52,531 nt of DNA from an uncultured Clostridia bacterium (GTDB lineage Bacteria > Bacillota > Clostridia > Christensenellales > UBA1242). The notes beneath the pieces were generated by a model, which was given only the letters and a program-made list of their open reading frames with translations, was not told the origin of the DNA and ran no database searches. The translations under genes and the position numbers were made by a program. The stretch is taken from assembly GCA_947054085.1 (NCBI GenBank), contig CAMRVD010000002.1, forward strand, positions 1 to 52,531, given 5' to 3'. Positions 1 through 52,531 of this stretch are shown piece after piece; the stretch's first letter is position 1; the number at the start of each line of letters is the position of its first letter.

Positions 1-118
1 AATTATAATTATTCAAAAAAAATAATAAAAATGTAAAAAACCTTATAAAAATGGTAGTATTTATTCATTTTTTATGATATTATTTTAATGTTAAATTTAA
101 TAAGTTTAAGGAGAATCT

Positions 119-1558
119 ATGCGTGATTATGTAACAACGGTTTTTAACCTTCTTGTAGGACTTGTAAACCCTAATAAAATAGTTTTATTGGCATTTGTGG
201 GCTTAGCTATTATTGTTGTTTGGCAGTTGTTAAGTTTAATGCTAAGCTTTAATTCTAGGTTATCTAAAAAGTGCCGAAAGATAAGCAAATTTTTAACCAC
301 TAAAGGTTTATCGGCAGACAATTATAATAAATTTATTGCTCTTATAGCTAAAATGCCACAGGAATTTATAAGAGGATACAAAGCTTTTGAGCATGCAAGT
401 TTTGGGTTGCCTTCCGATTACATCAAACGCTTTGATAGTATAGATGTAGAGGTTAACGGTGGCATATTTAATCACGGAAAGTCTATACTAAAATCCTTTA
501 TATATACTTTTGGTGCAATATTACTTGTATTAAGCCTAGCTTTAATGGGGGAAGAGTCTACACTTACCGGATACGGTCTTGCAGATGCAATGCTTGTTCC
601 ATTACTATTTGTAATTATTGCCAAAGTATTATATTATGTTTTTGTTGCCATTAAGCAGCAACAATACCGAGTTGTGGTAGACGAGTTTAACGAGATGTTA
701 GACATTATGAACGACAAGATAGAAAACAACGACACACTCCCTGGTCCAGATGTACTTGCAGAGATTGCACCATTTGCAGAAGGAACAATAACTACCAGTC
801 CAAATTTAAACAAATTAGAAGAACAATCTGAGGTTGGTAAGGTTGCAGGTACTGTGCAAGCTGATAATACTACAGAAATACAATTTAACACAGATATAAA
901 TAAAGAAACGGATATAACTAAAGAAGAAAGCAGTATTTCTAATTTGGTTGCAGATAATATAGAAAATAATAGTAGTGCAGAAGTTCACGAGCAAACTAAT
1001 GTGCAAGAAGACGAGTACGATTGGATGTTTGATTATCAATCTAGTAATCAAGAAACAAGCGACGAAACCAATTTAAACGATACTAACTCTGAGCAAGACT
1101 CTAAAATTGTTGAAGAGCAAACAAGTCAAAAAGATAGTTTCAGTTATCAGGAACTAGAAGAAGAAGTGTCGGAAAGTATAAAAGATAATTTTGTACAGGA
1201 CGACAATAGTAGCAATGATTTAGGCTTACAAGTAGATGATATAGAACAATCTTCCTTAAATAGTTTGCCAAAAACATATTCTACTATTGTAACAGAAGTT
1301 AAAACCGAAAATATTTTAGATAATACAACTAGCAGCGAGGAAAAAATGGAAGAAAAACGCGGCAGGGGCAGACCTAAAAAAGCACCAGAGGGCGAACTAA
1401 TAATTACTAGCGATAAGCAATTTGAAGAAGTTTTAGAGCGTGCTGAAAAATTAATGAGAAAAAGCGAAGAAGCACTATCAGCTAGTCAGGCAAAAAGAGT
1501 AGAAAAAGCGTTAAAACAATTGGTAGATGCAATGACAAAATATAAAGAGGAAAAATAG
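119..1558 (+). CDS. membrane protein with acidic low-complexity linker and basic C-terminal tail (function unknown)
   Basis: 479-aa ORF with AAGGAGA RBS at 108-114. It has N-terminal hydrophobic helices, a long D/E/S/N/Q-rich middle, an RGRGRPKK AT-hook-like motif and a K/E-rich helical tail. Confidence 0.6.
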   Translation: MRDYVTTVFNLLVGLVNPNKIVLLAFVGLAIIVVWQLLSLMLSFNSRLSKKCRKISKFLTTKGLSADNYNKFIALIAKMPQEFIRGYKAFEHASFGLPSDYIKRFDSIDVEVNGGIFNHGKSILKSFIYTFGAILLVLSLALMGEESTLTGYGLADAMLVPLLFVIIAKVLYYVFVAIKQQQYRVVVDEFNEMLDIMNDKIENNDTLPGPDVLAEIAPFAEGTITTSPNLNKLEEQSEVGKVAGTVQADNTTEIQFNTDINKETDITKEESSISNLVADNIENNSSAEVHEQTNVQEDEYDWMFDYQSSNQETSDETNLNDTNSEQDSKIVEEQTSQKDSFSYQELEEEVSESIKDNFVQDDNSSNDLGLQVDDIEQSSLNSLPKTYSTIVTEVKTENILDNTTSSEEKMEEKRGRGRPKKAPEGELIITSDKQFEEVLERAEKLMRKSEEALSASQAKRVEKALKQLVDAMTKYKEEK

Positions 1559-1559
1559 A

Positions 1560-1772
1560 ATGAAAAAAAAGACAGTGAAAATTAAAAAATCTACAACAAT
1601 AGGGGAACTTCTTAAACTTAACGAAAATGTAGCAGAAATTCTTTTGGGGTTTGGGTTACATTGCTTTGGATGCCCGATGAGTCAAATGGAAACGCTAGAA
1701 GAAGCCGCAATGGTTCATGGTGTAGATATAGATTTAATGATGGACAAAATTAACGAATTTTTTAATAAATAG
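1560..1772 (+). CDS. DUF1858-like small redox-disulfide domain protein
   Basis: 70 aa, starts 2 nt after the previous stop. The pattern TIGELL...FGLHCFGCPMSQMETLEEAA..HGVD resembles the hybrid-cluster-protein-associated DUF1858 family. Confidence 0.65.
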   Translation: MKKKTVKIKKSTTIGELLKLNENVAEILLGFGLHCFGCPMSQMETLEEAAMVHGVDIDLMMDKINEFFNK

Positions 1773-1783
1773 AATCTTATGCT

Positions 1784-1812
1784 AAAAAGCCAATTGTTAG
1801 TTGGCTTTTTTT
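1784..1812 (+). terminator. intrinsic terminator
   Basis: AAAAAGCCAA / TTGGCTTTTT stem followed by a T-run, directly after the 1560-1772 ORF. Confidence 0.75.
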
Positions 1813-1906
1813 ATTACAGCTTTTTTATAATTTTGTCGAAGTTTGTAACATGTATTGATAATTTTTGTTTTTATGATATATTTAGGGTAAAAATAGGAGT
1901 TATTAT

Positions 1907-2296
1907 ATGAAAGGTTTTATTAAATTGATTTTACTTGTAATTATAGTGGGATTTGCTCTTATAAATTATAGAATCTTTACATTTACTAAGGGGTTTAGTA
2001 AGAGAGAGATGGAAGATAAAAACTTAACTGAGGTAATATCTACCATTACAGGAATAAATAAAATTGAATATTATAAAAAAACAATTGCTGACGATAAATA
2101 TATTTATAATGTATTTATTGAAACAAATACCGATGCATACTTGTTAAGTGCAACTCAAGAAGAGATAGATAGTTTTAGTGTACTTTCCATTTTTTCTGAA
2201 AAATTAAAGCCAGAAAAAATTAGTCCAATACCATTTTATGTAGAAATTGTTTTGGGACTTTTGATTTTGATTATTCCATTTGGTAAAAGGTCGTAG
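1907..2296 (+). CDS. hypothetical membrane-anchored protein
   Basis: 129-aa ORF with GGAG RBS upstream and hydrophobic N- and C-terminal segments. No recognisable family. Confidence 0.5.
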   Translation: MKGFIKLILLVIIVGFALINYRIFTFTKGFSKREMEDKNLTEVISTITGINKIEYYKKTIADDKYIYNVFIETNTDAYLLSATQEEIDSFSVLSIFSEKLKPEKISPIPFYVEIVLGLLILIIPFGKRS

Positions 2297-2311
2297 TAAA
2301 TTATTTTTGAT

Positions 2312-2344
2312 AAAAACCCACCAGTATTAAACAGGTGGGTTTTA
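2312..2344. terminator. bidirectional intrinsic terminator between convergent genes
   Basis: AAAAACCCACC ... GGTGGGTTTT hairpin flanked by A-run and T-run. Confidence 0.75.
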
Positions 2345-2452
2345 TAATGTTAATAACCATAAATAATTAGATTAATTCTAAGTTAAAATATATCATTATA
2401 ATAAGTTAAGTTTTAATGTAGAACTAATGAATAGTTATATATCAGTATCTTA

Positions 2453-3259
2453 TTATTTATTTCTCTTTTTGTTAACGCAATATTCTAAAATAGCAATTAA
2501 GCCGTACATAATACCTGCTAAAACGCAAAGTATTACTATTGTGGTCATAACCATATCTAAATTAAATACTTGGCCATTGTATACAAGTAAGTATCCAAGA
2601 CCCGCACCGCTAGATAAGTATTCGCCCATAATTACGCCTACCCAAGCCATACCTACATTAATTTTAAGCACCGCTATAAAGTTAGGTAAGCTTGCAGGAA
2701 GTACTAGCTTAAATAAAATCTGCAATTTATTAGCGCCCATGCTTTTAAGTAGCATAATTTTTTCTTCTTCTACTGCACAAAACCCATTTAGCATACTTAT
2801 AGTAGTTATTACTATACAAATAAGTATACCCATTGCAACAATTGCTTTTGTTCCAACTCCAAACCAGATTATAATTAGTGGTCCAAGAGCAACTTTAGGT
2901 AAACTATTAAGAATTACAAGGTAAGGTTCTAGTATGCGTTTTAGTGGCAAGCACATATACAAACATATTGCAATAAATCCGCCAAGAATAGTAGATATTA
3001 CAAATGCAAGCATGGTTTCGTATAGAGTTATTCCTATATCCGACCAAATAGAACCACCCGAAAATAATGTTACCAAAGTATTAAATATCCGCGACGGCGA
3101 ACTGGTTATAAATGGGTCAACTAGCCCTGACCATGCCACGTACTCCCACAAGCCTAGCAGTAACACTAATAAAAGTATTCGTAAAAAATGAATAAGTACA
3201 GTGTTAAATAGCTGTTTACGTAAATATTTTTTGTGGTCTAAAGAGTATATCTTTTTCAT
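2453..3259 (-). CDS. ABC transporter permease (nitrate/sulfonate/taurine NitT/TauT-type)
   Basis: Multi-pass membrane protein with a BPD-type permease signature region. I chose the ATG at 3259, which overlaps the upstream stop as ATGA; the track ORF extends to 3274. Confidence 0.85.
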   Translation of the reverse strand: MKKIYSLDHKKYLRKQLFNTVLIHFLRILLLVLLLGLWEYVAWSGLVDPFITSSPSRIFNTLVTLFSGGSIWSDIGITLYETMLAFVISTILGGFIAICLYMCLPLKRILEPYLVILNSLPKVALGPLIIIWFGVGTKAIVAMGILICIVITTISMLNGFCAVEEEKIMLLKSMGANKLQILFKLVLPASLPNFIAVLKINVGMAWVGVIMGEYLSSGAGLGYLLVYNGQVFNLDMVMTTIVILCVLAGIMYGLIAILEYCVNKKRNK

Positions 3260-4011
3260 GATAATTCCCTCCAAACCAAGTCGAAATATTCGTTAAACTT
3301 AGGAAGTTTACGTCTTTCGAAAGGAGACAAAGATTTGTCGAAGTCTAGATTGATTATTTTTTTAACTTTGCCGGGGCGGCTAGATAATACCATAATGCGG
3401 TCGCTCATGGCAATGGCTTCGCTTATGTCGTGAGTAACCAGTATTGCCGTCTTTTTTTCTGACTTGATTATACTAGATATGTCATCTTGCACAACCAGTC
3501 TGGTTTGGTAATCTAAAGCACTAAACGGTTCGTCTAATAAGAGTATTTCAGGAGAGCTTGCAAGCGTCCGGATTAACGCCACGCGTTGACGCATACCACC
3601 CGAAAGCTCTGTTGGGTAATGAGTAGAAAATTCTTTTAATCCATATTTTTCTAAAAGCTCTTTTACATAAGCTTTTGTTTTAGGATTTTTCTTTTTTATA
3701 ATTTCTAATCCTAAAAGTGTGTTTTTAGAAATGGTAAGCCACTCAAACAAATTGTCGCGTTGAAACATGTATCCAACTTTTGGGCTTGGTTTTGTAACTT
3801 TTTCGCCCGCAACGATAACATTGCCCGTTGTTGGCTTTATAAGACCACAAATAATAGATAGTATTGTGGTTTTGCCACAGCCGCTAGGCCCAACGATTGC
3901 CACAAATTCACCACTATTTATGCTTATATTTAAGTCGTTTAATGCCAAAGTTTCGCTTTTTTTAGAATGATAGGTTAAACTAATACCATCAAGTTCAAGT
4001 AGTTTATCCAT
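3256..4011 (-). CDS. ABC transporter ATP-binding protein
   Basis: Walker A GPSGCGKTT, signature LSGGMRQR and Walker B LLLDEPFSALD. Confidence 0.93.
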   Translation of the reverse strand: MDKLLELDGISLTYHSKKSETLALNDLNISINSGEFVAIVGPSGCGKTTILSIICGLIKPTTGNVIVAGEKVTKPSPKVGYMFQRDNLFEWLTISKNTLLGLEIIKKKNPKTKAYVKELLEKYGLKEFSTHYPTELSGGMRQRVALIRTLASSPEILLLDEPFSALDYQTRLVVQDDISSIIKSEKKTAILVTHDISEAIAMSDRIMVLSSRPGKVKKIINLDFDKSLSPFERRKLPKFNEYFDLVWRELS

Positions 4012-4023
4012 AATAATTTAGTT

Positions 4024-5016
4024 TTAAATTTTGTTTGCATAGCTGTTGTCTACAACGCTAGAAAATCCAACATTTTTGTTAATTTGGCCAGCATTAGACA
4101 TAACCTGAAGTAGTCTGATGTAGCTATCTTCGGTCATAACCATGCCTTCTTTCCAAGCGTCAATTTCTATGTAACTTTCTACGGCTAGTGCTAAACTTTC
4201 TAAACTAGTTGTTTCAAAACTTGGTTTTAAGCTTTTTGCAACTTCGCTAGATGGCGAAGATTTTATAAACTTATAAGCTTTATCAACTGCCTTTAAAAAG
4301 TTTTCGATCATTTCGCTATTTTTGTTTAAATAGTCTGGTTTTGCCATAAAACAGGTATAAGGTATTTCGCCGCTGTATTGTCCAACACTGCCAATCATGT
4401 AGCCTTTACCAGAGTTTACAAACTCACTTGCAGTTGGCTCGAACATGGTGCAAAATTCTGCCTCGGTGCTTTCAAATACAGGAACCATCATGTTAAAGGC
4501 TGTATCTAAGTCTAGAGTAATATTGTGGCTATTATAAAGCGAATTATTAGAGCAGACCCATTCAAAAGTCATTGCAGGAAGTCCGCCACGGCGGCCAGCA
4601 ATAACAGTTTTGTTTTCGAGGTCGGTTTTCCAATCGAAGTTTTCGTATGGAGTTTTACTAATCAAAAAGCTACCATCGCGTTTTGTTAGCTGCCCAAATA
4701 CTTTAGGATAAGATGTACTGCCTTGGCTTGCAACATAAACAACGGTTTCTGGTCCCATTAGTGCAATATCTGCTTGACCAGAAAGTAGAGCTGCCATACT
4801 GCTGTCTGAGCCTCCACCATTTGTAAGTTTTATATCTATACCGTACTCTTTAAAGTATCCGTTGTTTATTGCAACATATAATGGAGCATAAAACACACTA
4901 TGAGTAACTTCGTTTATGCGTACAGTAGACGGGTTCTTATCCTTACAACCAACAAATCCTACGCATGCACACAGAGATAGTACTAACGCTGATGCAAAAC
5001 ATAAAAATTTTTTCAA
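4024..5016 (-). CDS. ABC transporter substrate-binding lipoprotein (NMT1/THI5-like)
   Basis: Signal peptide with lipobox (FVGC). Periplasmic-binding-protein-like sequence, first gene of the SBP-ATPase-permease operon. Confidence 0.8.
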   Translation of the reverse strand: MKKFLCFASALVLSLCACVGFVGCKDKNPSTVRINEVTHSVFYAPLYVAINNGYFKEYGIDIKLTNGGGSDSSMAALLSGQADIALMGPETVVYVASQGSTSYPKVFGQLTKRDGSFLISKTPYENFDWKTDLENKTVIAGRRGGLPAMTFEWVCSNNSLYNSHNITLDLDTAFNMMVPVFESTEAEFCTMFEPTASEFVNSGKGYMIGSVGQYSGEIPYTCFMAKPDYLNKNSEMIENFLKAVDKAYKFIKSSPSSEVAKSLKPSFETTSLESLALAVESYIEIDAWKEGMVMTEDSYIRLLQVMSNAGQINKNVGFSSVVDNSYANKI

Positions 5017-5295
5017 AAACTGTTTCCTCCTTGATAAATTTTAGAACTTGGCTTTTTCGCACAAATTCTTAGTATATTTTATGAAGCCTTTAGCTTAATT
5101 GTTAAACAATTTAAAGTTTTATGTTGCACTTGTAAATAATTGTGTGATAAAATAAGTTATTAATTAGAGATATTAATGTCGATATACTATACATAACTCT
5201 ATCAATAAAGGTATTGTATTTAGGATTATGTTAGCATTTATAATAAATCATTGATAAATTAATTACAAAAAGACTAAAATTAATTGGAGAAAAAT

Positions 5296-5502
5296 ATGGT
5301 ATTAACTGTTTTTAAGTTTATATTTTTAGCGGTGTTCGCCATTGGCGGACTTTTACTTCTATGTGCACCATTGTTTTACTCGGGCATTAAGCATACCGAC
5401 GAAATATTGCGTAATCGCAAAATAACAAAACTTAGGCTAATTGCTGTGCTTATTGCCTGCGTAGGACTATTAATGGTAATAATACTTGCAAATATTAAAT
5501 AA
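5296..5502 (+). CDS. small two-helix membrane protein (hypothetical)
   Basis: ATG at 5296 preceded by GGAGAAAAAT. 68 aa, two hydrophobic helices, ends 16 nt before valS. Confidence 0.4.
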   Translation: MVLTVFKFIFLAVFAIGGLLLLCAPLFYSGIKHTDEILRNRKITKLRLIAVLIACVGLLMVIILANIK

Positions 5503-5518
5503 AAATAAGGATACTAAA

Positions 5519-8110
5519 ATGAATACTAAAAAAAGTTATAACCCAACCGAATGGGAAGACGAAATATATAATTTATGGCAAAATAGCAATGCTTTTAGTG
5601 CGGACGAAAACAGCAAAAAGCCTGCATTTAGTATAATAATGCCACCACCAAATGTTACAAGCCAAGCACACATTGGTCATGCTATGGACATGACATATCA
5701 AGATATACTAGTTAGGTATAAACGTTTACGCGGATTTGAATGTTTGTGGCAACCGGGTACAGACCATGCTGCTCTTGCAACCGAAGCAAAACTTGTAGAA
5801 AAGCTAAAAAAAGAGGGTACAACTAAAGAGCAAATAGGCAGAAGCGAATTTGATAAAATAGCATGGGATTGGTACAACTATTACGGCGATCGCATTTTGC
5901 AGCAGTTTAAACGCTTAGGTTTTTCTGCTGACTGGAATCGATATAAATTTACTATGGACGAAACCAGTACTAATGCTGTTTTAACCGCGTTTATAAATTT
6001 GTACAACAAAGGGCTAATTTATAGAGGCAAACGTCAAACCAACTGGTGTGTAAAATGTAAGTCGGTTATATCGGACGACGAAGTTAATTACGAAGACGAA
6101 ATGGGCAGTATGTGGCACATAAAATATCCATACTCGGACGGCAGTGGATATATTATTGTTGCAACCACTCGTCCAGAAACCCTTTTTGGCGATACAGCAG
6201 TTGCTGTAAATCCAGACGATGATAGATATAAAAATGTAATTGGCAAAACTTTAAATTTGCCACTAACTAATCGCAAAATTCCAATAATTGCAGATAGCTA
6301 TGTAGATAAAACTTTTGGAACTGGCATGGTTAAAATAACCCCAGCACACGACCCTAACGATTACGAAGTAGGCAAACGCCACAATCTAGAGATGATTTCG
6401 GTAATTTCTAAAGACGGAAAACTTAGCGAGGCGGCGGGCGAATTTTTTGGGCTGGAACTAGCCGAGGCACGTAAAAAAGTAGTAGAAGCATTAGAAAATC
6501 AAGGGCTATTGGAAAAAATTGAGCCGCATAAACATAATGTTGGCAAGTGCGAGAGGTGTCATACTACAATAGAGCCAATGATAACCGAGCAATGGTTTGT
6601 TAAAATGCAGGAACTTGTAAAACCTGCTATCGAAGTTGTTAAAAAAGGCGACTTGCAAATACATCCTAAGCGTTTTGAAAAAAATTATTTTAGGTGGCTA
6701 GAAAATATTCAGGATTGGTGCATCTCGCGTCAAATTTGGACGGGGCACAGAATACCAATTTACTATTGCGACAATTGCGGAAACACGGTGGCTGACCGCG
6801 GCATGCCAACCAAATGCAATAAATGCGGCGGGCATAAGTTTACTCAGGACCCAGACGTTCTAGATACTTGGTTTAGTAGCGCACTATGGCCATTTAGCAC
6901 CCTTGGCTGGCCAAACAAAACCAAGGAGCTGGATAAATTTTACCCAACCAGTGTGCTTGTAACGGGCTTTGATATACTTACTCAGTGGGCAACAAAAATG
7001 GTTTACATGGGCTTTGAATGCGTGGGAGCAACTCCATTTAAGCATGCACTTATTCATGGTCTTGTTCGCGATGAGCAGGGCAGAAAGATGAGTAAAAGTT
7101 TAGGCAATGGTGTAGACCCGCTAGACGTTATTTCTAAGCATGGGGCGGACGCACTAAGACTTGCACTTATAAAAGATATGAGCATGGGTATGGATACCCG
7201 CTATAGTAACACTAAGGTAGAAACCAGTGCGGGATTTATAAACAAACTTTGGAATGCTAGCAAGTTTATTGCTATGCACAGCGAGGGCGTACAATTAATA
7301 GATATTAATGTAGCAAAACTTGCAGCTGCAGATAACTGGCTAATGTACAAACTTGGTGGCTTGATTAAAACCGTCGAAACTAACTTCGATAACTTTGATG
7401 TAGGCGTGGCTCTAACTAACATTTATAGTTTTGTGTTAGACGACTTTTGCGATTACTACATAGAGTTTAGCAAACCTAGTATCTTTGCAGGCGGAAAAAG
7501 CAAACAAACGGCTGTGAGCGTACTTAACTTTGCACTAGATGCAATACTAAAATTGCTTCATCCATTTATTCCTTTTGTAACTGAGTATATTTATCAAAAT
7601 AGTAATGCGATTAATAACGATAAAAAATTATTAATGCTTGCTAATGCCCCAACGGCATATAATGTCGATAAATATTTAGAGGATTATAATATAACCGAAG
7701 ATGTTATAGATGCTATCAAAAATTTACGAACACTTAAAGCTACAAATAATATTGCGACAAACGTTAAGCCAAATGTTGTGGCTCCTCAAAATTCTAAACA
7801 ATACGAGGATCTTATTGGTAAGCTTGCAGGCGTTAACTTAGTTTACGACGACGCTGACGGAAAAGTTGTAGTAACCAAACTTGGCAAATTTACATTAGTA
7901 GAGCAAGTTATAGATAAGGCAGAGCAACAAAAACACTTAAAAGAGCAGATAGACAAACTAAGCTTTGAAATTAAGCGTTCTAGTGGTATGTTAAATAACG
8001 CAGGGTTTATAGCTAAAGCACCTGCAAAACTGGTAGAGGCAGAAAAGGCAAAACTAAAAGATAACGAGTCTAAACTTGCAGAACTACAAGCTAAACTTAA
8101 TAGCTTATAA
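5519..8110 (+). CDS. valS: valine--tRNA ligase
   Basis: Class I aaRS with HIGH-type motif (SQAHIGHA), KMSKS, and a C-terminal coiled-coil typical of ValRS. I chose the ATG at 5519 with AAGGA upstream; the track ORF starts at 5486. Confidence 0.96.
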   Translation: MNTKKSYNPTEWEDEIYNLWQNSNAFSADENSKKPAFSIIMPPPNVTSQAHIGHAMDMTYQDILVRYKRLRGFECLWQPGTDHAALATEAKLVEKLKKEGTTKEQIGRSEFDKIAWDWYNYYGDRILQQFKRLGFSADWNRYKFTMDETSTNAVLTAFINLYNKGLIYRGKRQTNWCVKCKSVISDDEVNYEDEMGSMWHIKYPYSDGSGYIIVATTRPETLFGDTAVAVNPDDDRYKNVIGKTLNLPLTNRKIPIIADSYVDKTFGTGMVKITPAHDPNDYEVGKRHNLEMISVISKDGKLSEAAGEFFGLELAEARKKVVEALENQGLLEKIEPHKHNVGKCERCHTTIEPMITEQWFVKMQELVKPAIEVVKKGDLQIHPKRFEKNYFRWLENIQDWCISRQIWTGHRIPIYYCDNCGNTVADRGMPTKCNKCGGHKFTQDPDVLDTWFSSALWPFSTLGWPNKTKELDKFYPTSVLVTGFDILTQWATKMVYMGFECVGATPFKHALIHGLVRDEQGRKMSKSLGNGVDPLDVISKHGADALRLALIKDMSMGMDTRYSNTKVETSAGFINKLWNASKFIAMHSEGVQLIDINVAKLAAADNWLMYKLGGLIKTVETNFDNFDVGVALTNIYSFVLDDFCDYYIEFSKPSIFAGGKSKQTAVSVLNFALDAILKLLHPFIPFVTEYIYQNSNAINNDKKLLMLANAPTAYNVDKYLEDYNITEDVIDAIKNLRTLKATNNIATNVKPNVVAPQNSKQYEDLIGKLAGVNLVYDDADGKVVVTKLGKFTLVEQVIDKAEQQKHLKEQIDKLSFEIKRSSGMLNNAGFIAKAPAKLVEAEKAKLKDNESKLAELQAKLNSL

Positions 8111-8140
8111 AAATTTATAAATATTGCTGTTAATAATTAA

Positions 8141-8172
8141 AAAACAACTGGCATTATGCCAGTTGTTTTTAT
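8141..8172. terminator. bidirectional intrinsic terminator (valS / veg convergent)
   Basis: Perfect 13-bp stem AAAACAACTGGCA/TGCCAGTTGTTTT with a 3-nt loop and a T-run. Confidence 0.85.
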
Positions 8173-8247
8173 GTATGCTTATTGTTAGCATTAAAATAGA
8201 ATATATACTTAACAGATATATATTAGATATTATTTATAATATTACGT

Positions 8248-8493
8248 TTATCCATTAATCTTATTTATTTTAACATCTCCGCAAAGCACTTCCGCGTGGC
8301 TATACGAGTAATGCTTTTCCCCGTCGGGGTCGTAAACAAGCACAGTAAATATGCTAGGGTACACACTTTCTATAATCCCTTCGTATTTTTCTATTTTTTT
8401 GCGTCCTTTGCTTACTTGCATTTTAACGCTTTCTCCTTTTAGCTTTGTAATCTCGTTTATAACATCTTTTATATCTAAATTAACTTTACGCAT
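8248..8493 (-). CDS. veg: Veg-family small protein
   Basis: 81 aa. The layout GRKK..KYEGIIESVYPSIFTV....YSYSHAEVL matches B. subtilis Veg. Confidence 0.8.
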   Translation of the reverse strand: MRKVNLDIKDVINEITKLKGESVKMQVSKGRKKIEKYEGIIESVYPSIFTVLVYDPDGEKHYSYSHAEVLCGDVKINKING

Positions 8494-8612
8494 GGCTATT
8501 CTCCTAAACTAAAGATTACCCAAAAAATAATTTTTATACTTTTTTTTAAAAATTAGTCATATTTGGTTTTTTGCCGCTATAAAATAATATTACTTATGGG
8601 AGGAGTTATTTC

Positions 8613-10100
8613 ATGGCGTTTGAACAACAATCTATCACTTTTCAAACAAAAAAGATTTTAGGAGTAGGCGAGTTTGCTGTAAACAGCAAGTTGCCACTAG
8701 ACTTAGAAAAACCACTAAAAAAAGTTATTAGTGTAAATGCACTTGCAGAAACATCGTCTTGCGAACTTATTGATACTGATTTTAATATTTTAGGTAAATC
8801 GCAAGTAAACGTTATTTACTTAACCGAAAACGACACCCTAGAAAGTGTAACAGCTAATGTAGATTGGAACTATAGTTTAAAAGTTGCTGGCGAAAATCCA
8901 GAAGCTTTTGTAACAGTAAAGGAAATTGTAGTAGAAGGTACTTCTATGAGCGAAGTTGCTCTAAACATTTTGCATAATGTAGAAGCAGAAGGCGTTACAA
9001 AAACCGAAGTTACACCACTTCCAGAAATTGCGGACGATTATGTAACTAACTTAAATAATCTAGAGCTAAAAAAATTAGCAAGTCGTGCATCTTCTAAATT
9101 TACTTTGGCAGAAACATTGGAGTCGGCATCTAACGCAAAATCTGTATTAAATACTTTTGCAAGCGTTAAAGTAAAAAATGTAACTGCTGGCATCGACCAA
9201 GTAACAGTAGAAGGCGAAGCAATTGTTAAAGTACTTTACTTAACCGAAGATGGTAGTAATGTATTAAACAAAATTATCGAATTTAAGCAAGAAGTTCCTG
9301 CAATGGGAGCTATGCCAAGTGAAGAGGCCGAAGCCAAAGTTTATGTAACTTCTGCTTCGTGTGCACTAGAAATTGGCGAAAAATGCAATTTTGTTTTAGC
9401 TATAAATTTAGGTGCAAGTGTTAGCTCTTATAAAACCGAAAATCTAAGTGTAGTAGACGATTTATTTTCGGTAACAAATAATATAGAAACTACTTACGAC
9501 TGCGTTAATTATAGCGAATATGGTCAGATGGTTTTCTTTGCGGACAGTGTTAATTTAAGTGTAACAACCGACAATACTGTTGCTCAAGTTATAGATACTA
9601 TTAATCCTAAAGTGGAAATATCTAAACAAATCATCGAAAATAATTATTTAATTGCAGAAGGTGTAGTTTCGGCTTGCTTAATCTACAAGACCGAGGACGG
9701 CAATGTCCAATCTACTAATATGGTTTGTCCGTTTATTAGCAAAACAGACGCAACTGTAGCTGGCAGTGTGTATAATATTCAGGCTAATGCAAATGTACTT
9801 AGCACTAAACTTAGAGCACAAGCGGAAGTAGAAACTATAATAGAACTAGATTTTGTGGCAAGTGTTCTTAAAGAAAATTATTTTGAATATGTAAAAGCTG
9901 TTAATGTAGTAGGAGAAAGAGATCAGCTTTCTAGTGCTGTAACTATCTATGTTACCAAAGAAGGCGAAAGGCTATTTGATGTTGCACGAGCTCTTGGAAT
10001 CACTCCAGAAACTATTACAAATCAGAACGAAATCGCAGACGGAAAATTTACAAATGGTCAAAGAGTATTTGTATATAATCCATTAAATGCTCAGTTTTAA
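8613..10100 (+). CDS. SPOCS/DUF3794-repeat protein with C-terminal LysM domain (spore-coat SafA-like)
   Basis: 495 aa, GGGAGGAG RBS. Repetitive beta-rich body, with a LysM-like C-terminus (YVTKEGERLFDVARALGITPETITNQNEI...GQRVFVYNP). Confidence 0.65.
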   Translation: MAFEQQSITFQTKKILGVGEFAVNSKLPLDLEKPLKKVISVNALAETSSCELIDTDFNILGKSQVNVIYLTENDTLESVTANVDWNYSLKVAGENPEAFVTVKEIVVEGTSMSEVALNILHNVEAEGVTKTEVTPLPEIADDYVTNLNNLELKKLASRASSKFTLAETLESASNAKSVLNTFASVKVKNVTAGIDQVTVEGEAIVKVLYLTEDGSNVLNKIIEFKQEVPAMGAMPSEEAEAKVYVTSASCALEIGEKCNFVLAINLGASVSSYKTENLSVVDDLFSVTNNIETTYDCVNYSEYGQMVFFADSVNLSVTTDNTVAQVIDTINPKVEISKQIIENNYLIAEGVVSACLIYKTEDGNVQSTNMVCPFISKTDATVAGSVYNIQANANVLSTKLRAQAEVETIIELDFVASVLKENYFEYVKAVNVVGERDQLSSAVTIYVTKEGERLFDVARALGITPETITNQNEIADGKFTNGQRVFVYNPLNAQF

Positions 10101-10114
10101 TTTCGATAAACGCC

Positions 10115-10152
10115 AAAAAAAAGCAGAAATCTACAAATTTCTGCTTTTTTAT
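10115..10152 (+). terminator. intrinsic terminator
   Basis: AGCAGAAAT/ATTTCTGCT stem flanked by A-run and T-run. Confidence 0.8.
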
Positions 10153-10190
10153 TTGTAATATTTGCAGTATTTCTTGCCAATTATTGCGGT

Positions 10191-10310
10191 ATGAAAAAGA
10201 TAAGTATGCTATTATTGTTATGTTTAGGAATAGTGGTTATAACAGTTGGATTATTACTTGTTAAAAATGTTCCAAGTACTGGATTTTCATGGCTAATAAA
10301 AGTTAAATAA
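10191..10310 (+). CDS. possible 39-aa hydrophobic peptide (MKKISMLLLLCLGIVVITVGLLLVKNVPSTGFSWLIKVK)
   Basis: Short ORF below the track cutoff that I read myself. It has a single TM helix and no convincing RBS. Confidence 0.2.
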   Translation: MKKISMLLLLCLGIVVITVGLLLVKNVPSTGFSWLIKVK

Positions 10311-10456
10311 CCTTAAAAAAAGTGTACGTTTTACTTCTAGTTTTAAAATAGATTATAATACTTACTTATTATGTAAAATAAATAAATATTTAATGGTTTA
10401 CTTTTTTTTATAGTTTTGTTATTATATTTATATATTTGTACACAACGGAGAAAATA

Positions 10457-11434
10457 ATGAATTCAATAAACGATTTCAGTATAAAAAACTTAAACAATAT
10501 GGACATTCATACACTTCGACAATTTGCTAGGCAAGTTGGCGTAAATAGTCCTACTAGCAAAAAAAAGCACGAACTTGTTAGCAGTATATTAGACATTATT
10601 ACTGGTAAAGAAATCCCGGAATATAGAAATTCTACTAGGGGCAGACCTGCAAAAAATACCGATGTAAAATTTAAATGGACATCTATAGAAAAATCGGTAT
10701 TTGCTGATAATGTATTTAGTTATGCTTCTATGCAAGCAGCTAGTCCGTCCGAAGAATATAAAGTAGAAAAAAAACAATTAGGCGTTCTGTGTAAAGAGGA
10801 CGGAAATTGGCAAATAAAAAAATATAAATATACTTCGTCTGATACAGACTTTTACGTGAACGATACAATTGTTAATAAATATAAGCTTAAGGAAAACGAT
10901 ATTGTAGCTTATGTTAAAAGCATAGATGGTATACAAGTTACCAGTGTAAATGGTAAGCAAACCATATCGTCGGATGTAGAAATTTGCGGCAAAAAAATTA
11001 AACTAAATTCCAAAAATATTTTGTTTGTAAATACTGTAGAACAAAAACGAGGGCTTTTAAATGGGCTAGAATCTAACGGTAAAGTAGTCTTTTTGCCAAG
11101 TTCGCCCGAACCATATATAGATAGCCCCAATGTTTTAGTGATACAATCCAATTATCAAAAAGACGAAGAATTGATAAATAGTTTTTGTGCGTCGTTAGAT
11201 GTAGCGTTATTTTATAAAAGTACAGGGTGCAGTGTAAGTTTAGTTGCAGACAACTTTTTATTAGTAATAACTGCAATAAAAAGATTAGACGGATTAACTA
11301 ATCGTAAAGTAGAGTACGAAGTTATGAGTAAACTAAATAGTTTAACGGGTAAAGTTACGTTTATCGGAATAATCCCCGGCTCGCTAAAGGATGTATTTAC
11401 AAATTTAAAGGTTGGATTTGATAATATAGACTAA
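10457..11434 (+). CDS. Rho-like protein with Rho_N and OB-like regions but degenerate ATPase core
   Basis: ATG at 10457 after GGAGAAAATA. The N-terminus (LRQFARQVGV..SKKKHELVSSIL) resembles Rho_N. The middle resembles the Rho cold-shock-like fold. The positions equivalent to Walker A (GKKIKLNSKNILFV) lack GKT. Confidence 0.6.
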   Translation: MNSINDFSIKNLNNMDIHTLRQFARQVGVNSPTSKKKHELVSSILDIITGKEIPEYRNSTRGRPAKNTDVKFKWTSIEKSVFADNVFSYASMQAASPSEEYKVEKKQLGVLCKEDGNWQIKKYKYTSSDTDFYVNDTIVNKYKLKENDIVAYVKSIDGIQVTSVNGKQTISSDVEICGKKIKLNSKNILFVNTVEQKRGLLNGLESNGKVVFLPSSPEPYIDSPNVLVIQSNYQKDEELINSFCASLDVALFYKSTGCSVSLVADNFLLVITAIKRLDGLTNRKVEYEVMSKLNSLTGKVTFIGIIPGSLKDVFTNLKVGFDNID

Positions 11435-11555
11435 TATTTTTTAAAAGCCAAATAATAAAATTTATAATTTCGACACAACAGTGCATAATAACTAAAAGTT
11501 TTTATAAAAATTATATTATTATTTGTAATCTTTTTAGTTAAATTATCATACAAAT

Positions 11556-11586
11556 AAACAAGCAGACAAATTGGCCTGCTTGTTTT
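11556..11586. terminator. bidirectional intrinsic terminator
   Basis: AAACAAGCAG/CTGCTTGTTT 10-bp stem with a 10-nt loop, between convergent genes. Confidence 0.75.
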
Positions 11587-11595
11587 AAAATAAAG

Positions 11596-11859
11596 TTAAG
11601 ACGTACGAATATTTTCGATAACTAGTTTATCAAAATTTATACTTTCTACAAAATCTCGTTGTTTAAAACTTGTATTGTTATAGTTTACAAAGTGCTTAAT
11701 GTGCATAGGTAATACTATTGGCGAAGGAATATCAAGTTTATGGCATATTTCGGCTATATGAAGGTAAAAAGTATCATTTGTAAAATTATCGATACTTGTA
11801 TATGTCATTTGATTTTCAATTTTATCGCCGCACATAATCTTAACCCACATTTTAATCAT
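11596..11859 (-). CDS. hypothetical protein
   Basis: 87-aa ORF between a terminator and the greA promoter region. No recognisable family. Confidence 0.45.
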   Translation of the reverse strand: MIKMWVKIMCGDKIENQMTYTSIDNFTNDTFYLHIAEICHKLDIPSPIVLPMHIKHFVNYNNTSFKQRDFVESINFDKLVIENIRTS

Positions 11860-11933
11860 AAAATTACCTCTGTATGTAATTTATCATAACCAATAACAAG
11901 TGTGCAACAATAAAAATTATTTTTTTTAATTAT

Positions 11934-11962
11934 TTGACAAAAGTATTAAGTAACTATATAAT
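11934..11962 (+). promoter_or_regulatory. sigma-A type promoter of greA
   Basis: TTGACA (11934-11939), 17-nt spacer, TATAAT (11957-11962). Confidence 0.75.
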
Positions 11963-11984
11963 ATGCGCGTAAAAGGAGGGAGCA

Positions 11985-12452
11985 ATGGCAGATTTAGTTA
12001 TTACCGCCCAAGGCAAAAAAGAACTAGAAAAAAGACTTAGATTTTTAAAGGTAGAACGTAGACCAATAGTGGCAGAACATATAAAAGTGGCAAGAGAATA
12101 TGGTGACCTAAGCGAAAATAGCGAATACGATGCAGCAAAAAAAGAGCAAACTCAGCTAGAGAGCGAAATTTTTACTATAGAAGAAACCCTTAGAAACGCT
12201 AAAGTGGTAGAAGCAAAGCACATAACAACCGATACTATAGATGTTGGAAACACTGTTATACTTTACGATGCCGAGTTTGACGAAGAACTTAAATATCGTA
12301 TTGTTGGTTCTATAGAAAGCAATCCAGATAAAGGCTATGTTTCTAACGAGTCGCCTATAGGCAAAGCATTACTTGGCAAAAAGGAAGGCGACGAAGTAAA
12401 AATTCAAACACCCGGCGGCGAACTTATTTTAAAAGTTATAAAAATTTCTTAA
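11985..12452 (+). CDS. greA: transcription elongation factor GreA
   Basis: 155 aa, GGAGGGAG RBS. Typical GreA coiled-coil (AREYGDLSENSEYDAAK) and C-terminal globular domain. Confidence 0.95.
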   Translation: MADLVITAQGKKELEKRLRFLKVERRPIVAEHIKVAREYGDLSENSEYDAAKKEQTQLESEIFTIEETLRNAKVVEAKHITTDTIDVGNTVILYDAEFDEELKYRIVGSIESNPDKGYVSNESPIGKALLGKKEGDEVKIQTPGGELILKVIKIS

Positions 12453-12508
12453 TTATATAGGTTATTGCAGATAATGTTTAAACATTATATTAAATTATCT
12501 ATAACAAC

Positions 12509-12546
12509 AAAAAGTCAATTAATAAATAAGATTGACTTTTTTTTTG
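12509..12546 (+). terminator. intrinsic terminator after greA
   Basis: AAAAAGTCAAT/ATTGACTTTTT stem followed by a long T-run. Confidence 0.75.
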
Positions 12547-12566
12547 CAGTGTGATAGTTTAAAAAT

Positions 12567-13505
12567 ATGGATTATACTAGTGTTATATTGCAAAGCAATA
12601 AGTATAATAAAATTGTTGACGAATTGGATAGTGATAAACTTTGTCACGCTTATTTAATTAAAAGTGCCGACCAAGATTATTTAAAACAATTTTGTTTTTG
12701 TGTTGCAGCTAAAATTGTAAATAGTAACTTAAATAGTATCCAAAAAAATATACATCCAGATGTTTTTATTAGTGAAAAACTAGATGCTGATGGTGTAAAT
12801 AGTTTAGCTGAGTCGCTTTATATTAGTCCGTATCAATCAGACAAAAAAGTTTATGTACTGTTAAATGCTGAAAATATAAACGAGGTTAGTCAAAATAAAC
12901 TTTTAAAATCGTTAGAAGAGCCGCCTAAAAATGTTGTTTTTTTGCTGGCATGCAATAGTACAAATAAAATACTTTCAACCGTAAAAAGCAGAACTAAGTT
13001 GATAGAACTAGATAATCTTAGTAATGACCAAATTTTAGATATTCTTGTTAGCAATGGAAGCGATAAAAATTTAGCTCAGATTGCAGTTTGTAATTGCGGG
13101 GGTAATAGTACATTAGCAAAAAAGTTTACAAGTGATAATTTTTTAAACTTGTATAATATTTGCTTAGATATGCTAGAAAATGTAAAAAGTAGTAGAGATT
13201 GCTTATTGTTTGTAAATTTATTGGACAGTAAAACCATAGATAAAAGCGAGTTGCTAGATTTGGTTATGATACTTATGCGTGATTGCTTGGTTATTATTAG
13301 TGGAAACCCTAGTCTAGTGCAAAATAGTCATCAGTTAGATAGATTAAAACTTATATCTAGTAGTTTTACACCTTTGGCTGCAAGTAATATAATAAGTATA
13401 TGTTTAAAACTAAAAGAAGATTTATTTTTTAATGCTAATGGTGTTCAAGTTATAGATAAACTTGTAATGCGTATAGCCGAGGAGAAATTTAAATGCAAAA
13501 AGTAA
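12567..13505 (+). CDS. holB: DNA polymerase III delta-prime subunit
   Basis: 312 aa, clamp-loader-like (HAYL..., SRT-type motif VKSRTKLIEL). It occupies the conserved position upstream of ricT/yaaT. Confidence 0.7.
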   Translation: MDYTSVILQSNKYNKIVDELDSDKLCHAYLIKSADQDYLKQFCFCVAAKIVNSNLNSIQKNIHPDVFISEKLDADGVNSLAESLYISPYQSDKKVYVLLNAENINEVSQNKLLKSLEEPPKNVVFLLACNSTNKILSTVKSRTKLIELDNLSNDQILDILVSNGSDKNLAQIAVCNCGGNSTLAKKFTSDNFLNLYNICLDMLENVKSSRDCLLFVNLLDSKTIDKSELLDLVMILMRDCLVIISGNPSLVQNSHQLDRLKLISSSFTPLAASNIISICLKLKEDLFFNANGVQVIDKLVMRIAEEKFKCKK

Positions 13506-14341
13506 CAGGTATTTGTTTGCCTAAATTAAACAAAGTTTACTTTTATAAATATAATAATAATTATAACAAGGGCGATAAAGTTGTAGTAGATAGCTCGGAA
13601 ACTTTGGTTGTTGCAACAGTAGATTTTGCATGTAAAGAAGTAGAGGATTCTTGTATAATTACTCCTCTAAAAGAGATTATCCGAAAAGCTACCGAGGCGG
13701 ATTTAAAAAAGTCAGAAGAAAATGCAAAAAAAGCCATAGATGCTATAAAAATTACTCAAAAACATGTACGTAGCCTTAAGTTAGACATGAAGGTTGTAGA
13801 TGTAACATATAGCTTAGACGATAGTAAGGTTTTAATAGAATTTACTGCCGAAGATAGGGTGGATTTTAGAGATCTTTTAAAACTTCTTGCAAATAGTTTA
13901 AAAACTCGAATAGAACTAAAACAGATTGGTCAGAGGGACGAAGTTAAAATAAAAGGTGGAATCGGACCTTGCGGCGAAATGTGCTGTTGTAAACGGTTTT
14001 TAAAGGATTTTGAACATGTAACAATAAAAATGGCAAAAAATCAAGGACTAAGTTTGTCGCCAACAAAAATAAGCGGGCTTTGTGGCAGACTTATGTGTTG
14101 TTTAGGATACGAGAATCCTGTTTACGAAGAAGTTATAAAATCTATGCCTAAAATAAACAGCAAGGTAATTACTCCTGTTGGCGAAGGCGTTGTTGTGTAT
14201 AACGATATTTTAGGCAAAAATGTATCGGTAAAAATTAGTAAAGGTGACGATTTTGAAATTGTTACTTATCCAGTACAAGAAATTTCACAAAATAAGGAGA
14301 AAAACGATGGCATACAAAATAAACCAAAAAAAGTGCATTAA
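13493..14341 (+). CDS. ricT: PSP1-domain protein RicT/YaaT
   Basis: PSP1 C-terminal-type Cys-rich region (GPCGEMCCCKRFL...LCGRLMCCLGYE). Overlaps the holB stop. Confidence 0.85.
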   Translation: MQKVTGICLPKLNKVYFYKYNNNYNKGDKVVVDSSETLVVATVDFACKEVEDSCIITPLKEIIRKATEADLKKSEENAKKAIDAIKITQKHVRSLKLDMKVVDVTYSLDDSKVLIEFTAEDRVDFRDLLKLLANSLKTRIELKQIGQRDEVKIKGGIGPCGEMCCCKRFLKDFEHVTIKMAKNQGLSLSPTKISGLCGRLMCCLGYENPVYEEVIKSMPKINSKVITPVGEGVVVYNDILGKNVSVKISKGDDFEIVTYPVQEISQNKEKNDGIQNKPKKVH

Positions 14342-14483
14342 ATGCGGAGCATGTGTTGGAGCATGTCCTGTTGGAGCTATTAGTTACGATGCTAATGGTA
14401 ATGTTGTAATAGACCCTAAAAAATGCATTAGTTGCGGCACTTGTTATGCGGTTTGCCCAGTAGGTGCACCCGAAGTACAATAG
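14307..14483 (+). CDS. 2x[4Fe-4S] ferredoxin
   Basis: 58 aa with two CxxCxxCxxxCP motifs and AAGGAGAAAAACG before the ATG at 14307. The longer track ORF from 14244 overlaps ricT. Confidence 0.85.
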   Translation: MAYKINQKKCIKCGACVGACPVGAISYDANGNVVIDPKKCISCGTCYAVCPVGAPEVQ

Positions 14484-15145
14484 TGAAGCGTATAGAAGAT
14501 TTACAGTGCGGCGGGCTTGTAATTGTGCAAGATAAGCAAAGTTACAATTTTACAAGCGATGCAGTACTCTTAGCAAACTACTTTAAAGCAAATGCGGGCG
14601 ACAACGTTGTAGAGCTATGCTCGGGCAGTGGGGTTATTAGTATACTTGGCACTAAAAAAACAAGTGCCAAGCATTTTTATTGCTTCGAAATTCAAGAGGC
14701 TTTGTATAAGGACTGCCTAGAGAGTATAAACCTAAACAAAATTACTAATATGGATGTCTACAATGCAGATTTAAAGGATGCTCCGCAAATTTTAAAGGAC
14801 ACAAGGGTAGATGTTGTAGTGGTTAACCCTCCGTACTTTACTAGCACTAAAAAAAGCCAAAACAAAATTGTGGCGGCGGCAACGCACGAAATCTACACAA
14901 CTCTAGAAGATATTTGCAAAATTGCAGGTAAACTACTAAAGTATGGCGGCAAACTATACATGGTGCATACGGCATCTAGATTAGCCGAAATCTGTCATAC
15001 ATTAATAGAAAACAACTTAGAGCCAAAGGAAATTGTACTTGTAAAGCCCACTGCCAGTAAGGACGCAAATGTTATACTTATTACTGCAACAAAAGGCGGC
15101 AAGGTTGGGCTAAATATAAGCGAGATGATTAGCACCACAAACTAA
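14483..15145 (+). CDS. SAM-dependent N6-adenine methyltransferase, tRNA1(Val) m6A37 YabB/TrmN6-like
   Basis: GTG at 14483 overlaps the ferredoxin stop (TAGTG). Has an NPPY motif (VVVNPPYF), a SAM-binding ELCSGSG motif, and the conserved yabB position. Confidence 0.7.
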   Translation: MKRIEDLQCGGLVIVQDKQSYNFTSDAVLLANYFKANAGDNVVELCSGSGVISILGTKKTSAKHFYCFEIQEALYKDCLESINLNKITNMDVYNADLKDAPQILKDTRVDVVVVNPPYFTSTKKSQNKIVAAATHEIYTTLEDICKIAGKLLKYGGKLYMVHTASRLAEICHTLIENNLEPKEIVLVKPTASKDANVILITATKGGKVGLNISEMISTTN

Positions 15146-15226
15146 AGTTTTTTTGGTGTTCTTTTTTGTTTTTGCTATTGACAAAATAATGATTTGATGA
15201 TAACTTATATTTAAGGAGATAAGTAA

Positions 15227-15742
15227 ATGAATAGATTTTACGATATTAAAGATATACAAAGTTTTTTAATGGATAAACAGTACATGTGGAATGGTAAACG
15301 CTGTGACGGTTATGGTTACGACAATGAAGACTTTAGCGTAGATATGTTTGAAATTTGTGATGGTATACCTGTAAAATTAACAACATTTAACGATGAAACA
15401 CTTTATAGAGTATTAGATATTGGCTTAACAAATTTTGGTATTATGGAAACATACGACGAAGGATATGACCATCCAGAGATAGTTACTTATTTAGATAAGG
15501 ATTTATCAACGGATTGGATTGAATTTTTATTAAAAAAGAATGGTAAAACTTACGCTGAGATTTTATCTAAAACTATGAATAAGTTAATAGAGAGAAGAGA
15601 AGATGCTCTTCAAGAAGAATTAAAACCTCATCAGGAAAAAATTGAACAAATTAAAGCAAAGTATACCAAAGAAATTAATCAATATAAAGAAATGCAAAAA
15701 TTAGCTAGCACCTACATTGGTAGCCAACCAGGCGAAAACTAA
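15227..15742 (+). CDS. hypothetical protein
   Basis: 171-aa ORF with AAGGAGA RBS. Acidic N-domain plus a coiled-coil tail, no family recognised. Confidence 0.5.
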   Translation: MNRFYDIKDIQSFLMDKQYMWNGKRCDGYGYDNEDFSVDMFEICDGIPVKLTTFNDETLYRVLDIGLTNFGIMETYDEGYDHPEIVTYLDKDLSTDWIEFLLKKNGKTYAEILSKTMNKLIERREDALQEELKPHQEKIEQIKAKYTKEINQYKEMQKLASTYIGSQPGEN

Positions 15743-15750
15743 AATATACA

Positions 15751-15786
15751 AAAAATACTCCGCATTTTGGAGTATTTTTATTTTTC
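15751..15786. terminator. bidirectional intrinsic terminator
   Basis: AAAAATACTCC/GGAGTATTTTT stem flanked by A/T runs. Confidence 0.75.
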
Positions 15787-15987
15787 AAATAAATCTTTTA
15801 TTTGCACTTGTAGCACCCGTGCAATTTTGAAAAGTGCAATAGTATTAAAGTTTTGTTTGTTACCGAGTATTTTTTTTAAGAGTGCTATTACTTATTTTGC
15901 ACCGTTTGCAAAACTTAGTTTTGCTAATACCATTTTCTTTATGTGATCCTTGGTTAAATATGTTTTGATATCGTTTGTAATAATTTG
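15778..15987 (-). pseudogene. XRE-family HTH gene, disrupted (frame changes and no ATG)
   Basis: The reverse-strand reading gives three pieces. IITNDIKTYLTKD is in one frame. KENGISKTKFCKRCKISNSTLKK is in the +1 frame. ILGNKQNFNTIALFKIARVLQVQIKDLFEK is back in the first frame after an A8 run. The only start-like codon after AAGAGG is ATT. Confidence 0.55.
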
Positions 15988-15993
15988 CCTCTT

Positions 15994-16009
15994 ATTACAT
16001 ATATGTAAT
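15994..16009. promoter_or_regulatory. perfect 16-bp palindrome ATTACATATATGTAAT (operator-like site O1)
   Basis: Self-complementary sequence in the spacer between the two divergent XRE remnants. Confidence 0.45.
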
Positions 16010-16046
16010 AAACATATCACTACGAAATCGTAGTGTTAAGGATTTT

Positions 16047-16062
16047 ATTACGCATATGTAAT
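16047..16062. promoter_or_regulatory. near-palindrome ATTACGCATATGTAAT (operator-like site O2)
   Basis: Same half-sites as O1, about 53 bp away. Overlaps the TAATAT -10-like hexamer upstream of the 16074 ATG. Confidence 0.45.
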
Positions 16063-16073
16063 ATCATATAAAT

Positions 16074-16285
16074 ATGAAAAATAAAAGAAAATTTCCAGAA
16101 ATATTAAAAGAATTGAGATTAGAGAAAAATTTGTCTTTAATGGCATAGGTAAACTAATAGGAATTTCTGATGCTTCTATTTGTAGATGGGAAAATGGTCA
16201 AGCAGATATTACCAGTGAAAATCTTATAGTTTTAGCAAAATTTTTTGGTGTGATAACTGATTACTTATTAGGTTTAGAAGATTAA
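16074..16285 (+). pseudogene. XRE-family HTH gene with a 1-nt frameshift
   Basis: MKNKRKFPEILKELRLEKNLSLMA* reads in one frame. (F)NGIGKLIGISDASICRWENGQADITSENLIVLAKFFGVITDYLLGLED* reads in the next. Adding one A at TTAAT would restore a ~70-aa Cro/cI-type protein. Confidence 0.65.
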
Positions 16286-16406
16286 CTGTCGGGTTATTTT
16301 TTAATTTGATTTGAAACGAACAATATTATATTTTTCGGGTGTCCAAAGGTCATCGAATTTCAGGCAAATACATAGGTCATTTTATTTTGATATGTCATTT
16401 AGCTTT

Positions 16407-16913
16407 TTAAATAAATCGGCAGATCCAGCACGCCAGCACACTCCCTAAAAAAGTTGCAATAAGTGCCACTGGTATGGTGTATTTTAGTTTTTTTAGCTTA
16501 GTACTGCTAAAATAAAGTGCAACTATGTAAAAAGTTGTTTCGCTGCAGCTCATAATAACGCAGGCACATTTGCTAACATAACTATCTACGCCATATGTAC
16601 CAAATATTTCCGATAGCATAGCTAAACTTCCCGATCCTGTAAATGGTCGAAGCACCATAAACTCGGTTAATTCTTTTGGCATGCCAATCATTTTAAAAAA
16701 GGGCGAAACGTAGCCCGAAATTACATTAGATAAGCCACTTAACTTAAACAGTTCTACACCTACAAAAATTGCAACAAGATAAGGAAATGTGTTTATGCAA
16801 AGATCTACGCTTTCTTTTGCCCCTGCAACAAAGCTATCGTAGGCGTTAATTTTTTTTATAAAGCAATATATGCAAAGGGCGATTAAAAATATGGGTATAA
16901 TGTAACTAGCCAT
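16407..16913 (-). CDS. spmB: spore maturation protein B
   Basis: 168-aa polytopic membrane protein of the nucleoside-recognition (Gate) type, overlapping the upstream spmA-like gene. Confidence 0.75.
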   Translation of the reverse strand: MASYIIPIFLIALCIYCFIKKINAYDSFVAGAKESVDLCINTFPYLVAIFVGVELFKLSGLSNVISGYVSPFFKMIGMPKELTEFMVLRPFTGSGSLAMLSEIFGTYGVDSYVSKCACVIMSCSETTFYIVALYFSSTKLKKLKYTIPVALIATFLGSVLACWICRFI

Positions 16914-17505
16914 TTTTAGACCCCTTTTTTTGTAACTTTAATTCTACGAAATGACACATTTTAACCAGAATTATGCCAATGGCGGTACTACAAAGCCCTG
17001 CAATAATACTAGGTAATATAATTGCTGACGGATTTTTGCTGCCGGCACTTGTCATCATGCCAATTATACTGGTTGGTAGAATCTGTATACTGGTGCAACA
17101 AATTACAACCAGCATTATCATAGGAAAGGTTGCCTTACCGGTTTTGTTGTCCTTGTTCATGCTGTCTATTGCTTTTATTCCAAGTGGAGTTGCTGCTCCA
17201 TTCATACCAAGAATATTTGCACTCATGTTCATACTAACTAGTTGTTTGCTTTCGTTAGAGAGAGTATTTTTGCCAAAAATAAAATTAACCACTGGCGACA
17301 AAAGTTTGTTTAGCCACTTGCTTATTTTGGTCTTAGATAGTATATTAAATATGCCTGTCCAAACAGCGTAAACAGCACAAAGTTCTAAACAAAGTTTTAC
17401 TGCTTTGTTGCCGGCACTAGAAAGGCCAATAAGAACATCTGCTGGGTTAAAAATTGTTAGGGCTGTTAGACCGGATATTAAAAGTATAAGCCAAACTTTA
17501 TTCAT
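16906..17505 (-). CDS. spmA: spore maturation protein A
   Basis: Nucleoside-recognition-domain membrane protein. I chose the start at MNKVWLILLISG (17505). The longer track ORF would run into tatD. Confidence 0.75.
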   Translation of the reverse strand: MNKVWLILLISGLTALTIFNPADVLIGLSSAGNKAVKLCLELCAVYAVWTGIFNILSKTKISKWLNKLLSPVVNFIFGKNTLSNESKQLVSMNMSANILGMNGAATPLGIKAIDSMNKDNKTGKATFPMIMLVVICCTSIQILPTSIIGMMTSAGSKNPSAIILPSIIAGLCSTAIGIILVKMCHFVELKLQKKGSKNG

Positions 17506-17548
17506 ATTAAAGTGTATGAGTAAAAGATTAATAATATGAGGGGTTTTT

Positions 17549-18319
17549 ATGATAGACGCACATGCACATCTTTTAAGTGATAAATTTGATAACAAATTAA
17601 TAATTGCAAACATGAAAGACGACGGGCTAGATTGTATAATTAATATTGGCACAAGCCTAGCCGATAGCATTAAAGGTATAGAATTAGCTGACAAAAATAA
17701 GCATATTTTTACAACAGTTGGTATTCATCCCGAATATGCAGAATCGGCAACTTTAGATAAGCTGATCGAGTTGGAAAATTTGCTTAGTAAAAGTAAAGTA
17801 GTTGCGGTTGGCGAAATTGGACTAGATTATCATTATAAAGCCGACGAACCAATAAAACAAAAACAAAAAGAAATATTTGTTTATCAATTAAAGTTAGCAA
17901 ACAAGTATAGTTTGCCAGTGGTTATACATTGTAGAGACGCTGCCGAAGATATTTTGCAAATTTTAAAAACTAATAAAAAATATCTAAATAATGGCGTTTG
18001 TATGCACTGCTACAGCGAAGGGACTGAGTATGCAGAGGCGTTTAAAAATCTTGGATGTTACTTTAGTTTTACTGGTAATATTACATTTAAAAAAGTTGAT
18101 CGGTCGTTTTTAAAAAATTTGCCCATAGATAAAATAATGGTAGAAACCGATTGCCCGTACCTTGCCCCCGAACCACTTAGAGGTACAATAAACCAGCCCA
18201 AAAATGTAATAATAACTGCTCAAAAAATAGCTGACGAATTACAAATGACCTTACAAAATTTTGAAAAATTTACTGTAAGCAATACAAAAGAGTTTTTTAA
18301 GCTGAAAAACAAAATTTAA
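17549..18319 (+). CDS. tatD: TatD-family metal-dependent hydrolase/DNase
   Basis: MIDAHAHL N-terminus, GEIGLDYH, and the VIHCRDA and ETDCPYL motifs. Confidence 0.92.
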   Translation: MIDAHAHLLSDKFDNKLIIANMKDDGLDCIINIGTSLADSIKGIELADKNKHIFTTVGIHPEYAESATLDKLIELENLLSKSKVVAVGEIGLDYHYKADEPIKQKQKEIFVYQLKLANKYSLPVVIHCRDAAEDILQILKTNKKYLNNGVCMHCYSEGTEYAEAFKNLGCYFSFTGNITFKKVDRSFLKNLPIDKIMVETDCPYLAPEPLRGTINQPKNVIITAQKIADELQMTLQNFEKFTVSNTKEFFKLKNKI

Positions 18320-18535
18320 CTTGATTGTAAAAGGTTTAAAATATTTTGATGCAAATCTAGTTAAAAAAGGACTTACATTGTAAGTGGAGATGTTGCAATG
18401 AAGAGGGGTAGTTCAGTTGATAAAAGTGCTATATTATTAGCTTTGTACTCAATTAAACTCCCCATCAGTTATCCAAGTTATACACGACCCTCTTTAATTT
18501 AAATCCCATAGATATTACCAACGTAAAAACATGTT

Positions 18536-18568
18536 GTCCTGAGCGAGCGATAGCGAGTCGAAAGGATC
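18536..18568 (+). repeat. short repeat family 2, copy a (GTCCTGAGCGAGCGATAGCGAGTCGAAAGGATC)
   Basis: Alignable to 30145-30201 and to the reverse complement of 41124-41158. Confidence 0.55.
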
Positions 18569-18721
18569 GTTTATTTACCTATTTTAAATTTGTCGGGGTT
18601 TGCTTAAAATGACATTTTGCACAAATAGCAGTGTAATTAATATCACTTTGGCAAGCAGTAGATATCAATCGAGAATTTAGTTTAATTAAACCCAAAAAAT
18701 TTTTAACTATTTTATCAATAC

Positions 18722-18760
18722 AAAAAAAACCGCGGTAAAATGATTACCGCGAATTTTTTC
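18722..18760 (+). terminator. orphan intrinsic terminator about 400 nt downstream of tatD
   Basis: CGCGGTAA/TTACCGCG stem, A-run before and T6 after. Confidence 0.75.
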
Positions 18761-18781
18761 TTTCGTATAATTCTTTTGTTC

Positions 18782-18809
18782 TTGACTAGTATTTGCAATT
18801 TGTGATAAT
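18782..18809 (+). promoter_or_regulatory. extended -10 promoter upstream of rsmA
   Basis: TTGACT (18782-18787), 16-nt spacer, TGTGATAAT (18801-18809). Confidence 0.6.
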
Positions 18810-18889
18810 TTTATTAAAGAAAATTAAAATTTATTAAAAGTAATAATTTATTATAAACAAATGTAATTATTTATATCAAATAGGGCAAA

Positions 18890-19672
18890 ATGGAAATTAA
18901 TTTTAAAAAAAAGTTTGGTCAAAATTTTTTAACCGACACAAATTTGCTTATTAGCATAGCAAAAGATAGTCTTGTAAACAAAGATACAACTGTATTAGAA
19001 ATTGGTGCGGGTGCAGGAGCTTTAACACTTGTTTTAGCAAAAACTGCAAAAAAAGTAGTATCTTTCGAGATCGACAAAGAACTTTTACCCGTTTTATCGC
19101 AAAATTTAAAAGATATGGACAATGTTGAGCTTGTATTTGGAGATTTTTTAAAGTTTACCGACGAACAAATTTTAAAAAAGACAGGTGCAGATTTTATTGT
19201 GGTTGCTAATTTGCCTTATTATATTACCAGTCCACTAATATCTAGGTTTTTGTCGGGCAAATTGCACCCAAAAAGTTTAACTATTATGGTACAAAAAGAA
19301 GTGGCGGATCGTATTTGTGCTAGTCCAAAAACTAAGGATTATGGTGTACTTAGCATAATGGTTCAGTTGGTTGCAGATGCTAAAGTCGTAAGGCAGGTAT
19401 CGCGTAAAATGTTTACACCGCAGCCTAATGTTGATAGCAGTATTGTAAAAATAGATACTAAAAAAACCATACAAAATTATGAGCAAATTGTAAATTTTGT
19501 AAAGCTTTGCTTTTTAGCTCGTCGCAAAACATTAGTAAATAATTTAAGTAAACAATATACAAAACAACAGATAAACCAAGCATTTACTGCGTTAAATATA
19601 AGTTTATCTACAAGGGCAGAAGAACTAAATCCACAACAATTTATAAATCTTTATGATTTTTTGATAAAATAG
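18890..19672 (+). CDS. rsmA: 16S rRNA (adenine1518/1519-N6)-dimethyltransferase
   Basis: KKFGQNFL N-terminus, EIGAGAGALT SAM motif and NLPYYITSP motif. Confidence 0.95.
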   Translation: MEINFKKKFGQNFLTDTNLLISIAKDSLVNKDTTVLEIGAGAGALTLVLAKTAKKVVSFEIDKELLPVLSQNLKDMDNVELVFGDFLKFTDEQILKKTGADFIVVANLPYYITSPLISRFLSGKLHPKSLTIMVQKEVADRICASPKTKDYGVLSIMVQLVADAKVVRQVSRKMFTPQPNVDSSIVKIDTKKTIQNYEQIVNFVKLCFLARRKTLVNNLSKQYTKQQINQAFTALNISLSTRAEELNPQQFINLYDFLIK

Positions 19673-19742
19673 TATAAAAAATTGTTTTTTATAATAAAAT
19701 CCGATTATTAATTGCTACGTAAACTTTGATATATTATCTTTT

Positions 19743-20507
19743 ATGGAATATCAAAGTTTTTTTATGCTTTTAAAAAGCTATAAAGTGCAGAATGGTATTT
19801 TTTATAGTACTAATCCGCTTAGTGCAGAGGGTTTTGTAAGAATAAAAAAAGAACAAAAAAATTATAGCTTGGTTTTGCAAATTAATAATTTTAATAAAAA
19901 GACCGATGCATATTTATATTGTAATAATAAATTAAAAAAGTTTAAAATAATATCTAGCACTACTAAACTTAATTTAGATTACGAGTTAGACATAGATACC
20001 ACGTGTGTTTTGCTTACCGATATACAACTATTTGCAGTAAAAAATTCTACTGAAGTTTGTCAAAATGCCATAGAAAAACTAAATGATTTAAAAGTTACAA
20101 AACCAAATATGTTCGAAAAGATTTTTGGTAAAGTTTACGATACATATTTTTTTGATTTATTAAAACCAAAATTAGCTAGCCTTTTTGCGCTAGGTAAAAA
20201 AGTAGATTGTTTAAATTTGATGTATCCAACTAGTAAATGGACAATAGTTAATACCAGTTGTAATAGTATTTTATTAGGAATTATTTACAAGGACAACTTT
20301 GCTTATGCAATAGGTGTAGGTGACGAACAAAGCCAAAATGTTTTAAAAGCAAAGCACGAGGAATATAATGTTTTAAATAGTTTATTAAATAATGATTGTA
20401 ACCAAAATAGCAATAATAGTTATATAAGTAATAATGTTGTGGTTAATGGTAAGACTTATAACTTAATGTTTTTAAGTGCAAGCAACGGCAAATTTATTAA
20501 TATATAA
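19743..20507 (+). CDS. hypothetical protein
   Basis: 254-aa ORF, no recognisable family. Confidence 0.5.
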   Translation: MEYQSFFMLLKSYKVQNGIFYSTNPLSAEGFVRIKKEQKNYSLVLQINNFNKKTDAYLYCNNKLKKFKIISSTTKLNLDYELDIDTTCVLLTDIQLFAVKNSTEVCQNAIEKLNDLKVTKPNMFEKIFGKVYDTYFFDLLKPKLASLFALGKKVDCLNLMYPTSKWTIVNTSCNSILLGIIYKDNFAYAIGVGDEQSQNVLKAKHEEYNVLNSLLNNDCNQNSNNSYISNNVVVNGKTYNLMFLSASNGKFINI

Positions 20508-20530
20508 ATATATAAATATATAAATATAAG
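20501..20530. repeat. 8-bp tandem repeat (TATATAAA x3 plus a partial unit)
   Basis: Read directly from the sequence. The first unit contains the stop codon of the 19743-20507 ORF. Confidence 0.8.
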
Positions 20531-20604
20531 TATAATCCGCCTTGACAAAATTAAAAAAAATATTGTATATTGTAAAGGTAAAAAATTAAGTATAAGGTAA
20601 ATTT

Positions 20605-22128
20605 ATGAAAAAGGTTTTATTATCAATAGTAAGCGTATGTTTGTGCATGGTTTGTGTGTTTTCTTTTGTTGCGTGTAAACCAAAAGACTACGGTACAACT
20701 ACCACAGATACATCTAGGGTAACATCTAATGGGGGCTCGTCTGTTATTTATAATGGCGAATTATACTTTGTAAACGGGTCTGCCACAAACGATGGTAATC
20801 ATAACGGTGGTACAATGGGCAGTATCTATAAAGTAGCAGTAAAAGATAATGGCGAAATTGCTGATAATGCAAGTTACCAAAAAGTTGTAGATTGTTTGGT
20901 TGGCTACAAAAATGGCTCGATAACTATAATCGGTGACTTTTTGTATTATGCAAAACCTAGCACGGCTAAAAATAAAAAGGGCGAAATATTATACAATCGC
21001 ACAGTATTTGAAAGAAAGAATTTAGCTAATGGTTTAACACAAGAGATTTATACAACTGCCGAAAATTCGGAGAGCGAAGAGGTTTCTTACGCCTACTATA
21101 AACATAATGGCAGCGTTAATTTAATAGTATACGAAAAAACAGCTGCGACTTTAAAAAGTTTAAAAATGGGTAACCAAATAACAACCAGTTTTGCTTTAGA
21201 TAAAGTAACATCTGCAGTATTTAGCGACAATATGGGCGAAAGCAAAACCGGAAACATCAGTGCGGATAACTATATATTTTATACTTTAGCAGCGGAAGAA
21301 AATGCTGTGAATACTCAAACAAACAGGGTGTATCGCATTTCTGCAGATGGATCTAACAAGTTGTTATTGCAAGACGATGCACAAGTAAGTTTATTATGTG
21401 TTCGTGCAGGCAAACTGGTATTTAGTGTAAGCTTTGGTAGTGGCTCTAATAAAATAGATTATATTTATGCTTATGATGTTAACCAAAATACAACCGAGCG
21501 AGCTTTATCTGTTGTAGATAGTGTAAATGGAAAAAATCCTAGCGAAAACAGTATTAATAACCTTGTTAGTACTAGCACTTACGAGGATATTATATTTTTA
21601 GAAGAAGGTACAAATTTAAACGAACTTGCGATTTTATTTATAGATGGCAAGGTGCTTAGGTATCTTAAATATAACAAAGGAACAATCGTAAAAGATATAA
21701 AGCTATATACATTTGCTAGTACCCCAACATTGGAGTTTGTAGATACTTATACCGATAATAGCTTAAATAAATCACGTAAATTTGCAATATTTACAAATAA
21801 AGAAAGCAGTAGTTCTAGTTCTTATTTGTATAAAATAGAATTTGGTTTTGATAATCAAGACCAAGTTAACGATGCAAGTCCAGAACCTGTTCAGCTTTCG
21901 TTGTCAAAAATTAATGATGCAATCGGAAATTTAGTTCCAAAAATGATTGGCAATTATATATATGTATTTTCTACCGACGAAGATAAAAATGTCTTGCAAT
22001 ATAGAGTAAATTTTTATACTCCTAAGGATCTGGAAGAACAAAATCCGTCTGGTGGCGATGATAAACCTACCGACGAAGATTTAAAGGTTAAGGAAGGTGT
22101 GCTACTAGGTGGTGCAAACCTATCCTAA
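20605..22128 (+). CDS. lipoprotein, possibly beta-propeller (DUF5050-like)
   Basis: Signal peptide with lipobox FVAC. Recurrent ...LYF/YY... strand motifs. Family assignment is tentative. Confidence 0.6.
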   Translation: MKKVLLSIVSVCLCMVCVFSFVACKPKDYGTTTTDTSRVTSNGGSSVIYNGELYFVNGSATNDGNHNGGTMGSIYKVAVKDNGEIADNASYQKVVDCLVGYKNGSITIIGDFLYYAKPSTAKNKKGEILYNRTVFERKNLANGLTQEIYTTAENSESEEVSYAYYKHNGSVNLIVYEKTAATLKSLKMGNQITTSFALDKVTSAVFSDNMGESKTGNISADNYIFYTLAAEENAVNTQTNRVYRISADGSNKLLLQDDAQVSLLCVRAGKLVFSVSFGSGSNKIDYIYAYDVNQNTTERALSVVDSVNGKNPSENSINNLVSTSTYEDIIFLEEGTNLNELAILFIDGKVLRYLKYNKGTIVKDIKLYTFASTPTLEFVDTYTDNSLNKSRKFAIFTNKESSSSSSYLYKIEFGFDNQDQVNDASPEPVQLSLSKINDAIGNLVPKMIGNYIYVFSTDEDKNVLQYRVNFYTPKDLEEQNPSGGDDKPTDEDLKVKEGVLLGGANLS

Positions 22129-22216
22129 CAGCAGAACTCAGCGAATAACTGCGTTATTAAAAAAATCCCACACGTTGTCTTTACGTTTTAGTAAATACTC
22201 GCGTGGGATTTTTTAT
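22127..22216 (+). repeat. hairpin-repeat family 1, copy at the lipoprotein stop codon (left arm + apical hairpin + T-run)
   Basis: AACAGCAGAACTCAGCGAATAACTGCGTT aligns with the left arms at 25889, 30093 and 36470. CCCACACGTTGTCTTTACGTTTTAGTAAATACTCGCGTGGG aligns with 29175-29217. Confidence 0.65.
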
Positions 22217-22305
22217 GCAATGTGATAATGGTAATTTTGTTGTAAACAGAACATAACTTCTATAAAAATAGTATACAAGATTTGCTATGTGGGCAGTATT
22301 AAATA

Positions 22306-23013
22306 GTGAAGTTAATAGGCCTATGCATAAAACTGGTTTATATTGTACTGGCTATTGTTGGTACTATTTTTTCTACCAGAGCATTTGACGACGTTTTTTT
22401 GCGTGACTTTTATATTTATTATACAAATATTACTAATTATTTATGTTTAATTGCTATGCTTATTTGTTTTATTGTAGAGTATAAGCAATTAAGTAATATA
22501 CTAAAAAATAAAGGTGATAATTTAAATAGTAGAAAATCTGTAGTTCCCCAAAAAGATATAAAAAATAAAACATTAGATAATTTTATTTTTGTATGTGCTA
22601 TTTTAATTTTTGTAACTTTTATAGTTTACAATGTTTGGCTTGCAGACTATAGTTTAAAAAATTATTTTTTGTGCCCATACAATTTACTGTTTCATGTAAT
22701 TTTGCCTATCTGGTTTATTATTTTTGCAATTACAAAAAAAAGTAAATTTACTCCGCTTGCACCCGTGTATGCATTTGCAGGGCAAACAATTTATGTGATG
22801 ATTATATTTTTACGCTCCTTAATAATAAAAAACACTCCTGGACGAATAATTTATCCGTACTTTTTTTTAAACTTCGAAACATTGGGTTTTTGGGGTTCTG
22901 TTAAGTGGCTTTTATTTATGTTTGTGTTTTCGTGTTTTACTGGTTATATTTTGTATTTTATTAATAAACTAATCATTTATTTAAAAAATAAAAATCATAG
23001 TAAAACGGCATAA
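22306..23013 (+). CDS. polytopic integral membrane protein (hypothetical)
   Basis: 235 aa, GTG start, about six hydrophobic helices. Confidence 0.5.
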   Translation: MKLIGLCIKLVYIVLAIVGTIFSTRAFDDVFLRDFYIYYTNITNYLCLIAMLICFIVEYKQLSNILKNKGDNLNSRKSVVPQKDIKNKTLDNFIFVCAILIFVTFIVYNVWLADYSLKNYFLCPYNLLFHVILPIWFIIFAITKKSKFTPLAPVYAFAGQTIYVMIIFLRSLIIKNTPGRIIYPYFFLNFETLGFWGSVKWLLFMFVFSCFTGYILYFINKLIIYLKNKNHSKTA

Positions 23014-23041
23014 ATGAACAACTTTAATTAATAGGATTTAT

Positions 23042-23072
23042 AAAATAAAAATCCACTTAAGTTTAAGTGGAT
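23042..23072 (-). terminator. intrinsic terminator for the minus-strand lipoprotein operon
   Basis: ATCCACTTAA/TTAAGTGGAT 10-bp stem with a T-run on the minus strand. Confidence 0.7.
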
Positions 23073-23098
23073 GCGTATAAATATTTAGTTTAACTAAA

Positions 23099-23515
23099 TT
23101 ATGCCATTAATATTTGTAAAGCGTTGCCGGTAGCTAGGTAAACTACATTGTAATAAGTTCCAAATGTTGTTGTAACACCATTAGAAGAGTAGCCTTGCTG
23201 AGCAAGTTTTAAAACTTTGTTATTATCTTCTTGTTCTAAATAATTTTTAGCATTATCGGCACTTGCAAAAAAGTATATCATTATATATTCTTCAGGAGCA
23301 TCCGTTTCGCCAATCTGCAAAGTAAGAGTACCAACCATACCATTATTATCTGCAGGATAACTTTCGTTTGCAATAGTTATAAAATTTAATTCGCTATTTG
23401 TAAATTTGCTATAAGTTTCGGTTATATTTAAACTTTTGGTGGTTTTGTTACAACCAACAAGTATTACACACAAAGTAGTAATGCTAATTGCTAATATCTT
23501 TTTTAAAGTCTTCAT
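23099..23515 (-). CDS. small lipoprotein (hypothetical)
   Basis: Signal peptide with lipobox LVGC. Its start abuts the stop of the upstream gene. Confidence 0.6.
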   Translation of the reverse strand: MKTLKKILAISITTLCVILVGCNKTTKSLNITETYSKFTNSELNFITIANESYPADNNGMVGTLTLQIGETDAPEEYIMIYFFASADNAKNYLEQEDNNKVLKLAQQGYSSNGVTTTFGTYYNVVYLATGNALQILMA

Positions 23516-24082
23516 TTAATTTACCTTTGCCTTGCTTTTGTTTTTATTTTCGTCAATTACATTTTTAACTTCTTTGTATATAGCGTATGGGTCTACAATG
23601 TTAGCATATTTAAAAACACCAGCATTGTTTATTGGACTTGCCATACTGCCAAATACTATTGTACCAGTATTTTTGCCAATTAATTTGTCTAAAAGGCTTA
23701 CGTTTACAGTTACTGCACCAATCATTTCCATATCTAGGCTTTTAAAGTCTACACCAAATATTCCTTTGCGTATTACTATGCGTTTATTTGTGTAAGCGTA
23801 AAATGTGTTTTTATAATTTAATGCAAAAAATAATATTTCTAAAAATATACATATTGCAATAACGGTAATGGCAACGGTAATAGGTATCCACCAAGGCATG
23901 GTAGTTGTATTACCGGCTGTGTCTTCTACCGAACAGCTATCTGGAACAAACAAAAACAATACCCAAAACCAAAGCCAAAAACCACAAAAGAAGTAAGAAA
24001 AAAACATTTTTGCTTTATTTGGTTTGTATACCTTTATTATTTCTTCGTCTTTGTCTAAAATTGGGTTGAATAAATCCGTCAT
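23516..24082 (-). CDS. membrane protein with bacterial PH domain (YdbS/YdbT-like)
   Basis: Two TM helices followed by YAYTNKRIVIRKGIFGVDFKSLDMEMIGAVTV..., typical of bPH_2. Confidence 0.65.
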   Translation of the reverse strand: MTDLFNPILDKDEEIIKVYKPNKAKMFFSYFFCGFWLWFWVLFLFVPDSCSVEDTAGNTTTMPWWIPITVAITVIAICIFLEILFFALNYKNTFYAYTNKRIVIRKGIFGVDFKSLDMEMIGAVTVNVSLLDKLIGKNTGTIVFGSMASPINNAGVFKYANIVDPYAIYKEVKNVIDENKNKSKAKVN

Positions 24083-24174
24083 AACAATACTCCTTGTAGT
24101 TACATTTATTATGCATTTATATAATACAATATATTATGCAAATATGTAAAATATTTTAACAAAAAAGAGCAATA

Positions 24175-24840
24175 TTAACTGCTCCTTTTTTGTCGTTTTT
24201 GCTTTAAATATTTAAAGCTTTGTGCAAACTTATCTATAAGTTTTAAATTTATAATTAAGGTTAAACATATAACTAAAAATTGATACGCAGCCCCAATTAT
24301 AAATATCATTTCTATTTGTTTAACATGAAGTAGACATACATATAAACTTGCTACAATTAGCCAACCAACCAAACTTAAACTAAATGGGTCTATGCGTTTG
24401 TAAATGCACCTAATAAATATAAACACACTTAAACAATCCAAAGGTTGTATAAATAAAAGTAGTAGCCATTTATTAAAACAAGTAACACCAGAAAGCGATA
24501 ATGCTAGTATTATTATACATGCAACCGAAAACAATATTGCGTTGGCAAGCAGTAGCATTCCGTACTGAAAAAGCCTTTTGCGTTTTTGGCGTTGCTTATA
24601 ATTTTGCTGTGCAAGTTGTTCGTCTAAAGGATTATGTTTATTTACTAAATCATCTATAGTTACATTGTATAATTCTGCTAATTTTTTTAAAGTAAAAACA
24701 TTAGGAGTGGTTTCGCCATTTTCCCATTTACTTATGTTTTTATTGCTATACTTTAATTTATCGGCAAGTTCTAATTGGCTTAAACCTGCTTGTTTACGAT
24801 AATAACTAAGATTTTGTGCTACAATATCTTTTTCTTCCAT
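24175..24840 (-). CDS. XRE-family HTH regulator fused to a multi-pass membrane domain
   Basis: N-terminal HTH (LSYYRKQAGLSQLELADKLKYSNKNISKWENGETTPNVFTLKKLAELYNVTIDDL) followed by about four TM helices. Confidence 0.75.
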   Translation of the reverse strand: MEEKDIVAQNLSYYRKQAGLSQLELADKLKYSNKNISKWENGETTPNVFTLKKLAELYNVTIDDLVNKHNPLDEQLAQQNYKQRQKRKRLFQYGMLLLANAILFSVACIIILALSLSGVTCFNKWLLLLFIQPLDCLSVFIFIRCIYKRIDPFSLSLVGWLIVASLYVCLLHVKQIEMIFIIGAAYQFLVICLTLIINLKLIDKFAQSFKYLKQKRQKRSS

Positions 24841-25032
24841 GCGATCAGTTTATCACAAAATGCTTTTAAAAACAATTAAATATGTATAAATTAATTGTTA
24901 TAATGGTCGATTTTTGACAGTATTCGCTTTTAAAGCGAACAAAAAAACGTATTTGTAGAATAATTTTATTATCTTCGCTTGTAAACTACTAGCATTTTTG
25001 CATATATTATTTACATAAAAAGGAGACAAAAT

Positions 25033-25890
25033 ATGAAGATAAAAATAATAACCGACTCTTGCTGCAGTTTATCTATAGCCGAACTAAACAGATTAGGTAT
25101 AGATTATGTGCAAATGAGTATTTTAATAGACGATCAAAATTTTGATGCTTTTGATTGTCCAATAACCGATCCAGAGGAATATTATAAAAAAATAAAGACA
25201 GCCAAAAAGGTTTCTACTGGGTGTGTAAATGTACAATCTTTTACAGATATATTTGAAAAATATGCACATCAAGGTTGGGATGTTGTATATATAGGATTAA
25301 GTTCGGGATTATCTAGCACATACGACAATGCTGTTCGTGCGGCTAGCGAGGTAAATAAAACTTGTGGTAAACACATTTATGTTGCAGATAGTTTATCTGG
25401 TAGTTTTGCTATTGCAATTATGTTAGAACACGCTGTAAAAATGGCAGCAGAAGGTAAAACGGCAGAACAAATTTGTAAAGCACTAGATAAAAATGGCTTA
25501 AATACCTTGGTTTATTTTATGCCCGAAGATCTACAATTTTTAAGTAGATGCGGCAGACTTAATAAAATTTCTGCAACAGTGGGCAGTATGCTAAAACTAG
25601 CTCCTGTACTTGCTCCTAACGAAGAGGGTAAATTAAAAACTGTAAACAAATTTATAGGCAGAAAAAAAGGAATTAAAAACTTAGGTCTTATGTTTTTAGA
25701 GGGCATAGATATTTCACGCGAAGAAAAAATTTATGTAGGGCACACTGGAGCGGCTTCCGAGGCAGAAGAGATTGCGAACTTCTTAAAACAAAATACACAA
25801 AATAAGCAAATAGAAGTAGGCTACCTAGATTACACCATGGGTAGCAGTTGCGGACCTTGTACTGTGGCTCTGTTTGGCATAAAAAAGTAA
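25033..25890 (+). CDS. DegV-family fatty-acid-binding protein
   Basis: MKIKIITDSCCSL N-terminus and the overall DegV pattern, with AAAGGAGA RBS. Confidence 0.9.
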   Translation: MKIKIITDSCCSLSIAELNRLGIDYVQMSILIDDQNFDAFDCPITDPEEYYKKIKTAKKVSTGCVNVQSFTDIFEKYAHQGWDVVYIGLSSGLSSTYDNAVRAASEVNKTCGKHIYVADSLSGSFAIAIMLEHAVKMAAEGKTAEQICKALDKNGLNTLVYFMPEDLQFLSRCGRLNKISATVGSMLKLAPVLAPNEEGKLKTVNKFIGRKKGIKNLGLMFLEGIDISREEKIYVGHTGAASEAEEIANFLKQNTQNKQIEVGYLDYTMGSSCGPCTVALFGIKK

Positions 25891-25945
25891 ACGGCATAAT
25901 TTAGCACAATACTGCGTTTACTGGTGTTTTCAACACACCTATTAA
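25889..25945 (+). repeat. hairpin-repeat family 1, truncated copy (left arm only) overlapping the degV stop
   Basis: AAACGGCATAATTTAGCACAATACTGCGTTTAC aligns with 22127-22160, 30093-30120 and 36470-36495. Confidence 0.55.
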
Positions 25946-25947
25946 TT

Positions 25948-25975
25948 AAAAAAACAGCAAAATGCTGTTTTTCTT
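25948..25975. terminator. bidirectional intrinsic terminator
   Basis: AAAACAGCA/TGCTGTTTT stem with A/T runs, between convergent genes. Confidence 0.8.
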
Positions 25976-25978
25976 TTA

Positions 25979-26524
25979 TTATTCAATGCTTTTGATAAAT
26001 TTATTTACTTCTTTTATAAACTCATGTCTGCTATTGTTATTTGTTATATAATAATCGGCAATGCAAATAGGGCCGCCCTTATCTAGATTTTCTATTTCGG
26101 AAACATCGCGTTCGTTTGCTTGTTGTAGGGTAAAAGGTCTTATTGGTCTTTTTACAAGCCGATTATACCTTATATTTTTGTTTGTTACAATACTTAGAAC
26201 TATAAAGTTATCACCAAAATTTTCTTTTATAAGTTTATATTCGCTCCAGCTGTATAAACTTTCTATAACAATATTACCATTTTTAAAAAGCTCTTTAATT
26301 TTAGGTAGATATATTTTAGCATATATTCCCATGTCGCCACTAGAACGAAGTTCTTCGCGTATTTGTTTTTCGGTTTCTGGGGTACGAGGTATACCTCTTT
26401 TTTTTAATACCTCCATTGTGGCTTCGCCAAAATAAATTCTTTGGTAACCCGAATTTTCTAAAAGCTCGGTGGCCACGGTTTTACCAGAACCGCACATGCC
26501 TACAACTGCAACTATTTTGTTCAT
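25979..26524 (-). CDS. P-loop nucleotide/nucleoside kinase-like protein (dephospho-CoA-kinase-like AAA family)
   Basis: Walker A GMCGSGKT near the N-terminus, 181 aa. Exact substrate not assignable. Confidence 0.65.
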   Translation of the reverse strand: MNKIVAVVGMCGSGKTVATELLENSGYQRIYFGEATMEVLKKRGIPRTPETEKQIREELRSSGDMGIYAKIYLPKIKELFKNGNIVIESLYSWSEYKLIKENFGDNFIVLSIVTNKNIRYNRLVKRPIRPFTLQQANERDVSEIENLDKGGPICIADYYITNNNSRHEFIKEVNKFIKSIE

Positions 26525-26861
26525 ATTAAATTTTTACCCTTTTTATACTTTTATATTAAATTTAAATAAATAAAATGTCAATCATATTAACTTAAGCTTA
26601 CTTTGTTTTGTGATAATCTTTATTTGTATTTGTTTTAAAAGTTTTAAAAATATAACCTTTACGACAGCAAAAACTGCAAAAATTTTTAACATTGTTAATT
26701 ATGGCATGTAAAATTATAATTGTTAATAAGTGGGTTTTGGTCAGCAAAAATCTAACAAAAACAGCGTTTAAAATTATTAAAAATACTGACATAATGTACA
26801 ACACAAATAAAAAATCAAGCAAATTTTATAATATTTTTATTTTTTGTAAAAAATATATAAA

Positions 26862-26910
26862 AAACTAAATATGGTGTTTTTGTGGTTGACGCCTACACAA
26901 TATGTGGTAT
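26862..26910. promoter_or_regulatory. two NrdR-box-like palindromes overlapping the nrdD promoter
   Basis: AAACTAAATATGGTGT (26862-26877) and ACACAATATGTGGTAT (26895-26910) each match most positions of acaCwAtATaTwGtgt. TTGACG (26886-26891) and TATATT (26908-26913) lie around the second box. Confidence 0.6.
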
Positions 26911-26959
26911 ATTATGACCGTAAGATAAAATTATAACGCAAGGCAAAAGGAGCATTTTT

Positions 26960-29134
26960 ATGAAAATTATAAAAAGAAATGGTCAGGAAGTGATTTTTAA
27001 TAGCGATAAAATATATAATGCTATAGTTAAAGCTAATTTAAAGGTATCAGACAGAGAAAGAATTGCCGATGACCAAATTAAAGAAATTACTGACAAAGTA
27101 AGTTTGGCGTGCAAGAAGAAAAACAGAGCTGTAAGTGTAGAAGAGGTTCAGGATTTAGTAGAAAACGAACTTATGTTGGTTGGAAGTCCTTCCCTTGCTA
27201 GAGAATATATAACTTATAGATATCATAGAGCACTTGCTCGTAAATCTAATACAACAGACGAGCAGATTTTAGGGCTTATAGAGTGTAAAAACGAAGAAGT
27301 TAAGCAAGAAAATTCTAACAAAAACCCAACGGTAAGTAGTGTTCAACGAGACTATATGGCGGGCGAAATTAGCAAGGATTTAACGCGTAGGTTTTTGCTA
27401 CCAGAAGATGTTATAAAGGCTCATGACGAGGGCATTATTCATTTTCATGATACCGACTACTTTGCTCAGCATATGCATAACTGCGATCTTGTAAACCTAG
27501 AGGATATGCTTCAAAATGGCACTGTTATAAGCGGCACTATGATAGAAAAGCCTCATAAATTTTTGACTGCATGCAATATTGCAACGCAAATTATAGCACA
27601 AGTTGCATCAGCTCAGTATGGCGGGCAAAGCATAAGCTTAACTCACCTTGCTCCGTTTGTTAATGATAGTCGTAAAAAAATTCGCGAAGAAGTAGAAGCC
27701 GAATTTAAAGACGCGGGTGTACAAGTAGACGAAAAAGTCCTTACTAATATTGTAGAAAAACGCTTAAGAAAAGAAATTAAAAGTGGCGTGCAGACCATTC
27801 AGTATCAAGTGGTAACTTTAATGACAACTAACGGTCAAGCACCATTTATAACCGTGTTTATGTACCTTGGCGAGGCTAAAAACGAGCAGGAAAAAGCTGA
27901 CCTTGCAATAATTATAGAAGAAACTTTAAAACAACGCTACGAGGGCGTTAAAAACGAAGAGGGCGTATGGATAACTCCGGCCTTCCCTAAGCTTATATAT
28001 GTACTAGAAGAGCAAAACATTCATAAAGATAGCCCTTACTACTACCTTACTAAACTTGCTGCCGAATGCAGTGCAAAACGTATGGTTCCAGACTATATTT
28101 CCGAAAAGAAGATGCTAGAATACAAGGTAGATAAAAACGGCGAAGGTCATTGCTATACTTGCATGGGTTGTCGCAGTTTTTTAACACCTTATGTAGACGA
28201 AAATGGCAAGCCTAAATACTACGGCAGATTTAATCAAGGCGTGGTAACTATTAATCTTCCAGATGTTGCCCTTTCTAGTGGTGGCGACATGGATAAATTC
28301 TGGAAAATCTTTAACGAGAGATTAGATCTTTGCTACCGAGCTTTAATGTGCAGACATAATCGCTTAAAGGGTACGGTTAGTGATGTTGCACCTATCCTTT
28401 GGCAATACGGAGCACTTGCAAGGCTTAAAAAAGGCGAAACCATAGATAAACTGCTATATGGCGGATACTCTACAATATCTCTTGGTTATGCGGGGCTTTA
28501 CGAATGCGTAAAATACATGACTGGCTATTCGCATACCGACGACAAAGCCAAAGACTTTGCACTAAAGGTTATGCAGCACATGAACGACCGTTGCAAAGAG
28601 TGGAAGGAAAAAGAAAATATCGATTTTTCGCTTTATGGAACTCCGCTAGAAAGCACAACATATAAGTTTGCAAAGGCTCTTCAACGCCGCTTTGGAATTA
28701 TAGAGGGCATCAACGATAAAAGCTATATAACTAACAGTTACCATGTTCATGTGTCGGAGCCTATCGACGCCTTTACTAAACTTAAGTTCGAAAGTGAGTT
28801 TCAGCGTTTAAGCCCAGGCGGAGCAATAAGTTATGTAGAAGTACCAGACATGAAGTCTAACATAGACGCAGTTCTTAGTTTACTCAACTATATTTACGAC
28901 AACATTATGTACGCAGAAATCAATACAAAAAGCGACTTCTGCCAAGTTTGCGGCTACGACGGCGAAATCCAGATTGTCGAAGACGACGGCAAACTTGTTT
29001 GGGAATGCCCACATTGTAAAAACCGTGACCAAGCTAAAATGAATGTAGCTAGGCGTACTTGCGGCTATATTGGCACTCAGTTTTGGAATCAGGGGAGGAC
29101 TCAAGAGATACGCGACCGCGTCCTACATTTGTAG
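26960..29134 (+). CDS. nrdD: anaerobic ribonucleoside-triphosphate reductase
   Basis: ATP-cone N-terminus, C-terminal Zn-ribbon cysteines (CQVCG...CPHC) and glycyl-radical motif RRTCGYIG. Confidence 0.97.
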   Translation: MKIIKRNGQEVIFNSDKIYNAIVKANLKVSDRERIADDQIKEITDKVSLACKKKNRAVSVEEVQDLVENELMLVGSPSLAREYITYRYHRALARKSNTTDEQILGLIECKNEEVKQENSNKNPTVSSVQRDYMAGEISKDLTRRFLLPEDVIKAHDEGIIHFHDTDYFAQHMHNCDLVNLEDMLQNGTVISGTMIEKPHKFLTACNIATQIIAQVASAQYGGQSISLTHLAPFVNDSRKKIREEVEAEFKDAGVQVDEKVLTNIVEKRLRKEIKSGVQTIQYQVVTLMTTNGQAPFITVFMYLGEAKNEQEKADLAIIIEETLKQRYEGVKNEEGVWITPAFPKLIYVLEEQNIHKDSPYYYLTKLAAECSAKRMVPDYISEKKMLEYKVDKNGEGHCYTCMGCRSFLTPYVDENGKPKYYGRFNQGVVTINLPDVALSSGGDMDKFWKIFNERLDLCYRALMCRHNRLKGTVSDVAPILWQYGALARLKKGETIDKLLYGGYSTISLGYAGLYECVKYMTGYSHTDDKAKDFALKVMQHMNDRCKEWKEKENIDFSLYGTPLESTTYKFAKALQRRFGIIEGINDKSYITNSYHVHVSEPIDAFTKLKFESEFQRLSPGGAISYVEVPDMKSNIDAVLSLLNYIYDNIMYAEINTKSDFCQVCGYDGEIQIVEDDGKLVWECPHCKNRDQAKMNVARRTCGYIGTQFWNQGRTQEIRDRVLHL

Positions 29135-29256
29135 ACGGCAACACTTAACGCAACTTTTCGCTTACTAATGCTTTGCCCACACTTGTCATTTACGCATAAG
29201 TAAACTCCGCGCGTGGGCAAACATAGAGCACTTAATTTGCATCAATTCTTGCCGCC
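29135..29256 (+). repeat. hairpin-repeat family 1, full unit a (122 nt)
   Basis: Starts right after the nrdD TAG. The ends ACGGCAA.../...TTGCCGC pair, as does the inner stem TTTGCCCAC/GTGGGCAAA. The apex is GTCATTTACGCATAAGTAAACTCC (29185-29208). Confidence 0.7.
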
Positions 29257-29259
29257 TAC

Positions 29260-29380
29260 GGGCAAGCGACATTTGGCTTTATGTAGCAGATTTTGCTTTT
29301 GCCAACTAGTCACTTACGCAATTGTCAAGCTCCTAGCTGGTAAAAACATCGCAACTTTGTCTAGCATCTAAATTCTGCCT
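29260..29380 (+). repeat. hairpin-repeat family 1, full unit b (121 nt)
   Basis: The inner stem is TTTTGCCAACTAG/CTAGCTGGTAAAA and the apex is GTCACTTACGCAATTGTCAAGCTCC (29309-29333). The right end reverse-complements to GGCAGAATTTAG, the same as the left end at 30097. Confidence 0.7.
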
Positions 29381-29423
29381 TTTATGGTAAGTTAATAGAT
29401 AAAATATAAAAGAGATAAATATT

Positions 29424-29544
29424 AAACGGAAAAAATTAGATGCTCCGTAAGGCTCGGCGATGCTTGAATAAAGATTTTACTAATTGTAAATGAGTTTATT
29501 AAAGCGTTGACAGAAACATAACGGGGCGCTAATTTTTTCCGTTT
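29424..29544 (+). repeat. hairpin-repeat family 1, full unit c (121 nt) with perfect 16-nt terminal inverted repeats
   Basis: AAACGGAAAAAATTAG (29424-29439) pairs with CTAATTTTTTCCGTTT (29529-29544). The apex is degenerate: TTTTACTAATTGTAAATGAG. Confidence 0.75.
29507..29535 (+). promoter_or_regulatory. candidate nrdG promoter lying inside repeat unit c
   Basis: TTGACA (29507-29512), 17-nt spacer, TAATTT (29530-29535), followed by the AAAGGAG RBS and the ATG at 29558. Confidence 0.45.
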
Positions 29545-29557
29545 AAAAGGAGATAAT

Positions 29558-30094
29558 ATGAACTACGCAACCATCAAACCCGTAGATATTGCCAATGGCG
29601 AAGGCGTTAGAGTTTCGCTTTTTGTTAGCGGTTGCAGGCATAAATGCAAAAACTGCTTTAACAGCGAAGCTTGGAGCTTTAGTTACGGCAGACCTTTTAC
29701 AACAGAAACTATAGAGCAGTTATTGGGGTTTCTTGCACCCGATTATATTACGGGGGTTACTCTTCTTGGTGGCGAGCCATTTGAGCCCGAAAATCAGCCA
29801 GAACTTGCTAAGTTTTTAGAAGAATTTAAGGCTAAGTTTCCTACAAAAGATGTTTGGTGCTACACGGGTTTTGTTTACGACAAAGAACTTTTAGGTAAAA
29901 GCCGTGCAAAAACCCCCTATACTTTAAAAATGCTTAAAAACATAGATGTGCTTGTAGACGGCAGGTTTGTAGAAAATCTAAAGGACATATCTCTTAAATT
30001 TCGTGGCAGCAGCAATCAGCGAATTATAGATGTTAAGCAAAGCTTAGATGCTGGCGAAGTGGTAGAGTATCAACTTAAAAAGAGCAGTATGTAA
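29558..30094 (+). CDS. nrdG: anaerobic ribonucleotide reductase activating protein (radical SAM)
   Basis: CRHKCKNC (CxxxCxxC) cluster motif, 178 aa, position next to nrdD. Confidence 0.95.
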   Translation: MNYATIKPVDIANGEGVRVSLFVSGCRHKCKNCFNSEAWSFSYGRPFTTETIEQLLGFLAPDYITGVTLLGGEPFEPENQPELAKFLEEFKAKFPTKDVWCYTGFVYDKELLGKSRAKTPYTLKMLKNIDVLVDGRFVENLKDISLKFRGSSNQRIIDVKQSLDAGEVVEYQLKKSSM

Positions 30095-30125
30095 ACGGCA
30101 GAATTTAAGTTATACTTCGCTTTCT
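30093..30125 (+). repeat. hairpin-repeat family 1, left terminus only, overlapping the nrdG stop
   Basis: AAACGGCAGAATTTAAGTTATACTTCGCTTTC aligns with the other left arms. The rest of the spacer is a different sequence. Confidence 0.55.
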
Positions 30126-30144
30126 TAAACGCGTTCGTCCGGTC

Positions 30145-30201
30145 GTCCTCGTGCGGTATATTACATGTGCTTGTAGCACATTAATATGTAGTCGAAGGAT
30201 C
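30145..30201 (+). repeat. short repeat family 2, copy b (interrupted by a 33-nt hairpin)
   Basis: GTCCTCGTGCGG ... AGTCGAAGGATC, split by the hairpin TATATTACATGTGCTTGTAGCACATTAATATGT. Confidence 0.45.
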
Positions 30202-30309
30202 TTTGATTTGCAAGTGATAGATTATTAGTATATAGGTTTAGATCTACGAAAAACTTGGTGTAAATTTCCTTTGTTACATTTGGTAGCGTCAAACAGAAAT
30301 ATCAATTTT

Positions 30310-30342
30310 AGCCACTTTAAAATTTTTAAAGTGGCTTTTTGC
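30310..30342 (+). terminator. intrinsic terminator of the nrdG transcript
   Basis: AGCCACTTTAAAA/TTTTAAAGTGGCT stem followed by a T-run. Confidence 0.8.
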
Positions 30343-30375
30343 TTTTAATTTAAGTAAGTTTAATAAAATTGGGTA

Positions 30376-30404
30376 TTGACAAAGTTTGCGGCTAGTTTTA
30401 AACT
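30376..30404 (+). promoter_or_regulatory. promoter with leaderless geometry for GNAT-like paralog 1
   Basis: TTGACA, 17-nt spacer, TAAACT, then only 6 nt to the ATG at 30411. No Shine-Dalgarno sequence. Confidence 0.55.
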
Positions 30405-30410
30405 AAAAAT

Positions 30411-30992
30411 ATGGAAAGCATTTTTTTATCAACAGATTTTATAAGCCGAACTCAAATAATACAATATAACAAACAGCAGTATAAAATAGTGACAAGTAAA
30501 TACGACTTAATTAAATCGCATCCATTAGTAGACGACTGCGTGCTAAGTAGCATAGAGTACAAAGTTTACAATATAGCGGGCGACGAAATTACTAAGTGTA
30601 TCGTTAAGTATATAAGATCTACAGAAGAATTTATTAACTATTGTCACGACAAAGTGTACATTGCCGAAGTTCCAAATGAGTTTATAGAGTTAGCAAGCAT
30701 AAACACAAAACAAGAGCATCAAAATAAAGGCTATGCAAGTTTGCTTATAAACTATGTTATAGGCGATTGTCTAAATTTAAGTAAATGTTTAGGTGTAAAC
30801 TTAAAGATGATAATACTTAGGCAAAATAATCCTGCAACTTATCCTCTCTATGCAAAGTTTAATGCTAAGGAAAATTGTGGTAATTTTAGATTTTATTCTT
30901 ATACGCCTCTTATTATAAATAACATTCAAAAAGTGCAAAAATACAACGCAAATATTTTAAAAAGTGATTATCAATATCAAAATCAATTGTAA
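30411..30992 (+). CDS. GNAT-like acetyltransferase-fold protein, paralog 1
   Basis: 193 aa. Has a motif-A-like QNKGYASLLINYVIGD and a C-terminal YAKFNAKEN...YTPLII. Alignable over its full length with the next two ORFs. Confidence 0.6.
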   Translation: MESIFLSTDFISRTQIIQYNKQQYKIVTSKYDLIKSHPLVDDCVLSSIEYKVYNIAGDEITKCIVKYIRSTEEFINYCHDKVYIAEVPNEFIELASINTKQEHQNKGYASLLINYVIGDCLNLSKCLGVNLKMIILRQNNPATYPLYAKFNAKENCGNFRFYSYTPLIINNIQKVQKYNANILKSDYQYQNQL

Positions 30993-31002
30993 AACTTAAA
31001 AA

Positions 31003-31033
31003 TTAAGCTGCATTAACGCAGCTTTTTATTTTT
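31003..31033 (+). terminator. intrinsic terminator after paralog 1
   Basis: AGCTGC/GCAGCT stem followed by a long T-run. Confidence 0.7.
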
Positions 31034-31038
31034 GTGTA

Positions 31039-31067
31039 TTGACAAAAAAAGTACAGCGGTGTACTAT
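31039..31067 (+). promoter_or_regulatory. promoter with leaderless geometry for GNAT-like paralog 2
   Basis: TTGACA, 17-nt spacer, TACTAT, then 6 nt to the ATG at 31074. This is the same spacing as at 30376. Confidence 0.55.
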
Positions 31068-31073
31068 TTAGTT

Positions 31074-31640
31074 ATGGAATCTATTTATTTACTGGATCAA
31101 GAAGTTGTAAAAAGGCTAACTGCAATATCTTTTAATAAAATGCGTTATAAAGTTATAACAGAAGTTTGTAAATCTGAAAATAATAACAATAAAAAAATTA
31201 TTTACAGTTTATATAAAGGTACACAAAAAAAGTCAGAAGCTATGTTTATAGAATATTTCAAAAATAAAAAACTAGATAAATCTAGTTTTGAGGATTTTTT
31301 TGTTGTGCCAAATCATTTTATAAAGCTAGTTCATATTGAAACATTTAATGCTAAAGAAAGAGGTTTGGGTTATGGTAGCCTACTATTAAATTTTGCTATA
31401 GCGGATATTAATTGTTATAGTAAAAATATAGACAAAAATCTCAGTTTGCTCTTAAATAGTTTTGGCACGGACGAAGCTATTAGTTTTTATAATAGCTTTA
31501 ATGCAAAGGTAAATAACAAAAGTGCTATTATAGGGTTAGTCCCAATGATTATAGAATATCCAAAGATAAAGCAAACGCATACTTTTAAAAAGATAACCGA
31601 AAGGTATTTTTTACTTAGCGATGCACAAAAGTCGATGTAA
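31074..31640 (+). CDS. GNAT-like acetyltransferase-fold protein, paralog 2
   Basis: Starts at MESIYLL (the track TTG start at 31032 lies in the promoter). Carries RGLGYGSLLLNFAIAD and YNSFNAKVN...VPMII. Confidence 0.6.
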   Translation: MESIYLLDQEVVKRLTAISFNKMRYKVITEVCKSENNNNKKIIYSLYKGTQKKSEAMFIEYFKNKKLDKSSFEDFFVVPNHFIKLVHIETFNAKERGLGYGSLLLNFAIADINCYSKNIDKNLSLLLNSFGTDEAISFYNSFNAKVNNKSAIIGLVPMIIEYPKIKQTHTFKKITERYFLLSDAQKSM

Positions 31641-31654
31641 ATATAAGGTATAAG

Positions 31655-32266
31655 ATGAAAAATTTAATATTTTTACAAAATAATTTTGTAAGTAGAACTA
31701 GTATAATTGTATACAATAATCAGCCATATATTATCGAAACCCAAATATTGGAACAGACAAGTTTTGGCGAAGAAAAAGAGTATAAATATACTCTTTATAA
31801 CGAAGGTAAAATGGTTAGTGTTTGTTATATTGCAACAGTAGAACTATCACCCGCAACAAAAAGTGTATATAACAATGCAGGGTTTAAATATTTACCTACA
31901 AGAGCGGTAGAACTTAGAGATATAAAAAGCATTTTTGAAAAAAAAGATATAAAGACAAACAGTAACATAACTATAGACAATAGCAAAAATGGATATGCTG
32001 CAATACTATTAAATTTTGCTATAGGAGATGTGGTTAGTTATTCGCAGGCAGTTGGCAAAAACATACCAATAATTTTTGAGCGAACAAATAGCCCTGCCAC
32101 TATAGAATTTTACCAAAAGTTTAACGCTAAGGAAAATTGCAATGGCAATAATCACAAATCGTATACTCCAATGATTATAGAAGTGCCAATGCAGATAGAT
32201 ACCTACACTAGTACCATAATGTCACAAGAATATACATATCAAGATTTAAATCTGCAAAAAGAATAA
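31655..32266 (+). CDS. GNAT-like acetyltransferase-fold protein, paralog 3
   Basis: 203 aa, 14 nt after paralog 2. Carries SKNGYAAILLNFAIGD and YQKFNAKEN...YTPMII. Confidence 0.6.
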   Translation: MKNLIFLQNNFVSRTSIIVYNNQPYIIETQILEQTSFGEEKEYKYTLYNEGKMVSVCYIATVELSPATKSVYNNAGFKYLPTRAVELRDIKSIFEKKDIKTNSNITIDNSKNGYAAILLNFAIGDVVSYSQAVGKNIPIIFERTNSPATIEFYQKFNAKENCNGNNHKSYTPMIIEVPMQIDTYTSTIMSQEYTYQDLNLQKE

Positions 32267-32293
32267 TTATTATAAACTTTATTAAAATATCAT

Positions 32294-32327
32294 AAAAAAA
32301 ACGAGCAGTTAATTGCTCGTTTTTTAT
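32294..32327. terminator. bidirectional intrinsic terminator (paralog 3 / hup convergent)
   Basis: ACGAGCA/TGCTCGT stem with flanking A8 and T5 runs. Confidence 0.8.
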
Positions 32328-32328
32328 T

Positions 32329-32601
32329 TTAGTTTAAGCTATCTTTAAAGCTTTTGCCAAATTTTAGACTAGGAGCTTTGCAAGCTTCTACTTTAACTTC
32401 TTTACCAGTTTGAGGGTTTTTGCAAACTCTTGCAGGTTTATTTTTTGCTTCAAAAGTACCAAATCCAACTAACGATACTTTGTCGTTAGCTTTCATTGCA
32501 TCAGTTACTACTTCAACAAAAGCATCGTAAAAGTCGTTAGTAGCTTTTAGGGTTGCACCGCTTTTGTCCGCGACTGCTCTTAAAAATTCATTTTTGTTCA
32601 T
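32329..32601 (-). CDS. hup: DNA-binding protein HU
   Basis: 90 aa: MNKNEFLRAVA..., GFGTFE..., NPQTGKEV beta-arm. Confidence 0.95.
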   Translation of the reverse strand: MNKNEFLRAVADKSGATLKATNDFYDAFVEVVTDAMKANDKVSLVGFGTFEAKNKPARVCKNPQTGKEVKVEACKAPSLKFGKSFKDSLN

Positions 32602-32826
32602 AATGATCCTCCACAGATTTAAAGCACTAATATGCCTTGATACATAAATAATATCATAATAATTATTGCTTAGTAAACCATTTTTAAACGTTTTTTGTTA
32701 ATTTTACCATTAAAATAACGGAATTTTATTAATCAGATATTTATTTGACAAACTTTAACAAGTAATTAACAAAATCTTACTGTTGCATCATAAAGTAAAT
32801 AAAAAGAAAATTTAGTAGGAGTGAAA

Positions 32827-33465
32827 ATGAAAGATAATTCTAATTTGCCAATAATTAAGGATAAAAAATCGGTTTTTATAGAAGATGGCTGTACATTTGG
32901 TAAGAACGTAATTATATATCCAAATAACACTATCGAAAAGGGTACGGTTATAGGTGATAATGTAACATTGCTTCCTGGTAATTTTATTAGTGGAAGTCAT
33001 GTCGGTAAAGGTGCTAAAATTTTTAATTCTGTTATTGAGAACTCTAAGGTGGGCGAAGGTTGTTTAATAGGACCTTATTCGCACCTTAGACCTAAAACAA
33101 CACTTGCTAGCAATGTAAAGATAGGTAATTTTTGTGAAATAAAAAATTCTTTTATCGGCGAGAACAGCAAGGTTAGCCATTTAGCTTATGTAGGGGATAG
33201 TGTGGTTGGTAAAAACTGCAATATTGGCTGTGGTGCTATTTTTGTAAACTACAATGGTAAAAGCAAAAGCAATATCAATATAGGAGATAACTGCTTTATT
33301 GGTAGCAATGTAAATTTAATTGCACCAGTAAGTGTTGCAAACAAAAGTTACATATGTGCAGGAACTACCCTTACAGATTCTACTAAAGAGGAAGACTTTG
33401 TAATAGGTAGAGTTAAACCAACAGTTAAGCCTAATTACTCAGCTAAGTATATTAAGGAGCGATAA
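32827..33465 (+). CDS. GlmU-like left-handed beta-helix acetyltransferase domain only (no uridylyltransferase domain)
   Basis: AGGAG lies 5 nt before the ATG at 32827. Hexapeptide repeats and SHLAYVGDSVVGKNCNIGCGAIFVNYNGKSKSNINIGDNCFIGSNVNLIAPV align with the C-terminal half of GlmU. Only ~220 bp of AT-rich non-coding DNA lies upstream. Confidence 0.8.
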   Translation: MKDNSNLPIIKDKKSVFIEDGCTFGKNVIIYPNNTIEKGTVIGDNVTLLPGNFISGSHVGKGAKIFNSVIENSKVGEGCLIGPYSHLRPKTTLASNVKIGNFCEIKNSFIGENSKVSHLAYVGDSVVGKNCNIGCGAIFVNYNGKSKSNINIGDNCFIGSNVNLIAPVSVANKSYICAGTTLTDSTKEEDFVIGRVKPTVKPNYSAKYIKER

Positions 33466-34736
33466 TGAACTATTTTGGAACAGACGGAATTAGGGGCGAG
33501 GTTTTTAAAGATTTAGACTATAATTTGGCTCTTATTTGTGGTAATGCCATAGGACGGCGTGCAAATAAAATAATAATTGGTAGAGATACTCGGCTTAGCG
33601 GTAAAATTTTATCGGAAGCTTTTTGCTTAGGAGCAAATCTAGCAGGGGCTAGCGTTGTTGACATTGGTGTTGCAACTACTCCCTGTGTAAGTTATCTTAC
33701 AAAATTACATAATTTTAGCTATGGTATAGTAATTAGTGCTAGTCATAACCCACCAAAGTATAACGGAATAAAAGTATTTAATAACCTTGGTAAAAAGTTG
33801 ACGCAATCGGACGAAGAAGCCATAGAACAAGATTTTAATAACATGATAACAAACTATGCATCGTCTGCAAAAACTACAAAATCACCAAGGCTTATTAACG
33901 ATTATATAAAATTTTTATTAAATAGCAGCACAAATTTAGCGGGCATAAATGTTTGTGTGGATTGTGCAAACGGTGCAAGCAAAAATATTGCAAAAAAAGT
34001 TTTTAAAACTCTTAATGCTAATGTTTTGTACACGGGCATTGGAAGCGGTAAAAATATTAATAAAGAATGCGGTGCAACGTTTCAAGATAACATTATAAAC
34101 TTTACAAAAAAGCATAATGCAGACATAGGCTTTGCGTTTGATGGCGATGCCGACAGAATTATAATGGTTGATAGTCTTGGAAAATTGTATTCGGGGGACA
34201 ATATACTTCTTGGTTTAAGCGAACAATTTAATGCAAAAAAAGTTGTAGGAACAACTTTTTCTAACTTAGGACTTCAAAAAACATTGGAGCAAAAAAACAT
34301 AGAGTTTATTCGTGCAGATGTTGGTGACAAATGGGTGGCTTTAAAAATGGAAGAATCTAAAGCTATAATCGGTGGCGAACAATCGGGTCATATTATATTG
34401 CCCGGCTTACCAACTGGTGACGGACTATATGTTGCATTGCAAATGTGTAATTTTTATAAAAAAAATAAAAGCTTAAAAAGCTTAGAATTTAAAGAATATC
34501 CACAAGTTATAAAAAATGTAAGCGTAAAAAATAAGCAAATAATTAACAGCAAAAACTTTACAAATGCCTTAAACAAGATAACGCTTAATTTTAACGGCAG
34601 AATAATTGTTCGCCCAAGTGGTACAGAAAATAAAATACGTGTTATGGTAGAATATCTCGACAAAGTCACCTCCGAAAATACTGCGAATAAAATAGTAGAA
34701 TTAATAAAACAGGAACAATCTTTATGTGCGGAATAG
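33465..34736 (+). CDS. glmM: phosphoglucosamine mutase
   Basis: MNYFGTDGIRG N-terminus, active-site ISASHNP and Mg motif FDGDADR. The start overlaps the upstream stop (TAATG). Confidence 0.93.
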   Translation: MNYFGTDGIRGEVFKDLDYNLALICGNAIGRRANKIIIGRDTRLSGKILSEAFCLGANLAGASVVDIGVATTPCVSYLTKLHNFSYGIVISASHNPPKYNGIKVFNNLGKKLTQSDEEAIEQDFNNMITNYASSAKTTKSPRLINDYIKFLLNSSTNLAGINVCVDCANGASKNIAKKVFKTLNANVLYTGIGSGKNINKECGATFQDNIINFTKKHNADIGFAFDGDADRIIMVDSLGKLYSGDNILLGLSEQFNAKKVVGTTFSNLGLQKTLEQKNIEFIRADVGDKWVALKMEESKAIIGGEQSGHIILPGLPTGDGLYVALQMCNFYKKNKSLKSLEFKEYPQVIKNVSVKNKQIINSKNFTNALNKITLNFNGRIIVRPSGTENKIRVMVEYLDKVTSENTANKIVELIKQEQSLCAE

Positions 34737-36454
34737 TTGGGTACATCGGTTCTAAAACCGATATAAAAAATGCTTTGGAAACTTTAAAAAAATTAGAATA
34801 TCGCGGGTACGATAGTGCAGGTGTTGCTTTTGTTAAGCGTGGCAAAATACAATGCTTTAAACGTGTTGGACAAATTAATAATTTAATAGAAACCATTGGT
34901 AAAAAAAGTGCAAAAATATGTATTTGCCATACTCGGTGGGCAACTCACGGCAAAGCAACCGAAGAAAATGCACATCCAATAATGTCATACAATAATAATT
35001 TTTCAGTTGTTCATAATGGTATTATCGAAAATTATAAATATTTAAAAGCGAAAATAGGTGCAGAAAAATTTTCGACTAGTACCGACACCGAAGTAATTTG
35101 CAACCTACTGGAGTATCTAAAAGGCGATACAATCAGCCGAGTTATCGAGTGTGAAAGTTTGTTAGAAGGCAGCTATGCTTCGCTTATTATAGATAAATGC
35201 AATAAATACATTTACGCAATAAAAAATAAAAGCCCTATGTATATAGCATGCGGAAAAAAAGGTACAACTATAGCCAGCGATATCAGCTGTTTAAATGCTG
35301 AGTATTTTTATAATTTGCCCGACCATACAGTTGCAAAGATAAATAAAAAAGAAATAACATTTTATAGTAACGGAAATATTATAGATTTGCCGCTTTGTAA
35401 AAATATTCATAATTTTGAAAGCAACGACTTAGGGCAATACAAAACATATATGCAAAAAGAAATAGCCGAAACAAATAAGACAATATCTAACATTGTAGAG
35501 TTATATTCTTCGAGTAATAATTATATTAACGAAAACATTTTTAAAGGTATAAAAAATGTTATTTTGACTGGTTGTGGAACTGCTTATCATGCATGCTGCT
35601 TAGGTGCAAATTGGATACAAAAAAACTTAAAAATCCCAGCTAGTGCATATATTGCAAGCGAACTACGTTATAGCGAACCAATACTAGATGATAGTTCGCT
35701 TATGGTGTTAGTTAGTCAAAGCGGCGAAACTGCAGATACACTAGCAGCAGGCGAACTTGCTAAAGACAAGGGCTGCAGAATAATAACTATAACAAATGTT
35801 GGGTATAGTACACTTGCTAACCTTGCAGATGTATGTTTGCCTTTGTGTGCGGGGGCAGAAATTGCGGTAGCAAGCACCAAAGCATATGCTGCCATGCTGG
35901 CGGTTTTATATTTGTTATCTCATGCCACAAGCGGCTTTATAAAATCGCTACAAAATTTAAAGGAAATTTGTCAAAAGTTTAATTCAGATAATATATCTAA
36001 AGATATTGTTAAAAAAGTAATTAATAGTAAGCGTGTGTTTTTTATTGGTAGGCTAGACGACGGGGTAACTGCTAGCGAAGGTGCACTTAAACTTAAAGAA
36101 ATAGCTTACATAGATGCTTGCGGCTATTTTGCAGGCGAGTTAAAGCACGGAACAATTGCACTTATCGAAAACGATGTTGTAGTTATTGCAATAATTACTA
36201 ACCCTAACCTAAAACAAAAGACACTTAATGCAGTAGAAGAAGTAGTAAGTCGTGGTGCAGAGGTAATAATTATAACAAACGATAAAAGCATTACTGGTTA
36301 CACAACTATTTTTATAGATACCGCAATAGACGAAGAGCTTAATAGTTTACTAAGTGTTTATCCTCTACAAAAATTAGCTTGCGAGGTATCTTTAAGTTTG
36401 GGATTTAATCCAGACAAGCCGAGGAATTTGGCTAAAAGTGTTACTGTCGAATAA
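34724..36454 (+). CDS. glmS: glutamine--fructose-6-phosphate aminotransferase
   Basis: MCGIVGY N-terminal nucleophile, two SIS domains and C-terminal ...KSVTVE. Overlaps glmM by 13 nt. Confidence 0.97.
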   Translation: MCGIVGYIGSKTDIKNALETLKKLEYRGYDSAGVAFVKRGKIQCFKRVGQINNLIETIGKKSAKICICHTRWATHGKATEENAHPIMSYNNNFSVVHNGIIENYKYLKAKIGAEKFSTSTDTEVICNLLEYLKGDTISRVIECESLLEGSYASLIIDKCNKYIYAIKNKSPMYIACGKKGTTIASDISCLNAEYFYNLPDHTVAKINKKEITFYSNGNIIDLPLCKNIHNFESNDLGQYKTYMQKEIAETNKTISNIVELYSSSNNYINENIFKGIKNVILTGCGTAYHACCLGANWIQKNLKIPASAYIASELRYSEPILDDSSLMVLVSQSGETADTLAAGELAKDKGCRIITITNVGYSTLANLADVCLPLCAGAEIAVASTKAYAAMLAVLYLLSHATSGFIKSLQNLKEICQKFNSDNISKDIVKKVINSKRVFFIGRLDDGVTASEGALKLKEIAYIDACGYFAGELKHGTIALIENDVVVIAIITNPNLKQKTLNAVEEVVSRGAEVIIITNDKSITGYTTIFIDTAIDEELNSLLSVYPLQKLACEVSLSLGFNPDKPRNLAKSVTVE

Positions 36455-36469
36455 CCCCACGGCGAAGCT

Positions 36470-36593
36470 AAACGGCAATAATTAGCGAATTACTACATAA
36501 ACTTAAAAAAGGCAGACTGGTCATTTACGCTTAAGTAAAATCCTAGCCTGCTTTTTTTAGTTTACTTTGTACTTCATCTAATTATTGCCGTTT
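36470..36593 (+). repeat. hairpin-repeat family 1, full unit (124 nt) with perfect 16-nt terminal inverted repeats
   Basis: AAACGGCAATAATTAG (36470-36485) pairs with CTAATTATTGCCGTTT (36578-36593). The inner stem is flanked by A6 and T7 runs. The apex is GTCATTTACGCTTAAGTAAAATCC (36520-36543). Confidence 0.8.
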
Positions 36594-36783
36594 CTTTAAG
36601 TGTAATACTAAAAATTCCCTCTAAAAAAATCTTATAGTCAATTTATGTAATTTACTAATAAAATTATTTACAATAAAAACCATTATAAAATAAGAGCTTT
36701 TTTATTTATTATTATAAATAAATTTTTTGGGGGCTTGCAAAATATACAAAATAGTGTATACTTATATATAATACATTAGCGAG

Positions 36784-38136
36784 ATGAAAATGGAAAATTT
36801 AACCGATACAATTGTTGCAATTTCTACTGGCTCTACAAGTGGGGCTATTTCTATTGTGCGAATGAGCGGCAAAGATGCAATTAATATTGCAAATAAAATG
36901 TTTAGATCTTTAAAAAACAAAATACCTAAAGAATTTAACGCTAGGTATCTGGAACTAGGCAATCTAAAAACAAGCGGCTTTACCGAGCAAGCGTTATGCG
37001 TGGTTTTTAAAGCACCTTATAGCTATACGGGCGAAGATATTGTAGAGTTTCAGTGTCATGGTGGGCTAAAGATAGCCGAAGGCGTGGTAACCGAGTGCAT
37101 AAAAAATGGTGCAAGGCTTGCAACCAATGGCGAATTTACAAAAAGGGCATTTATTAACGGCAAACTAAGTTTGTCTAGTGCCGAAGGCGTTATGGATATG
37201 ATAAACGCCGAAACCGATGCCGAAGTGCGTGCAGGGTACGAACTATTAAATGGCGGGCTTTCTAAAATTGCAACGGACTCGCAAAACGAACTGACCGATA
37301 TTTTAAGCGAAATAGAAGTATCTTTTGATTACCCCGAAGAACAAATAGAATATATAACCAAAGCCAAAGTAAAACAAAGGCTAAACAGCATAGCAGGTTT
37401 GCTTGATGACGTGCTAGAAAGCAGTAAAACCGGTAACCTAATAAAAAATGGTATAAGCATTTTAATTGTAGGTAAACCTAATGTAGGTAAAAGCAGTTTA
37501 TTAAACAGGCTAATTAACCGAGATAGGGCAATAGTAACAGACATACCGGGTACAACCCGAGATAGCATAGAGGACAGCTTTACAATTGGCGGAATTAAGG
37601 CTAAAATAATAGATACGGCGGGTATTCATGATACCGACGATCTGGTAGAAAAATTAGGCGTAGATAAAGCCAAACAGCTTATAGATTTTGCAGACATTAT
37701 TATTTATGTTACAGACAGTTCTAATCCTTTAGTCAAAGAAGATAATGATATTTTTGAACTTGTAAAAAATAAGCAGCACATAAAGGTGGCAAACAAGTGC
37801 GATATAGCAAAAACGCGTCAAGATAAAACATCAATATATATAAGCTCTGCAACAGGTGAGGGCATCGAAAATCTAAAACAAGAAATCTATAATCGATTTA
37901 AAAGTCCAAAACTTGTAGAGGGCGGTGTAATTATTACAAACGCACGCCACAAACAAGCACTAGCTGTTGCACTAGAACATGTTAATATGGCACTAGACGA
38001 CATAGACAACCAAACCCTCGATTTAATTTCTATAGACTTAAAGCTTGCTTATTCTGCACTGGGTGAAATTACAGGTAACACCACAGGCGAAGATATAATA
38101 GATAGTATTTTTAGTAAATTTTGTTTAGGAAAATAA
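36784..38136 (+). CDS. mnmE: tRNA modification GTPase MnmE
   Basis: DTIVAISTG N-terminus, G1 GKPNVGKSSLLN, DTAG, NKCD and the C-terminal FCLGK motif. Confidence 0.95.
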   Translation: MKMENLTDTIVAISTGSTSGAISIVRMSGKDAINIANKMFRSLKNKIPKEFNARYLELGNLKTSGFTEQALCVVFKAPYSYTGEDIVEFQCHGGLKIAEGVVTECIKNGARLATNGEFTKRAFINGKLSLSSAEGVMDMINAETDAEVRAGYELLNGGLSKIATDSQNELTDILSEIEVSFDYPEEQIEYITKAKVKQRLNSIAGLLDDVLESSKTGNLIKNGISILIVGKPNVGKSSLLNRLINRDRAIVTDIPGTTRDSIEDSFTIGGIKAKIIDTAGIHDTDDLVEKLGVDKAKQLIDFADIIIYVTDSSNPLVKEDNDIFELVKNKQHIKVANKCDIAKTRQDKTSIYISSATGEGIENLKQEIYNRFKSPKLVEGGVIITNARHKQALAVALEHVNMALDDIDNQTLDLISIDLKLAYSALGEITGNTTGEDIIDSIFSKFCLGK

Positions 38137-38138
38137 TC

Positions 38139-39194
38139 ATGAGAATAATTCAGTTATACAGTTACGATAAATATATAAAGCAAATAGAAAATTGGACAAA
38201 AGACAATACCGATCCAAACGCTAATAATATTCAAAAGTTTGTGCTTGGGAGTGGAACAATGACAGAGTTTTTAAATGACGTCATAAAAAAATCAGCAACA
38301 GAAAAACCTATTTTTAAAAAGCGAAAATTTTATGTTGCAATAGAAAACGACGAAGTTCTAGCTTTTGCAGATATACAAATTGAACCAGATATGGAGCTTT
38401 TAGGTGAATATCACGAAATTAATATTTTGTCTGTTGCCGTAAATCCAAAATATCAATCAAAAGGAATAGGCACAACTTTTATTCAAAATGTAATTGATTG
38501 CAATATTAATAACACTACTAGTAATATTAATGTTTTTGTAGAAAATACAAACCAAAAAAGCTTAAATATGTTTAAAAACGTTACATTTAAAAATAATAAA
38601 AAGTTTAATTCTACAAAAAAAGAATGGGATGGCAATTATTTGTTAAATTGCTCTATGATAGATTACAACTATTTTAATGGATATGAATTAAAACAAATAA
38701 CAGAAAAATCTGTCGAGGTTGATCAGCTTAACGAATGGGCAAACTTAAAAAATAATTCTGCTTTAAAAAAATATACGTTTAAAGACCAAGAAATAGATTT
38801 TACAGAACTATTAAAAGATAATTTGGTCAAAACTTTAACTAATGTAAAACCAAAAAGTTATGTTCTTTTGCACAATAACGAAGTGGTTGGACTAGTTATT
38901 TTTAGTCTGTTTAAAAATCATCATAACAGCGATAAGGTTTGTTTTATCAGACACATATGCACACATCCCGAATGTCAAAATTTAGGAGTTGGTGCTAAAC
39001 TTCTAGATTCTGTTATATATAACAGACAAAACATGCTTGGCAAAGATTACGATATTATATTAGCCGATATTGTGGATGATAATAAACCGTCACTTAGACT
39101 GTTTAAAAAAATGGGATTTAATATTGTAAAAGAAAAAAATAATTATACCGCTAGTTTAATAAATCCAAAAAAAACAAATACAAGAAGAATATGA
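38139..39194 (+). CDS. tandem-GNAT (two acetyltransferase-like halves) protein
   Basis: The ATG lies 2 nt after the mnmE stop, and its TGA overlaps the mnmG ATG (ATGA). The first half has LSVAVNPKYQSKGIGTTFIQNVI. The second has ICTHPECQNLGVGAKLLDSVI...LFKKMGFNIV. Confidence 0.7.
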   Translation: MRIIQLYSYDKYIKQIENWTKDNTDPNANNIQKFVLGSGTMTEFLNDVIKKSATEKPIFKKRKFYVAIENDEVLAFADIQIEPDMELLGEYHEINILSVAVNPKYQSKGIGTTFIQNVIDCNINNTTSNINVFVENTNQKSLNMFKNVTFKNNKKFNSTKKEWDGNYLLNCSMIDYNYFNGYELKQITEKSVEVDQLNEWANLKNNSALKKYTFKDQEIDFTELLKDNLVKTLTNVKPKSYVLLHNNEVVGLVIFSLFKNHHNSDKVCFIRHICTHPECQNLGVGAKLLDSVIYNRQNMLGKDYDIILADIVDDNKPSLRLFKKMGFNIVKEKNNYTASLINPKKTNTRRI

Positions 39195-41041
39195 ATAACA
39201 AAATTAATTATGATTGTATAGTAGTAGGTGCAGGGCACGCAGGAGTGGAAGCCGCCCTTGCAACTGCCAGAACTAATAATAAGACACTGTTAGTTACTTT
39301 AACAAAAGAAGCTATCAGTTTTTTAGCATGCAATCCTTCTATTGGAGGCACGGCCAAAGGTCATTTGGTGTGCGAAATAGACGCCCTTGGCGGCGAAATG
39401 GGCAGAACTGCCGATCGAACAACATTGCAGCTAAGAATGCTTAATATGGGCAAAGGTCCAGCAGTGCATAGTCTAAGAGCTCAAGTAGATAAAAATAGCT
39501 ATCATCGTACTATGCAGCAAGTTTTAGAAGAACAGCCAAACTTAGATATTTTAGAGGACGAAGGTGCAGAAATTTTAACCCAAGAGGGCAAAGTTGCAGG
39601 GATTGTTACAGTAAGCGGAAAAACTTTTAATTGTAGAGCGATAGTACTTGCATGCGGAGTGTATTTAAACAGCCGAACAATAACGGGCGAGATTATCAAA
39701 GACAGTGGCCCTGCTGGGTTTGGCAATAGCAAAAACTTAACTAAAAGCCTAATAGACTTAGGTTTTCAAATACGTAGGTTTAAAACGGGAACACCGCCAA
39801 GACTGGACGGTGACAGTATAGATTATTCCCAGTTTGAAGAGCAAAAGGGTGATAAGAATATTCAGACTTTTAGCTTTTTAACAAAAAAGGCAAACCCAAA
39901 TACTAGGGTGTGCTATCTTGGTTATACTACCGAGCTTACCAAAAAAATAATTTTAGATAATCTAGACAAAGCACCTATGTATAGTGGAGTTATTACCGGG
40001 CTAGGGCCTAGGTATTGCCCAAGTATAGAAACCAAAATTGTCCGCTTTAGCGATAAGGATCGTCATCAAGTATTTTTAGAACCAGAAACCAACGATAATA
40101 ATCAAATATATATTCAGGGTATGTCTACAAGCATGCCAAAGGATATTCAGCACAAGATGATAGAGTCTATCGCGGGGCTAGAAAAAACTAAGTTTGTAAA
40201 ATACGGTTACGCCATAGAATACGATTGCATTAATCCGCTTAACTTGTACCCAACGCTAGAATGTAAGTTTGTAAAAGGCTTGTTTTGTGCAGGTCAGATT
40301 AATGGCACTAGCGGCTACGAGGAAGCTGGGGCACAAGGCATAGTTGCTGGTATAAACGCCAACTTGTACATAAAAGGTAAAGAGCAACTAATATTAAAAC
40401 GAGATAATAGTTATATTGGAGTTCTTATAGACGACCTTACAACCAAAGGCACAAACGAGCCTTACCGTATGATGACTAGCCGTGCAGAATATAGGTTATT
40501 ACTGCGTCAAGATAACGCAGACCAAAGGCTTACCGAAATTGGGTATAGTGTAGGGCTTGTAACACCCGAACGCTACAAAAAGTTTAAGCACAAAATGAGG
40601 CAGATAGAAAAACTTAAAACTTATTTAAACAATGTAATAGCACCTAGCGAGCAGCTAGACGAGTATCTTGTAAGCATTGGCGAAAACCCCGCTCCAAGAG
40701 GAATAACTATAGATAATCTATGTAAGCGTGCAAATAGCGATTTATACTTAGCCAACAAAAAGCTTAAACTTTTCAAAGGCTTTAGTAAGGCTGAGATTAC
40801 CGAAGTTAATATAGACGCTAAGTACGAGGGCTATTTAAAACGTCAGAACCAACTTATTGAGCGTAGCCGAAAGCTAGAGGAAAAGCGAATACCTGCTGGC
40901 TTTAACTTTAAAGCGGTAAAGGGGTTACGAACCGAAGCTGCCGAAAAACTCGACAACATTAAGCCGCTAACCTTGGGTGCTGCTAGCAGAATAAGCGGCG
41001 TAAACCCAGCAGATATAACAGTGTTACTTATGCACTTGTAA
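39191..41041 (+). CDS. mnmG: tRNA uridine 5-carboxymethylaminomethyl modification enzyme MnmG
   Basis: FAD motif VVGAGHAGVEAA. Full-length GidA-like sequence of 616 aa. Confidence 0.97.
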   Translation: MNNKINYDCIVVGAGHAGVEAALATARTNNKTLLVTLTKEAISFLACNPSIGGTAKGHLVCEIDALGGEMGRTADRTTLQLRMLNMGKGPAVHSLRAQVDKNSYHRTMQQVLEEQPNLDILEDEGAEILTQEGKVAGIVTVSGKTFNCRAIVLACGVYLNSRTITGEIIKDSGPAGFGNSKNLTKSLIDLGFQIRRFKTGTPPRLDGDSIDYSQFEEQKGDKNIQTFSFLTKKANPNTRVCYLGYTTELTKKIILDNLDKAPMYSGVITGLGPRYCPSIETKIVRFSDKDRHQVFLEPETNDNNQIYIQGMSTSMPKDIQHKMIESIAGLEKTKFVKYGYAIEYDCINPLNLYPTLECKFVKGLFCAGQINGTSGYEEAGAQGIVAGINANLYIKGKEQLILKRDNSYIGVLIDDLTTKGTNEPYRMMTSRAEYRLLLRQDNADQRLTEIGYSVGLVTPERYKKFKHKMRQIEKLKTYLNNVIAPSEQLDEYLVSIGENPAPRGITIDNLCKRANSDLYLANKKLKLFKGFSKAEITEVNIDAKYEGYLKRQNQLIERSRKLEEKRIPAGFNFKAVKGLRTEAAEKLDNIKPLTLGAASRISGVNPADITVLLMHL

Positions 41042-41076
41042 TTGTAATAGATATAAAATTGCAACTTTAGCATATT

Positions 41077-41105
41077 GTCATTCTGGGTCTACGAGCGAAG
41101 AATAC
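41077..41105 (+). repeat. short repeat family 2-related arm (GTCATTCTGGGTCTACGAGCGAAGAATAC)
   Basis: Imperfect inverted partner of 41124-41158. Confidence 0.45.
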
Positions 41106-41123
41106 AAAACCAAATAAATAAAA

Positions 41124-41158
41124 GATCCTTCAACTCACTGTCGTCCGCTCAGGAAGAC
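41124..41158 (-). repeat. short repeat family 2, copy c (reverse orientation)
   Basis: The reverse complement GTCTTCCTGAGCGGACGACAGTGAGTTGAAGGATC aligns with 18536-18568. Confidence 0.55.
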
Positions 41159-41181
41159 GGATTGGAAAAGTGTACTAATCG

Positions 41182-41212
41182 AAAAAAACCACGGAATTTC
41201 CGTGGTTTTTAT
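41182..41212. terminator. bidirectional intrinsic terminator (mnmG / jag convergent)
   Basis: CCACGGA/TCCGTGG stem flanked by A7 and T5 runs. Confidence 0.85.
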
Positions 41213-41310
41213 TTGTTATTTGTCATTGTATTAATTTTTGTCTAGTCATAATAATTTAGCCATAACAATTTAATTTTAATTGCTTAGTGGTAATTATTAA
41301 TCTTAATTGC

Positions 41311-42024
41311 CTAGTCGTTATTGTCGCGTAGGTCGCTAACTTCTATGTTAGTAAATTCGGGTTTTGCTTGTTTTTGCTTGCGGTCTTCGCTTTTTTGCTT
41401 GCGTTTGTCCGCTGCGTCTTTAAGCATAATTGTAACATATCTGTATGGGTCCTTGCCGTTACTAACAGTAGTTACTTTTGCATGGTCGGCAAGGGCGGTA
41501 TGAATAAATCGTCTGTCGCTAGCATTCATAGGCTCTAGTTTTACACTTCTGCCCGAACGCATTACTTTACCGGCTTCACGCATAGCAAGAAGTTTAAGCG
41601 TATCGCCTCGCTTTGTGCGGTAACCATTGCTATCTACCATTAGGCGTTTATACTCGGCAGATACTTTGCCTTTGTTAAATATACTATTTATAATAAACTG
41701 AAAACTATCTAAATTTTCGCCGTGCTTACCAATAAAGTACGACGCATCGTCACCGGTAATGTCTATGTAAAAGTGATCTTCCTTTTCTTCTACATAAACA
41801 TCTACAGACAAATTCATAAGTTTTGTAAGCTTTTCTGCAAGGTCTTTTACAGCAGTTTCAGCTTCGCTGGATTGTTCTAAAGTAAGTCTTACTTTAGCTT
41901 TATTAAATAATCCTGCTTGCTCTAAAATATTAATTTTAACTTGGTCGCGGGTTACTCCTAGCTTGTATAAACCAATTTCTATAGCTTGGTCTACAGTTTT
42001 TCCTTCGGTTTCTAAACTTTTCAT
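41311..42024 (-). CDS. jag: RNA-binding protein Jag/KhpB (Jag_N, KH, R3H)
   Basis: MKSLETEGKTVDQAIEIGL N-terminus and an R3H-like SDRRFIHTAL motif. Immediately downstream of yidC. Confidence 0.9.
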   Translation of the reverse strand: MKSLETEGKTVDQAIEIGLYKLGVTRDQVKINILEQAGLFNKAKVRLTLEQSSEAETAVKDLAEKLTKLMNLSVDVYVEEKEDHFYIDITGDDASYFIGKHGENLDSFQFIINSIFNKGKVSAEYKRLMVDSNGYRTKRGDTLKLLAMREAGKVMRSGRSVKLEPMNASDRRFIHTALADHAKVTTVSNGKDPYRYVTIMLKDAADKRKQKSEDRKQKQAKPEFTNIEVSDLRDNND

Positions 42025-42025
42025 A

Positions 42026-43189
42026 TTATCTTACTCTCCCATTACGTTTTTCTAATTTTAAAGCTTCTTTTGCAAGTTCTTCTTCCACTTCGGCTTCTTT
42101 CTTTCTAAATACTTTAGATACTATTAGGTTTGTGATAAGCCCTATAATTGTACTCATAAGTGAGTTGGTAATAACATATATACCAAATGCAGAGTTAGTG
42201 GTAAATACAAATATAGCCATCATAACAGGAACAAGAAGCTTCATAAACCACATAGATTTGGCTTGTGGATTTGCTGCATCTACAACTTGCTGTGATTTTT
42301 TGTTTTTACTTTTTGTAGATAAATCGCTAATCATCATAGTTGCAACCGATAATACTACCGAAATAACAGCAAGTAGATAATAACCGTTCCAGTCGCCGGT
42401 GTCTGCAACTATCATGCCCGAAATTTGAGTGTAGTTAAAGTTGAGAACTGGATTATTAATTATTTCGTTGACATCTGCTTTGTAATCGGCCTTTTTACTG
42501 TTATTTGCCATTTTTTGAAGCTCGGCTAGACTAGGGAATGGGCTAGCGTGACCATCGGTCACCCAAATGTTTTTAATCCATAGCCAGCTTTGTTTTTCTT
42601 CGTGCCATTTTGCTTGAACAACTTCGGTTGCTTCTTTTACTGCGGCTTCTACCTTGGCTTTTTCGTCCTCGCTTACTTCCTCGTTTTTAGAAAGTTTTTC
42701 TAATACAATCTTATACTCTTCGTAGTTGCCATCGTAGCTTTGGGTAACGCTTGCTACGTATGCATCGTGAATATTATGATACTGCGATATTGCTTGATAA
42801 CTAGATAAATCCCTTAGTCCTGCAAATAGGGTAAAGAAAATCACCGAGGTTAATACAAGGTTAAGTAGCATAACTATACACGAGCCAAAAACATTGTAGC
42901 CCTCGCGTTTGTACAAAGCTTGGGTTTGAGTTTGGATCATCTGCGAGTTATTGCCATACTTAATTTTTAGTCTTGTCATTTGTGGTGCAAGCTTTTTTTG
43001 CATAAGCGAAGTTTTTTTGCTGCTGTGTTTAATAAGATAGTCAAAAGGGCTTAAAACAAGTTTTACAAATATAATAAGCACAAGTATTGTCCAGCCGTAG
43101 CCACCAACAAAACTATGCACCCAATTTATTAAGCTTGCCCACATACCCGTTGGTGCTTGTACTGCAGCAATTATAGGTTCAAGGTTCAT
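42026..43189 (-). CDS. yidC: membrane protein insertase YidC/SpoIIIJ family
   Basis: Polytopic 387-aa protein in the rnpA-yidD-yidC-jag context with a conserved 60-kDa-IMP-like core. An extra charged insertion lies between helices. Confidence 0.88.
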   Translation of the reverse strand: MNLEPIIAAVQAPTGMWASLINWVHSFVGGYGWTILVLIIFVKLVLSPFDYLIKHSSKKTSLMQKKLAPQMTRLKIKYGNNSQMIQTQTQALYKREGYNVFGSCIVMLLNLVLTSVIFFTLFAGLRDLSSYQAISQYHNIHDAYVASVTQSYDGNYEEYKIVLEKLSKNEEVSEDEKAKVEAAVKEATEVVQAKWHEEKQSWLWIKNIWVTDGHASPFPSLAELQKMANNSKKADYKADVNEIINNPVLNFNYTQISGMIVADTGDWNGYYLLAVISVVLSVATMMISDLSTKSKNKKSQQVVDAANPQAKSMWFMKLLVPVMMAIFVFTTNSAFGIYVITNSLMSTIIGLITNLIVSKVFRKKEAEVEEELAKEALKLEKRNGRVR

Positions 43190-43199
43190 AAAATTCTCC

Positions 43200-43475
43200 T
43201 TACATTAAATTTTTATAGTAGCCTTTTATATTATAAGGCACGGGGTCTAATCCGCCTTTAGTAAATGGATTGCACTTTAGTAATCTTTTAGCAGTTAAAA
43301 AAATACCTACAAAAAAACCCCACTCTTTAGTACTTTCACTTGCGTAAACCGAGCAAGTTGGAGTAAATTTGCATGTGTGGGGGATAAAAGGTGATATGCA
43401 AAATCTAAATATATAAAATACCCCTAAAAGCAGGTATTTAGGAATATTAATAACTACTTTAAAAAAATTCTTCAT
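43200..43475 (-). CDS. yidD: membrane protein insertion efficiency factor YidD
   Basis: CKFTPTCSVYASES...RLLKCNPFTKGGLDPVP signature. Confidence 0.9.
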   Translation of the reverse strand: MKNFFKVVINIPKYLLLGVFYIFRFCISPFIPHTCKFTPTCSVYASESTKEWGFFVGIFLTAKRLLKCNPFTKGGLDPVPYNIKGYYKNLM

Positions 43476-43816
43476 TCATCCATGTAAAGTTTGGCTTTTT
43501 TTAAAAGATAATCTGTTTCTCCGCTAAGCGTTTTAAATGTCGCATCAGCCGAGGCTGGTTTTGCTACAATTATAATATTGTAGTTATTTTTAAGTTTACT
43601 AAGTAGTGGGCTAATGCTCTCGCGAATGCGACGTTTAGTGCGGTTTCTTACAACTGCACCACCCACTTTTTTACTAACCGATATACCAACTTTAATATTC
43701 TTGTTTTTGCTAGGGCAGTAGTAGAGTACTAAATTTTTGCCGCCTACCGTTTTGCCAACTTTATAAACATAATTAAATTGATATTTCTTTTTTAGTCTGT
43801 AAACCTTTTTAATCAT
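43472..43816 (-). CDS. rnpA: ribonuclease P protein component
   Basis: 114 aa, basic, with RNR-type motif AVVRNRTKRRIRE. Overlaps the yidD start. Confidence 0.9.
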   Translation of the reverse strand: MIKKVYRLKKKYQFNYVYKVGKTVGGKNLVLYYCPSKNKNIKVGISVSKKVGGAVVRNRTKRRIRESISPLLSKLKNNYNIIIVAKPASADATFKTLSGETDYLLKKAKLYMDE

Positions 43817-43839
43817 ACACTTTTGCCAAAATTAGTTTT

Positions 43840-43977
43840 TTATGCGCAAAGTTTTTTGCGACCTTTGTTTCTTCTGCGAGCTAGTACGTTTCTGCCACCT
43901 TTAGTTTGCATTCTTGCTCTAAAACCATGAACTTTTTTTCTGTGTGCTTTTTTAGGTTGATAAGTTCTCTTTGTCAT
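43840..43977 (-). CDS. rpmH: 50S ribosomal protein L34
   Basis: Below the track cutoff, so I translated it by hand: [54 protein letters not shown] upstream. Confidence 0.93.
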
Positions 43978-44012
43978 TATAGTTCTCCTTAAATTATTAA
44001 TATGCAAATAAG

Positions 44013-44041
44013 AGTATAACTTAAATTGCTTCCACTGTCAA
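44013..44041 (-). promoter_or_regulatory. sigma-A type promoter of the rpmH operon
   Basis: On the minus strand: TTGACA (44041-44036), 17-nt spacer, TATACT (44018-44013). Confidence 0.7.
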
Positions 44042-44201
44042 GAATAAATTAGTTAATTTATTAATTACAATATATGTATTATAGTAATTGTTTTATAGAT
44101 GATGGTCTTTATAAATAAAGTGGCAAAAACAAAAATGTTATTATTTTAGTAGAAAATATCATTATCATTGTGTTAGAATATCTTTGCAACGAGGTACTTA
44201 T

Positions 44202-44477
44202 ATGATACATTCTATGGCGGGCGGCGAAATAAAAAATTTGCGATACGCAGACTTTGCAAAGGTAGAAATTTTAGAGGGCGAAAGCGTTGGCTCTAAGTTT
44301 TTTTATTTAAGTATAGATGGCGTTATCGAGGGCATGGTGGTACTTGTTCCTGTTGGCGTAAACAATGTACCTACCAAAGCAAAGGTATTAAGAGTTGATA
44401 AAAACGTAAATAGCCAAGTATCGCCAGTGCCTATAAAACGTGCAAAAAGTGTTATAAAAATAGTAAAAAACTGCTAA
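44202..44477 (+). CDS. hypothetical small protein
   Basis: 91 aa from the ATG at 44202. No family recognised. Confidence 0.45.
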   Translation: MIHSMAGGEIKNLRYADFAKVEILEGESVGSKFFYLSIDGVIEGMVVLVPVGVNNVPTKAKVLRVDKNVNSQVSPVPIKRAKSVIKIVKNC

Positions 44478-44533
44478 AAACAAGCAATTTTAATAAATTT
44501 TATAAAATGTAAGCTAAAAATAAAGGAGAAATT

Positions 44534-45607
44534 ATGAAGCCATATAAATTATCCGAGGGCGATAAAGTAGCAATAGTTAGCCTTTCTAGCGGGGCTCTGG
44601 GCGAAGATTTTGCCCGGCACGAACTTAATCTTGGCGTAAAAAGATTACAAGAATTAGGGCTAGAGCCTGTAATTATGCCGAATGCGTGCAAAGGTATAAC
44701 ATATTTAAAAAATCATCCAGAAAAACGCACACAAGATTTAATTGCTGCATTTACAGATAAAGAAATTAAAGGTATTATTTGTGCTATTGGTGGCGATGAT
44801 ACATATAAGATCATTCCTTACATTATGGATAACACAGATTTTATTAATGCGGTTAAAGACAACCCTAAAATTTTTATGGGGTTTAGCGATAGTACAATTA
44901 ACCATTTAACACTTAACAGTTTGGGGCTAAACACTTTTTATGGCCCAGCATTTCTTACCGACTTTGCAGAATTAGATACAGATATGCTTGGGTTTACCAA
45001 GTACTGGGTGCTAAATTTATTTATAAATAACAGCCAAACCCAAATAGAAAGTAGCAATGTTTGGTACAAAGAGCGTACCGATTTTAGCGTAAAGGCACTT
45101 GGAACGCCTCGGGAACTATTTTTGGAAGAGCAAGGTTATATAAAATTAAGCGGCGGCGGAGTGCACGAAGGCAAACTATATGGAGGTTGCTTAGATAGTA
45201 TATTTACAATTTACGAGGCTGAAAATAAAGAGCAAAAAGAGATATTTAGTAAATACAAAATATTTAACCCACCACAAAATGCAATGCTGTTTTTAGAAAC
45301 CAGTGACGAAAAGGTAACACCGCAAAAATTCCGAAAGATGCTGCAAGTCCTTAAACAAAATAAAGTTTTTGAGGACTGTAGCGGAGTATTATTTGGCAAA
45401 CCTCAGGACGAGCAGTATTTAGAGGAATATAATCAAATAATTAAAGAAGAACTTGCGGATTGTAATGTACTTTGTAACCTTAATTTTGGGCATTCGTACC
45501 CTAGGTGCATTGTTCCATATAACCTTAATTGCAAAGTAGATTTTGATAAAAAGCAAGTAACAATAACTGAGCCATGGTTTAAAACCGAAGATTTATTTAA
45601 TTTGTAA
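44534..45607 (+). CDS. S66-family LD-carboxypeptidase (LdcA/MccF-like)
   Basis: L.EGDKVAIVSLSSG N-terminus, GFSDST nucleophile motif and C-terminal FGHS... motif. AAAGGAGA RBS. Confidence 0.85.
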   Translation: MKPYKLSEGDKVAIVSLSSGALGEDFARHELNLGVKRLQELGLEPVIMPNACKGITYLKNHPEKRTQDLIAAFTDKEIKGIICAIGGDDTYKIIPYIMDNTDFINAVKDNPKIFMGFSDSTINHLTLNSLGLNTFYGPAFLTDFAELDTDMLGFTKYWVLNLFINNSQTQIESSNVWYKERTDFSVKALGTPRELFLEEQGYIKLSGGGVHEGKLYGGCLDSIFTIYEAENKEQKEIFSKYKIFNPPQNAMLFLETSDEKVTPQKFRKMLQVLKQNKVFEDCSGVLFGKPQDEQYLEEYNQIIKEELADCNVLCNLNFGHSYPRCIVPYNLNCKVDFDKKQVTITEPWFKTEDLFNL

Positions 45608-45683
45608 TACTATTATTTTTACTTAAATATTTGCAATTAAATGATGCAAACTTTAAAATAATAAAAAATAAAAAATATCTAAA

Positions 45684-45720
45684 ATGTAAAAAGCGGTAAA
45701 TTTTACCGTTTTTTTTACAT
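45684..45720. terminator. bidirectional intrinsic terminator / long palindrome
   Basis: ATGTAAAAAGCGGTAAA / TTTACCGTTTTTTTTACAT. Confidence 0.75.
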
Positions 45721-45721
45721 T

Positions 45722-46279
45722 TTACTTATTTTTTACTAAATTAAAGTTAAAAGTAGTTAAGTCTGCAAAATAGGTATTGTTTGGCTTTAAATTTCCAAAG
45801 TAAAATATTGTTGCACTTTTTGTGGAACTAGATTGTAAGCCCACTTCAGTATATTCAATTTTATAAAAACTAAAGCCTAAAATGTTTAAAAGTGGGTTTA
45901 TATAAAATAAATTATTTCGTATATAAACTATGCCTACAAAAACAAGAATGAGAGCAAAAATAGTTGCCATATAAACATACTCTATTTCGTAACTAAGTGC
46001 AAATAATACAAATAGCGAAAAGTAACCTAAAAAGTGATTTTCGGTAATATTTTTGCAAGTTATAACCTTAATTTGCGTTTTTTTACCTGTATTTAAACAT
46101 AGCATTAGCCCAAGTATTCCAAGCCCAATAAGAAGACTTAATATACTAAGTAGACAAGTATTAAGCACATTTACGCTTAAATTTTTGTTTATTATTTGCA
46201 CGGCTATTTTAATAATTAGTAAAGCGTATAATGGAATAAATGCGGAAAAATATAAACAGAGTTTTTTTAAAAATAGCAT
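45722..46279 (-). CDS. polytopic membrane protein (hypothetical)
   Basis: 185 aa, about five hydrophobic helices. Confidence 0.5.
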   Translation of the reverse strand: MLFLKKLCLYFSAFIPLYALLIIKIAVQIINKNLSVNVLNTCLLSILSLLIGLGILGLMLCLNTGKKTQIKVITCKNITENHFLGYFSLFVLFALSYEIEYVYMATIFALILVFVGIVYIRNNLFYINPLLNILGFSFYKIEYTEVGLQSSSTKSATIFYFGNLKPNNTYFADLTTFNFNLVKNK

Positions 46280-46311
46280 AAATTAATATTTAGCTAAAAT
46301 AGATTTTATAA

Positions 46312-46345
46312 ACATAAAAAATTCCACCTTAGTTTTGGGTGGAAT
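46312..46345 (-). terminator. intrinsic terminator of typA
   Basis: ATTCCACC/GGTGGAAT stem with a T-run on the minus strand. Confidence 0.75.
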
Positions 46346-46353
46346 TTATATAT

Positions 46354-48186
46354 TTAGCTATTTTTCTTTTTAAAGTCGGCACGACCACGCATTGTATGGT
46401 CTAGTATTTTTTTACGAATTCTTAAGTTTACTGGTGTTACTTCTAGTAGTTCGTCTTCTGCCAAAAATTCTAAGCTTTCTTCTAGTGTTAGAGCTTTAAC
46501 AGGCTCTAGTCTTAGGGCTTCGTCCGTACCGCTGGCACGCATGTTGGTTAGTTGCTTGCGTTTGCAAACATTAACAACAATGTCTTCGGCCTTTGGATTG
46601 ATGCCAACAACCATACCACCATAAACTTTTGTGCCCGGCGTTATAAGAAGTCTTCCGCGCTCTTGACTATTAAATAGACCATATTGTACAGCTTCGCCTG
46701 TTTCGTAAGCAACAAGTGCACCAAAGTTACGGCTGTTTATTGCACCTTTGTATGGCTCGTATTTGTAAAAAATACTATTCATAATGCCTTCGCCACGGGT
46801 ATCGGTTAAAAATTGGTTTTTGTATCCAAACAGTCCACGGCTTGGTATATGAAACTCTAGACGAATTCTGCTTCCACGAGGGTTCATATTAATTAGTTCG
46901 CCTTTGCGAGCACCAAGAGTGCTTATAACTGCACCAACGCTATCTTCGGGAACATCAATAATAAGCTCGTCTATAGGTTCGCACTTAACACCGTCAATTT
47001 CTTTATAAATAACCTTAGGCATGCTAACCTGAAATTCAAAACCATCTCTACGCATGTTTTCTACAAGTATAGATATATGCATTTCGCCGCGACCAAGCAC
47101 TCTAAAGGTATCAGCACTGTCGGTTTCGTAAACACGCAAACTTAAATCCTTAACCGCTTCCTTAAGTAGTCTGTCGCGTAAGTGACGACTTGTACAAAAT
47201 TTGCCTTCTGTACCTGCAAATGGACTATTGTTTACGCTAAACTCCATTTCTACACTAGGCTCGCTAATTTTAACAAATGGAATAGCCGTAAGGTCGTCTT
47301 TGTTAGTAACGGTGTCGCCGATTGTAACTTCTTCGGTTCCGCTAATGCAAATAATATCGCCAGTAGTTACGTTTGTAACAGGCACGCGTTTTAAACCTTG
47401 ATATTCAAATATATTAGAAACCTTAAAGTTAATCTTTTTACCTTGGTCGTGATAGTTGACTAAGCTTAGTTGTTCGTTAACTTTGCAGCTTCCTTGTTCT
47501 ACTTTACCAACTGCAAGTTTACCTAAATAATCGTTTTGTTCACAGCTAGAAACCAGCATTTTAAAGCTACCATTAGCGTTGCCGTTAGGGGCAGGGATAT
47601 GTTTAATAATTGTATCTAGTAGCGGTTTCATGTCTGTGCCAAGAACCTCTGGATCAAGCGAGCAAATACCTTGACGGGCAGATGCGTAGCAAATAGGGCT
47701 ATCTAACTGTTCGTCTGATGCACCTAAATCCATAAGTAGTTCCAACACTTCGTCTACAACTTCACTAATTCTCGCGTCTTTGCGGTCTATTTTGTTTATA
47801 ACAATAATAACCTTGTGGTTAAGTTCTAGTGCTTTTTGTAGCACAAAACGGGTTTGTGGCATGGTTCCCTCAAACGCGTCAACAACCAAAAGCACGCCGT
47901 CTACCATTTTAAGTACGCGTTCTACCTCGCCGCCAAAGTCGGCGTGTCCCGGGGTGTCTACAACATTAATTTTAATGTCGCCGTACATAAGAGCAGCGTT
48001 TTTGCTAAGAATTGTTATTCCGCGTTCGCGTTCTAGTGCGTTGCTGTCCATAACGCGATCGGCAACTTCTTGGTTTTGTCTAAAAACGCCGCCTTGTTTT
48101 AGAAGTTCGTTGACAAGCGTTGTTTTGCCGTGATCTACGTGGGCAATTATTGCAACGTTTCGTATTCCTTTAATTGTATTTTCCAT
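46354..48186 (-). CDS. typA: translational GTPase TypA/BipA
   Basis: IRNVAIIAHVDHGKTTL, DTPGHADFGGEV and NKIDR motifs. 610 aa, EF-G-like without domain IV. Confidence 0.97.
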   Translation of the reverse strand: MENTIKGIRNVAIIAHVDHGKTTLVNELLKQGGVFRQNQEVADRVMDSNALERERGITILSKNAALMYGDIKINVVDTPGHADFGGEVERVLKMVDGVLLVVDAFEGTMPQTRFVLQKALELNHKVIIVINKIDRKDARISEVVDEVLELLMDLGASDEQLDSPICYASARQGICSLDPEVLGTDMKPLLDTIIKHIPAPNGNANGSFKMLVSSCEQNDYLGKLAVGKVEQGSCKVNEQLSLVNYHDQGKKINFKVSNIFEYQGLKRVPVTNVTTGDIICISGTEEVTIGDTVTNKDDLTAIPFVKISEPSVEMEFSVNNSPFAGTEGKFCTSRHLRDRLLKEAVKDLSLRVYETDSADTFRVLGRGEMHISILVENMRRDGFEFQVSMPKVIYKEIDGVKCEPIDELIIDVPEDSVGAVISTLGARKGELINMNPRGSRIRLEFHIPSRGLFGYKNQFLTDTRGEGIMNSIFYKYEPYKGAINSRNFGALVAYETGEAVQYGLFNSQERGRLLITPGTKVYGGMVVGINPKAEDIVVNVCKRKQLTNMRASGTDEALRLEPVKALTLEESLEFLAEDELLEVTPVNLRIRKKILDHTMRGRADFKKKNS

Positions 48187-48281
48187 AAATTTCTCCCAAA
48201 AGTTTAGCAGGGCAAACTTTAAAAGCCAATTACTTTTGCTTAAAAATGCCCATAAATTTCTATTATAAAATTAACCTTTGC

Positions 48282-48310
48282 ATTATACACCATTACAACA
48301 TAATTTGTAA
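48282..48310 (-). promoter_or_regulatory. promoter of typA
   Basis: On the minus strand: TTACAA, 17-nt spacer, TGTATAAT (extended -10), about 95 nt upstream of the ATG. Confidence 0.6.
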
Positions 48311-48370
48311 AGGATATTATAAAAATACTATTAGCAAACTAGTAATTTTAGTATACAAATAATAGATGAC

Positions 48371-49816
48371 TCACTTTTTTAACGCTATAATCATCCAAAT
48401 TATTAAACTAAGCCCAACTCCAGAAAACAACAGGCCAACTACTATTAATATGTAATTGGTAAAACCATTATCCAAACAATCGGTTGGGTCTTTAGGGTTA
48501 ACTTTTATTGTAATTGTGTCACCTACTGATGGCGCTAAATCTGCACTTTGGGCATAACTACTATCTTTTTGATACCTAGTATCGTCAATATAATATTCGT
48601 AGGTAAATGTCGCCATAAGGCCGCCGTCTTTTTTGTTTACATAAGTTGTTACATTTATAACAGTTGCCTGAACCTTATTGTAGCTTAAATCCTTAGAAAG
48701 CGGAATTAATCCAAAACTTATAAATACCCATAAACCCATAGCAAAAAATAATAAGCCAACAAAATTTATTATAAAAAAATCAAAACTAAATATAGTTTTT
48801 ATAGAACCTTTCTTTTTGAATTTGCGTTTTGTTGTTTTTTTTGTGATAAGTTCTTCTTTTTCTTTGGCTATATTTTCTTGGACAACCTTGTTAATTTCCG
48901 CTTTTTCTTGTTTGTACTGCCAAGATTTATGATATTTTATGGTGGCTAGTATATCCTTAATACCTTGATAAGTTCCAAAAAGTAGCAGTAGAAATCCAAA
49001 AACCGAAAAGCATAACATTGCGTAAGCGGTTGCTCCACTTGCAAGCAACTCAATAAAACTTAAGCCGCCAGCAAGGGCTATTCCCGTCAAAATACATACC
49101 GGAAATCCCAAAAACAAAATCCCTAAAACCGCACCCATAATTCCGCTATTAATTATGCCAAGCTCCATTTGTGCAAAAAAGATCAAAATGCCCATTATTA
49201 AAAAGAAACTTGCACCAAAAAATATCATTATAACATTAGATAAAGCTATGGTTATTTCGGGATTATTTTTGCTATAATAAATAGTAACCTTGTTGCCTGC
49301 ATTAAAATTAACACCTCCCCAAGATGCACTATCTAAGCTAAAGCAAACATTTCCGTTTTGGTCGGTGTATTTATATGCTAATCGGTAAGAATTATCCTCG
49401 CTTATTACATACTCGATAGTGGCAGTAGTCTTTACAAAACTAGTATTTATTTTGTGCGAATAGTTAGCACCAATTATAAACAAAGGAATAAACCCAATGC
49501 CGGCAGCGGCAAACAGAATAATCGAAATCAAAATCTTTTTAAACTTTTGTTTTGGTGTAAGTAAATTAAATTTTGATTTTATAATATTTCCAATGGTTTT
49601 ATTTACCTTTACTTTATAACTTACAGACTTGGATATTATTAAGCAGATTACCGAAAAGGCTGTACTAACTACAACTATAAGCACACTATTTATAACAATA
49701 CTTGTTACGTTATTAAAAATACAGCATTGTAAAGTTATGCAAACTATAGCTAAAACGACAAAAAATATGCTTAAGCCCTGCCAAAATAGTTTAGATTTGT
49801 TTATTAAACTTTTCAT
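48371..49816 (-). CDS. membrane protein with two DUF3592-like domains
   Basis: 481 aa. Two beta-rich modules each end ...V.YDP/NPKDP-like (KVTIYYSKNNPE and TIKVNPKDPTD), separated by TM bundles. Confidence 0.6.
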   Translation of the reverse strand: MKSLINKSKLFWQGLSIFFVVLAIVCITLQCCIFNNVTSIVINSVLIVVVSTAFSVICLIISKSVSYKVKVNKTIGNIIKSKFNLLTPKQKFKKILISIILFAAAGIGFIPLFIIGANYSHKINTSFVKTTATIEYVISEDNSYRLAYKYTDQNGNVCFSLDSASWGGVNFNAGNKVTIYYSKNNPEITIALSNVIMIFFGASFFLIMGILIFFAQMELGIINSGIMGAVLGILFLGFPVCILTGIALAGGLSFIELLASGATAYAMLCFSVFGFLLLLFGTYQGIKDILATIKYHKSWQYKQEKAEINKVVQENIAKEKEELITKKTTKRKFKKKGSIKTIFSFDFFIINFVGLLFFAMGLWVFISFGLIPLSKDLSYNKVQATVINVTTYVNKKDGGLMATFTYEYYIDDTRYQKDSSYAQSADLAPSVGDTITIKVNPKDPTDCLDNGFTNYILIVVGLLFSGVGLSLIIWMIIALKK

Positions 49817-49961
49817 GCTTCACCTTTATATGAAATAAATAGTAACATACAGCATAGTTAAAGACAATTATTTTATAATCTAAATTGCTCATATTTAAAT
49901 AATTTTTTTATTTGATTATAGGTTGATTGCAAAATTATTTACTTTTTGTTATTATTTTATT

Positions 49962-51335
49962 ATGAAACCTATAGATTTACCCGAACAATTTTTAAAAAAC
50001 ATGCAAACTCTTTTAAAAGAGGATTATAGTGCGTATTTACAAGCGATGGAAGCCTCTGCTGTAAGCGGAATGCGTATAAACCCTATAAAAGCAGATAATC
50101 AAAACATTGCAAGTATAAAGGCTGAACTAAACGTTATAAAGCAAGTGCCATATACAGATAATGGCTATATAATAACAAGTTCTAAAATTGGCAAGCATCC
50201 GTACCATATGGCGGGGGCAGTGTATGTGCAAGAGCCGTCTAGCATGCTTGCCGTTGCTGCTAGTGAATTAGAAAAACAAGAAGATAAAGATGCATTAAGA
50301 ATTTTAGACTTGTGTGCGGCACCCGGTGGTAAAACCGGTCAAATTGCAGAAATTTTAGACGGAAAAGGCGTACTTGTTAGTAACGAAATAGAAAGACCTA
50401 GGGCTAAAATTTTGCAAAGCAATGTAGAACGCATGGGTTACAGTAATGTTATAATTACAAACGCCAGCCCCGAACAATTATCTAAAAAACTAAGTGGTTT
50501 ATTTGACTATATTTTTGTGGATGCTCCTTGCGGCGGCGAGGGCATGTTTAGAAAAGACCCCGACACCATAAAAGAGTGGAAAGCCGAGAGAATTGAAAGT
50601 AATAGTGAAAGGCAAAAACAAATACTAACATTTGCAAATGACATGCTAAAACCAAACGGCAAACTAATATATTCTACATGCACTTTTAATAAAGCGGAAA
50701 ACGAGGATGTTGTAGAATGGTTTAGTGATAATTTTAATTATCAGTTTGTGTTGCCAAATGTTAAGATAATAGAAGCGACAACTTTTTTAAGTAATCCTGC
50801 TTGCCGCAGATTTTATCCGCACACTTGTGGCGGCGAAGGTCAGTTTGTTTGCGTGCTTAAAAAAGGTGAAGTTGATGTTAATTTGTCACAAAATAAAAAA
50901 CTGGCAAAACTTGGCAAACAAGAAATAACGCTTACTAGCGAGTTTTTAGATGATTTTAACTTACCTTTTGCAATAAATTTAACAAAAGTGGGTGAAAATA
51001 TATGTTTAATTAATCAAAATCTGCAAAATATGTTAGAATATATGCAATTTTTACCTGTAATTAATGCGGGTATAACATTAGGTAATATAACTAAAGGTAG
51101 GTTTGTTCCACATAATAATAGTTTTACAGCACTAGGGAAGTACTGCAAAAATAAAATACACTTTGGCTTAAAAGACGATAATCTTTACAAATATTTGCAT
51201 GGAGAGCAGCTGCAAAATCAAAGTAATTTAGCAAAAGGTTATGGGGTGGTTACTGTTAATAATATTTCTGTTGGTGGAGTCAAAATAAGTGGTAATAGTT
51301 TAAAAAATTTACTGCCAAAAGGATTAAGAATTTAA
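49962..51335 (+). CDS. NOL1/NOP2/Sun-family rRNA m5C methyltransferase (RsmF/RsmB-like)
   Basis: CAAPGGKT SAM motif plus DAPCGGEGMFRKDP and STCTF catalytic Cys motifs. I chose the ATG at 49962 over the track TTG at 49923. Confidence 0.85.
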   Translation: MKPIDLPEQFLKNMQTLLKEDYSAYLQAMEASAVSGMRINPIKADNQNIASIKAELNVIKQVPYTDNGYIITSSKIGKHPYHMAGAVYVQEPSSMLAVAASELEKQEDKDALRILDLCAAPGGKTGQIAEILDGKGVLVSNEIERPRAKILQSNVERMGYSNVIITNASPEQLSKKLSGLFDYIFVDAPCGGEGMFRKDPDTIKEWKAERIESNSERQKQILTFANDMLKPNGKLIYSTCTFNKAENEDVVEWFSDNFNYQFVLPNVKIIEATTFLSNPACRRFYPHTCGGEGQFVCVLKKGEVDVNLSQNKKLAKLGKQEITLTSEFLDDFNLPFAINLTKVGENICLINQNLQNMLEYMQFLPVINAGITLGNITKGRFVPHNNSFTALGKYCKNKIHFGLKDDNLYKYLHGEQLQNQSNLAKGYGVVTVNNISVGGVKISGNSLKNLLPKGLRI

Positions 51336-51436
51336 GCTAATATAATATTTAGACTTAAAAATTTAGTTAAAAATATTTGCTATAATTTAAAAAAACAGAT
51401 ATACTTGTGTTGTTTAAATTATAAAGGAGAATTATT

Positions 51437-51979
51437 ATGAAAAAATCACTTAAAGGTACACAAACCGAACAAAATCTTTTGTCTGCTTTTGCAGGAGAAA
51501 GTCAAGCTCGTAATAAGTATACATACTTTGCAAGCAAAGCTAAAAAAGAAGGATACGAGCAAATTGCAGCAATTTTTGAAGAAACTGCAGGTAACGAAAA
51601 AGAGCACGCAAAAATGTGGCTAAAAGAACTCAATGGTATTGGCAGTACAGAGGAAAACTTAAAAGCCGCAGCAAGTGGCGAAAATTATGAGTGGACAACC
51701 ATGTACGAAGATTTTGCTAAACAAGCAGAGGCAGAAGGGTTTACTACAATTGCCGCAAAATTCCGAATGGTTGCACAGATAGAAAAAGATCACGAAAAAA
51801 GATATAACGACTTATACAAAAATATGATAGAAAACAAAGTGTTCGAAAAAGCAACACAAAAAACTGTATGGATTTGCCGTAATTGCGGATACAAACATGT
51901 TGGACCAATCGCTCCAAAAATGTGTCCTTGCTGCGAGCATCCACAAAGCTATTTCGAAGTTTATAAACAAAATTTTTAG
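51437..51979 (+). CDS. rbr: rubrerythrin
   Basis: Ferritin-like diiron ExxH motifs ([16 protein letters not shown]) and a C-terminal rubredoxin CRNCG...CPCC. Confidence 0.95.
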
Positions 51980-51990
51980 GAGATTTTTAA

Positions 51991-52347
51991 TTGGACTTTG
52001 CGAGTGAATTACTAAAGGTAAAATTAATATCAGATTATTTAATAGACGACTTTAGCAACAGCTACAAAGTCTTGTTTTTAATAAGCGAACTCAATGTGTG
52101 TTCGCCTAAGGATTTGTGCCGAATTTTAAAAATGGCAAAAAGTAACCTTGCGGTACTTGCTGGTAAACTTAGATTAGTTAAGTTTATAGAACAAAAAAAG
52201 CAGGCTGACAACCAAAAAGAAATTATTTATTTTGTAACGCCTCTTGGCAGAGAAAAGTTAAATAATAAATTAAAAAGTATAGTAATTAAAGATGCCGAAA
52301 AAGCAAACGCTCTTGTAAAACTAAAACAAATTTTACAATCGTTATAA
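51991..52347 (+). CDS. small winged-helix (MarR/PadR-like) transcriptional regulator, tentative
   Basis: TTG start 8 nt after AGGAG. 118 aa, HTH-like LCRILKMAKSNLAVLAGKL, immediately downstream of rubrerythrin. Confidence 0.45.
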   Translation: MDFASELLKVKLISDYLIDDFSNSYKVLFLISELNVCSPKDLCRILKMAKSNLAVLAGKLRLVKFIEQKKQADNQKEIIYFVTPLGREKLNNKLKSIVIKDAEKANALVKLKQILQSL

Positions 52348-52384
52348 AAAATTACATACAAAATTTGTAATAAGCTAATTAGTT

Positions 52385-52437
52385 AAAAAATAAATCCCTA
52401 AACCTTTTTGTTGGTTTGGGGATTTATTTTTTTCTAT
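52385..52437 (+). terminator. intrinsic terminator
   Basis: AAATCCCTAAACC/GGTTTGGGGATTT stem (one G-U pair) followed by a T-run. Confidence 0.75.
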
Positions 52438-52531
52438 TGTTTCACAAACATTAATATAACTTAATGCTTAATAATTCCTAATCTCCTTTATACAAGCTAT
52501 ACAATAGGTTACAAAACTCGTTGGTTTGGGT

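Follow-up and report, generated by a model that had tools for sequence, protein, structure and literature searches.

The sequence that a first-pass annotation had described as the left arm of a repeat, in a 52,531-nt stretch of DNA from an uncultured Clostridia bacterium (the window), forms the 5' side of the basal helices in a rod-like hairpin of about 120 nt. The proposal that it belongs to a dispersed repeat family is borne out here, as at least 100 copies were found in 64 loci. These loci, the product of an exact scan for the apex of the rod, GGUCAUUUACGCNUAAGUAAACUCC, came nearly all from Coproplasma, Christensenellaceae or Clostridia MAGs. The hosts are uncultured gut Clostridia, namely Candidatus Coproplasma, Christensenellaceae-like and related MAGs, and the window lineage. 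Neither an Rfam search nor a literature search returned a match to the family or a paper describing it, and it apparently represents an undescribed group of dispersed, non-autonomous, intergenic, structured repeats. We give an even chance to the reading that this new repeat functions as an RNA hairpin in 3' UTRs or between cistrons, with the window copies A and E also serving as terminators.

Structure and conservation of the rod

Seven short helices make up the rod, with small conserved internal loops between them and the invariant apex at the tip. RNAalifold on 46 copies yielded 32 base pairs, with compensatory changes in 25. When 101 distinct copies were considered, both partners had changed in 28 of the 32 pairs, and paired cells amounted to 92.8%, compared with 66.3% in shuffles and 34-49% with slid partners. 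The covariation score was 0.564 versus 0.157 in shuffles, and 0 of 500 shuffles reached it. However, G-U pairs showed no excess over A-C mismatches (80 and 67 cells, respectively, among 3007 pair cells), which is unusual for a structure selected as RNA and would be just as compatible with a hairpin acting at the DNA level, or with young copies combined with gene conversion.

In contrast to the invariant apex, the termini (helix P1) vary more than any other part, reading AAACGGCA..., CTCTTCA..., GCTTTGYA..., AAAACGCA... or TTCGTGAGAAAATGGGG... according to copy and lineage, with the interior kept. Internal segments have been exchanged between copies, CGTC stands at the foot of P3 (gCGTCGCAA) in most of them, and in many Coproplasma copies a tail on the 3' side, ACCCnAATAAGGTGAAnA, resembles a relict ribosome-binding region. 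The apex contains stop codons, in a frame that is not constant relative to the upstream ORF. In a census of 96 copies, an inner T-run was present in 12 and a terminal one in 17, a U-tract being missing from about 70% of copies.

Copies in the window

The motif AACRGCANAAYTYAGC matched the window nine times with up to two mismatches, against 1.40 expected (sd 1.26), and 0 of 100 shuffles reached nine; the motif is enriched. With up to three mismatches, 31 matches were found against 14.4 expected. All six arm sequences quoted in the annotation were located where it had placed them, and its gene names were confirmed by Pfam. Two motif matches were rejected as family members, one (45695-45710, minus strand) being an ordinary terminator hairpin and the other (39531) lying inside gidA. 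A covariance model trained without any window sequence (R1), which matched 103 copies in the 64 apex loci, still recovered copies E, C1 and C3 in the window. A lineage model (R2) took in copies A, C2 and C3 for training. Covariance-model matches delimited full copies at 36471-36591 (+), 29132-29257 (+) and 29426-29543 (-), and weaker ones at 29258-29385 and 22126-22243, whereas sites 25888 and 30092 are 5'-arm remnants. Measured against shuffled sequences, copies E, C3, C1 and A fold far more stably (fold z below).

The best-preserved copy, E (36469-36593, +), begins with the arm TAAACGGCAATAATTAGCGAATTAC, 14 nt past the glmS stop (36452-36454), and has a perfect 16-bp P1 (AAACGGCAATAATTAG / CTAATTATTGCCGTTT). 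Its inner hairpin comprises an A-run (36505-36510), the apex (36520-36543) and a T-run (36552-36558); it scored 54.1 bits with R1 (E = 3e-12) and folded at -48.9 kcal/mol (z = -10.3). The 14-nt spacer that precedes it (36455-36468, +, CCCCACGGCGAAGC) looks, by eye, like part of an older 5' arm (cf. AACGGCGAAAT in L147). Copy C1 (29132-29257, +) is also full-length; its arm, TAGACGGCAACACTTAACGCAAC, opens with the nrdD stop TAG, its apex is GTCATTTACGCATAAGTAAACTCC (29185-29208), and it scored 53.3 bits with R1 (E = 5e-12; fold z = -4.3). It is followed in tandem by C2 (29258-29385, +), with a variant apex (GTCACTTACGCAATTGTCAAGCTCC), a right arm (29367-29382) that agrees with the canonical one, and a 3' half that differs in strain L145; C2 scored 10 bits with R1 and 81 with R2, of whose training set it was part (fold z = -0.8). 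The third copy at this junction, C3 (29424-29545, -), is full-length and lies in the opposite orientation between the plus-strand genes nrdD and nrdG, ending directly ahead of the nrdG ribosome-binding site. It has perfect 18-bp terminal inverted repeats (TTAAACGGAAAAAATTAG / CTAATTTTTTCCGTTTAA) and scored 30.8 bits with R1 on the minus strand (E = 8e-6; fold z = -6.7) and 82 bits with R2, which included it in training.

Copy A (22126-22243, +) is a full-length but degenerate rod whose arm, TAACAGCAGAACTCAGCGAATAAC, has as its first three bases the stop TAA of the lipoprotein ORF 20605-22128. Its inner hairpin has the apex GTCTTTACGTTTTAGTAAA and a flanking A-run, then a T-run of six (GGGATTTTTT); the fold has an MFE of -35.3 kcal/mol (z = -4.1), and the scores were 9 bits with R1 and 68 with R2, trained in part on this copy. 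Copy B (25888-25922, +), with the arm TAAACGGCATAATTTAGCACAATAC, is a 5'-arm remnant (TAAACGGCATAATTTAGCACAATACTGCGTTTACT) opening with the degV stop; next come a small hairpin unrelated to the family and an ordinary terminator (25950-25972), and R2 gave just 22 bits on 25886-25999 (E = 0.08). Copy D (30092-30126, +), with the arm TAAACGGCAGAATTTAAGTTATAC, is another such remnant (TAAACGGCAGAATTTAAGTTATACTTCGCTTTCTT), opening with the nrdG stop. No family apex was found in the sequence after it, an ordinary terminator lies at 30310-30336, and neither R1 nor R2 matched the copy (fold z = +0.25).

A short palindromic variant occupies the space between two convergent ORFs (23003-23108), its arms AAACGGCATAAAT and TAAATTATGCCATT each bearing the stop of the facing gene (22306-23013, +, and 23099-23515, -). 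As had been noted, the last codons and stop of the former ORF are made by AAACGGCATAA. The statement that no copies follow minus-strand genes does not hold, since the arm at 23093-23108 (-) carries the stop of the minus-strand ORF. The variant has a central hairpin (23051-23072), a T-run on the minus strand and a fold z of -3.2; it lacks the family apex and may be assigned to the family by its arms only.

Position relative to genes and turnover of sites

The upstream gene was co-oriented in 62 of 66 independent copies (binomial p = 2e-14). For co-oriented ORFs of 100 aa or longer, the distance from stop to element was at most 10 nt in 36 of 61 copies and at most 20 nt in 45 of 61. The mirror arrangement, in which the stop of a convergent ORF lies beside the 3' end of the element, was seen in 1 of 53. 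These counts agree with the annotation in that the 5' end sits on or just after stop codons. Its claim that copies share the orientation of the preceding gene stands as a very strong tendency outside the window, but not for every copy within it, C3 being antisense. In Coproplasma, copies begin 1-10 nt past the stop with no conserved spacer; no conserved 4-5-nt target was found ahead of the element. In the window lineage the first bases at the stop are constant (TAA/TAG, then ACGGCA). The tight adjacency holds even with several hundred nt of spacer downstream and is not fully accounted for by selection alone. Many upstream genes end in ...AAG TAA, and in the tandem array of L050 the last codons of the gene were duplicated along with the element.

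Comparison of orthologous junctions showed the element between ffh and rpsP in four species, 3' of a NusG-like gene in three, at the same place 3' of nrdD in the window and L150/L151, and 3' of glmS in the window and L147, where it lies directly on the glmS stop. Filled sites had empty counterparts in L045 (L022 empty, 27-nt spacer), L002 (L038 and L035 empty, TAATG overlap) and L005 (L012 empty). NrdD ends in ...RVLHL* in both filled (window, L150) and empty (L149) genomes, as does GlmS in ...VTVE* (filled, window and L147; empty, L148 and L149), and the protein end is likewise unchanged in the pairs L045/L022 and L002/L038. Therefore the element does not create the stop, and the suggestion that it might supply it fails. 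Target-site duplications were not visible, nor were there any in the filled/empty pairs. Between strains, replacement was observed: a 196-nt block with copy C3 was replaced in L145, which is 99.3% identical to the window and retains only the last ~17 nt of that copy. The element is thus both gained and lost between species and replaced between strains.

Relation to known repeats, origin and function

The REP, BIME and REPIN elements of Enterobacteria, Pseudomonas and others are likewise short, structured, high-copy and extragenic, lie mostly 3' of genes between unidirectional or convergent ORFs, are co-transcribed, persist vertically and can occur in tandem. REPs are found in both orientations, whereas the hairpin family nearly always takes that of the upstream gene. 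A REP is a GC-rich palindrome of 20-40 nt headed by GTAG/CGTC, and a REPIN consists of two inverted REPs around a less conserved spacer, in contrast to one multi-helix rod of about 120 nt with an invariant apex. The ends of REPs sometimes run over a stop codon or furnish it, and there are CGTC-tagged REP families with no known transposase (PMC3733652), a parallel to the CGTC at the foot of P3. No RAYT was identified in the window or the 64 loci scanned. The MITE-like hairpin repeats ERIC/IRU, Correia (NEMIS), RUP and BOX (100-150 bp) are similar in size; they too form a single long imperfect hairpin, lie in transcribed spacers, also within operons, and can influence mRNA stability, processing or termination. 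However, their terminal inverted repeats are conserved, a TA duplication is usual and both orientations occur, whereas here the termini are least conserved, duplication is lacking and placement is polar, abutting the stop. Mycobacterial MIRUs share with the family an intercistronic, operon-oriented position overlapping the upstream stop and a proneness to tandem arrays, but they are direct repeats encoding short ORFs for translational coupling, not hairpins, while our elements have stops in the apex and no constant frame to the upstream ORF. Integron attC sites (57-141 nt) are also imperfect hairpins with structure conserved above sequence, which start at or just past the upstream stop in the same orientation, and they work as a folded single strand, as would suit covariation restricted to Watson-Crick pairs. 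Unlike them, the family lacks the RYYYAAC / GTTRRRY core sites, follows syntenic housekeeping genes (nrdD, glmS, ffh, nusG) and not cassettes, and has tandem copies with no ORF between and no integrase nearby.

Resemblance to REP/REPIN-RAYT pairs or attC sites raises the possibility, in our view a rather unlikely one, of a mobile element whose substrate is the folded single-stranded DNA hairpin, its apex and internal loops being read by a trans-acting enzyme encoded once elsewhere (an HUH/Y1 REP-associated transposase, an IS110-like recombinase or an integrase) and any RNA effects being by-products. The almost purely Watson-Crick pairing, the CGTC parallel, filled/empty pairs with no target duplication and near-identical paralogues at unrelated loci (98% for L053/L057, 97% for L001/L055) would fit, as would a conservation that peaks in the apex and the asymmetric loops and is weakest at the termini, a pattern of structure-specific recombination sites rather than of transposase-bound inverted repeats. 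Yet neither the window nor the 64 motif-selected loci (~0.47 Mb) yielded a candidate enzyme, and a tblastn with an approximate IS200-like query gave no hit in 1.35 Mb, where a single-copy gene is easily missed. The lack of a conserved target and of attC core sites also argues against it, and the co-orientation with the adjacent gene exceeds the gene-strand bias expected from replication-strand insertion.

The MITE that had been suggested, taken here as a classical one with a DDE transposase binding 16-nt terminal inverted repeats, TA or TAA/TAG targets, and selection sparing insertions at stop codons, is improbable. Copies E and C3 do have perfect terminal inverted repeats of 16-18 bp (TAAAC...GTTTA), TA flanks C1 and C3 on both sides, and the first bases at the stop are constant in the window lineage; but variable termini around a conserved interior are the reverse of what transposase-bound ends predict, the TA/TAA direct repeat is missing at the right end of E, A and L150, and the Coproplasma copies lack a conserved spacer to the stop. 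The search for an autonomous element found no transposase gene bounded by such ends in the window or the 64 loci, and the apex was on none of the viral contigs examined. Moreover, a TAA/TAG preference alone cannot account for the choice of real in-frame stops over the many other TAA/TTA triplets in long, AT-rich spacers.

It is still harder to credit that the element is not mobile at all but a cis-acting RNA or terminator module of ancient origin, passed on vertically and homogenised by gene conversion, with apparent insertions being losses elsewhere. The same junctions are indeed occupied across deep divergence (the nrdD site with GlmS just 51% identical, the glmS site with 63%), 5'-arm remnants persist beside stops (B, D, the glmS spacer and possibly the L148 degV), orthologous ffh-rpsP copies share outer helices while the inner ones differ and are fully compensated, a conversion signature, and seven same-species contigs (L145, L153-L158; 96.2-99.3% identical to the window) show no new insertions. 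Against this, empty sites include the usual compact states, with a 27-nt spacer or a TAATG overlap of stop and start, the distribution among relatives is patchy, 98%-identical copies stand behind unrelated genes, and gene conversion is unable to seed a copy at a vacant site. Finally, copying of the whole spacer from stop codon to RBS from one operon junction to another, through illegitimate recombination or template switching guided by microhomology at the stop (often AAGTAA) and the Shine-Dalgarno, would give polar placement with no dedicated enzyme and suit the AAG TAA endings, the RBS-like tail and the L050 array, but is very improbable given that the tail is absent or different in many copies (L045, window), the junction-to-stop distance is not fixed, 3-6-nt microhomology is ubiquitous and the invariant apex is left unexplained.

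We return to the RNA-level 3'-UTR function, an option of the annotation that we also favour. Copies lie in sense, 3' of the stop, also inside housekeeping operons, and are therefore transcribed as part of the mRNA, although the full-length antisense copy C3 speaks against this reading. The stable hairpins that act as intrinsic terminators in low-GC Firmicutes are typically found no more than 20 nt from a stop codon, with A-runs on the 5' side and T-runs on the 3' side (PMC1590033), and this layout surrounds the inner hairpin of copies A and E, with T-runs of six or seven, and of copies in L010, L018 and L032. Ordinary terminators are short and have no sequence in common, whereas the family adds a conserved 24-nt apex and about 50 further paired bases around the hairpin. 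Termination cannot be what the family does in general, as about 70% of its members lack a U-tract. In the mRNA, the hairpin would rather act in the 3' UTR or between cistrons, either blocking 3' exonucleases or offering a site for processing; in low-GC lineages such as that of the window (copies A and E), the intrinsic terminator of the upstream gene may be formed by the inner hairpin and its U-tract. Folding is probably coupled to translation of that gene, because P1 begins 0-10 nt past the stop and a terminating ribosome must melt it. The invariant 24-nt apex speaks against a plain stabiliser, since it implies a specific partner, be it protein or nucleic acid, that such a model does not require.

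Structure, distribution and copies of the repeat

The first-pass annotation had described a left-arm consensus recurring at the stop codons of plus-strand genes in the window, and the observation is real: the six strings that it quoted are all present where it had placed them, and Pfam matches identified DegV, NrdD, an NrdG-type activase, GlmS and MnmE among the neighbouring genes. The similarity of the arms also stood out against a shuffled background. The degenerate 16-mer AACRGCANAAYTYAGC had nine matches at two mismatches or fewer (1.40 expected; none of 100 shuffles reached nine) and 31 in the window at three or fewer (14.4 expected). Four of the nine best matches were plus-strand arms on or just after stops (22127, 25890, 30094 and 36471; the plus-strand arm at 29134 has three mismatches), three were the corresponding right arms on the other strand (23093, 29367 and 29528) and one lay inside gidA (39531). 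The last, at 45695-45710 on the minus strand, was an ordinary terminator and was discarded as a family copy.

Between the arms there is a second conserved block, GTCATTTACGCNTAAGTAAA, at 29185 and 36520, with variants at 22177 and 29309. An exact scan for this 19-mer in one genome per species yielded 64 loci, almost all of them in MAGs of Candidatus Coproplasma, uncultured Christensenellaceae or Christensenella, Ca. Stercoripulliclostridium, Ca. Scatosoma and unnamed Clostridia; seven came from an assembly labelled "Campylobacterota bacterium MS502-29" and two were evident chance matches. Alignment of about 140 nt around each match disclosed a single architecture, a long imperfect hairpin in which helix sequences vary among copies with complementarity kept, with conserved internal loops between the helices (5' side CGCAAUAC.UGUGUC, 3' side CUCCUUGUCUUGCUCG) and an apex, GGUCAUUUACGCNUAAGUAAACUCC, invariant across the aligned copies. 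RNAalifold predicted 32 pairs, 25 of them with compensatory changes. When 101 distinct copies were aligned to the model, 92.8% of the cells were paired (66.3% after shuffling, 34-49% with partners slid), both sides changed in 28 of the 32 pairs, and the covariation score was 0.564 versus 0.157 for shuffled alignments, none of 500 shuffles reaching the observed value. P1, the helix at the base, was the most variable, with changes on both sides in all seven pairs and 86% of cells paired, and at least five unrelated versions of the terminal sequences were found across the family. In the light of this covarying architecture, the left-arm consensus is the 5' strand of helices P1-P3 plus the CG.AAUAC loop.

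Rfam 15 gave no gathering-score match in the window and matched no element at E <= 1 in window 21900-36900 or in six copy-rich loci. A literature search found no description of the family, viral contigs had no apex match, and 80 metagenome loci with NrdG relatives (54-68% identical, not close relatives of the window organism) carried no element; exact-protein look-up gave records for GlmS and GreA and none for the window NrdG and two small ORFs. With a length of about 120 nt and those 28 covarying pairs, this is a well-supported new structured element. It occurs in gut Clostridia that are common yet uncultured and whose non-coding sequence has hardly been explored, and the covariance model is now usable for annotating it.

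Model R1, built from foreign loci only, so that the window sequence played no part in it, recovered copies E (36471-36591, plus strand, 54 bits, fold z = -10.3), C1 (29132-29257, plus strand, 53 bits, fold z = -4.3) and C3 (29426-29543, minus strand, 31 bits, fold z = -6.7) and, weakly, C2 (29274-29375) and A (22150-22223, fold z = -4.1). The lineage-specific model R2, an RNAalifold consensus with 18 pairs that missed the rod and, being poor in structure, serves only as a sequence profile, added a marginal match at B and no further window sites; the E-values of the models are rough. Copies B (25888) and D (30092) retain about 35 nt of the 5' arm, the rest being absent, and a short palindromic variant forms the 85-nt spacer between two convergent ORFs (ends at 23013 and 23099), with the stop codon of the facing gene in each arm. 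Since the 423-nt nrdD-nrdG spacer contains three copies, one of them inverted, the earlier view that every copy is oriented like the gene it follows, with none behind minus-strand genes, is incorrect for the window: C3 is the inverted copy, and the arm at 23093 holds a minus-strand stop.

Other repeats occur near the element. A second module, GCTTTCCCTGAAGAACAGGGAAAGTGG(G/T)(T/C)GC...GCGA(G/A)CCGATAGAGTTTGAT, comprising two hairpins, was found in Coproplasma spacers (L021:~3815-3880, and downstream of elements in L053, L057 and L062) and was unmatched in an Rfam E-value search of L021. A third repeat, CCCGTCATTGCGAGC...GGCAATCCC, lies downstream of elements in L051, L053 and L057 and occurs also in L028, L044, L054 and L064 (MS502-29). 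As it accompanies the element in both Coproplasma MAGs and MS502-29, it suggests that the latter assembly, or at least its repeat-bearing contigs, may belong to the same Clostridia clade or be contaminated. Many Coproplasma loci show a conserved 3' tail, (A)CATACCCnAATAAGGTGAAnA, after the element, sometimes duplicated (L017:3002-3030, L035:6130-6175, L053:5096-5140), that has the look of a fossil ribosome-binding region and is able to base-pair with ...TATTCTTTATTC... further downstream. In L050 a two-copy tandem array is followed immediately, at 3226-3297, by a sub-threshold Gut-1 match from a local search (39.4 bits; the gathering score is 50; E = 4e-6), which is made of three GUGAAAU-hairpin units and stands beside the array, not on an element.

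Placement at stop codons

Because the 64 outside loci were selected by the apex alone, they provided an unbiased census of position, with simple ORF calls as genes. The upstream gene was co-oriented in 62 of 66 independent (first-in-array) copies (p = 2e-14), and, counting ORFs of at least 100 aa, the distance from a co-oriented stop to the start of the element was 10 nt or less in 36 of 61 copies and 20 nt or less in 45. The mirror case, a convergent ORF with its stop within 20 nt of the element's 3' end, was seen once in 53, and the next downstream gene is typically 26-600 nt away; thus, the stop contact is polar and specific to the element's 5' end. The co-orientation and the short distance to the stop that the first-pass annotation had reported were therefore borne out in these loci, orientation without exception was not.

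At four of five plus-strand sites in the window lineage, P1 opens with the stop codon itself (TAA or TAG, then ACGGCA...), as it does behind glmS in L147 and nrdD in L150. The suggestion that the element supplies the stop codon was contradicted by the comparison of filled and empty orthologous sites. The C-terminus of NrdD is ...RVLHL* whether the site is filled (window, L150) or empty (L149), that of GlmS is ...VTVE* at filled (window, L147) as well as empty (L148, L149) sites, and the protein end was likewise the same in L045/L022, L002/L038/L035 and L005/L012. The stop codon is not made by the element.

The genes upstream of copies include nrdD, nrdG, glmS, degV, ffh, nusG and rpmG, in conserved synteny. 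A riboswitch or other regulator of the downstream gene was rejected because the downstream genes are unrelated, and a C-terminal extension or small ORF was rejected too, since two frames of the apex contain TAA and the spacing between stop and element keeps no constant phase.

Gain, loss and exchange of copies

L045 carries an element where the orthologous site of L022 is a 27-nt spacer; in L002 it stands between an L33-like gene and the next gene, at a place where L038 and L035 have a TAATG overlap; and L005 is filled where L012 is empty. In L145, a same-species contig 99.3% identical to the window over 11.7 kb, window positions 29335-29530, a 196-nt block with the 3' half of C2 and most of C3, are replaced by an unrelated 107 nt (L145:4704-4810). 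The breakpoints fall inside elements, and no further copy of the 196-nt block or its substitute was found in the sequences compared. Copy A was unchanged in six other same-species contigs (96.2-98.7% and 99.1% identical).

Four orthologous copies at ffh-rpsP have common P1/P2 and flanks, yet their inner helices occur in three different, fully compensated versions, which points to copies having traded their central ~70 nt, not to gradual divergence at each site. In a single MAG, copies behind unrelated genes were up to 96-98% identical, with a median of about 65-70%. The tandem arrays, with periods of 123-146 nt, are local duplications, and that of L050 repeats the last codons of the upstream gene too. 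Remnants of the 5' arm were found by stops in B, D, a 14-nt glmS spacer and L035 (TCTCTTCAT), and TAAAATTTAGCAC after degV in L148 is possibly another; such remnants suggest that copies have been lost repeatedly, the part nearest the ORF going last. Contigs L145, L146 and L147 end inside the glmS-proximal element, and a gap of 100 N in L148 (6380-6479) lies exactly in the nrdD-nrdG spacer. Short-read assemblies were evidently broken by the repeat, which accounts for contig breaks and masked gaps at its sites in metagenome assemblies.

Three other features of the window were noted. A strain-variable 1.4-kb block (14999-16399), which contains an AT-rich spacer and a 171-aa ORF without Pfam match (15227-15742), occurs in the window, L154 and L157, and about 185 nt stand in its place in L153, L155, L156 and L158. 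At 31032-32266 there are adjacent paralogous ORFs of 202 and 203 aa, without Pfam match, that have in common a 51-nt stretch of 75% identity (repeat D8); L147 has a single ORF of ~204 aa. The origin-proximal genes at 36784-43816 comprise mnmE, a double-GNAT ORF (357 aa) and gidA on the plus strand, and then minus-strand ORFs of the size of Jag, YidC, YidD and RnpA, named by size and by synteny with relatives; in the relatives L148-L152 this mnmE-GNAT-gidA segment has the opposite orientation with respect to glmS, and its GNAT gene encodes only 168-178 aa.

Possible function and relation to known systems

The functional account as a whole we infer. The elements are placed in sense only, both within transcription units and at their ends, and this argues that it may be the transcript of the element that matters. 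In Coproplasma, elements occur within operons such as ffh-rpsP and rpmG-secE-nusG, where a processing or stability hairpin would be more plausible; and, since P1 starts 0-10 nt past the stop, a terminating ribosome would have to open it. The main rival explanation is a mobile element acting as single-stranded DNA, REPIN- or attC-like in logic. We have kept it as such because several facts speak against an explanation by RNA alone: G-U pairs were not enriched over A-C mismatches (80 vs 67), an invariant apex calls for a specific partner, and the stop is contacted even where long spacers follow.

Transcription termination would explain some members. In A and E an A-run, a hairpin and a T-run of six or seven surround the apex, so that both have the sense hairpin and U-tract after a gene of an intrinsic terminator, and they probably terminate the lipoprotein and glmS transcripts. 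This placement fits the habit of low-GC Firmicutes, in which terminator-like hairpins habitually lie within 20 nt of stops (PMC1590033). Family-wide, the inner T-run is present in 12 of 96 copies and a terminal one in 17 of 96; since about 70% of copies lack a U-tract, this property belongs to some members only and does not define the family.

The closest known systems are REP/REPIN elements, the ERIC, Correia, RUP and BOX-type hairpin repeats, Firmicute terminators and MIRUs, the last of which have polarity, stop overlap and tandem arrays in common with the family. REPs are palindromes of 20-40 nt with a GTAG or CGTC head, and REPINs are two inverted REPs. Most of our copies carry a CGTC at the foot of P3; however, the unit here is a 120-nt seven-helix rod in which the apex rather than the arms is invariant. 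Some REP/REPIN elements overlap or provide stop codons (PMC3733652). The family is set apart by its form, a rod of several helices whose ends vary while the apex does not, by near-absolute polarity and by systematic stop contact.

Membership of other classes was rejected. Integron attC sites carry R''/R' core sites (RYYYAAC ... GTTRRRY) at their ends and belong to arrays of cassette ORFs near an integrase. Here there are no such core sites, the window ends being GCTAAAC (one mismatch to R'') and GTTTCTT (no purines after GTT) and the Coproplasma ends, CTCTTCATATA...TCTCTGAAGAG, being without the GTT core; no integrase was seen, and what lies upstream is a set of housekeeping genes whose synteny is conserved. 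Elements derived from IS200/IS605 have separate subterminal hairpins at the two ends and a fixed 4-5-nt target 5' of the left end, but this family is one continuous hairpin without fixed target: the 1-10 nt between stop and element held no conserved tetra- or pentanucleotide. A tblastn search with an approximate query found no IS200-type TnpA over 1.35 Mb.

A MITE with a target preference, as the first reading of the window had proposed, fared no better. Classical DDE-type MITEs conserve their terminal inverted repeats across copies as transposase binding sites, but here the termini are the part that is not conserved and no autonomous partner was found in the data searched. There was no transposase in the 52.5-kb window and no recurrent ORF family among 607 ORFs clustered all-against-all from the 64 motif-selected loci (~0.47 Mb). 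No clear target duplication was found either. TA stands on either side of C1 and of C3, yet it also belongs to the palindrome; it does not flank E, A or the L150 copy, and in the filled/empty pairs, where divergence of the flanks precludes certainty, no duplication was seen. Several copies read TAAAA-stem...stem-TTTT, which prompted the idea of insertion into the loop of a pre-existing terminator with P1 as the host stem, but it was rejected as a general rule because a P1 without T-run (CTCTTCA/TGAAGAG) recurs at many unrelated loci.

It seems to us rather improbable that the 24-nt apex is the docking site of a dedicated lineage-specific protein that would install or read the element at translation stops, the module marking the ends of reading frames. 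Were this true, the family would be either a stop-codon-directed, orientation-specific mobile element with a new targeting mechanism or a bacterial counterpart of a protein-bound 3'-end stem-loop, through which the fate of the mRNA would be coupled to the end of translation in dozens of housekeeping operons. Unlike classical MITEs and REPs, the family shows strict polarity, contacts stop codons even within operons for ribosomal proteins and secretion, and combines freely varying termini with an apex that does not vary. These properties make it a tractable system in which to study how gene ends are chosen by small repeats and whether such repeats tune the expression of operons.

Follow-up and report, generated by a model that had tools for sequence, protein, structure and literature searches.

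An apparently undescribed family of long hairpin repeats anchored at stop codons in gut Clostridia, with three copies between nrdD and nrdG

ERIC (IRU) sequences, which are 127-bp imperfect palindromes of enterobacteria, and the Correia (NEMIS) elements of Neisseria are intergenic, non-coding repeats that are co-transcribed with their neighbours and have been reported to affect mRNA stability or processing. Both occur in either orientation, and Correia elements additionally have conserved terminal repeats and a TA duplication. Integron attC sites are imperfect hairpins of about 60-140 nt (123-126 nt for the Vibrio VCRs) that directly follow an ORF in a fixed orientation; their sequence varies and their structure is conserved, of the two strands it is the antisense one that folds better, or in a special way, with unpaired bases, and the apex is variable. 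REPs are situated mostly between unidirectional or convergent ORFs, with less than 20 bp separating them from the ORF upstream, whose TAG stop they can supply; they are probably transcribed, form mosaic arrays with other small repeats and include a CGTC-type superfamily without a known transposase (PMC3733652). Stem-loops mark transcript 3′ ends whether termination is Rho-independent or Rho-dependent, in the latter case without U-tracts (PMC13613805).

Within the window, the 52,531-nt stretch of uncultured Clostridia DNA analysed here, the spacer between nrdD and nrdG holds three units of a hairpin repeat that resembles each of these systems in part. Like REPs and BIMEs, the family is multicopy, extragenic and situated between co-directional and convergent genes near the end of the upstream ORF, and one of its members, unit a, pairs the GTAG of nrdD with CTAC and thereby contains the stop codon. 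REPs are palindromes of 20-40 bp with a GTAG/CGTC foot tag, whereas the units of the family are single hairpins of about 120-135 nt that conserve an apex and two internal loops, have a variable foot (GTAG occurs only at unit a) and carry near-identical apices in Clostridia and in a diderm MAG. With ERIC and Correia the family shares its size, a single long imperfect hairpin and the lack of coding capacity; it differs from them in host range, in having no sequence similarity to them and in keeping one orientation to the upstream gene in about 94% of cases, and from Correia also in its varying termini and the absence of a visible duplication. The position behind an ORF, the fixed orientation and the better folding of the antisense strand recall attC sites, but most copies lack the AAC/GTT core boxes, the genes upstream are housekeeping genes in synteny, not cassettes, and the apex is conserved. 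An identity as integron attC was rejected: the R''/R' core (RYYYAAC ... GTTRRRY) is not conserved at the foot, the neighbours are housekeeping genes and there is no integrase. Like the stem-loops of 3′ ends, the units come soon after a stop, often without a U-tract, and have a C-rich, G-poor sense strand (PMC13613805); ordinary 3′-end stem-loops are short and gene-specific, whereas this family has an invariant apex and multiplies within genomes.

The family is not categorically new: it is an apparently undescribed, unusually well-defined kind of extragenic palindromic repeat. A preliminary description of the window, which knew of no described element with this architecture, went too far in this respect, since ERIC, Correia and REP dimers are known long imperfect-palindrome repeats, and stop-codon anchoring within 20 bp has already been published for REPs (PMC3733652). 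If our description is right, it adds a large unannotated repeat family to gut Clostridia (the Christensenellales/Coproplasma group) and other taxa. MAG assemblies break at copies of the family, which also fill spacers between genes, so knowing it would aid annotation and assembly, and its strain-level variation would give markers. Strict one-orientation stop-codon anchoring, an apex conserved across very different genomes and strand-asymmetric mismatches are rarely combined, and the family offers a clean test of whether REP-like repeats act as sense RNA, antisense RNA or folded DNA, a strand question that is open for REPs in general.

Hairpin units in the window

Pfam agreed with the identities of nrdD and nrdG, and the 423-nt spacer between them held no ORF beyond one mechanical ORF of 52 amino acids. 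The three units that had been placed in this spacer, and a fourth copy behind glmS, were found where the preliminary description put them (Table 1); the termini quoted for them were correct, including the perfect inverted repeat of unit c (16-18 nt), and the apex was indeed the best-conserved part of the units. The spacer is not, however, the simple tandem direct array that had been proposed. Units a and b, about 60-70% alike, lie head-to-tail, followed by an AT-rich spacer and by unit c, which is inverted relative to a, b and d and aligns only as the reverse complement; the termini of b and c face each other as an 82% inverted repeat. Tandem Repeats Finder called no tandem repeat at the spacer because pairwise identity between the window units is only 58-69%. 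The spacer is made up of two direct copies, one of them decayed, and one inverted copy, more than expected by chance. The inversion of c had been missed, as had the fixed orientation of the units relative to the upstream gene.

Table 1. Coordinates of hairpin units and associated features in the window
Feature	Position	Strand	Description
nrdD	26960-29134	+	Anaerobic ribonucleotide reductase; Pfam NRDD, ATP-cone, Gly_radical
nrdD stop TAG	29132-29134		Within the foot of hairpin a, GTAG...CTAC; paired in the fold of 29131-29260
Unit a	29131-29260	+	Full-length copy, usual orientation; apex 29185-29208
Unit a, covariance model match	29126-29264		59.1 bits, E 5e-14
Unit b	29260-29384	+	Degenerate copy, oriented as a; apex 29309-29333 (GTCACTTACGCAATTGTCAAGCTCC)
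Unit b, covariance model match	29269-29371		20.8 bits, E 0.003
AT-rich spacer	29385-29421		Between tail of b and tail of inverted c
Unit c	29422-29546	-	Full-length copy, opposite orientation; apex 29472-29494
Unit c, covariance model match	29419-29551	+	44.4 bits
nrdG with ribosome-binding site	29546-30094	+	AAAGGAG 29546-29552, ATG 29558; Pfam Fer4_12, Radical_SAM
nrdG coding sequence	29558-30094	+	423 nt after nrdD
Unit d	36470-36593	+	Best-preserved copy in the window; apex 36520-36543
Unit d, covariance model match	36463-36600		74.8 bits, E 1.8e-18
Probable decayed fifth copy	22126-22251	+	Starts at stop of ORF 20605-22128, usual orientation
Fifth copy, covariance model match	22120-22251		13.9 bits, E 0.3 (weak); fold z about -4.1 on both strands

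The earlier view that every unit forms a long imperfect hairpin held for a, c and d, which fold far better than shuffled sequences, and failed for b. Unit a, whose GTCATTTACGC... strand is the same strand as that of nrdD, folds at -34 kcal/mol (z -4.6) on the + strand and at -60.4 kcal/mol (z -7.9) on the - strand; the corresponding values for unit c are -49 kcal/mol (z -7.9) and -37.5 kcal/mol (z -6.5), and unit d reaches z -9.3 on + and -10.8 on -. Unit b pairs well in its inner stem only (z -0.65 on +, -1.9 on -). The foot of unit c touches the nrdG Shine-Dalgarno sequence, and as the nrdD-nrdG spacer contains no promoter-like site on the + strand, nrdG is probably read through the units. 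Unit d lies 15 nt past the glmS stop (glmS, 34724-36454) and upstream of mnmE (36784), both identified by Pfam, and the window as a whole consists of housekeeping genes. The probable fifth copy has an apex-like TTTACGTTTTAGTAAA on a stem of 12 continuous pairs (AAAAAAUCCCAC with GUGGGAUUUUUU), beyond which a few more pairs, with interruptions, lead up to the loop. An imperfect direct repeat, TAACAGCAGAAC ... TAAACAGAAC, brackets this copy; it takes in the stop codon and is the only candidate target duplication we saw.

In strains with 99%-identical NrdG the nrdD-nrdG spacer is 334 nt long, as against 423 nt in the window; it matches the window exactly over unit a and on through the 5′ half of b up to and including the apex, then diverges and lacks unit c. 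Where NrdG identity drops to 72%, the spacers of the relatives measure 83 and 49 nt and contain a single small ordinary hairpin apiece, with no element. Given that the spacers of these relatives span only 49-83 nt, the units are lineage-specific insertions, and the NrdD C-terminus ...VLHL*, which the window has in common with relatives that lack the element, indicates that the NrdD coding sequence was left unaltered. From the sequence we infer that the break at the apex of b probably reflects recombination between diverged copies; a break at this point is expected, because the apex is the longest identity that diverged copies have in common. When loci L065-L072 are set against window positions 29335-29530, a c-like arm, with about 75% similarity, occupies the position of the 3′ arm of b, and where unit c would lie there is a short palindrome, CTTTAGCTTTACTGTAAAGCGAAAG.

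Several smaller features were noted elsewhere in the window. Directly past the nrdG stop (30095-30310), ACGGCAGAATTTAAG resembles the 5′ terminus of the family; the roughly 215 nt that follow it are absent from an 85%-identical relative (L073), in which a plain terminator follows the stop, and the window's own nrdG terminator comes only at about 30312-30338. This 215-nt stretch has no apex and no similarity elsewhere in the window. Farther along, mnmE and mnmG on the + strand converge on jag, yidC and an rnpA-sized ORF on the - strand (36784-43816), the GC skew falls to about zero past 40 kb, and the mnmG-jag spacer (41270-41322) contains a 27-nt unit, TTAATCTTAATTGCCTAGTCGTAATTA, twice.

Extent, structure and placement of the family

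An apex pattern, GTCATTTACGCNTAAGTAAA, scanned against one genome per species, matched 64 loci, mostly in Candidatus Coproplasma and in other uncultured Clostridia or Christensenellaceae MAGs. Two of these matches, in Acinetobacter and Nomurabacteria, were due to chance, and six lay in a single MAG labelled Campylobacterota, which is a diderm, as its contig carries RND-efflux, TolC-like and LolA-like genes. A covariance model (R1) built from 47 copies, mostly from other genomes and with the four window units included, gave 92 matches in the 64 genome loci, in tandem arrays of up to four units. Many R1 matches were cut by contig ends, as is expected when contigs end inside a multicopy repeat. 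Leaving the 6-nt loop free (GTCATTTAC-N6-GTAAACTCC) yielded at least 120 metagenome loci on contigs of 28-65% GC, the first 100 of which contained 121 R1 matches; arms were highly diverse among the metagenome copies and the loop sequence was not conserved. Genomes hold many copies each, with subfamilies and tandem arrays, and tandem arrays of near-identical units were found at L014 (four units), L019, L046, L055 and L042. A triple array inside an operon had been called unusual; arrays of 2-4 units, and positions between co-directional genes, are in fact normal for the family.

The suggestion that the spacer contains a repeated hairpin element was thus borne out by hundreds of further copies from the model-based search, and no Rfam family matched. 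Rfam 15 gave no match at gathering thresholds for the window and 12 related loci; in the window spacer, rliE and precursors of plant miRNAs were the only weak matches and scored no more than 28 bits where the cut-offs stand at 90-211, and the L014 array had none up to E = 10. No family match was present among PLSDB plasmids or viral contigs. An origin from phages or plasmids was discarded, the only trace of it being a 42-nt, chance-level match (E 7e-4) to two Acinetobacter phages in INPHARED. A search of the literature on EFAR, Christensenellales repeats and MITEs or terminators returned nothing specific to the family, which is apparently undescribed and widespread in gut Clostridia.

RNAalifold modelled the aligned copies as one long hairpin with 32 consensus pairs, 25 of which show compensatory changes. 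In the MAFFT alignment, 89.6% of cells were paired, compared with 33-40% when partners were slid, and the covariation score was 0.608, compared with at most 0.144 for slid partners. The long hairpin is therefore strongly supported by covariation, and its arms vary. The apex is almost invariant, and two internal loops are conserved as well. Conservation outside the apex, as seen in metagenome copies on the modelled strand, comprises a CrAGG / rACrmaG internal loop, a few single positions and, adjoining the apex, a second GA/GA mismatch pair. The termini are not the same from one genome to another, or even among the subfamilies of a single genome, yet stay complementary, and foot positions showed no conservation across 121 aligned copies.

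Placement relative to genes was equally regular. With the GTCATTTACGC... strand taken as forward, the 3′ end of a same-strand gene lay on a fixed side of the element, mostly within 15 nt, in 66 of the 70 genome matches that had genes on both sides. Arrays almost always open with a unit 0-15 nt past the stop, and larger distances mostly equal one or two unit lengths, corresponding to second or third units. The stop codon, typically 51-60 nt ahead of the apex, is found at the hairpin's 5′ foot and in some copies within it; the metagenome set agrees, with the stop 45-62 nt ahead of the apex in 49 matches and two matches in the opposite orientation. Gene pairs around the genome matches were co-directional in 53 cases, convergent in 16 and divergent in 1. 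Among the upstream genes, which are housekeeping genes or highly expressed ones, are tuf, rplA, rplL, rpmG, nusG, ffh, mnmE, glmS and nrdD, and the same orthologous sites, such as those after ffh, mnmE and rplA, are filled across genera. Within the window, units a, b and d and the decayed copy obey the orientation rule, and unit c is among the few exceptions.

Candidate functions and origin

We tentatively favour, with slightly less than even confidence, the reading that the units form a new REP/ERIC-like family of dispersed non-coding hairpins that serve as co-transcribed 3′-end or intercistronic stem-loops. Copies, which carry no gene of their own, would have entered the nrdD-nrdG spacer in the lineage of the window and would be transcribed within the upstream mRNA, here as nrdD-a-b-c-nrdG. 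As 3′-end or intercistronic stem-loops they may stop 3′-to-5′ exonucleases and so define or protect the end of the upstream message, which would uncouple nrdD from nrdG mRNA levels; by analogy with REPs, the nrdD part of the message would likely be stabilised relative to nrdG. If so, a 423-nt structured spacer between the reductase and its activase should affect their relative expression. The C-rich, G-poor and YC-rich sense strand would suit Rho loading, and in some lineages the units may double as a terminator hairpin. Multiplication could proceed through a putative trans-acting factor that reads the apex, together with unequal recombination between copies. Some observations sit poorly with this reading: a plain exonuclease barrier needs neither an invariant apex nor conserved internal loops, and unit c breaks the orientation rule.

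The search for mobility functions bears both on the stem-loop reading and on a purely selfish one, in which the family is a MITE or REP without host function, mobilised by a RAYT or IS200/IS605-type transposase encoded elsewhere, and its position behind stops reflects only tolerated or targeted insertion sites. We regard this as unlikely, though a serious contender. Near-identical copies at unrelated loci of one genome, genome-specific subfamilies, presence or absence that differs between relatives, assemblies that break inside the element and occurrence in both Clostridia and the diderm Campylobacterota-labelled MAG are all what a selfish element would produce. The window subfamily also has 16-nt terminal inverted repeats: units c and d have AAACGG.AA.AATTAG in common, although termini differ between genomes and even among subfamilies of one. 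Varying termini around a conserved apex are, however, the reverse of a classical MITE, and no parent IS with matching terminal repeats was found. Clustering of ORFs across first 64 and then 184 loci (windows of about 1-15 kb) revealed no transposase or mobility gene that recurs near the elements, only housekeeping families, and no RAYT gene was seen at any of these loci, which counts against the selfish reading and against the stem-loop reading; CGTC-type REPs likewise lack a known transposase (PMC3733652). No direct repeats flank units a, c or d or the Coproplasma copies, and the lack of a consistent target-site duplication, the sole candidate being that at 22126-22251, also counts against both readings. 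Filled orthologous sites across genera, together with compensatory changes, point to constraint.

The two strands of the hairpin are markedly asymmetric. In 66 of 69 units the antisense (reverse) strand is the better folder (mean -45.6 kcal/mol, vs -37.4 kcal/mol for the sense strand); purines make up 86% of the unpaired bases in its internal loops, among which GA/GA, counted 138 times in 68 units, is the most frequent. A strand-neutral, arm-against-arm comparison of 182 units counted 1650 pyrimidine-pyrimidine vs 119 purine-purine mismatches on the sense (mRNA) strand. About 14 in 15 non-wobble arm mismatches are thus pyrimidine-pyrimidine on the mRNA strand, and the same mismatches are purine-purine on the other strand, often as tandem G·A. 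Wobbles on the sense strand were about equal in the same strand-neutral count (319 G·U vs 253 A·C); wobble asymmetry was rejected as a strand test, because the 129 G·U vs 54 A·C obtained on the antisense strand from a CM-fitted alignment disagrees with that count. The sense strand is C-rich and G-poor, with a C/G ratio of 1.39 (C exceeds G in 162 of 166 units) compared with 0.93 in the upstream coding sequence, and YC dimers are three times as frequent on it as on the complement. On the antisense strand, a conserved G·U closes the apex helix in 42 of 47 sequences, and GGA-containing modules are conserved. These asymmetries do not amount to many independent observations, since they lie mostly at a few conserved, inherited positions. 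They could reflect selection for sheared G·A on the antisense strand or for pyrimidine loops and a rut-like composition on the sense strand.

The purine loops, the mismatch bias and the better antisense folding fit selection on the other strand at least as well as they fit the stem-loop reading, and a second rival, to which we give a somewhat lower probability than to the selfish one, holds that the selected structure is a bottom-strand hairpin with purine mismatches, antisense to the upstream gene. It might function as antisense RNA, for instance by forming a polar insulator or a processing site at which transcripts that enter the gene from behind are halted or destroyed. Or, by analogy with the bottom strand of integron attC, it might be single-stranded DNA that folds and is recognised by a recombinase or nuclease. 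The difference between the strands of unit a (-60.4 vs -34 kcal/mol), the 66 of 69 units that behave alike, the purine loops with GA/GA as their commonest form, the apex-closing G·U and the GGA-containing modules all argue for such a structure, and a fixed orientation flush with the end of the ORF would suit an insulator. The lack of wobble asymmetry in the strand-neutral count argues against it, as does the concentration of most of the asymmetry at a few inherited positions. Nor does the antisense strand have a U-tract; visual inspection of the sequence downstream of the element revealed no conserved promoter, no recombinase recurs nearby and attC base motifs are not conserved. A mini-ORF at the apex of the antisense strand (GGAG-N7-AUG CGU AAA UGA) was set aside, the position of its AUG being variable.

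A bolder proposal, which we consider improbable, is that the apex, GG·GA·GUUUAC-N6-GUAAAU·GA·CC on one strand, forms with the CrAGG / rACrmaG loop and the purine-purine ladder a recognition module for a putative conserved factor, so that the family would represent a new class of gene-end signal across phyla and not one more selfish palindrome. Such a signal might, for example, be a factor-dependent terminator, a polar insulator that blocks antisense transcription or a site for recombination of single strands.

No general U-tract follows the hairpin on either strand: the 8 nt after it contain a mean of 1.9 T, and T-runs of at least 5 occur in 20% of copies, similar to control regions. A canonical intrinsic terminator was rejected as the identity of the family on this ground, and the missing U-tract is also a difficulty for the stem-loop reading. 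Copies in a low-GC Firmicute lineage (L083, L112, L124, L163, L166), located after tuf, rplA and other genes, have feet with an A-run and U6-8 and look like true bidirectional intrinsic terminators, judging from their sequence. A canonical terminator was present within 190 nt downstream in only 10 of 87 elements, against a background of 7.9%, so the units are not generally inserts ahead of a terminator; this scarcity, too, tells against the stem-loop reading. That the units are simply the intrinsic (Rho-independent) terminators of nrdD and glmS, or a local tandem duplication of such, is very improbable: they do directly follow stops where relatives have small terminator-like hairpins, unit d is followed by UUUCUUU and some lineages have U6-8 tails, but U-runs are no commoner than in controls, the units lie inside an operon whose second gene the first needs, hundreds of unrelated loci carry members of this sequence family, so that no local duplication is involved, and the L042 array precedes a separate canonical terminator. 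At L042 (1360-1790), a stop is followed by two full units and one cut just after the apex, then by a tandem 25-nt motif (TTAATAATAGTGCCATTGCC...) and then by that terminator, a layout indicating that arrays can sit upstream of a normal terminator. The idea that the outer stem is a pre-existing, gene-specific terminator stem was likewise rejected, as otherwise unrelated loci of a single genome share these outer stems.

Repeats adjoining the hairpins

Just 3′ of the hairpin in Coproplasma (L017, L021, L033, L035, L053, L057 and others) we observed a 22-nt module, (A/G)NACATACCCRAATAAGGTGA, which is sometimes duplicated and carries AAGGTGA, a Shine-Dalgarno-like sequence left unused by the following gene. 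Other short hairpin repeats adjoin the units in Clostridia, namely GTCATTGCG...GCAATCCC, GTCATTCTGAGCG...GAAGAATCTC and GCTTTCCCTGAAGAACAGGGAAAGTGG (loci L013, L018, L039, L051, L053 and L056-L058; L025, L028, L037, L044, L054 and L064). They share with the family the frame GTCATT...CC of its apex, a sequence resemblance that hints at a wider superfamily. The GTCATTGCG...GCAATCCC and GTCATTCTGAGCG...GAAGAATCTC repeats also occur in the Campylobacterota-labelled MAG.

What the first reader, a model, noticed from the sequence alone, without database searches (positions are those of the whole stretch)
29185..29333. Conserved apical mini-hairpin shows a compensatory change while supporting stems differ in sequence
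The apices read as follows:
- 29185-29208: GTCATTTACGCATAAGTAAACTCC
- 36520-36543: GTCATTTACGCTTAAGTAAAATCC
- 22177-22199: GTCTTTACGTTTTAGTAAATACT
- 29309-29333: GTCACTTACGCAATTGTCAAGCTCC

Each contains a 5-bp hairpin TTTAC-N6-GTAAA. In the 29309 copy the outer T:A pair becomes C:G (CTTAC...GT(C)AAG).

The stems directly beneath have unrelated sequences but keep their pairing, including G-U-compatible positions:
- TTTGCCCAC/GTGGGCAAA
- TTTTGCCAACTAG/CTAGCTGGTAAAA
- GGCAGACTGG/CCTAGCCTGC
- ATCCCACACG/CGCGTGGGAT

A conserved loop with covarying stems points to a selected RNA or single-stranded-DNA structure rather than a recently copied sequence.
Basis: seen in the sequence. Interest (0 to 1): 0.65.

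Follow-up and report, generated by a model that had tools for sequence, protein, structure and literature searches.

The report
Dispersed gene-end hairpins, invariant tip
The four look-alike hairpin tips belong to a previously uncatalogued family of long hairpin repeats at the ends of genes in a group of uncultured gut Clostridia, whose small tip module stays almost constant while the stems change with their pairing kept, as if an unknown factor docks there.

Summary
The four hairpins (22160-22214, 29160-29229, 29286-29352, 36498-36564, all + strand) share the module G-TCA-TTTAC-N6-GTAAA-CTC-C on unrelated, pairing-preserving stems.

A looser scan of those loci gave about 150 copies in 0.89 Mb, against none in a reversed-sequence control.

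In most genomes the module caps a roughly 120-nt imperfect hairpin. That hairpin has 33 consensus pairs, 26 with compensatory double changes (0 of 500 shuffles reach this). The 5-bp mini-helix covaries (CTTAC/GTAAG, TGTAC/GTACA, CGTAC/GTACG, TTTAG/CTAAA). The hexaloop varies. The flanking UCA/CUC internal loop is nearly invariant.

Copies abut the stop codon of a co-oriented upstream gene, or follow tRNA and tmRNA genes. They often form tandem doublets and keep one orientation per locus. No Rfam family matches.

There are also signs of repeat dynamics: subfamilies, a paralogous doublet, and a strain rearrangement that breaks exactly at the module.

Best reading: a new ERIC/REPIN-like dispersed hairpin family, co-transcribed at transcript 3' ends, whose tip is a docking site for an unidentified factor. 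The function itself is not shown.

The parts
22160..22214 (+). Hairpin copy 3. An A-run, stem ATCCCACACG/CGCGTGGGAT, the tip module GTC-TTTACGTTTTAGTAAATACT (22177-22199, lacking the A of GTCA) and a T-run. It starts 32 nt after the stop of the 507-aa ORF (20605-22128) and looks like a bidirectional intrinsic terminator.
   Evidence: R1 E 0.007; -23.3 kcal/mol, z -6.6.
29160..29229 (+). Hairpin copy 1. It starts 26 nt after the nrdD stop (29134). Stem TTTGCCCAC/GTGGGCAAA with outer extensions; tip module 29185-29208, GTCATTTACGCATAAGTAAACTCC. No T-run follows.
   Evidence: R1 E 2.6e-6; -23.6 kcal/mol, z -3.5. A paralogue of 29174-29232 with 5 differences lies on another contig.
29258..29277 (+). 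Small hairpin CTTGCC-GCCTACG-GGCAAG in the 76-nt spacer between the two units of the doublet.
   Evidence: Read directly. RNAfold does not draw this stem: it pairs only an inner GCC...GGC and uses the flanking bases elsewhere. Role unknown.
29286..29352 (+). Hairpin copy 4, the second unit of the doublet, 124 nt after copy 1. Stem TTTTGCCAACTA/TAGCTGGTAAAA; variant tip GTCACTTACGCAATTGTCAAGCTCC (29309-29333), with C-G replacing T-A and a bulged C. In other strains its 3' arm is replaced and the hairpin is lost.
   Evidence: R1 E 0.009; -15.5 kcal/mol, z -1.6.
29422..29546 (-). Third, long hairpin in the nrdD-nrdG spacer. It ends 12 nt before the nrdG start. Its tip, GAU-UUUAC-UAAUU-GUAAA-UGAG on the + strand, reads as a degenerate module on the - strand (29473-29493). 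Probably an inverted copy. It is absent or replaced in other strains.
   Evidence: -52 kcal/mol, z -8.1; R1 E 1.3, weak on its own.
36498..36564 (+). Hairpin copy 2. It starts 44 nt after the glmS stop (36454) and lies upstream of mnmE (36784). An A-run, stem GGCAGACTG/TAGCCTGCC, tip module 36520-36543 GTCATTTACGCTTAAGTAAAATCC, then a T-run. Terminator-like.
   Evidence: R1 E 9.2e-7; -23.9 kcal/mol, z -5.9. A related species carries a different family member at the same place.

Best explanation
What it is: the four hairpins are members of a lineage-specific family of dispersed hairpin elements. The elements run from about 50 to 140 nt, with a median of 121 nt in other genomes. They sit at the 3' ends of transcription units and are transcribed with the upstream gene.

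Anatomy of each element:
- an invariant tip module: a closing pair, a G-C pair, a 3x3 internal loop UCA/CUC, a 5-bp helix UUUAC/GUAAA and a variable hexaloop;
- stems below it that differ between subfamilies and loci but keep their pairing, interrupted by conserved pyrimidine-pyrimidine mismatches.

Proposed working:
- The long hairpin forms in the mRNA, tRNA or tmRNA 3' trailer. There it acts as a 3'-end structure: a terminator where an A-run and a T-run flank it (as at 22160 and 36498), and otherwise a barrier to 3' exonucleases or a processing site inside operons (as between nrdD and nrdG).
- The tip is the docking site of a trans-acting factor, most likely a protein, that is conserved across the lineage.
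- The family is kept numerous and homogeneous by DNA-level copying: tandem duplication, gene conversion or transposition.

Shown: the family, its structure, its covariation, its position, its orientation, its retention at orthologous sites, its repeat dynamics, and its absence from Rfam.

Inferred: that it works as RNA, that the tip binds a factor, and what that does to the transcript.
For: Family and structure
- A scan allowing up to 4 mismatches found about 150 copies in 0.89 Mb, against 0 in a reversed-sequence control.
- The full-length form has 33 consensus pairs in 7 helices, 26 of them with double changes. 92.8% of cells are paired against 70.1% in shuffles, and 0 of 500 shuffles reach the observed values.
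- For the tip module, 98.6% of cells are paired and 45 cells carry a double change, again 0 of 500.
- The closing pair reads G-C 81 and A-U 26.

Position and orientation
- The nearest upstream ORF is co-oriented in 84 cases against 15.
- I sampled ten flanking ORFs, most from those exceptions; seven of the ten have no Pfam hit, so they look like shadow ORFs. None gave a verified case of an element lying antisense inside an operon.
- The module typically starts 36-67 nt after the stop codon.
- Copies also follow tRNA-Gly, tRNA-Leu and tmRNA genes in the same orientation.
- Every locus with several copies has them all on one strand.

Evidence of selection at single sites
- An element follows queA in 8 species whose QueA proteins are only 58-94% identical.
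- An element follows glmS both in the window and in a species whose NrdG is 85% identical, but with different stems and a compensated tip.
- In the window the stems are unrelated while the tip is kept.

Fit with a terminator role
- A-run and T-run flanks are present at 22160 and 36498.
- Many full-length copies have the same flanks.

Strand asymmetry
- Unpaired residues are 88% pyrimidine in the 3' arm and 66% in the 5' arm.
- Neutral decay of a palindrome would not produce this.
Against: - No RNA data with strand or 3'-end resolution could be had. The metatranscriptome runs are held only as thin, direction-less contigs.
- G.U pairs (39) are not commoner than A.C mismatches (51), and one-sided changes are rare (23 cells against 483 double changes). 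A structure selected as RNA would be expected to tolerate G.U.
- The reverse-complement strand folds on average 8.8 kcal/mol better, in 106 of 113 copies. There the internal loops become tandem G.A pairs.
- In the subfamily that follows tRNA genes, a terminator-like hairpin comes before the tip hairpin, so the tip hairpin may not be transcribed efficiently.
- Most full-length copies have no T-run beyond the palindrome.
- Copy 4 is broken in other strains without visible harm.
- One probable copy lies in the opposite orientation.
- No binding factor was identified.
Confidence: 0.45

Rival explanations
1. A selfish or domesticated mobile DNA hairpin, like REP/REPIN with its RAYT transposase or IS200/IS605-derived elements. 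In this reading the element spreads through a single-stranded DNA hairpin. The invariant tip is the recognition site of a transposase-like nuclease encoded elsewhere in the genome. The orientation bias comes from selection against the harmful orientation in transcripts, which would expose AAGGAG- and GGGAG-like ribosome-binding sequences.
For: - High copy number, with subfamilies whose full length is nearly identical behind unrelated genes.
- Tandem arrays of 2-4 units.
- A paralogous doublet on another contig.
- A strain polymorphism in which 199 nt are replaced by 110 nt, with the breakpoint exactly at the 3' edge of the module. This removes an inverted 125-nt hairpin.
- Covariation that is Watson-Crick only, with G.U about as frequent as A.C.
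- The reverse strand forms tandem G.A pairs, which are stable in DNA hairpins.
- REPINs also show compensatory changes in a long hairpin (PMC3116915).
Against: - The architecture is the reverse of REPINs and MITEs: the centre is conserved and the ends vary (PMC3116915).
- There is no GTAG or terminal CGTC tag as in the described REP superfamilies, and that survey mentions neither Firmicutes nor Clostridia (PMC3733652).
- No transposase was seen among the 28 window ORFs scanned or among the families most often found next to copies. Whole genomes were not searched.
- No clean insertion with a target-site duplication was found.
- Copies persist at orthologous sites across deep divergence.
- Old copies in the window keep the tip although their stems are unrelated. 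That argues for selection on each copy.
Confidence: 0.3
2. A double-stranded DNA site. In this reading the 16-bp inverted repeat TTTAC-N6-GTAAA with asymmetric flanks is bound by a dimeric DNA-binding protein or a recombinase, with two arms and a 6-bp spacer as in dif or lox sites. The surrounding palindromes are incidental terminators.
For: - The arms-plus-6-bp-spacer layout, with the outer flanks different (GTCA against GGAG), resembles the core sites of tyrosine recombinases. This resemblance is from my own knowledge.
- One strain rearrangement breaks exactly at the module.
Against: - Compensatory changes at four of the five positions of the inverted repeat in independent copies are what base pairing predicts, not what a protein with fixed specificity predicts.
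- The pairing continues for about 60 bp on each side with its own covariation.
- There are about 100 sites per genome, all polar with respect to transcription.
Confidence: 0.07
3. Ordinary intrinsic terminators whose loops resemble each other by chance or by local duplication. In this reading there is no family and no selection.
For: Two of the four window copies have the canonical form of an A-run, a stem and a T-run.
Against: - Chance expectation is 0.08-0.33 matches against the 3-4 found.
- At least 116 stretches in other species match a 20-nt pattern.
- The reversed-sequence control gives zero matches.
- The covariance model recovers window copies that were held out of its training.
- Plain terminators without the module also exist in the window.
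Confidence: 0.02
4. Protein-coding sequence, or a small ORF that spans the module.
For: Two forward reading frames are open across the module. In one of them the variable positions look like third-codon positions and hydrophobic codons (reading).
Against: - Copies lie after the stop codon of the upstream ORF.
- The tandem period is 124 nt, which is not a multiple of 3.
- All three reverse frames and one forward frame carry stops or stop-prone codons within the module.
- The variation is compensatory between the two arms.
Confidence: 0.01

Closest known systems
ERIC / IRU (enterobacterial repetitive intergenic consensus) elements
   Same: From my own knowledge: imperfect palindromes of about 126 bp, with the best-conserved part a central inverted repeat. 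They lie in transcribed intergenic regions, are shared by many species of one lineage, are present in tens to hundreds of copies, fold into long hairpins in mRNA, and affect neighbouring mRNA in an orientation-dependent way. ERICs are cited as probable MITEs in PMC3116915. Size, layout, location and spread across a lineage all match what is seen here.
   Different: - The host lineage is unrelated (gut Clostridia, not enterobacteria), and no sequence relation was tested.
- ERICs occur in both orientations; here the orientation relative to transcription is nearly absolute.
- Here the stems differ completely between subfamilies while a roughly 30-nt tip is invariant.
REP / BIME and REPIN elements with their RAYT transposases
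   Same: - High-copy extragenic palindromes, mostly downstream of genes.
- Often arranged in doublets or clusters.
- Long hairpins with compensatory changes.
- Proposed roles in termination and mRNA stabilisation.
- Recognised by a dedicated nuclease (PMC3116915, PMC3733652, PMC3479197).
   Different: - REPINs have conserved ends and a variable centre; here the centre is conserved and the ends vary.
- REPs carry a GTAG or CGTC tag at the foot, and the survey mentions neither Firmicutes nor Clostridia.
- REP doublets are mostly inverted; the doublets here are direct.
- No RAYT-like gene was found, but whole genomes were not searched.
Rho-independent (intrinsic) terminators
   Same: - Position just after genes, co-oriented with them.
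- Stable stem-loops.
- An A-run and a T-run flank two of the window copies and many full-length copies.
   Different: - Terminators have no conserved sequence and short stems.
- Here a roughly 30-nt module is invariant across many species and the hairpins reach 140 nt.
- Two of the four window copies and most full-length copies have no U-tract beyond the palindrome.
Terminator-embedded or hairpin-tip recognition elements (bacterial SECIS bound by SelB, the HMP-PP 'thiS' riboswitch)
   Same: A small conserved module sits at or near the tip of a hairpin whose lower stem is free to vary. It is recognised by a trans-acting ligand or protein (my own knowledge; PMC6478431 for the terminator-embedded aptamer).
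   Different: - SECIS follows an in-frame UGA inside a gene. Here the stop codon lies 36-67 nt upstream and the hairpins are extragenic.
- Riboswitches sit in the 5' leaders of functionally related genes in few copies. Here about 100 copies per genome follow unrelated housekeeping genes and tRNAs.

Membership tests
Any Rfam 15 family (including the Clostridiales orphan motifs) | A covariance-model match at the family's gathering score. | tested here: not met
   There were no matches at gathering score in the whole window or in 10 loci covering all three forms of the element. With permissive E-value scans of a full-length element and of the window spacer, nothing overlapped the motif except noise at E > 0.1.
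Intrinsic terminator | A G+C-containing stem-loop directly followed by a U-tract. | tested here: inconclusive
   Met at 22160-22214 and 36498-36564, which have T6-T7 directly after the stem. Not met at 29160-29229 and 29286-29352. In full-length copies the T-run, where present, pairs with an upstream A-run, so the test is uninformative.
Intrinsic terminator | Transcripts end at the hairpin. | not testable with these tools
   Only direction-less, low-depth contigs of the metatranscriptomes are held.
REP / REPIN | A conserved GTAG or CGTC tag at the foot of a 20-40-bp palindrome, with the ends of the doublet conserved and the spacer variable. | tested here: not met
   There is no GTAG. The conserved unpaired residues are TCA and CTC next to the tip helix. 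Conservation is highest at the centre and lowest at the ends, the reverse of REPINs.
REP / REPIN | An associated RAYT (Y1 transposase) gene, flanked by the repeats. | not tested
   No such family was seen among 28 window ORFs or among the 25 commonest families in 57 genes next to copies. Whole genomes could not be searched.
MITE | Conserved terminal inverted repeats and a target-site duplication. | tested here: not met
   The outermost stems vary by locus or by genus. The one polymorphic site found is a replacement with its breakpoint at the tip, not a clean insertion with a duplication.
ERIC-like intergenic palindrome (by kind, not by homology) | An imperfect palindrome of about 125 bp with a conserved central inverted repeat, lying in transcribed intergenic regions and shared across a lineage. 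| tested here: met
   Median hairpin length is 121 nt. The centre is invariant. Copies lie between genes and after stop codons. Many genera are involved. Sequence homology to ERIC was not tested.
Integron attC | Conserved R''/R' (GTTRRRY) boxes at the base of the hairpin, lying behind cassette genes. | tested here: not met
   The base of the hairpin is variable and the tip is conserved. The neighbours are housekeeping genes such as nrdD, glmS, queA, ffh and secY, and tRNA genes.
Bacterial SECIS | A hairpin directly 3' of an in-frame UGA inside a coding sequence. | tested here: not met
   The elements lie after the terminal stop codon, which is TAA in the queA and glmS cases. The module begins 36-67 nt further on.

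The most novel reading that the evidence does not exclude
The invariant tip (G-UCA-UUUAC-N6-GUAAA-CUC-C) may be the docking site of a still unidentified factor specific to this lineage, which acts on about 100 hairpins per genome. Two forms are possible: a global, sequence-specific system for RNA 3'-end formation, termination or stabilisation in these Clostridia, or a Firmicute counterpart of the REP-RAYT partnership with the reverse architecture (recognition site at the tip, free stems). The recurrent direct doublets, a TTTAC tip followed 111-124 nt later by a CTTAC tip, would then be a two-site unit.
Probability: 0.25. Interest if true: 0.8.

Novelty: new variant of a known kind. Interest (0 to 1): 0.58.

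Why it matters
Dispersed intergenic palindromes such as REP, ERIC and Correia elements are well studied in Proteobacteria. They are scarcely described in the uncultured gut Clostridia that make up much of animal gut communities.

This family offers three things:
- It gives those genomes a recognisable, alignable landmark at gene ends, which is useful for annotation, for terminator prediction and for strain typing.
- It shows an unusual pattern: a roughly 30-nt tip held constant across genomes from 33% G+C upward, while about 100 nt of stem are exchanged with pairing kept. This is the signature expected of a site read by a trans-acting factor.
- Finding that factor would reveal either a lineage-wide mechanism acting on transcript 3' ends or a new mobilisation system for hairpin DNA. 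The motif makes the question directly testable by pull-down, reporter assay and phyletic profiling.

Tried and rejected
Searches that found nothing
- Rfam at gathering and at permissive thresholds: nothing.
- Literature search by sequence string and by topic: nothing describes the motif.
- tRNA or tmRNA within the window: none.

Readings rejected
- Protein-coding: stops in four frames, a 124-nt period, and a position after stop codons.
- A motif carried by phages: 0 hits with the strict pattern. With the looser pattern there were 9 hits, of which 8 are chance matches inside coding sequence (7 of them the same phage sequence) and 1 is real (L124).
- 'Class B' as one orthologous locus: the same roughly 190-nt unit follows different tRNA genes and a tmRNA gene, with unrelated neighbours.
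- The SD-plus-mini-ORF reading of the reverse strand (GGAG-N7-ATG CGT AAA TGA): it holds in copy 1 only.
- Similarity of the right half to the XerD arm of Firmicute dif (GTAAACT): this comes from memory and is out of register with the palindrome centre, so I dropped it.

Tests that were inconclusive or uninformative
- T-run enrichment after full-length hairpins: the T-run pairs with an A-run and falls inside the predicted stem.
- Choosing the strand from wobble pairs: G.U counts are equal on the two strands.
- Separating transcription from replication orientation: the whole window has positive GC skew on the + strand and the loci are only 8 kb.
- Metatranscriptome contigs: too thin and direction-less to map 3' ends.
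Full report
**1. The observation**

The window has 33% G+C.

Chance does not explain them:
- TTTAC-N6-GTAAA occurs 4 times against 0.33 expected, and no shuffle of 100 reaches 4. One of the four, 28497-28512 inside nrdD, has no other family feature.
- The 20-mer GTCATTTACGCNTAAGTAAA gives 3 matches at up to 3 mismatches against 0.08 expected. Two are exact and the third is probably chance.

All four copies are on the + strand and all lie just downstream of + strand genes:
- after a 507-aa ORF that ends at 22128;
- twice in the 423-nt spacer between nrdD (ends 29134) and nrdG (starts 29558);
- after glmS (ends 36454), ahead of mnmE.

The energies are -23.3, -23.6, -15.5 and -23.9 kcal/mol, with z-scores of -6.6, -3.5, -1.6 and -5.9. 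The copies at 22160 and 36498 carry an A-run before and a T-run after the stem and look like bidirectional intrinsic terminators. The two nrdD-nrdG copies do not.

Below the module there is a C-G pair followed by an A.C mismatch at the same distance in every copy (reading).

**2. It is a large family**

- All but one (a Flavobacterium hit inside a gene) come from uncultured gut Clostridia MAGs. They are labelled Candidatus Coproplasma, Scatosoma, Gallimonas, Protoclostridium, Stercoripulliclostridium, Christensenellaceae or simply Clostridia.
- NCBI files these genera as Clostridia or Eubacteriales incertae sedis. From memory, GTDB places them in Christensenellales.
- The window's own sequence is found in mouse-gut metagenomes.

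Allowing up to 4 mismatches to GTCATTTACG-N4-AGTAAACTCC gives about 150 copies in the 0.89 Mb held (window included), against none in the reversed-sequence control.

A covariance model of the module (R1) was built without the two variant window copies (22177 and 29309). It finds all four window copies at E = 9e-7, 2.6e-6, 0.007 and 0.009, and nothing else convincing in the window.

Rfam 15 has no matching family at gathering or at permissive thresholds. Text searches found no description of the motif.

**3. Anatomy**

In most genomes the module caps a long imperfect hairpin, with a median length of 121 nt.

An alignment of 66 full-length copies gives 33 consensus pairs in 7 helices:
- 26 pairs show changes on both sides.
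- 92.8% of cells are paired, against 70.1% in shuffles and at most 46% when the partners are slid.
- 483 cells carry a double change, against 147 in shuffles.
- No shuffle of 500 reaches the observed values.

The tip module itself:
- The closing pair switches between G-C and A-U (81 and 26; 57 and 32).
- A G-C pair follows, then a 3x3 internal loop TCA/CTC that is nearly invariant.
- The 5-bp helix shows compensatory variants in independent copies: CTTAC/GTAAG, TGTAC/GTACA, CGTAC/GTACG and TTTAG/CTAAA.
- The hexaloop is variable. My search pattern had forced GYNTWA, but variants include GTCTAT, CATTTA, TTCTTT and GTCGGT.

The conserved element, however, is the helix and its unpaired flanks, not the loop.

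The lower internal loops are also conserved and are almost all pyrimidine-pyrimidine mismatches on the sense strand. Unpaired residues are 88% pyrimidine in the 3' arm and 66% in the 5' arm.

**4. Where the copies lie**

Protein-coding neighbours:
- Of 124 exact copies, the nearest upstream ORF is co-oriented in 84 cases and opposed in 15.
- I sampled ten flanking ORFs, most of them from those exceptions. Seven have no Pfam hit and look like shadow ORFs of G+C-rich DNA.
- The three with Pfam hits do not break the rule. Two are convergent downstream genes. The third is a thiamine-transporter gene whose real start lies far from the element.
- I therefore found no verified case of an element lying antisense inside an operon.
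- The module typically begins 36-67 nt after the stop codon, so the foot of the hairpin abuts or overlaps the stop.
- In the queA loci the TAA stop lies inside the 5' arm.
- The upstream genes are unrelated housekeeping genes: queA, mnmE, purH, tyrS or trpS, ffh, nusG, secY, pgk and others.

RNA-gene neighbours:
- A roughly 190-nt multi-hairpin subfamily follows tRNA-Gly(CCC), tRNA-Leu(GAG) and tmRNA genes in different species, in the same orientation and with unrelated genes beyond it.

Arrangement:
- All copies within any one locus share a strand.
- Direct tandem doublets and arrays with periods of 100-134 nt are common.
- The window's pair is 124 nt apart.
- The order 'TTTAC tip, then CTTAC tip' recurs in the window, in L062 and in L116.

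**5. Persistence and turnover**

Persistence:
- An element follows queA in 8 species whose QueA proteins are 58-94% identical. The stems differ by compensated changes or by a switch of subfamily.
- In a species whose NrdG is 85% identical to the window's, an element lies 48 nt after the glmS stop. It has a CTTAC/GTAAG tip, different stems and the long form of the 5' arm.

Turnover:
- Within a genome or genus, copies behind unrelated genes can be nearly identical over their whole length.
- A contig from the same community carries a paralogue of 29174-29232 with 5 differences, followed 76 nt later by a second tip.
- Strains with 99% identical NrdG have a different nrdD-nrdG spacer. Window 29335-29533 is replaced by 110 nt that carry a canonical 3'-arm-like sequence (GAGCCTTGCTCTGCGTCAATTTTT).
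- The breakpoint lies exactly at the 3' edge of the 29309 module, and that copy no longer folds (z -0.5).

The segment missing from those strains holds a third hairpin, 29422-29546 (-52 kcal/mol, z -8.1). Its tip, GAU-UUUAC-UAAUU-GUAAA-UGAG, reads as a degenerate module on the opposite strand (R1 E 1.3). It is probably an inverted copy.

**6. RNA or DNA, and which strand**

For RNA:
- The near-absolute polarity with respect to transcription, including after tRNA and tmRNA genes.
- The position at stop codons.
- The terminator-like flanks of many copies.
- The asymmetry in pyrimidine content.

Against RNA, or at least not for it:
- G.U pairs (39) are no commoner than A.C mismatches (51).
- One-sided changes are rare (23 cells against 483 double changes).
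- The reverse-complement strand folds 8.8 kcal/mol better on average, in 106 of 113 copies. There UCA/CUC becomes GAG/UGA, a run of G.A, A.G and G.U.
- In the subfamily that follows tRNA genes, a terminator-like hairpin precedes the tip hairpin.

Transcription and replication orientation could not be separated. The + strand of the whole window has positive GC skew and the loci are short. The RNA runs available are thin, direction-less contigs.

**7. Interpretation**

I file this as a new family of dispersed intergenic hairpin elements. In kind it stands closest to ERIC/IRU: imperfect palindromes of about 126 bp with a conserved central inverted repeat, in transcribed intergenic regions (my own knowledge; named as probable MITEs in PMC3116915). 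It is also close to REP/REPIN elements (PMC3116915, PMC3733652).

It differs from those in three ways:
- The architecture is the reverse of REPINs: conserved centre, free ends.
- It has no GTAG or CGTC tag.
- It is polar with respect to transcription.

Most likely mechanism (about 0.45):
- The element is transcribed with the upstream gene and forms a long 3'-end hairpin.
- Where U-tracts follow, the hairpin terminates transcription. Elsewhere it protects or processes the transcript.
- The tip is read by a conserved trans-acting factor.
- DNA-level copying keeps the family numerous.

Main rival (about 0.3): a REP-RAYT-like mobile single-stranded DNA hairpin whose tip is the nuclease's recognition site. 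In that reading the polarity comes from selection against the orientation that would place AAGGAG-like sequences in transcripts.

The two are not exclusive. A duplex DNA site, chance similarity and coding sequence are each unlikely or refuted.

**8. Verdict**

The feature is real, widespread and uncatalogued. Its function is not shown. Interest is moderate to high, because the motif points to an unknown factor and is easy to test.

Noticed in passing
window 29422-29546: There is a 125-nt, very stable hairpin (-52 kcal/mol, z -8.1) directly upstream of the nrdG ribosome-binding site. Its tip looks like the family module on the opposite strand. It is absent or replaced in other strains, so nrdG's leader differs between strains.
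   Followed up: partly
window 29335-29533 against L126 2867-2976 (also L127-L133): Two alleles of the nrdD-nrdG spacer circulate in mouse-gut samples, one of 423 nt and one of 334 nt. The breakpoint lies exactly at the 3' edge of the 29309 tip module, and the other allele carries a foreign 3' arm. This looks like recombination between family members at their tips.
   Followed up: partly
L002, L028, L035, L055, L069, L084 and others (for example L084 2674-2900): A conserved unit of about 190 nt follows tRNA-Gly(CCC), tRNA-Leu(GAG) and tmRNA genes in different species. It consists of a terminator-like hairpin, the tip-bearing hairpin and a third hairpin. The genes beyond it vary and are often surface proteins (LRR_5, Flg_new, GH3). 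It is tandemly repeated in L020, L079 and L114.
   Followed up: partly
window 29185/29309; L062 (two - strand copies 111 nt apart); L116 (two - strand copies 124 nt apart): Direct doublets recur in which the first unit has the TTTAC/GTAAA tip and the second, 111-124 nt later, has the CTTAC/GTAAG tip. A paralogous doublet also exists on another contig of run X10. This may be a two-site unit.
   Followed up: no
L024, L027, L056, L074, L113, L116 (queA 3' ends): The queA stop codon and the last codons lie inside the 5' arm of the hairpin. The 3' arm is therefore complementary to coding sequence.
   Followed up: no
window 36784-43816: mnmE, a GNAT gene and mnmG (+ strand) converge on jag/khpB, yidC and rnpA (- strand). 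In most Firmicutes, from memory, these genes form one co-directional cluster next to the origin. The GC skew flattens and turns slightly negative from about 40.5 kb.
   Followed up: no
window 28497-28512: TTTACGAATGCGTAAA lies inside nrdD. It matches the mini-hairpin pattern but has no flanking module or stem (R1 E 3.2). It is a chance palindrome, not a family member.
   Followed up: yes
window 119-1558, 1907-2924, 10436-11434, 20605-23013, 45722-46279: Several sizeable ORFs have no Pfam match at the thresholds used (1e-3 for 20605-23013, 1e-5 for the rest). Among them are the 507-aa and 235-aa ORFs that flank the 22160 hairpin.
   Followed up: no
L124 3898-3927 (IMG/VR contig, 34% G+C): This is the only convincing family member found on a contig classed as viral. 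It may be host flank or a prophage border.
   Followed up: no
window 29258-29277: A small hairpin, CTTGCC-GCCTACG-GGCAAG, sits in the 76-nt spacer between the two units of the nrdD-nrdG doublet.
   Followed up: no
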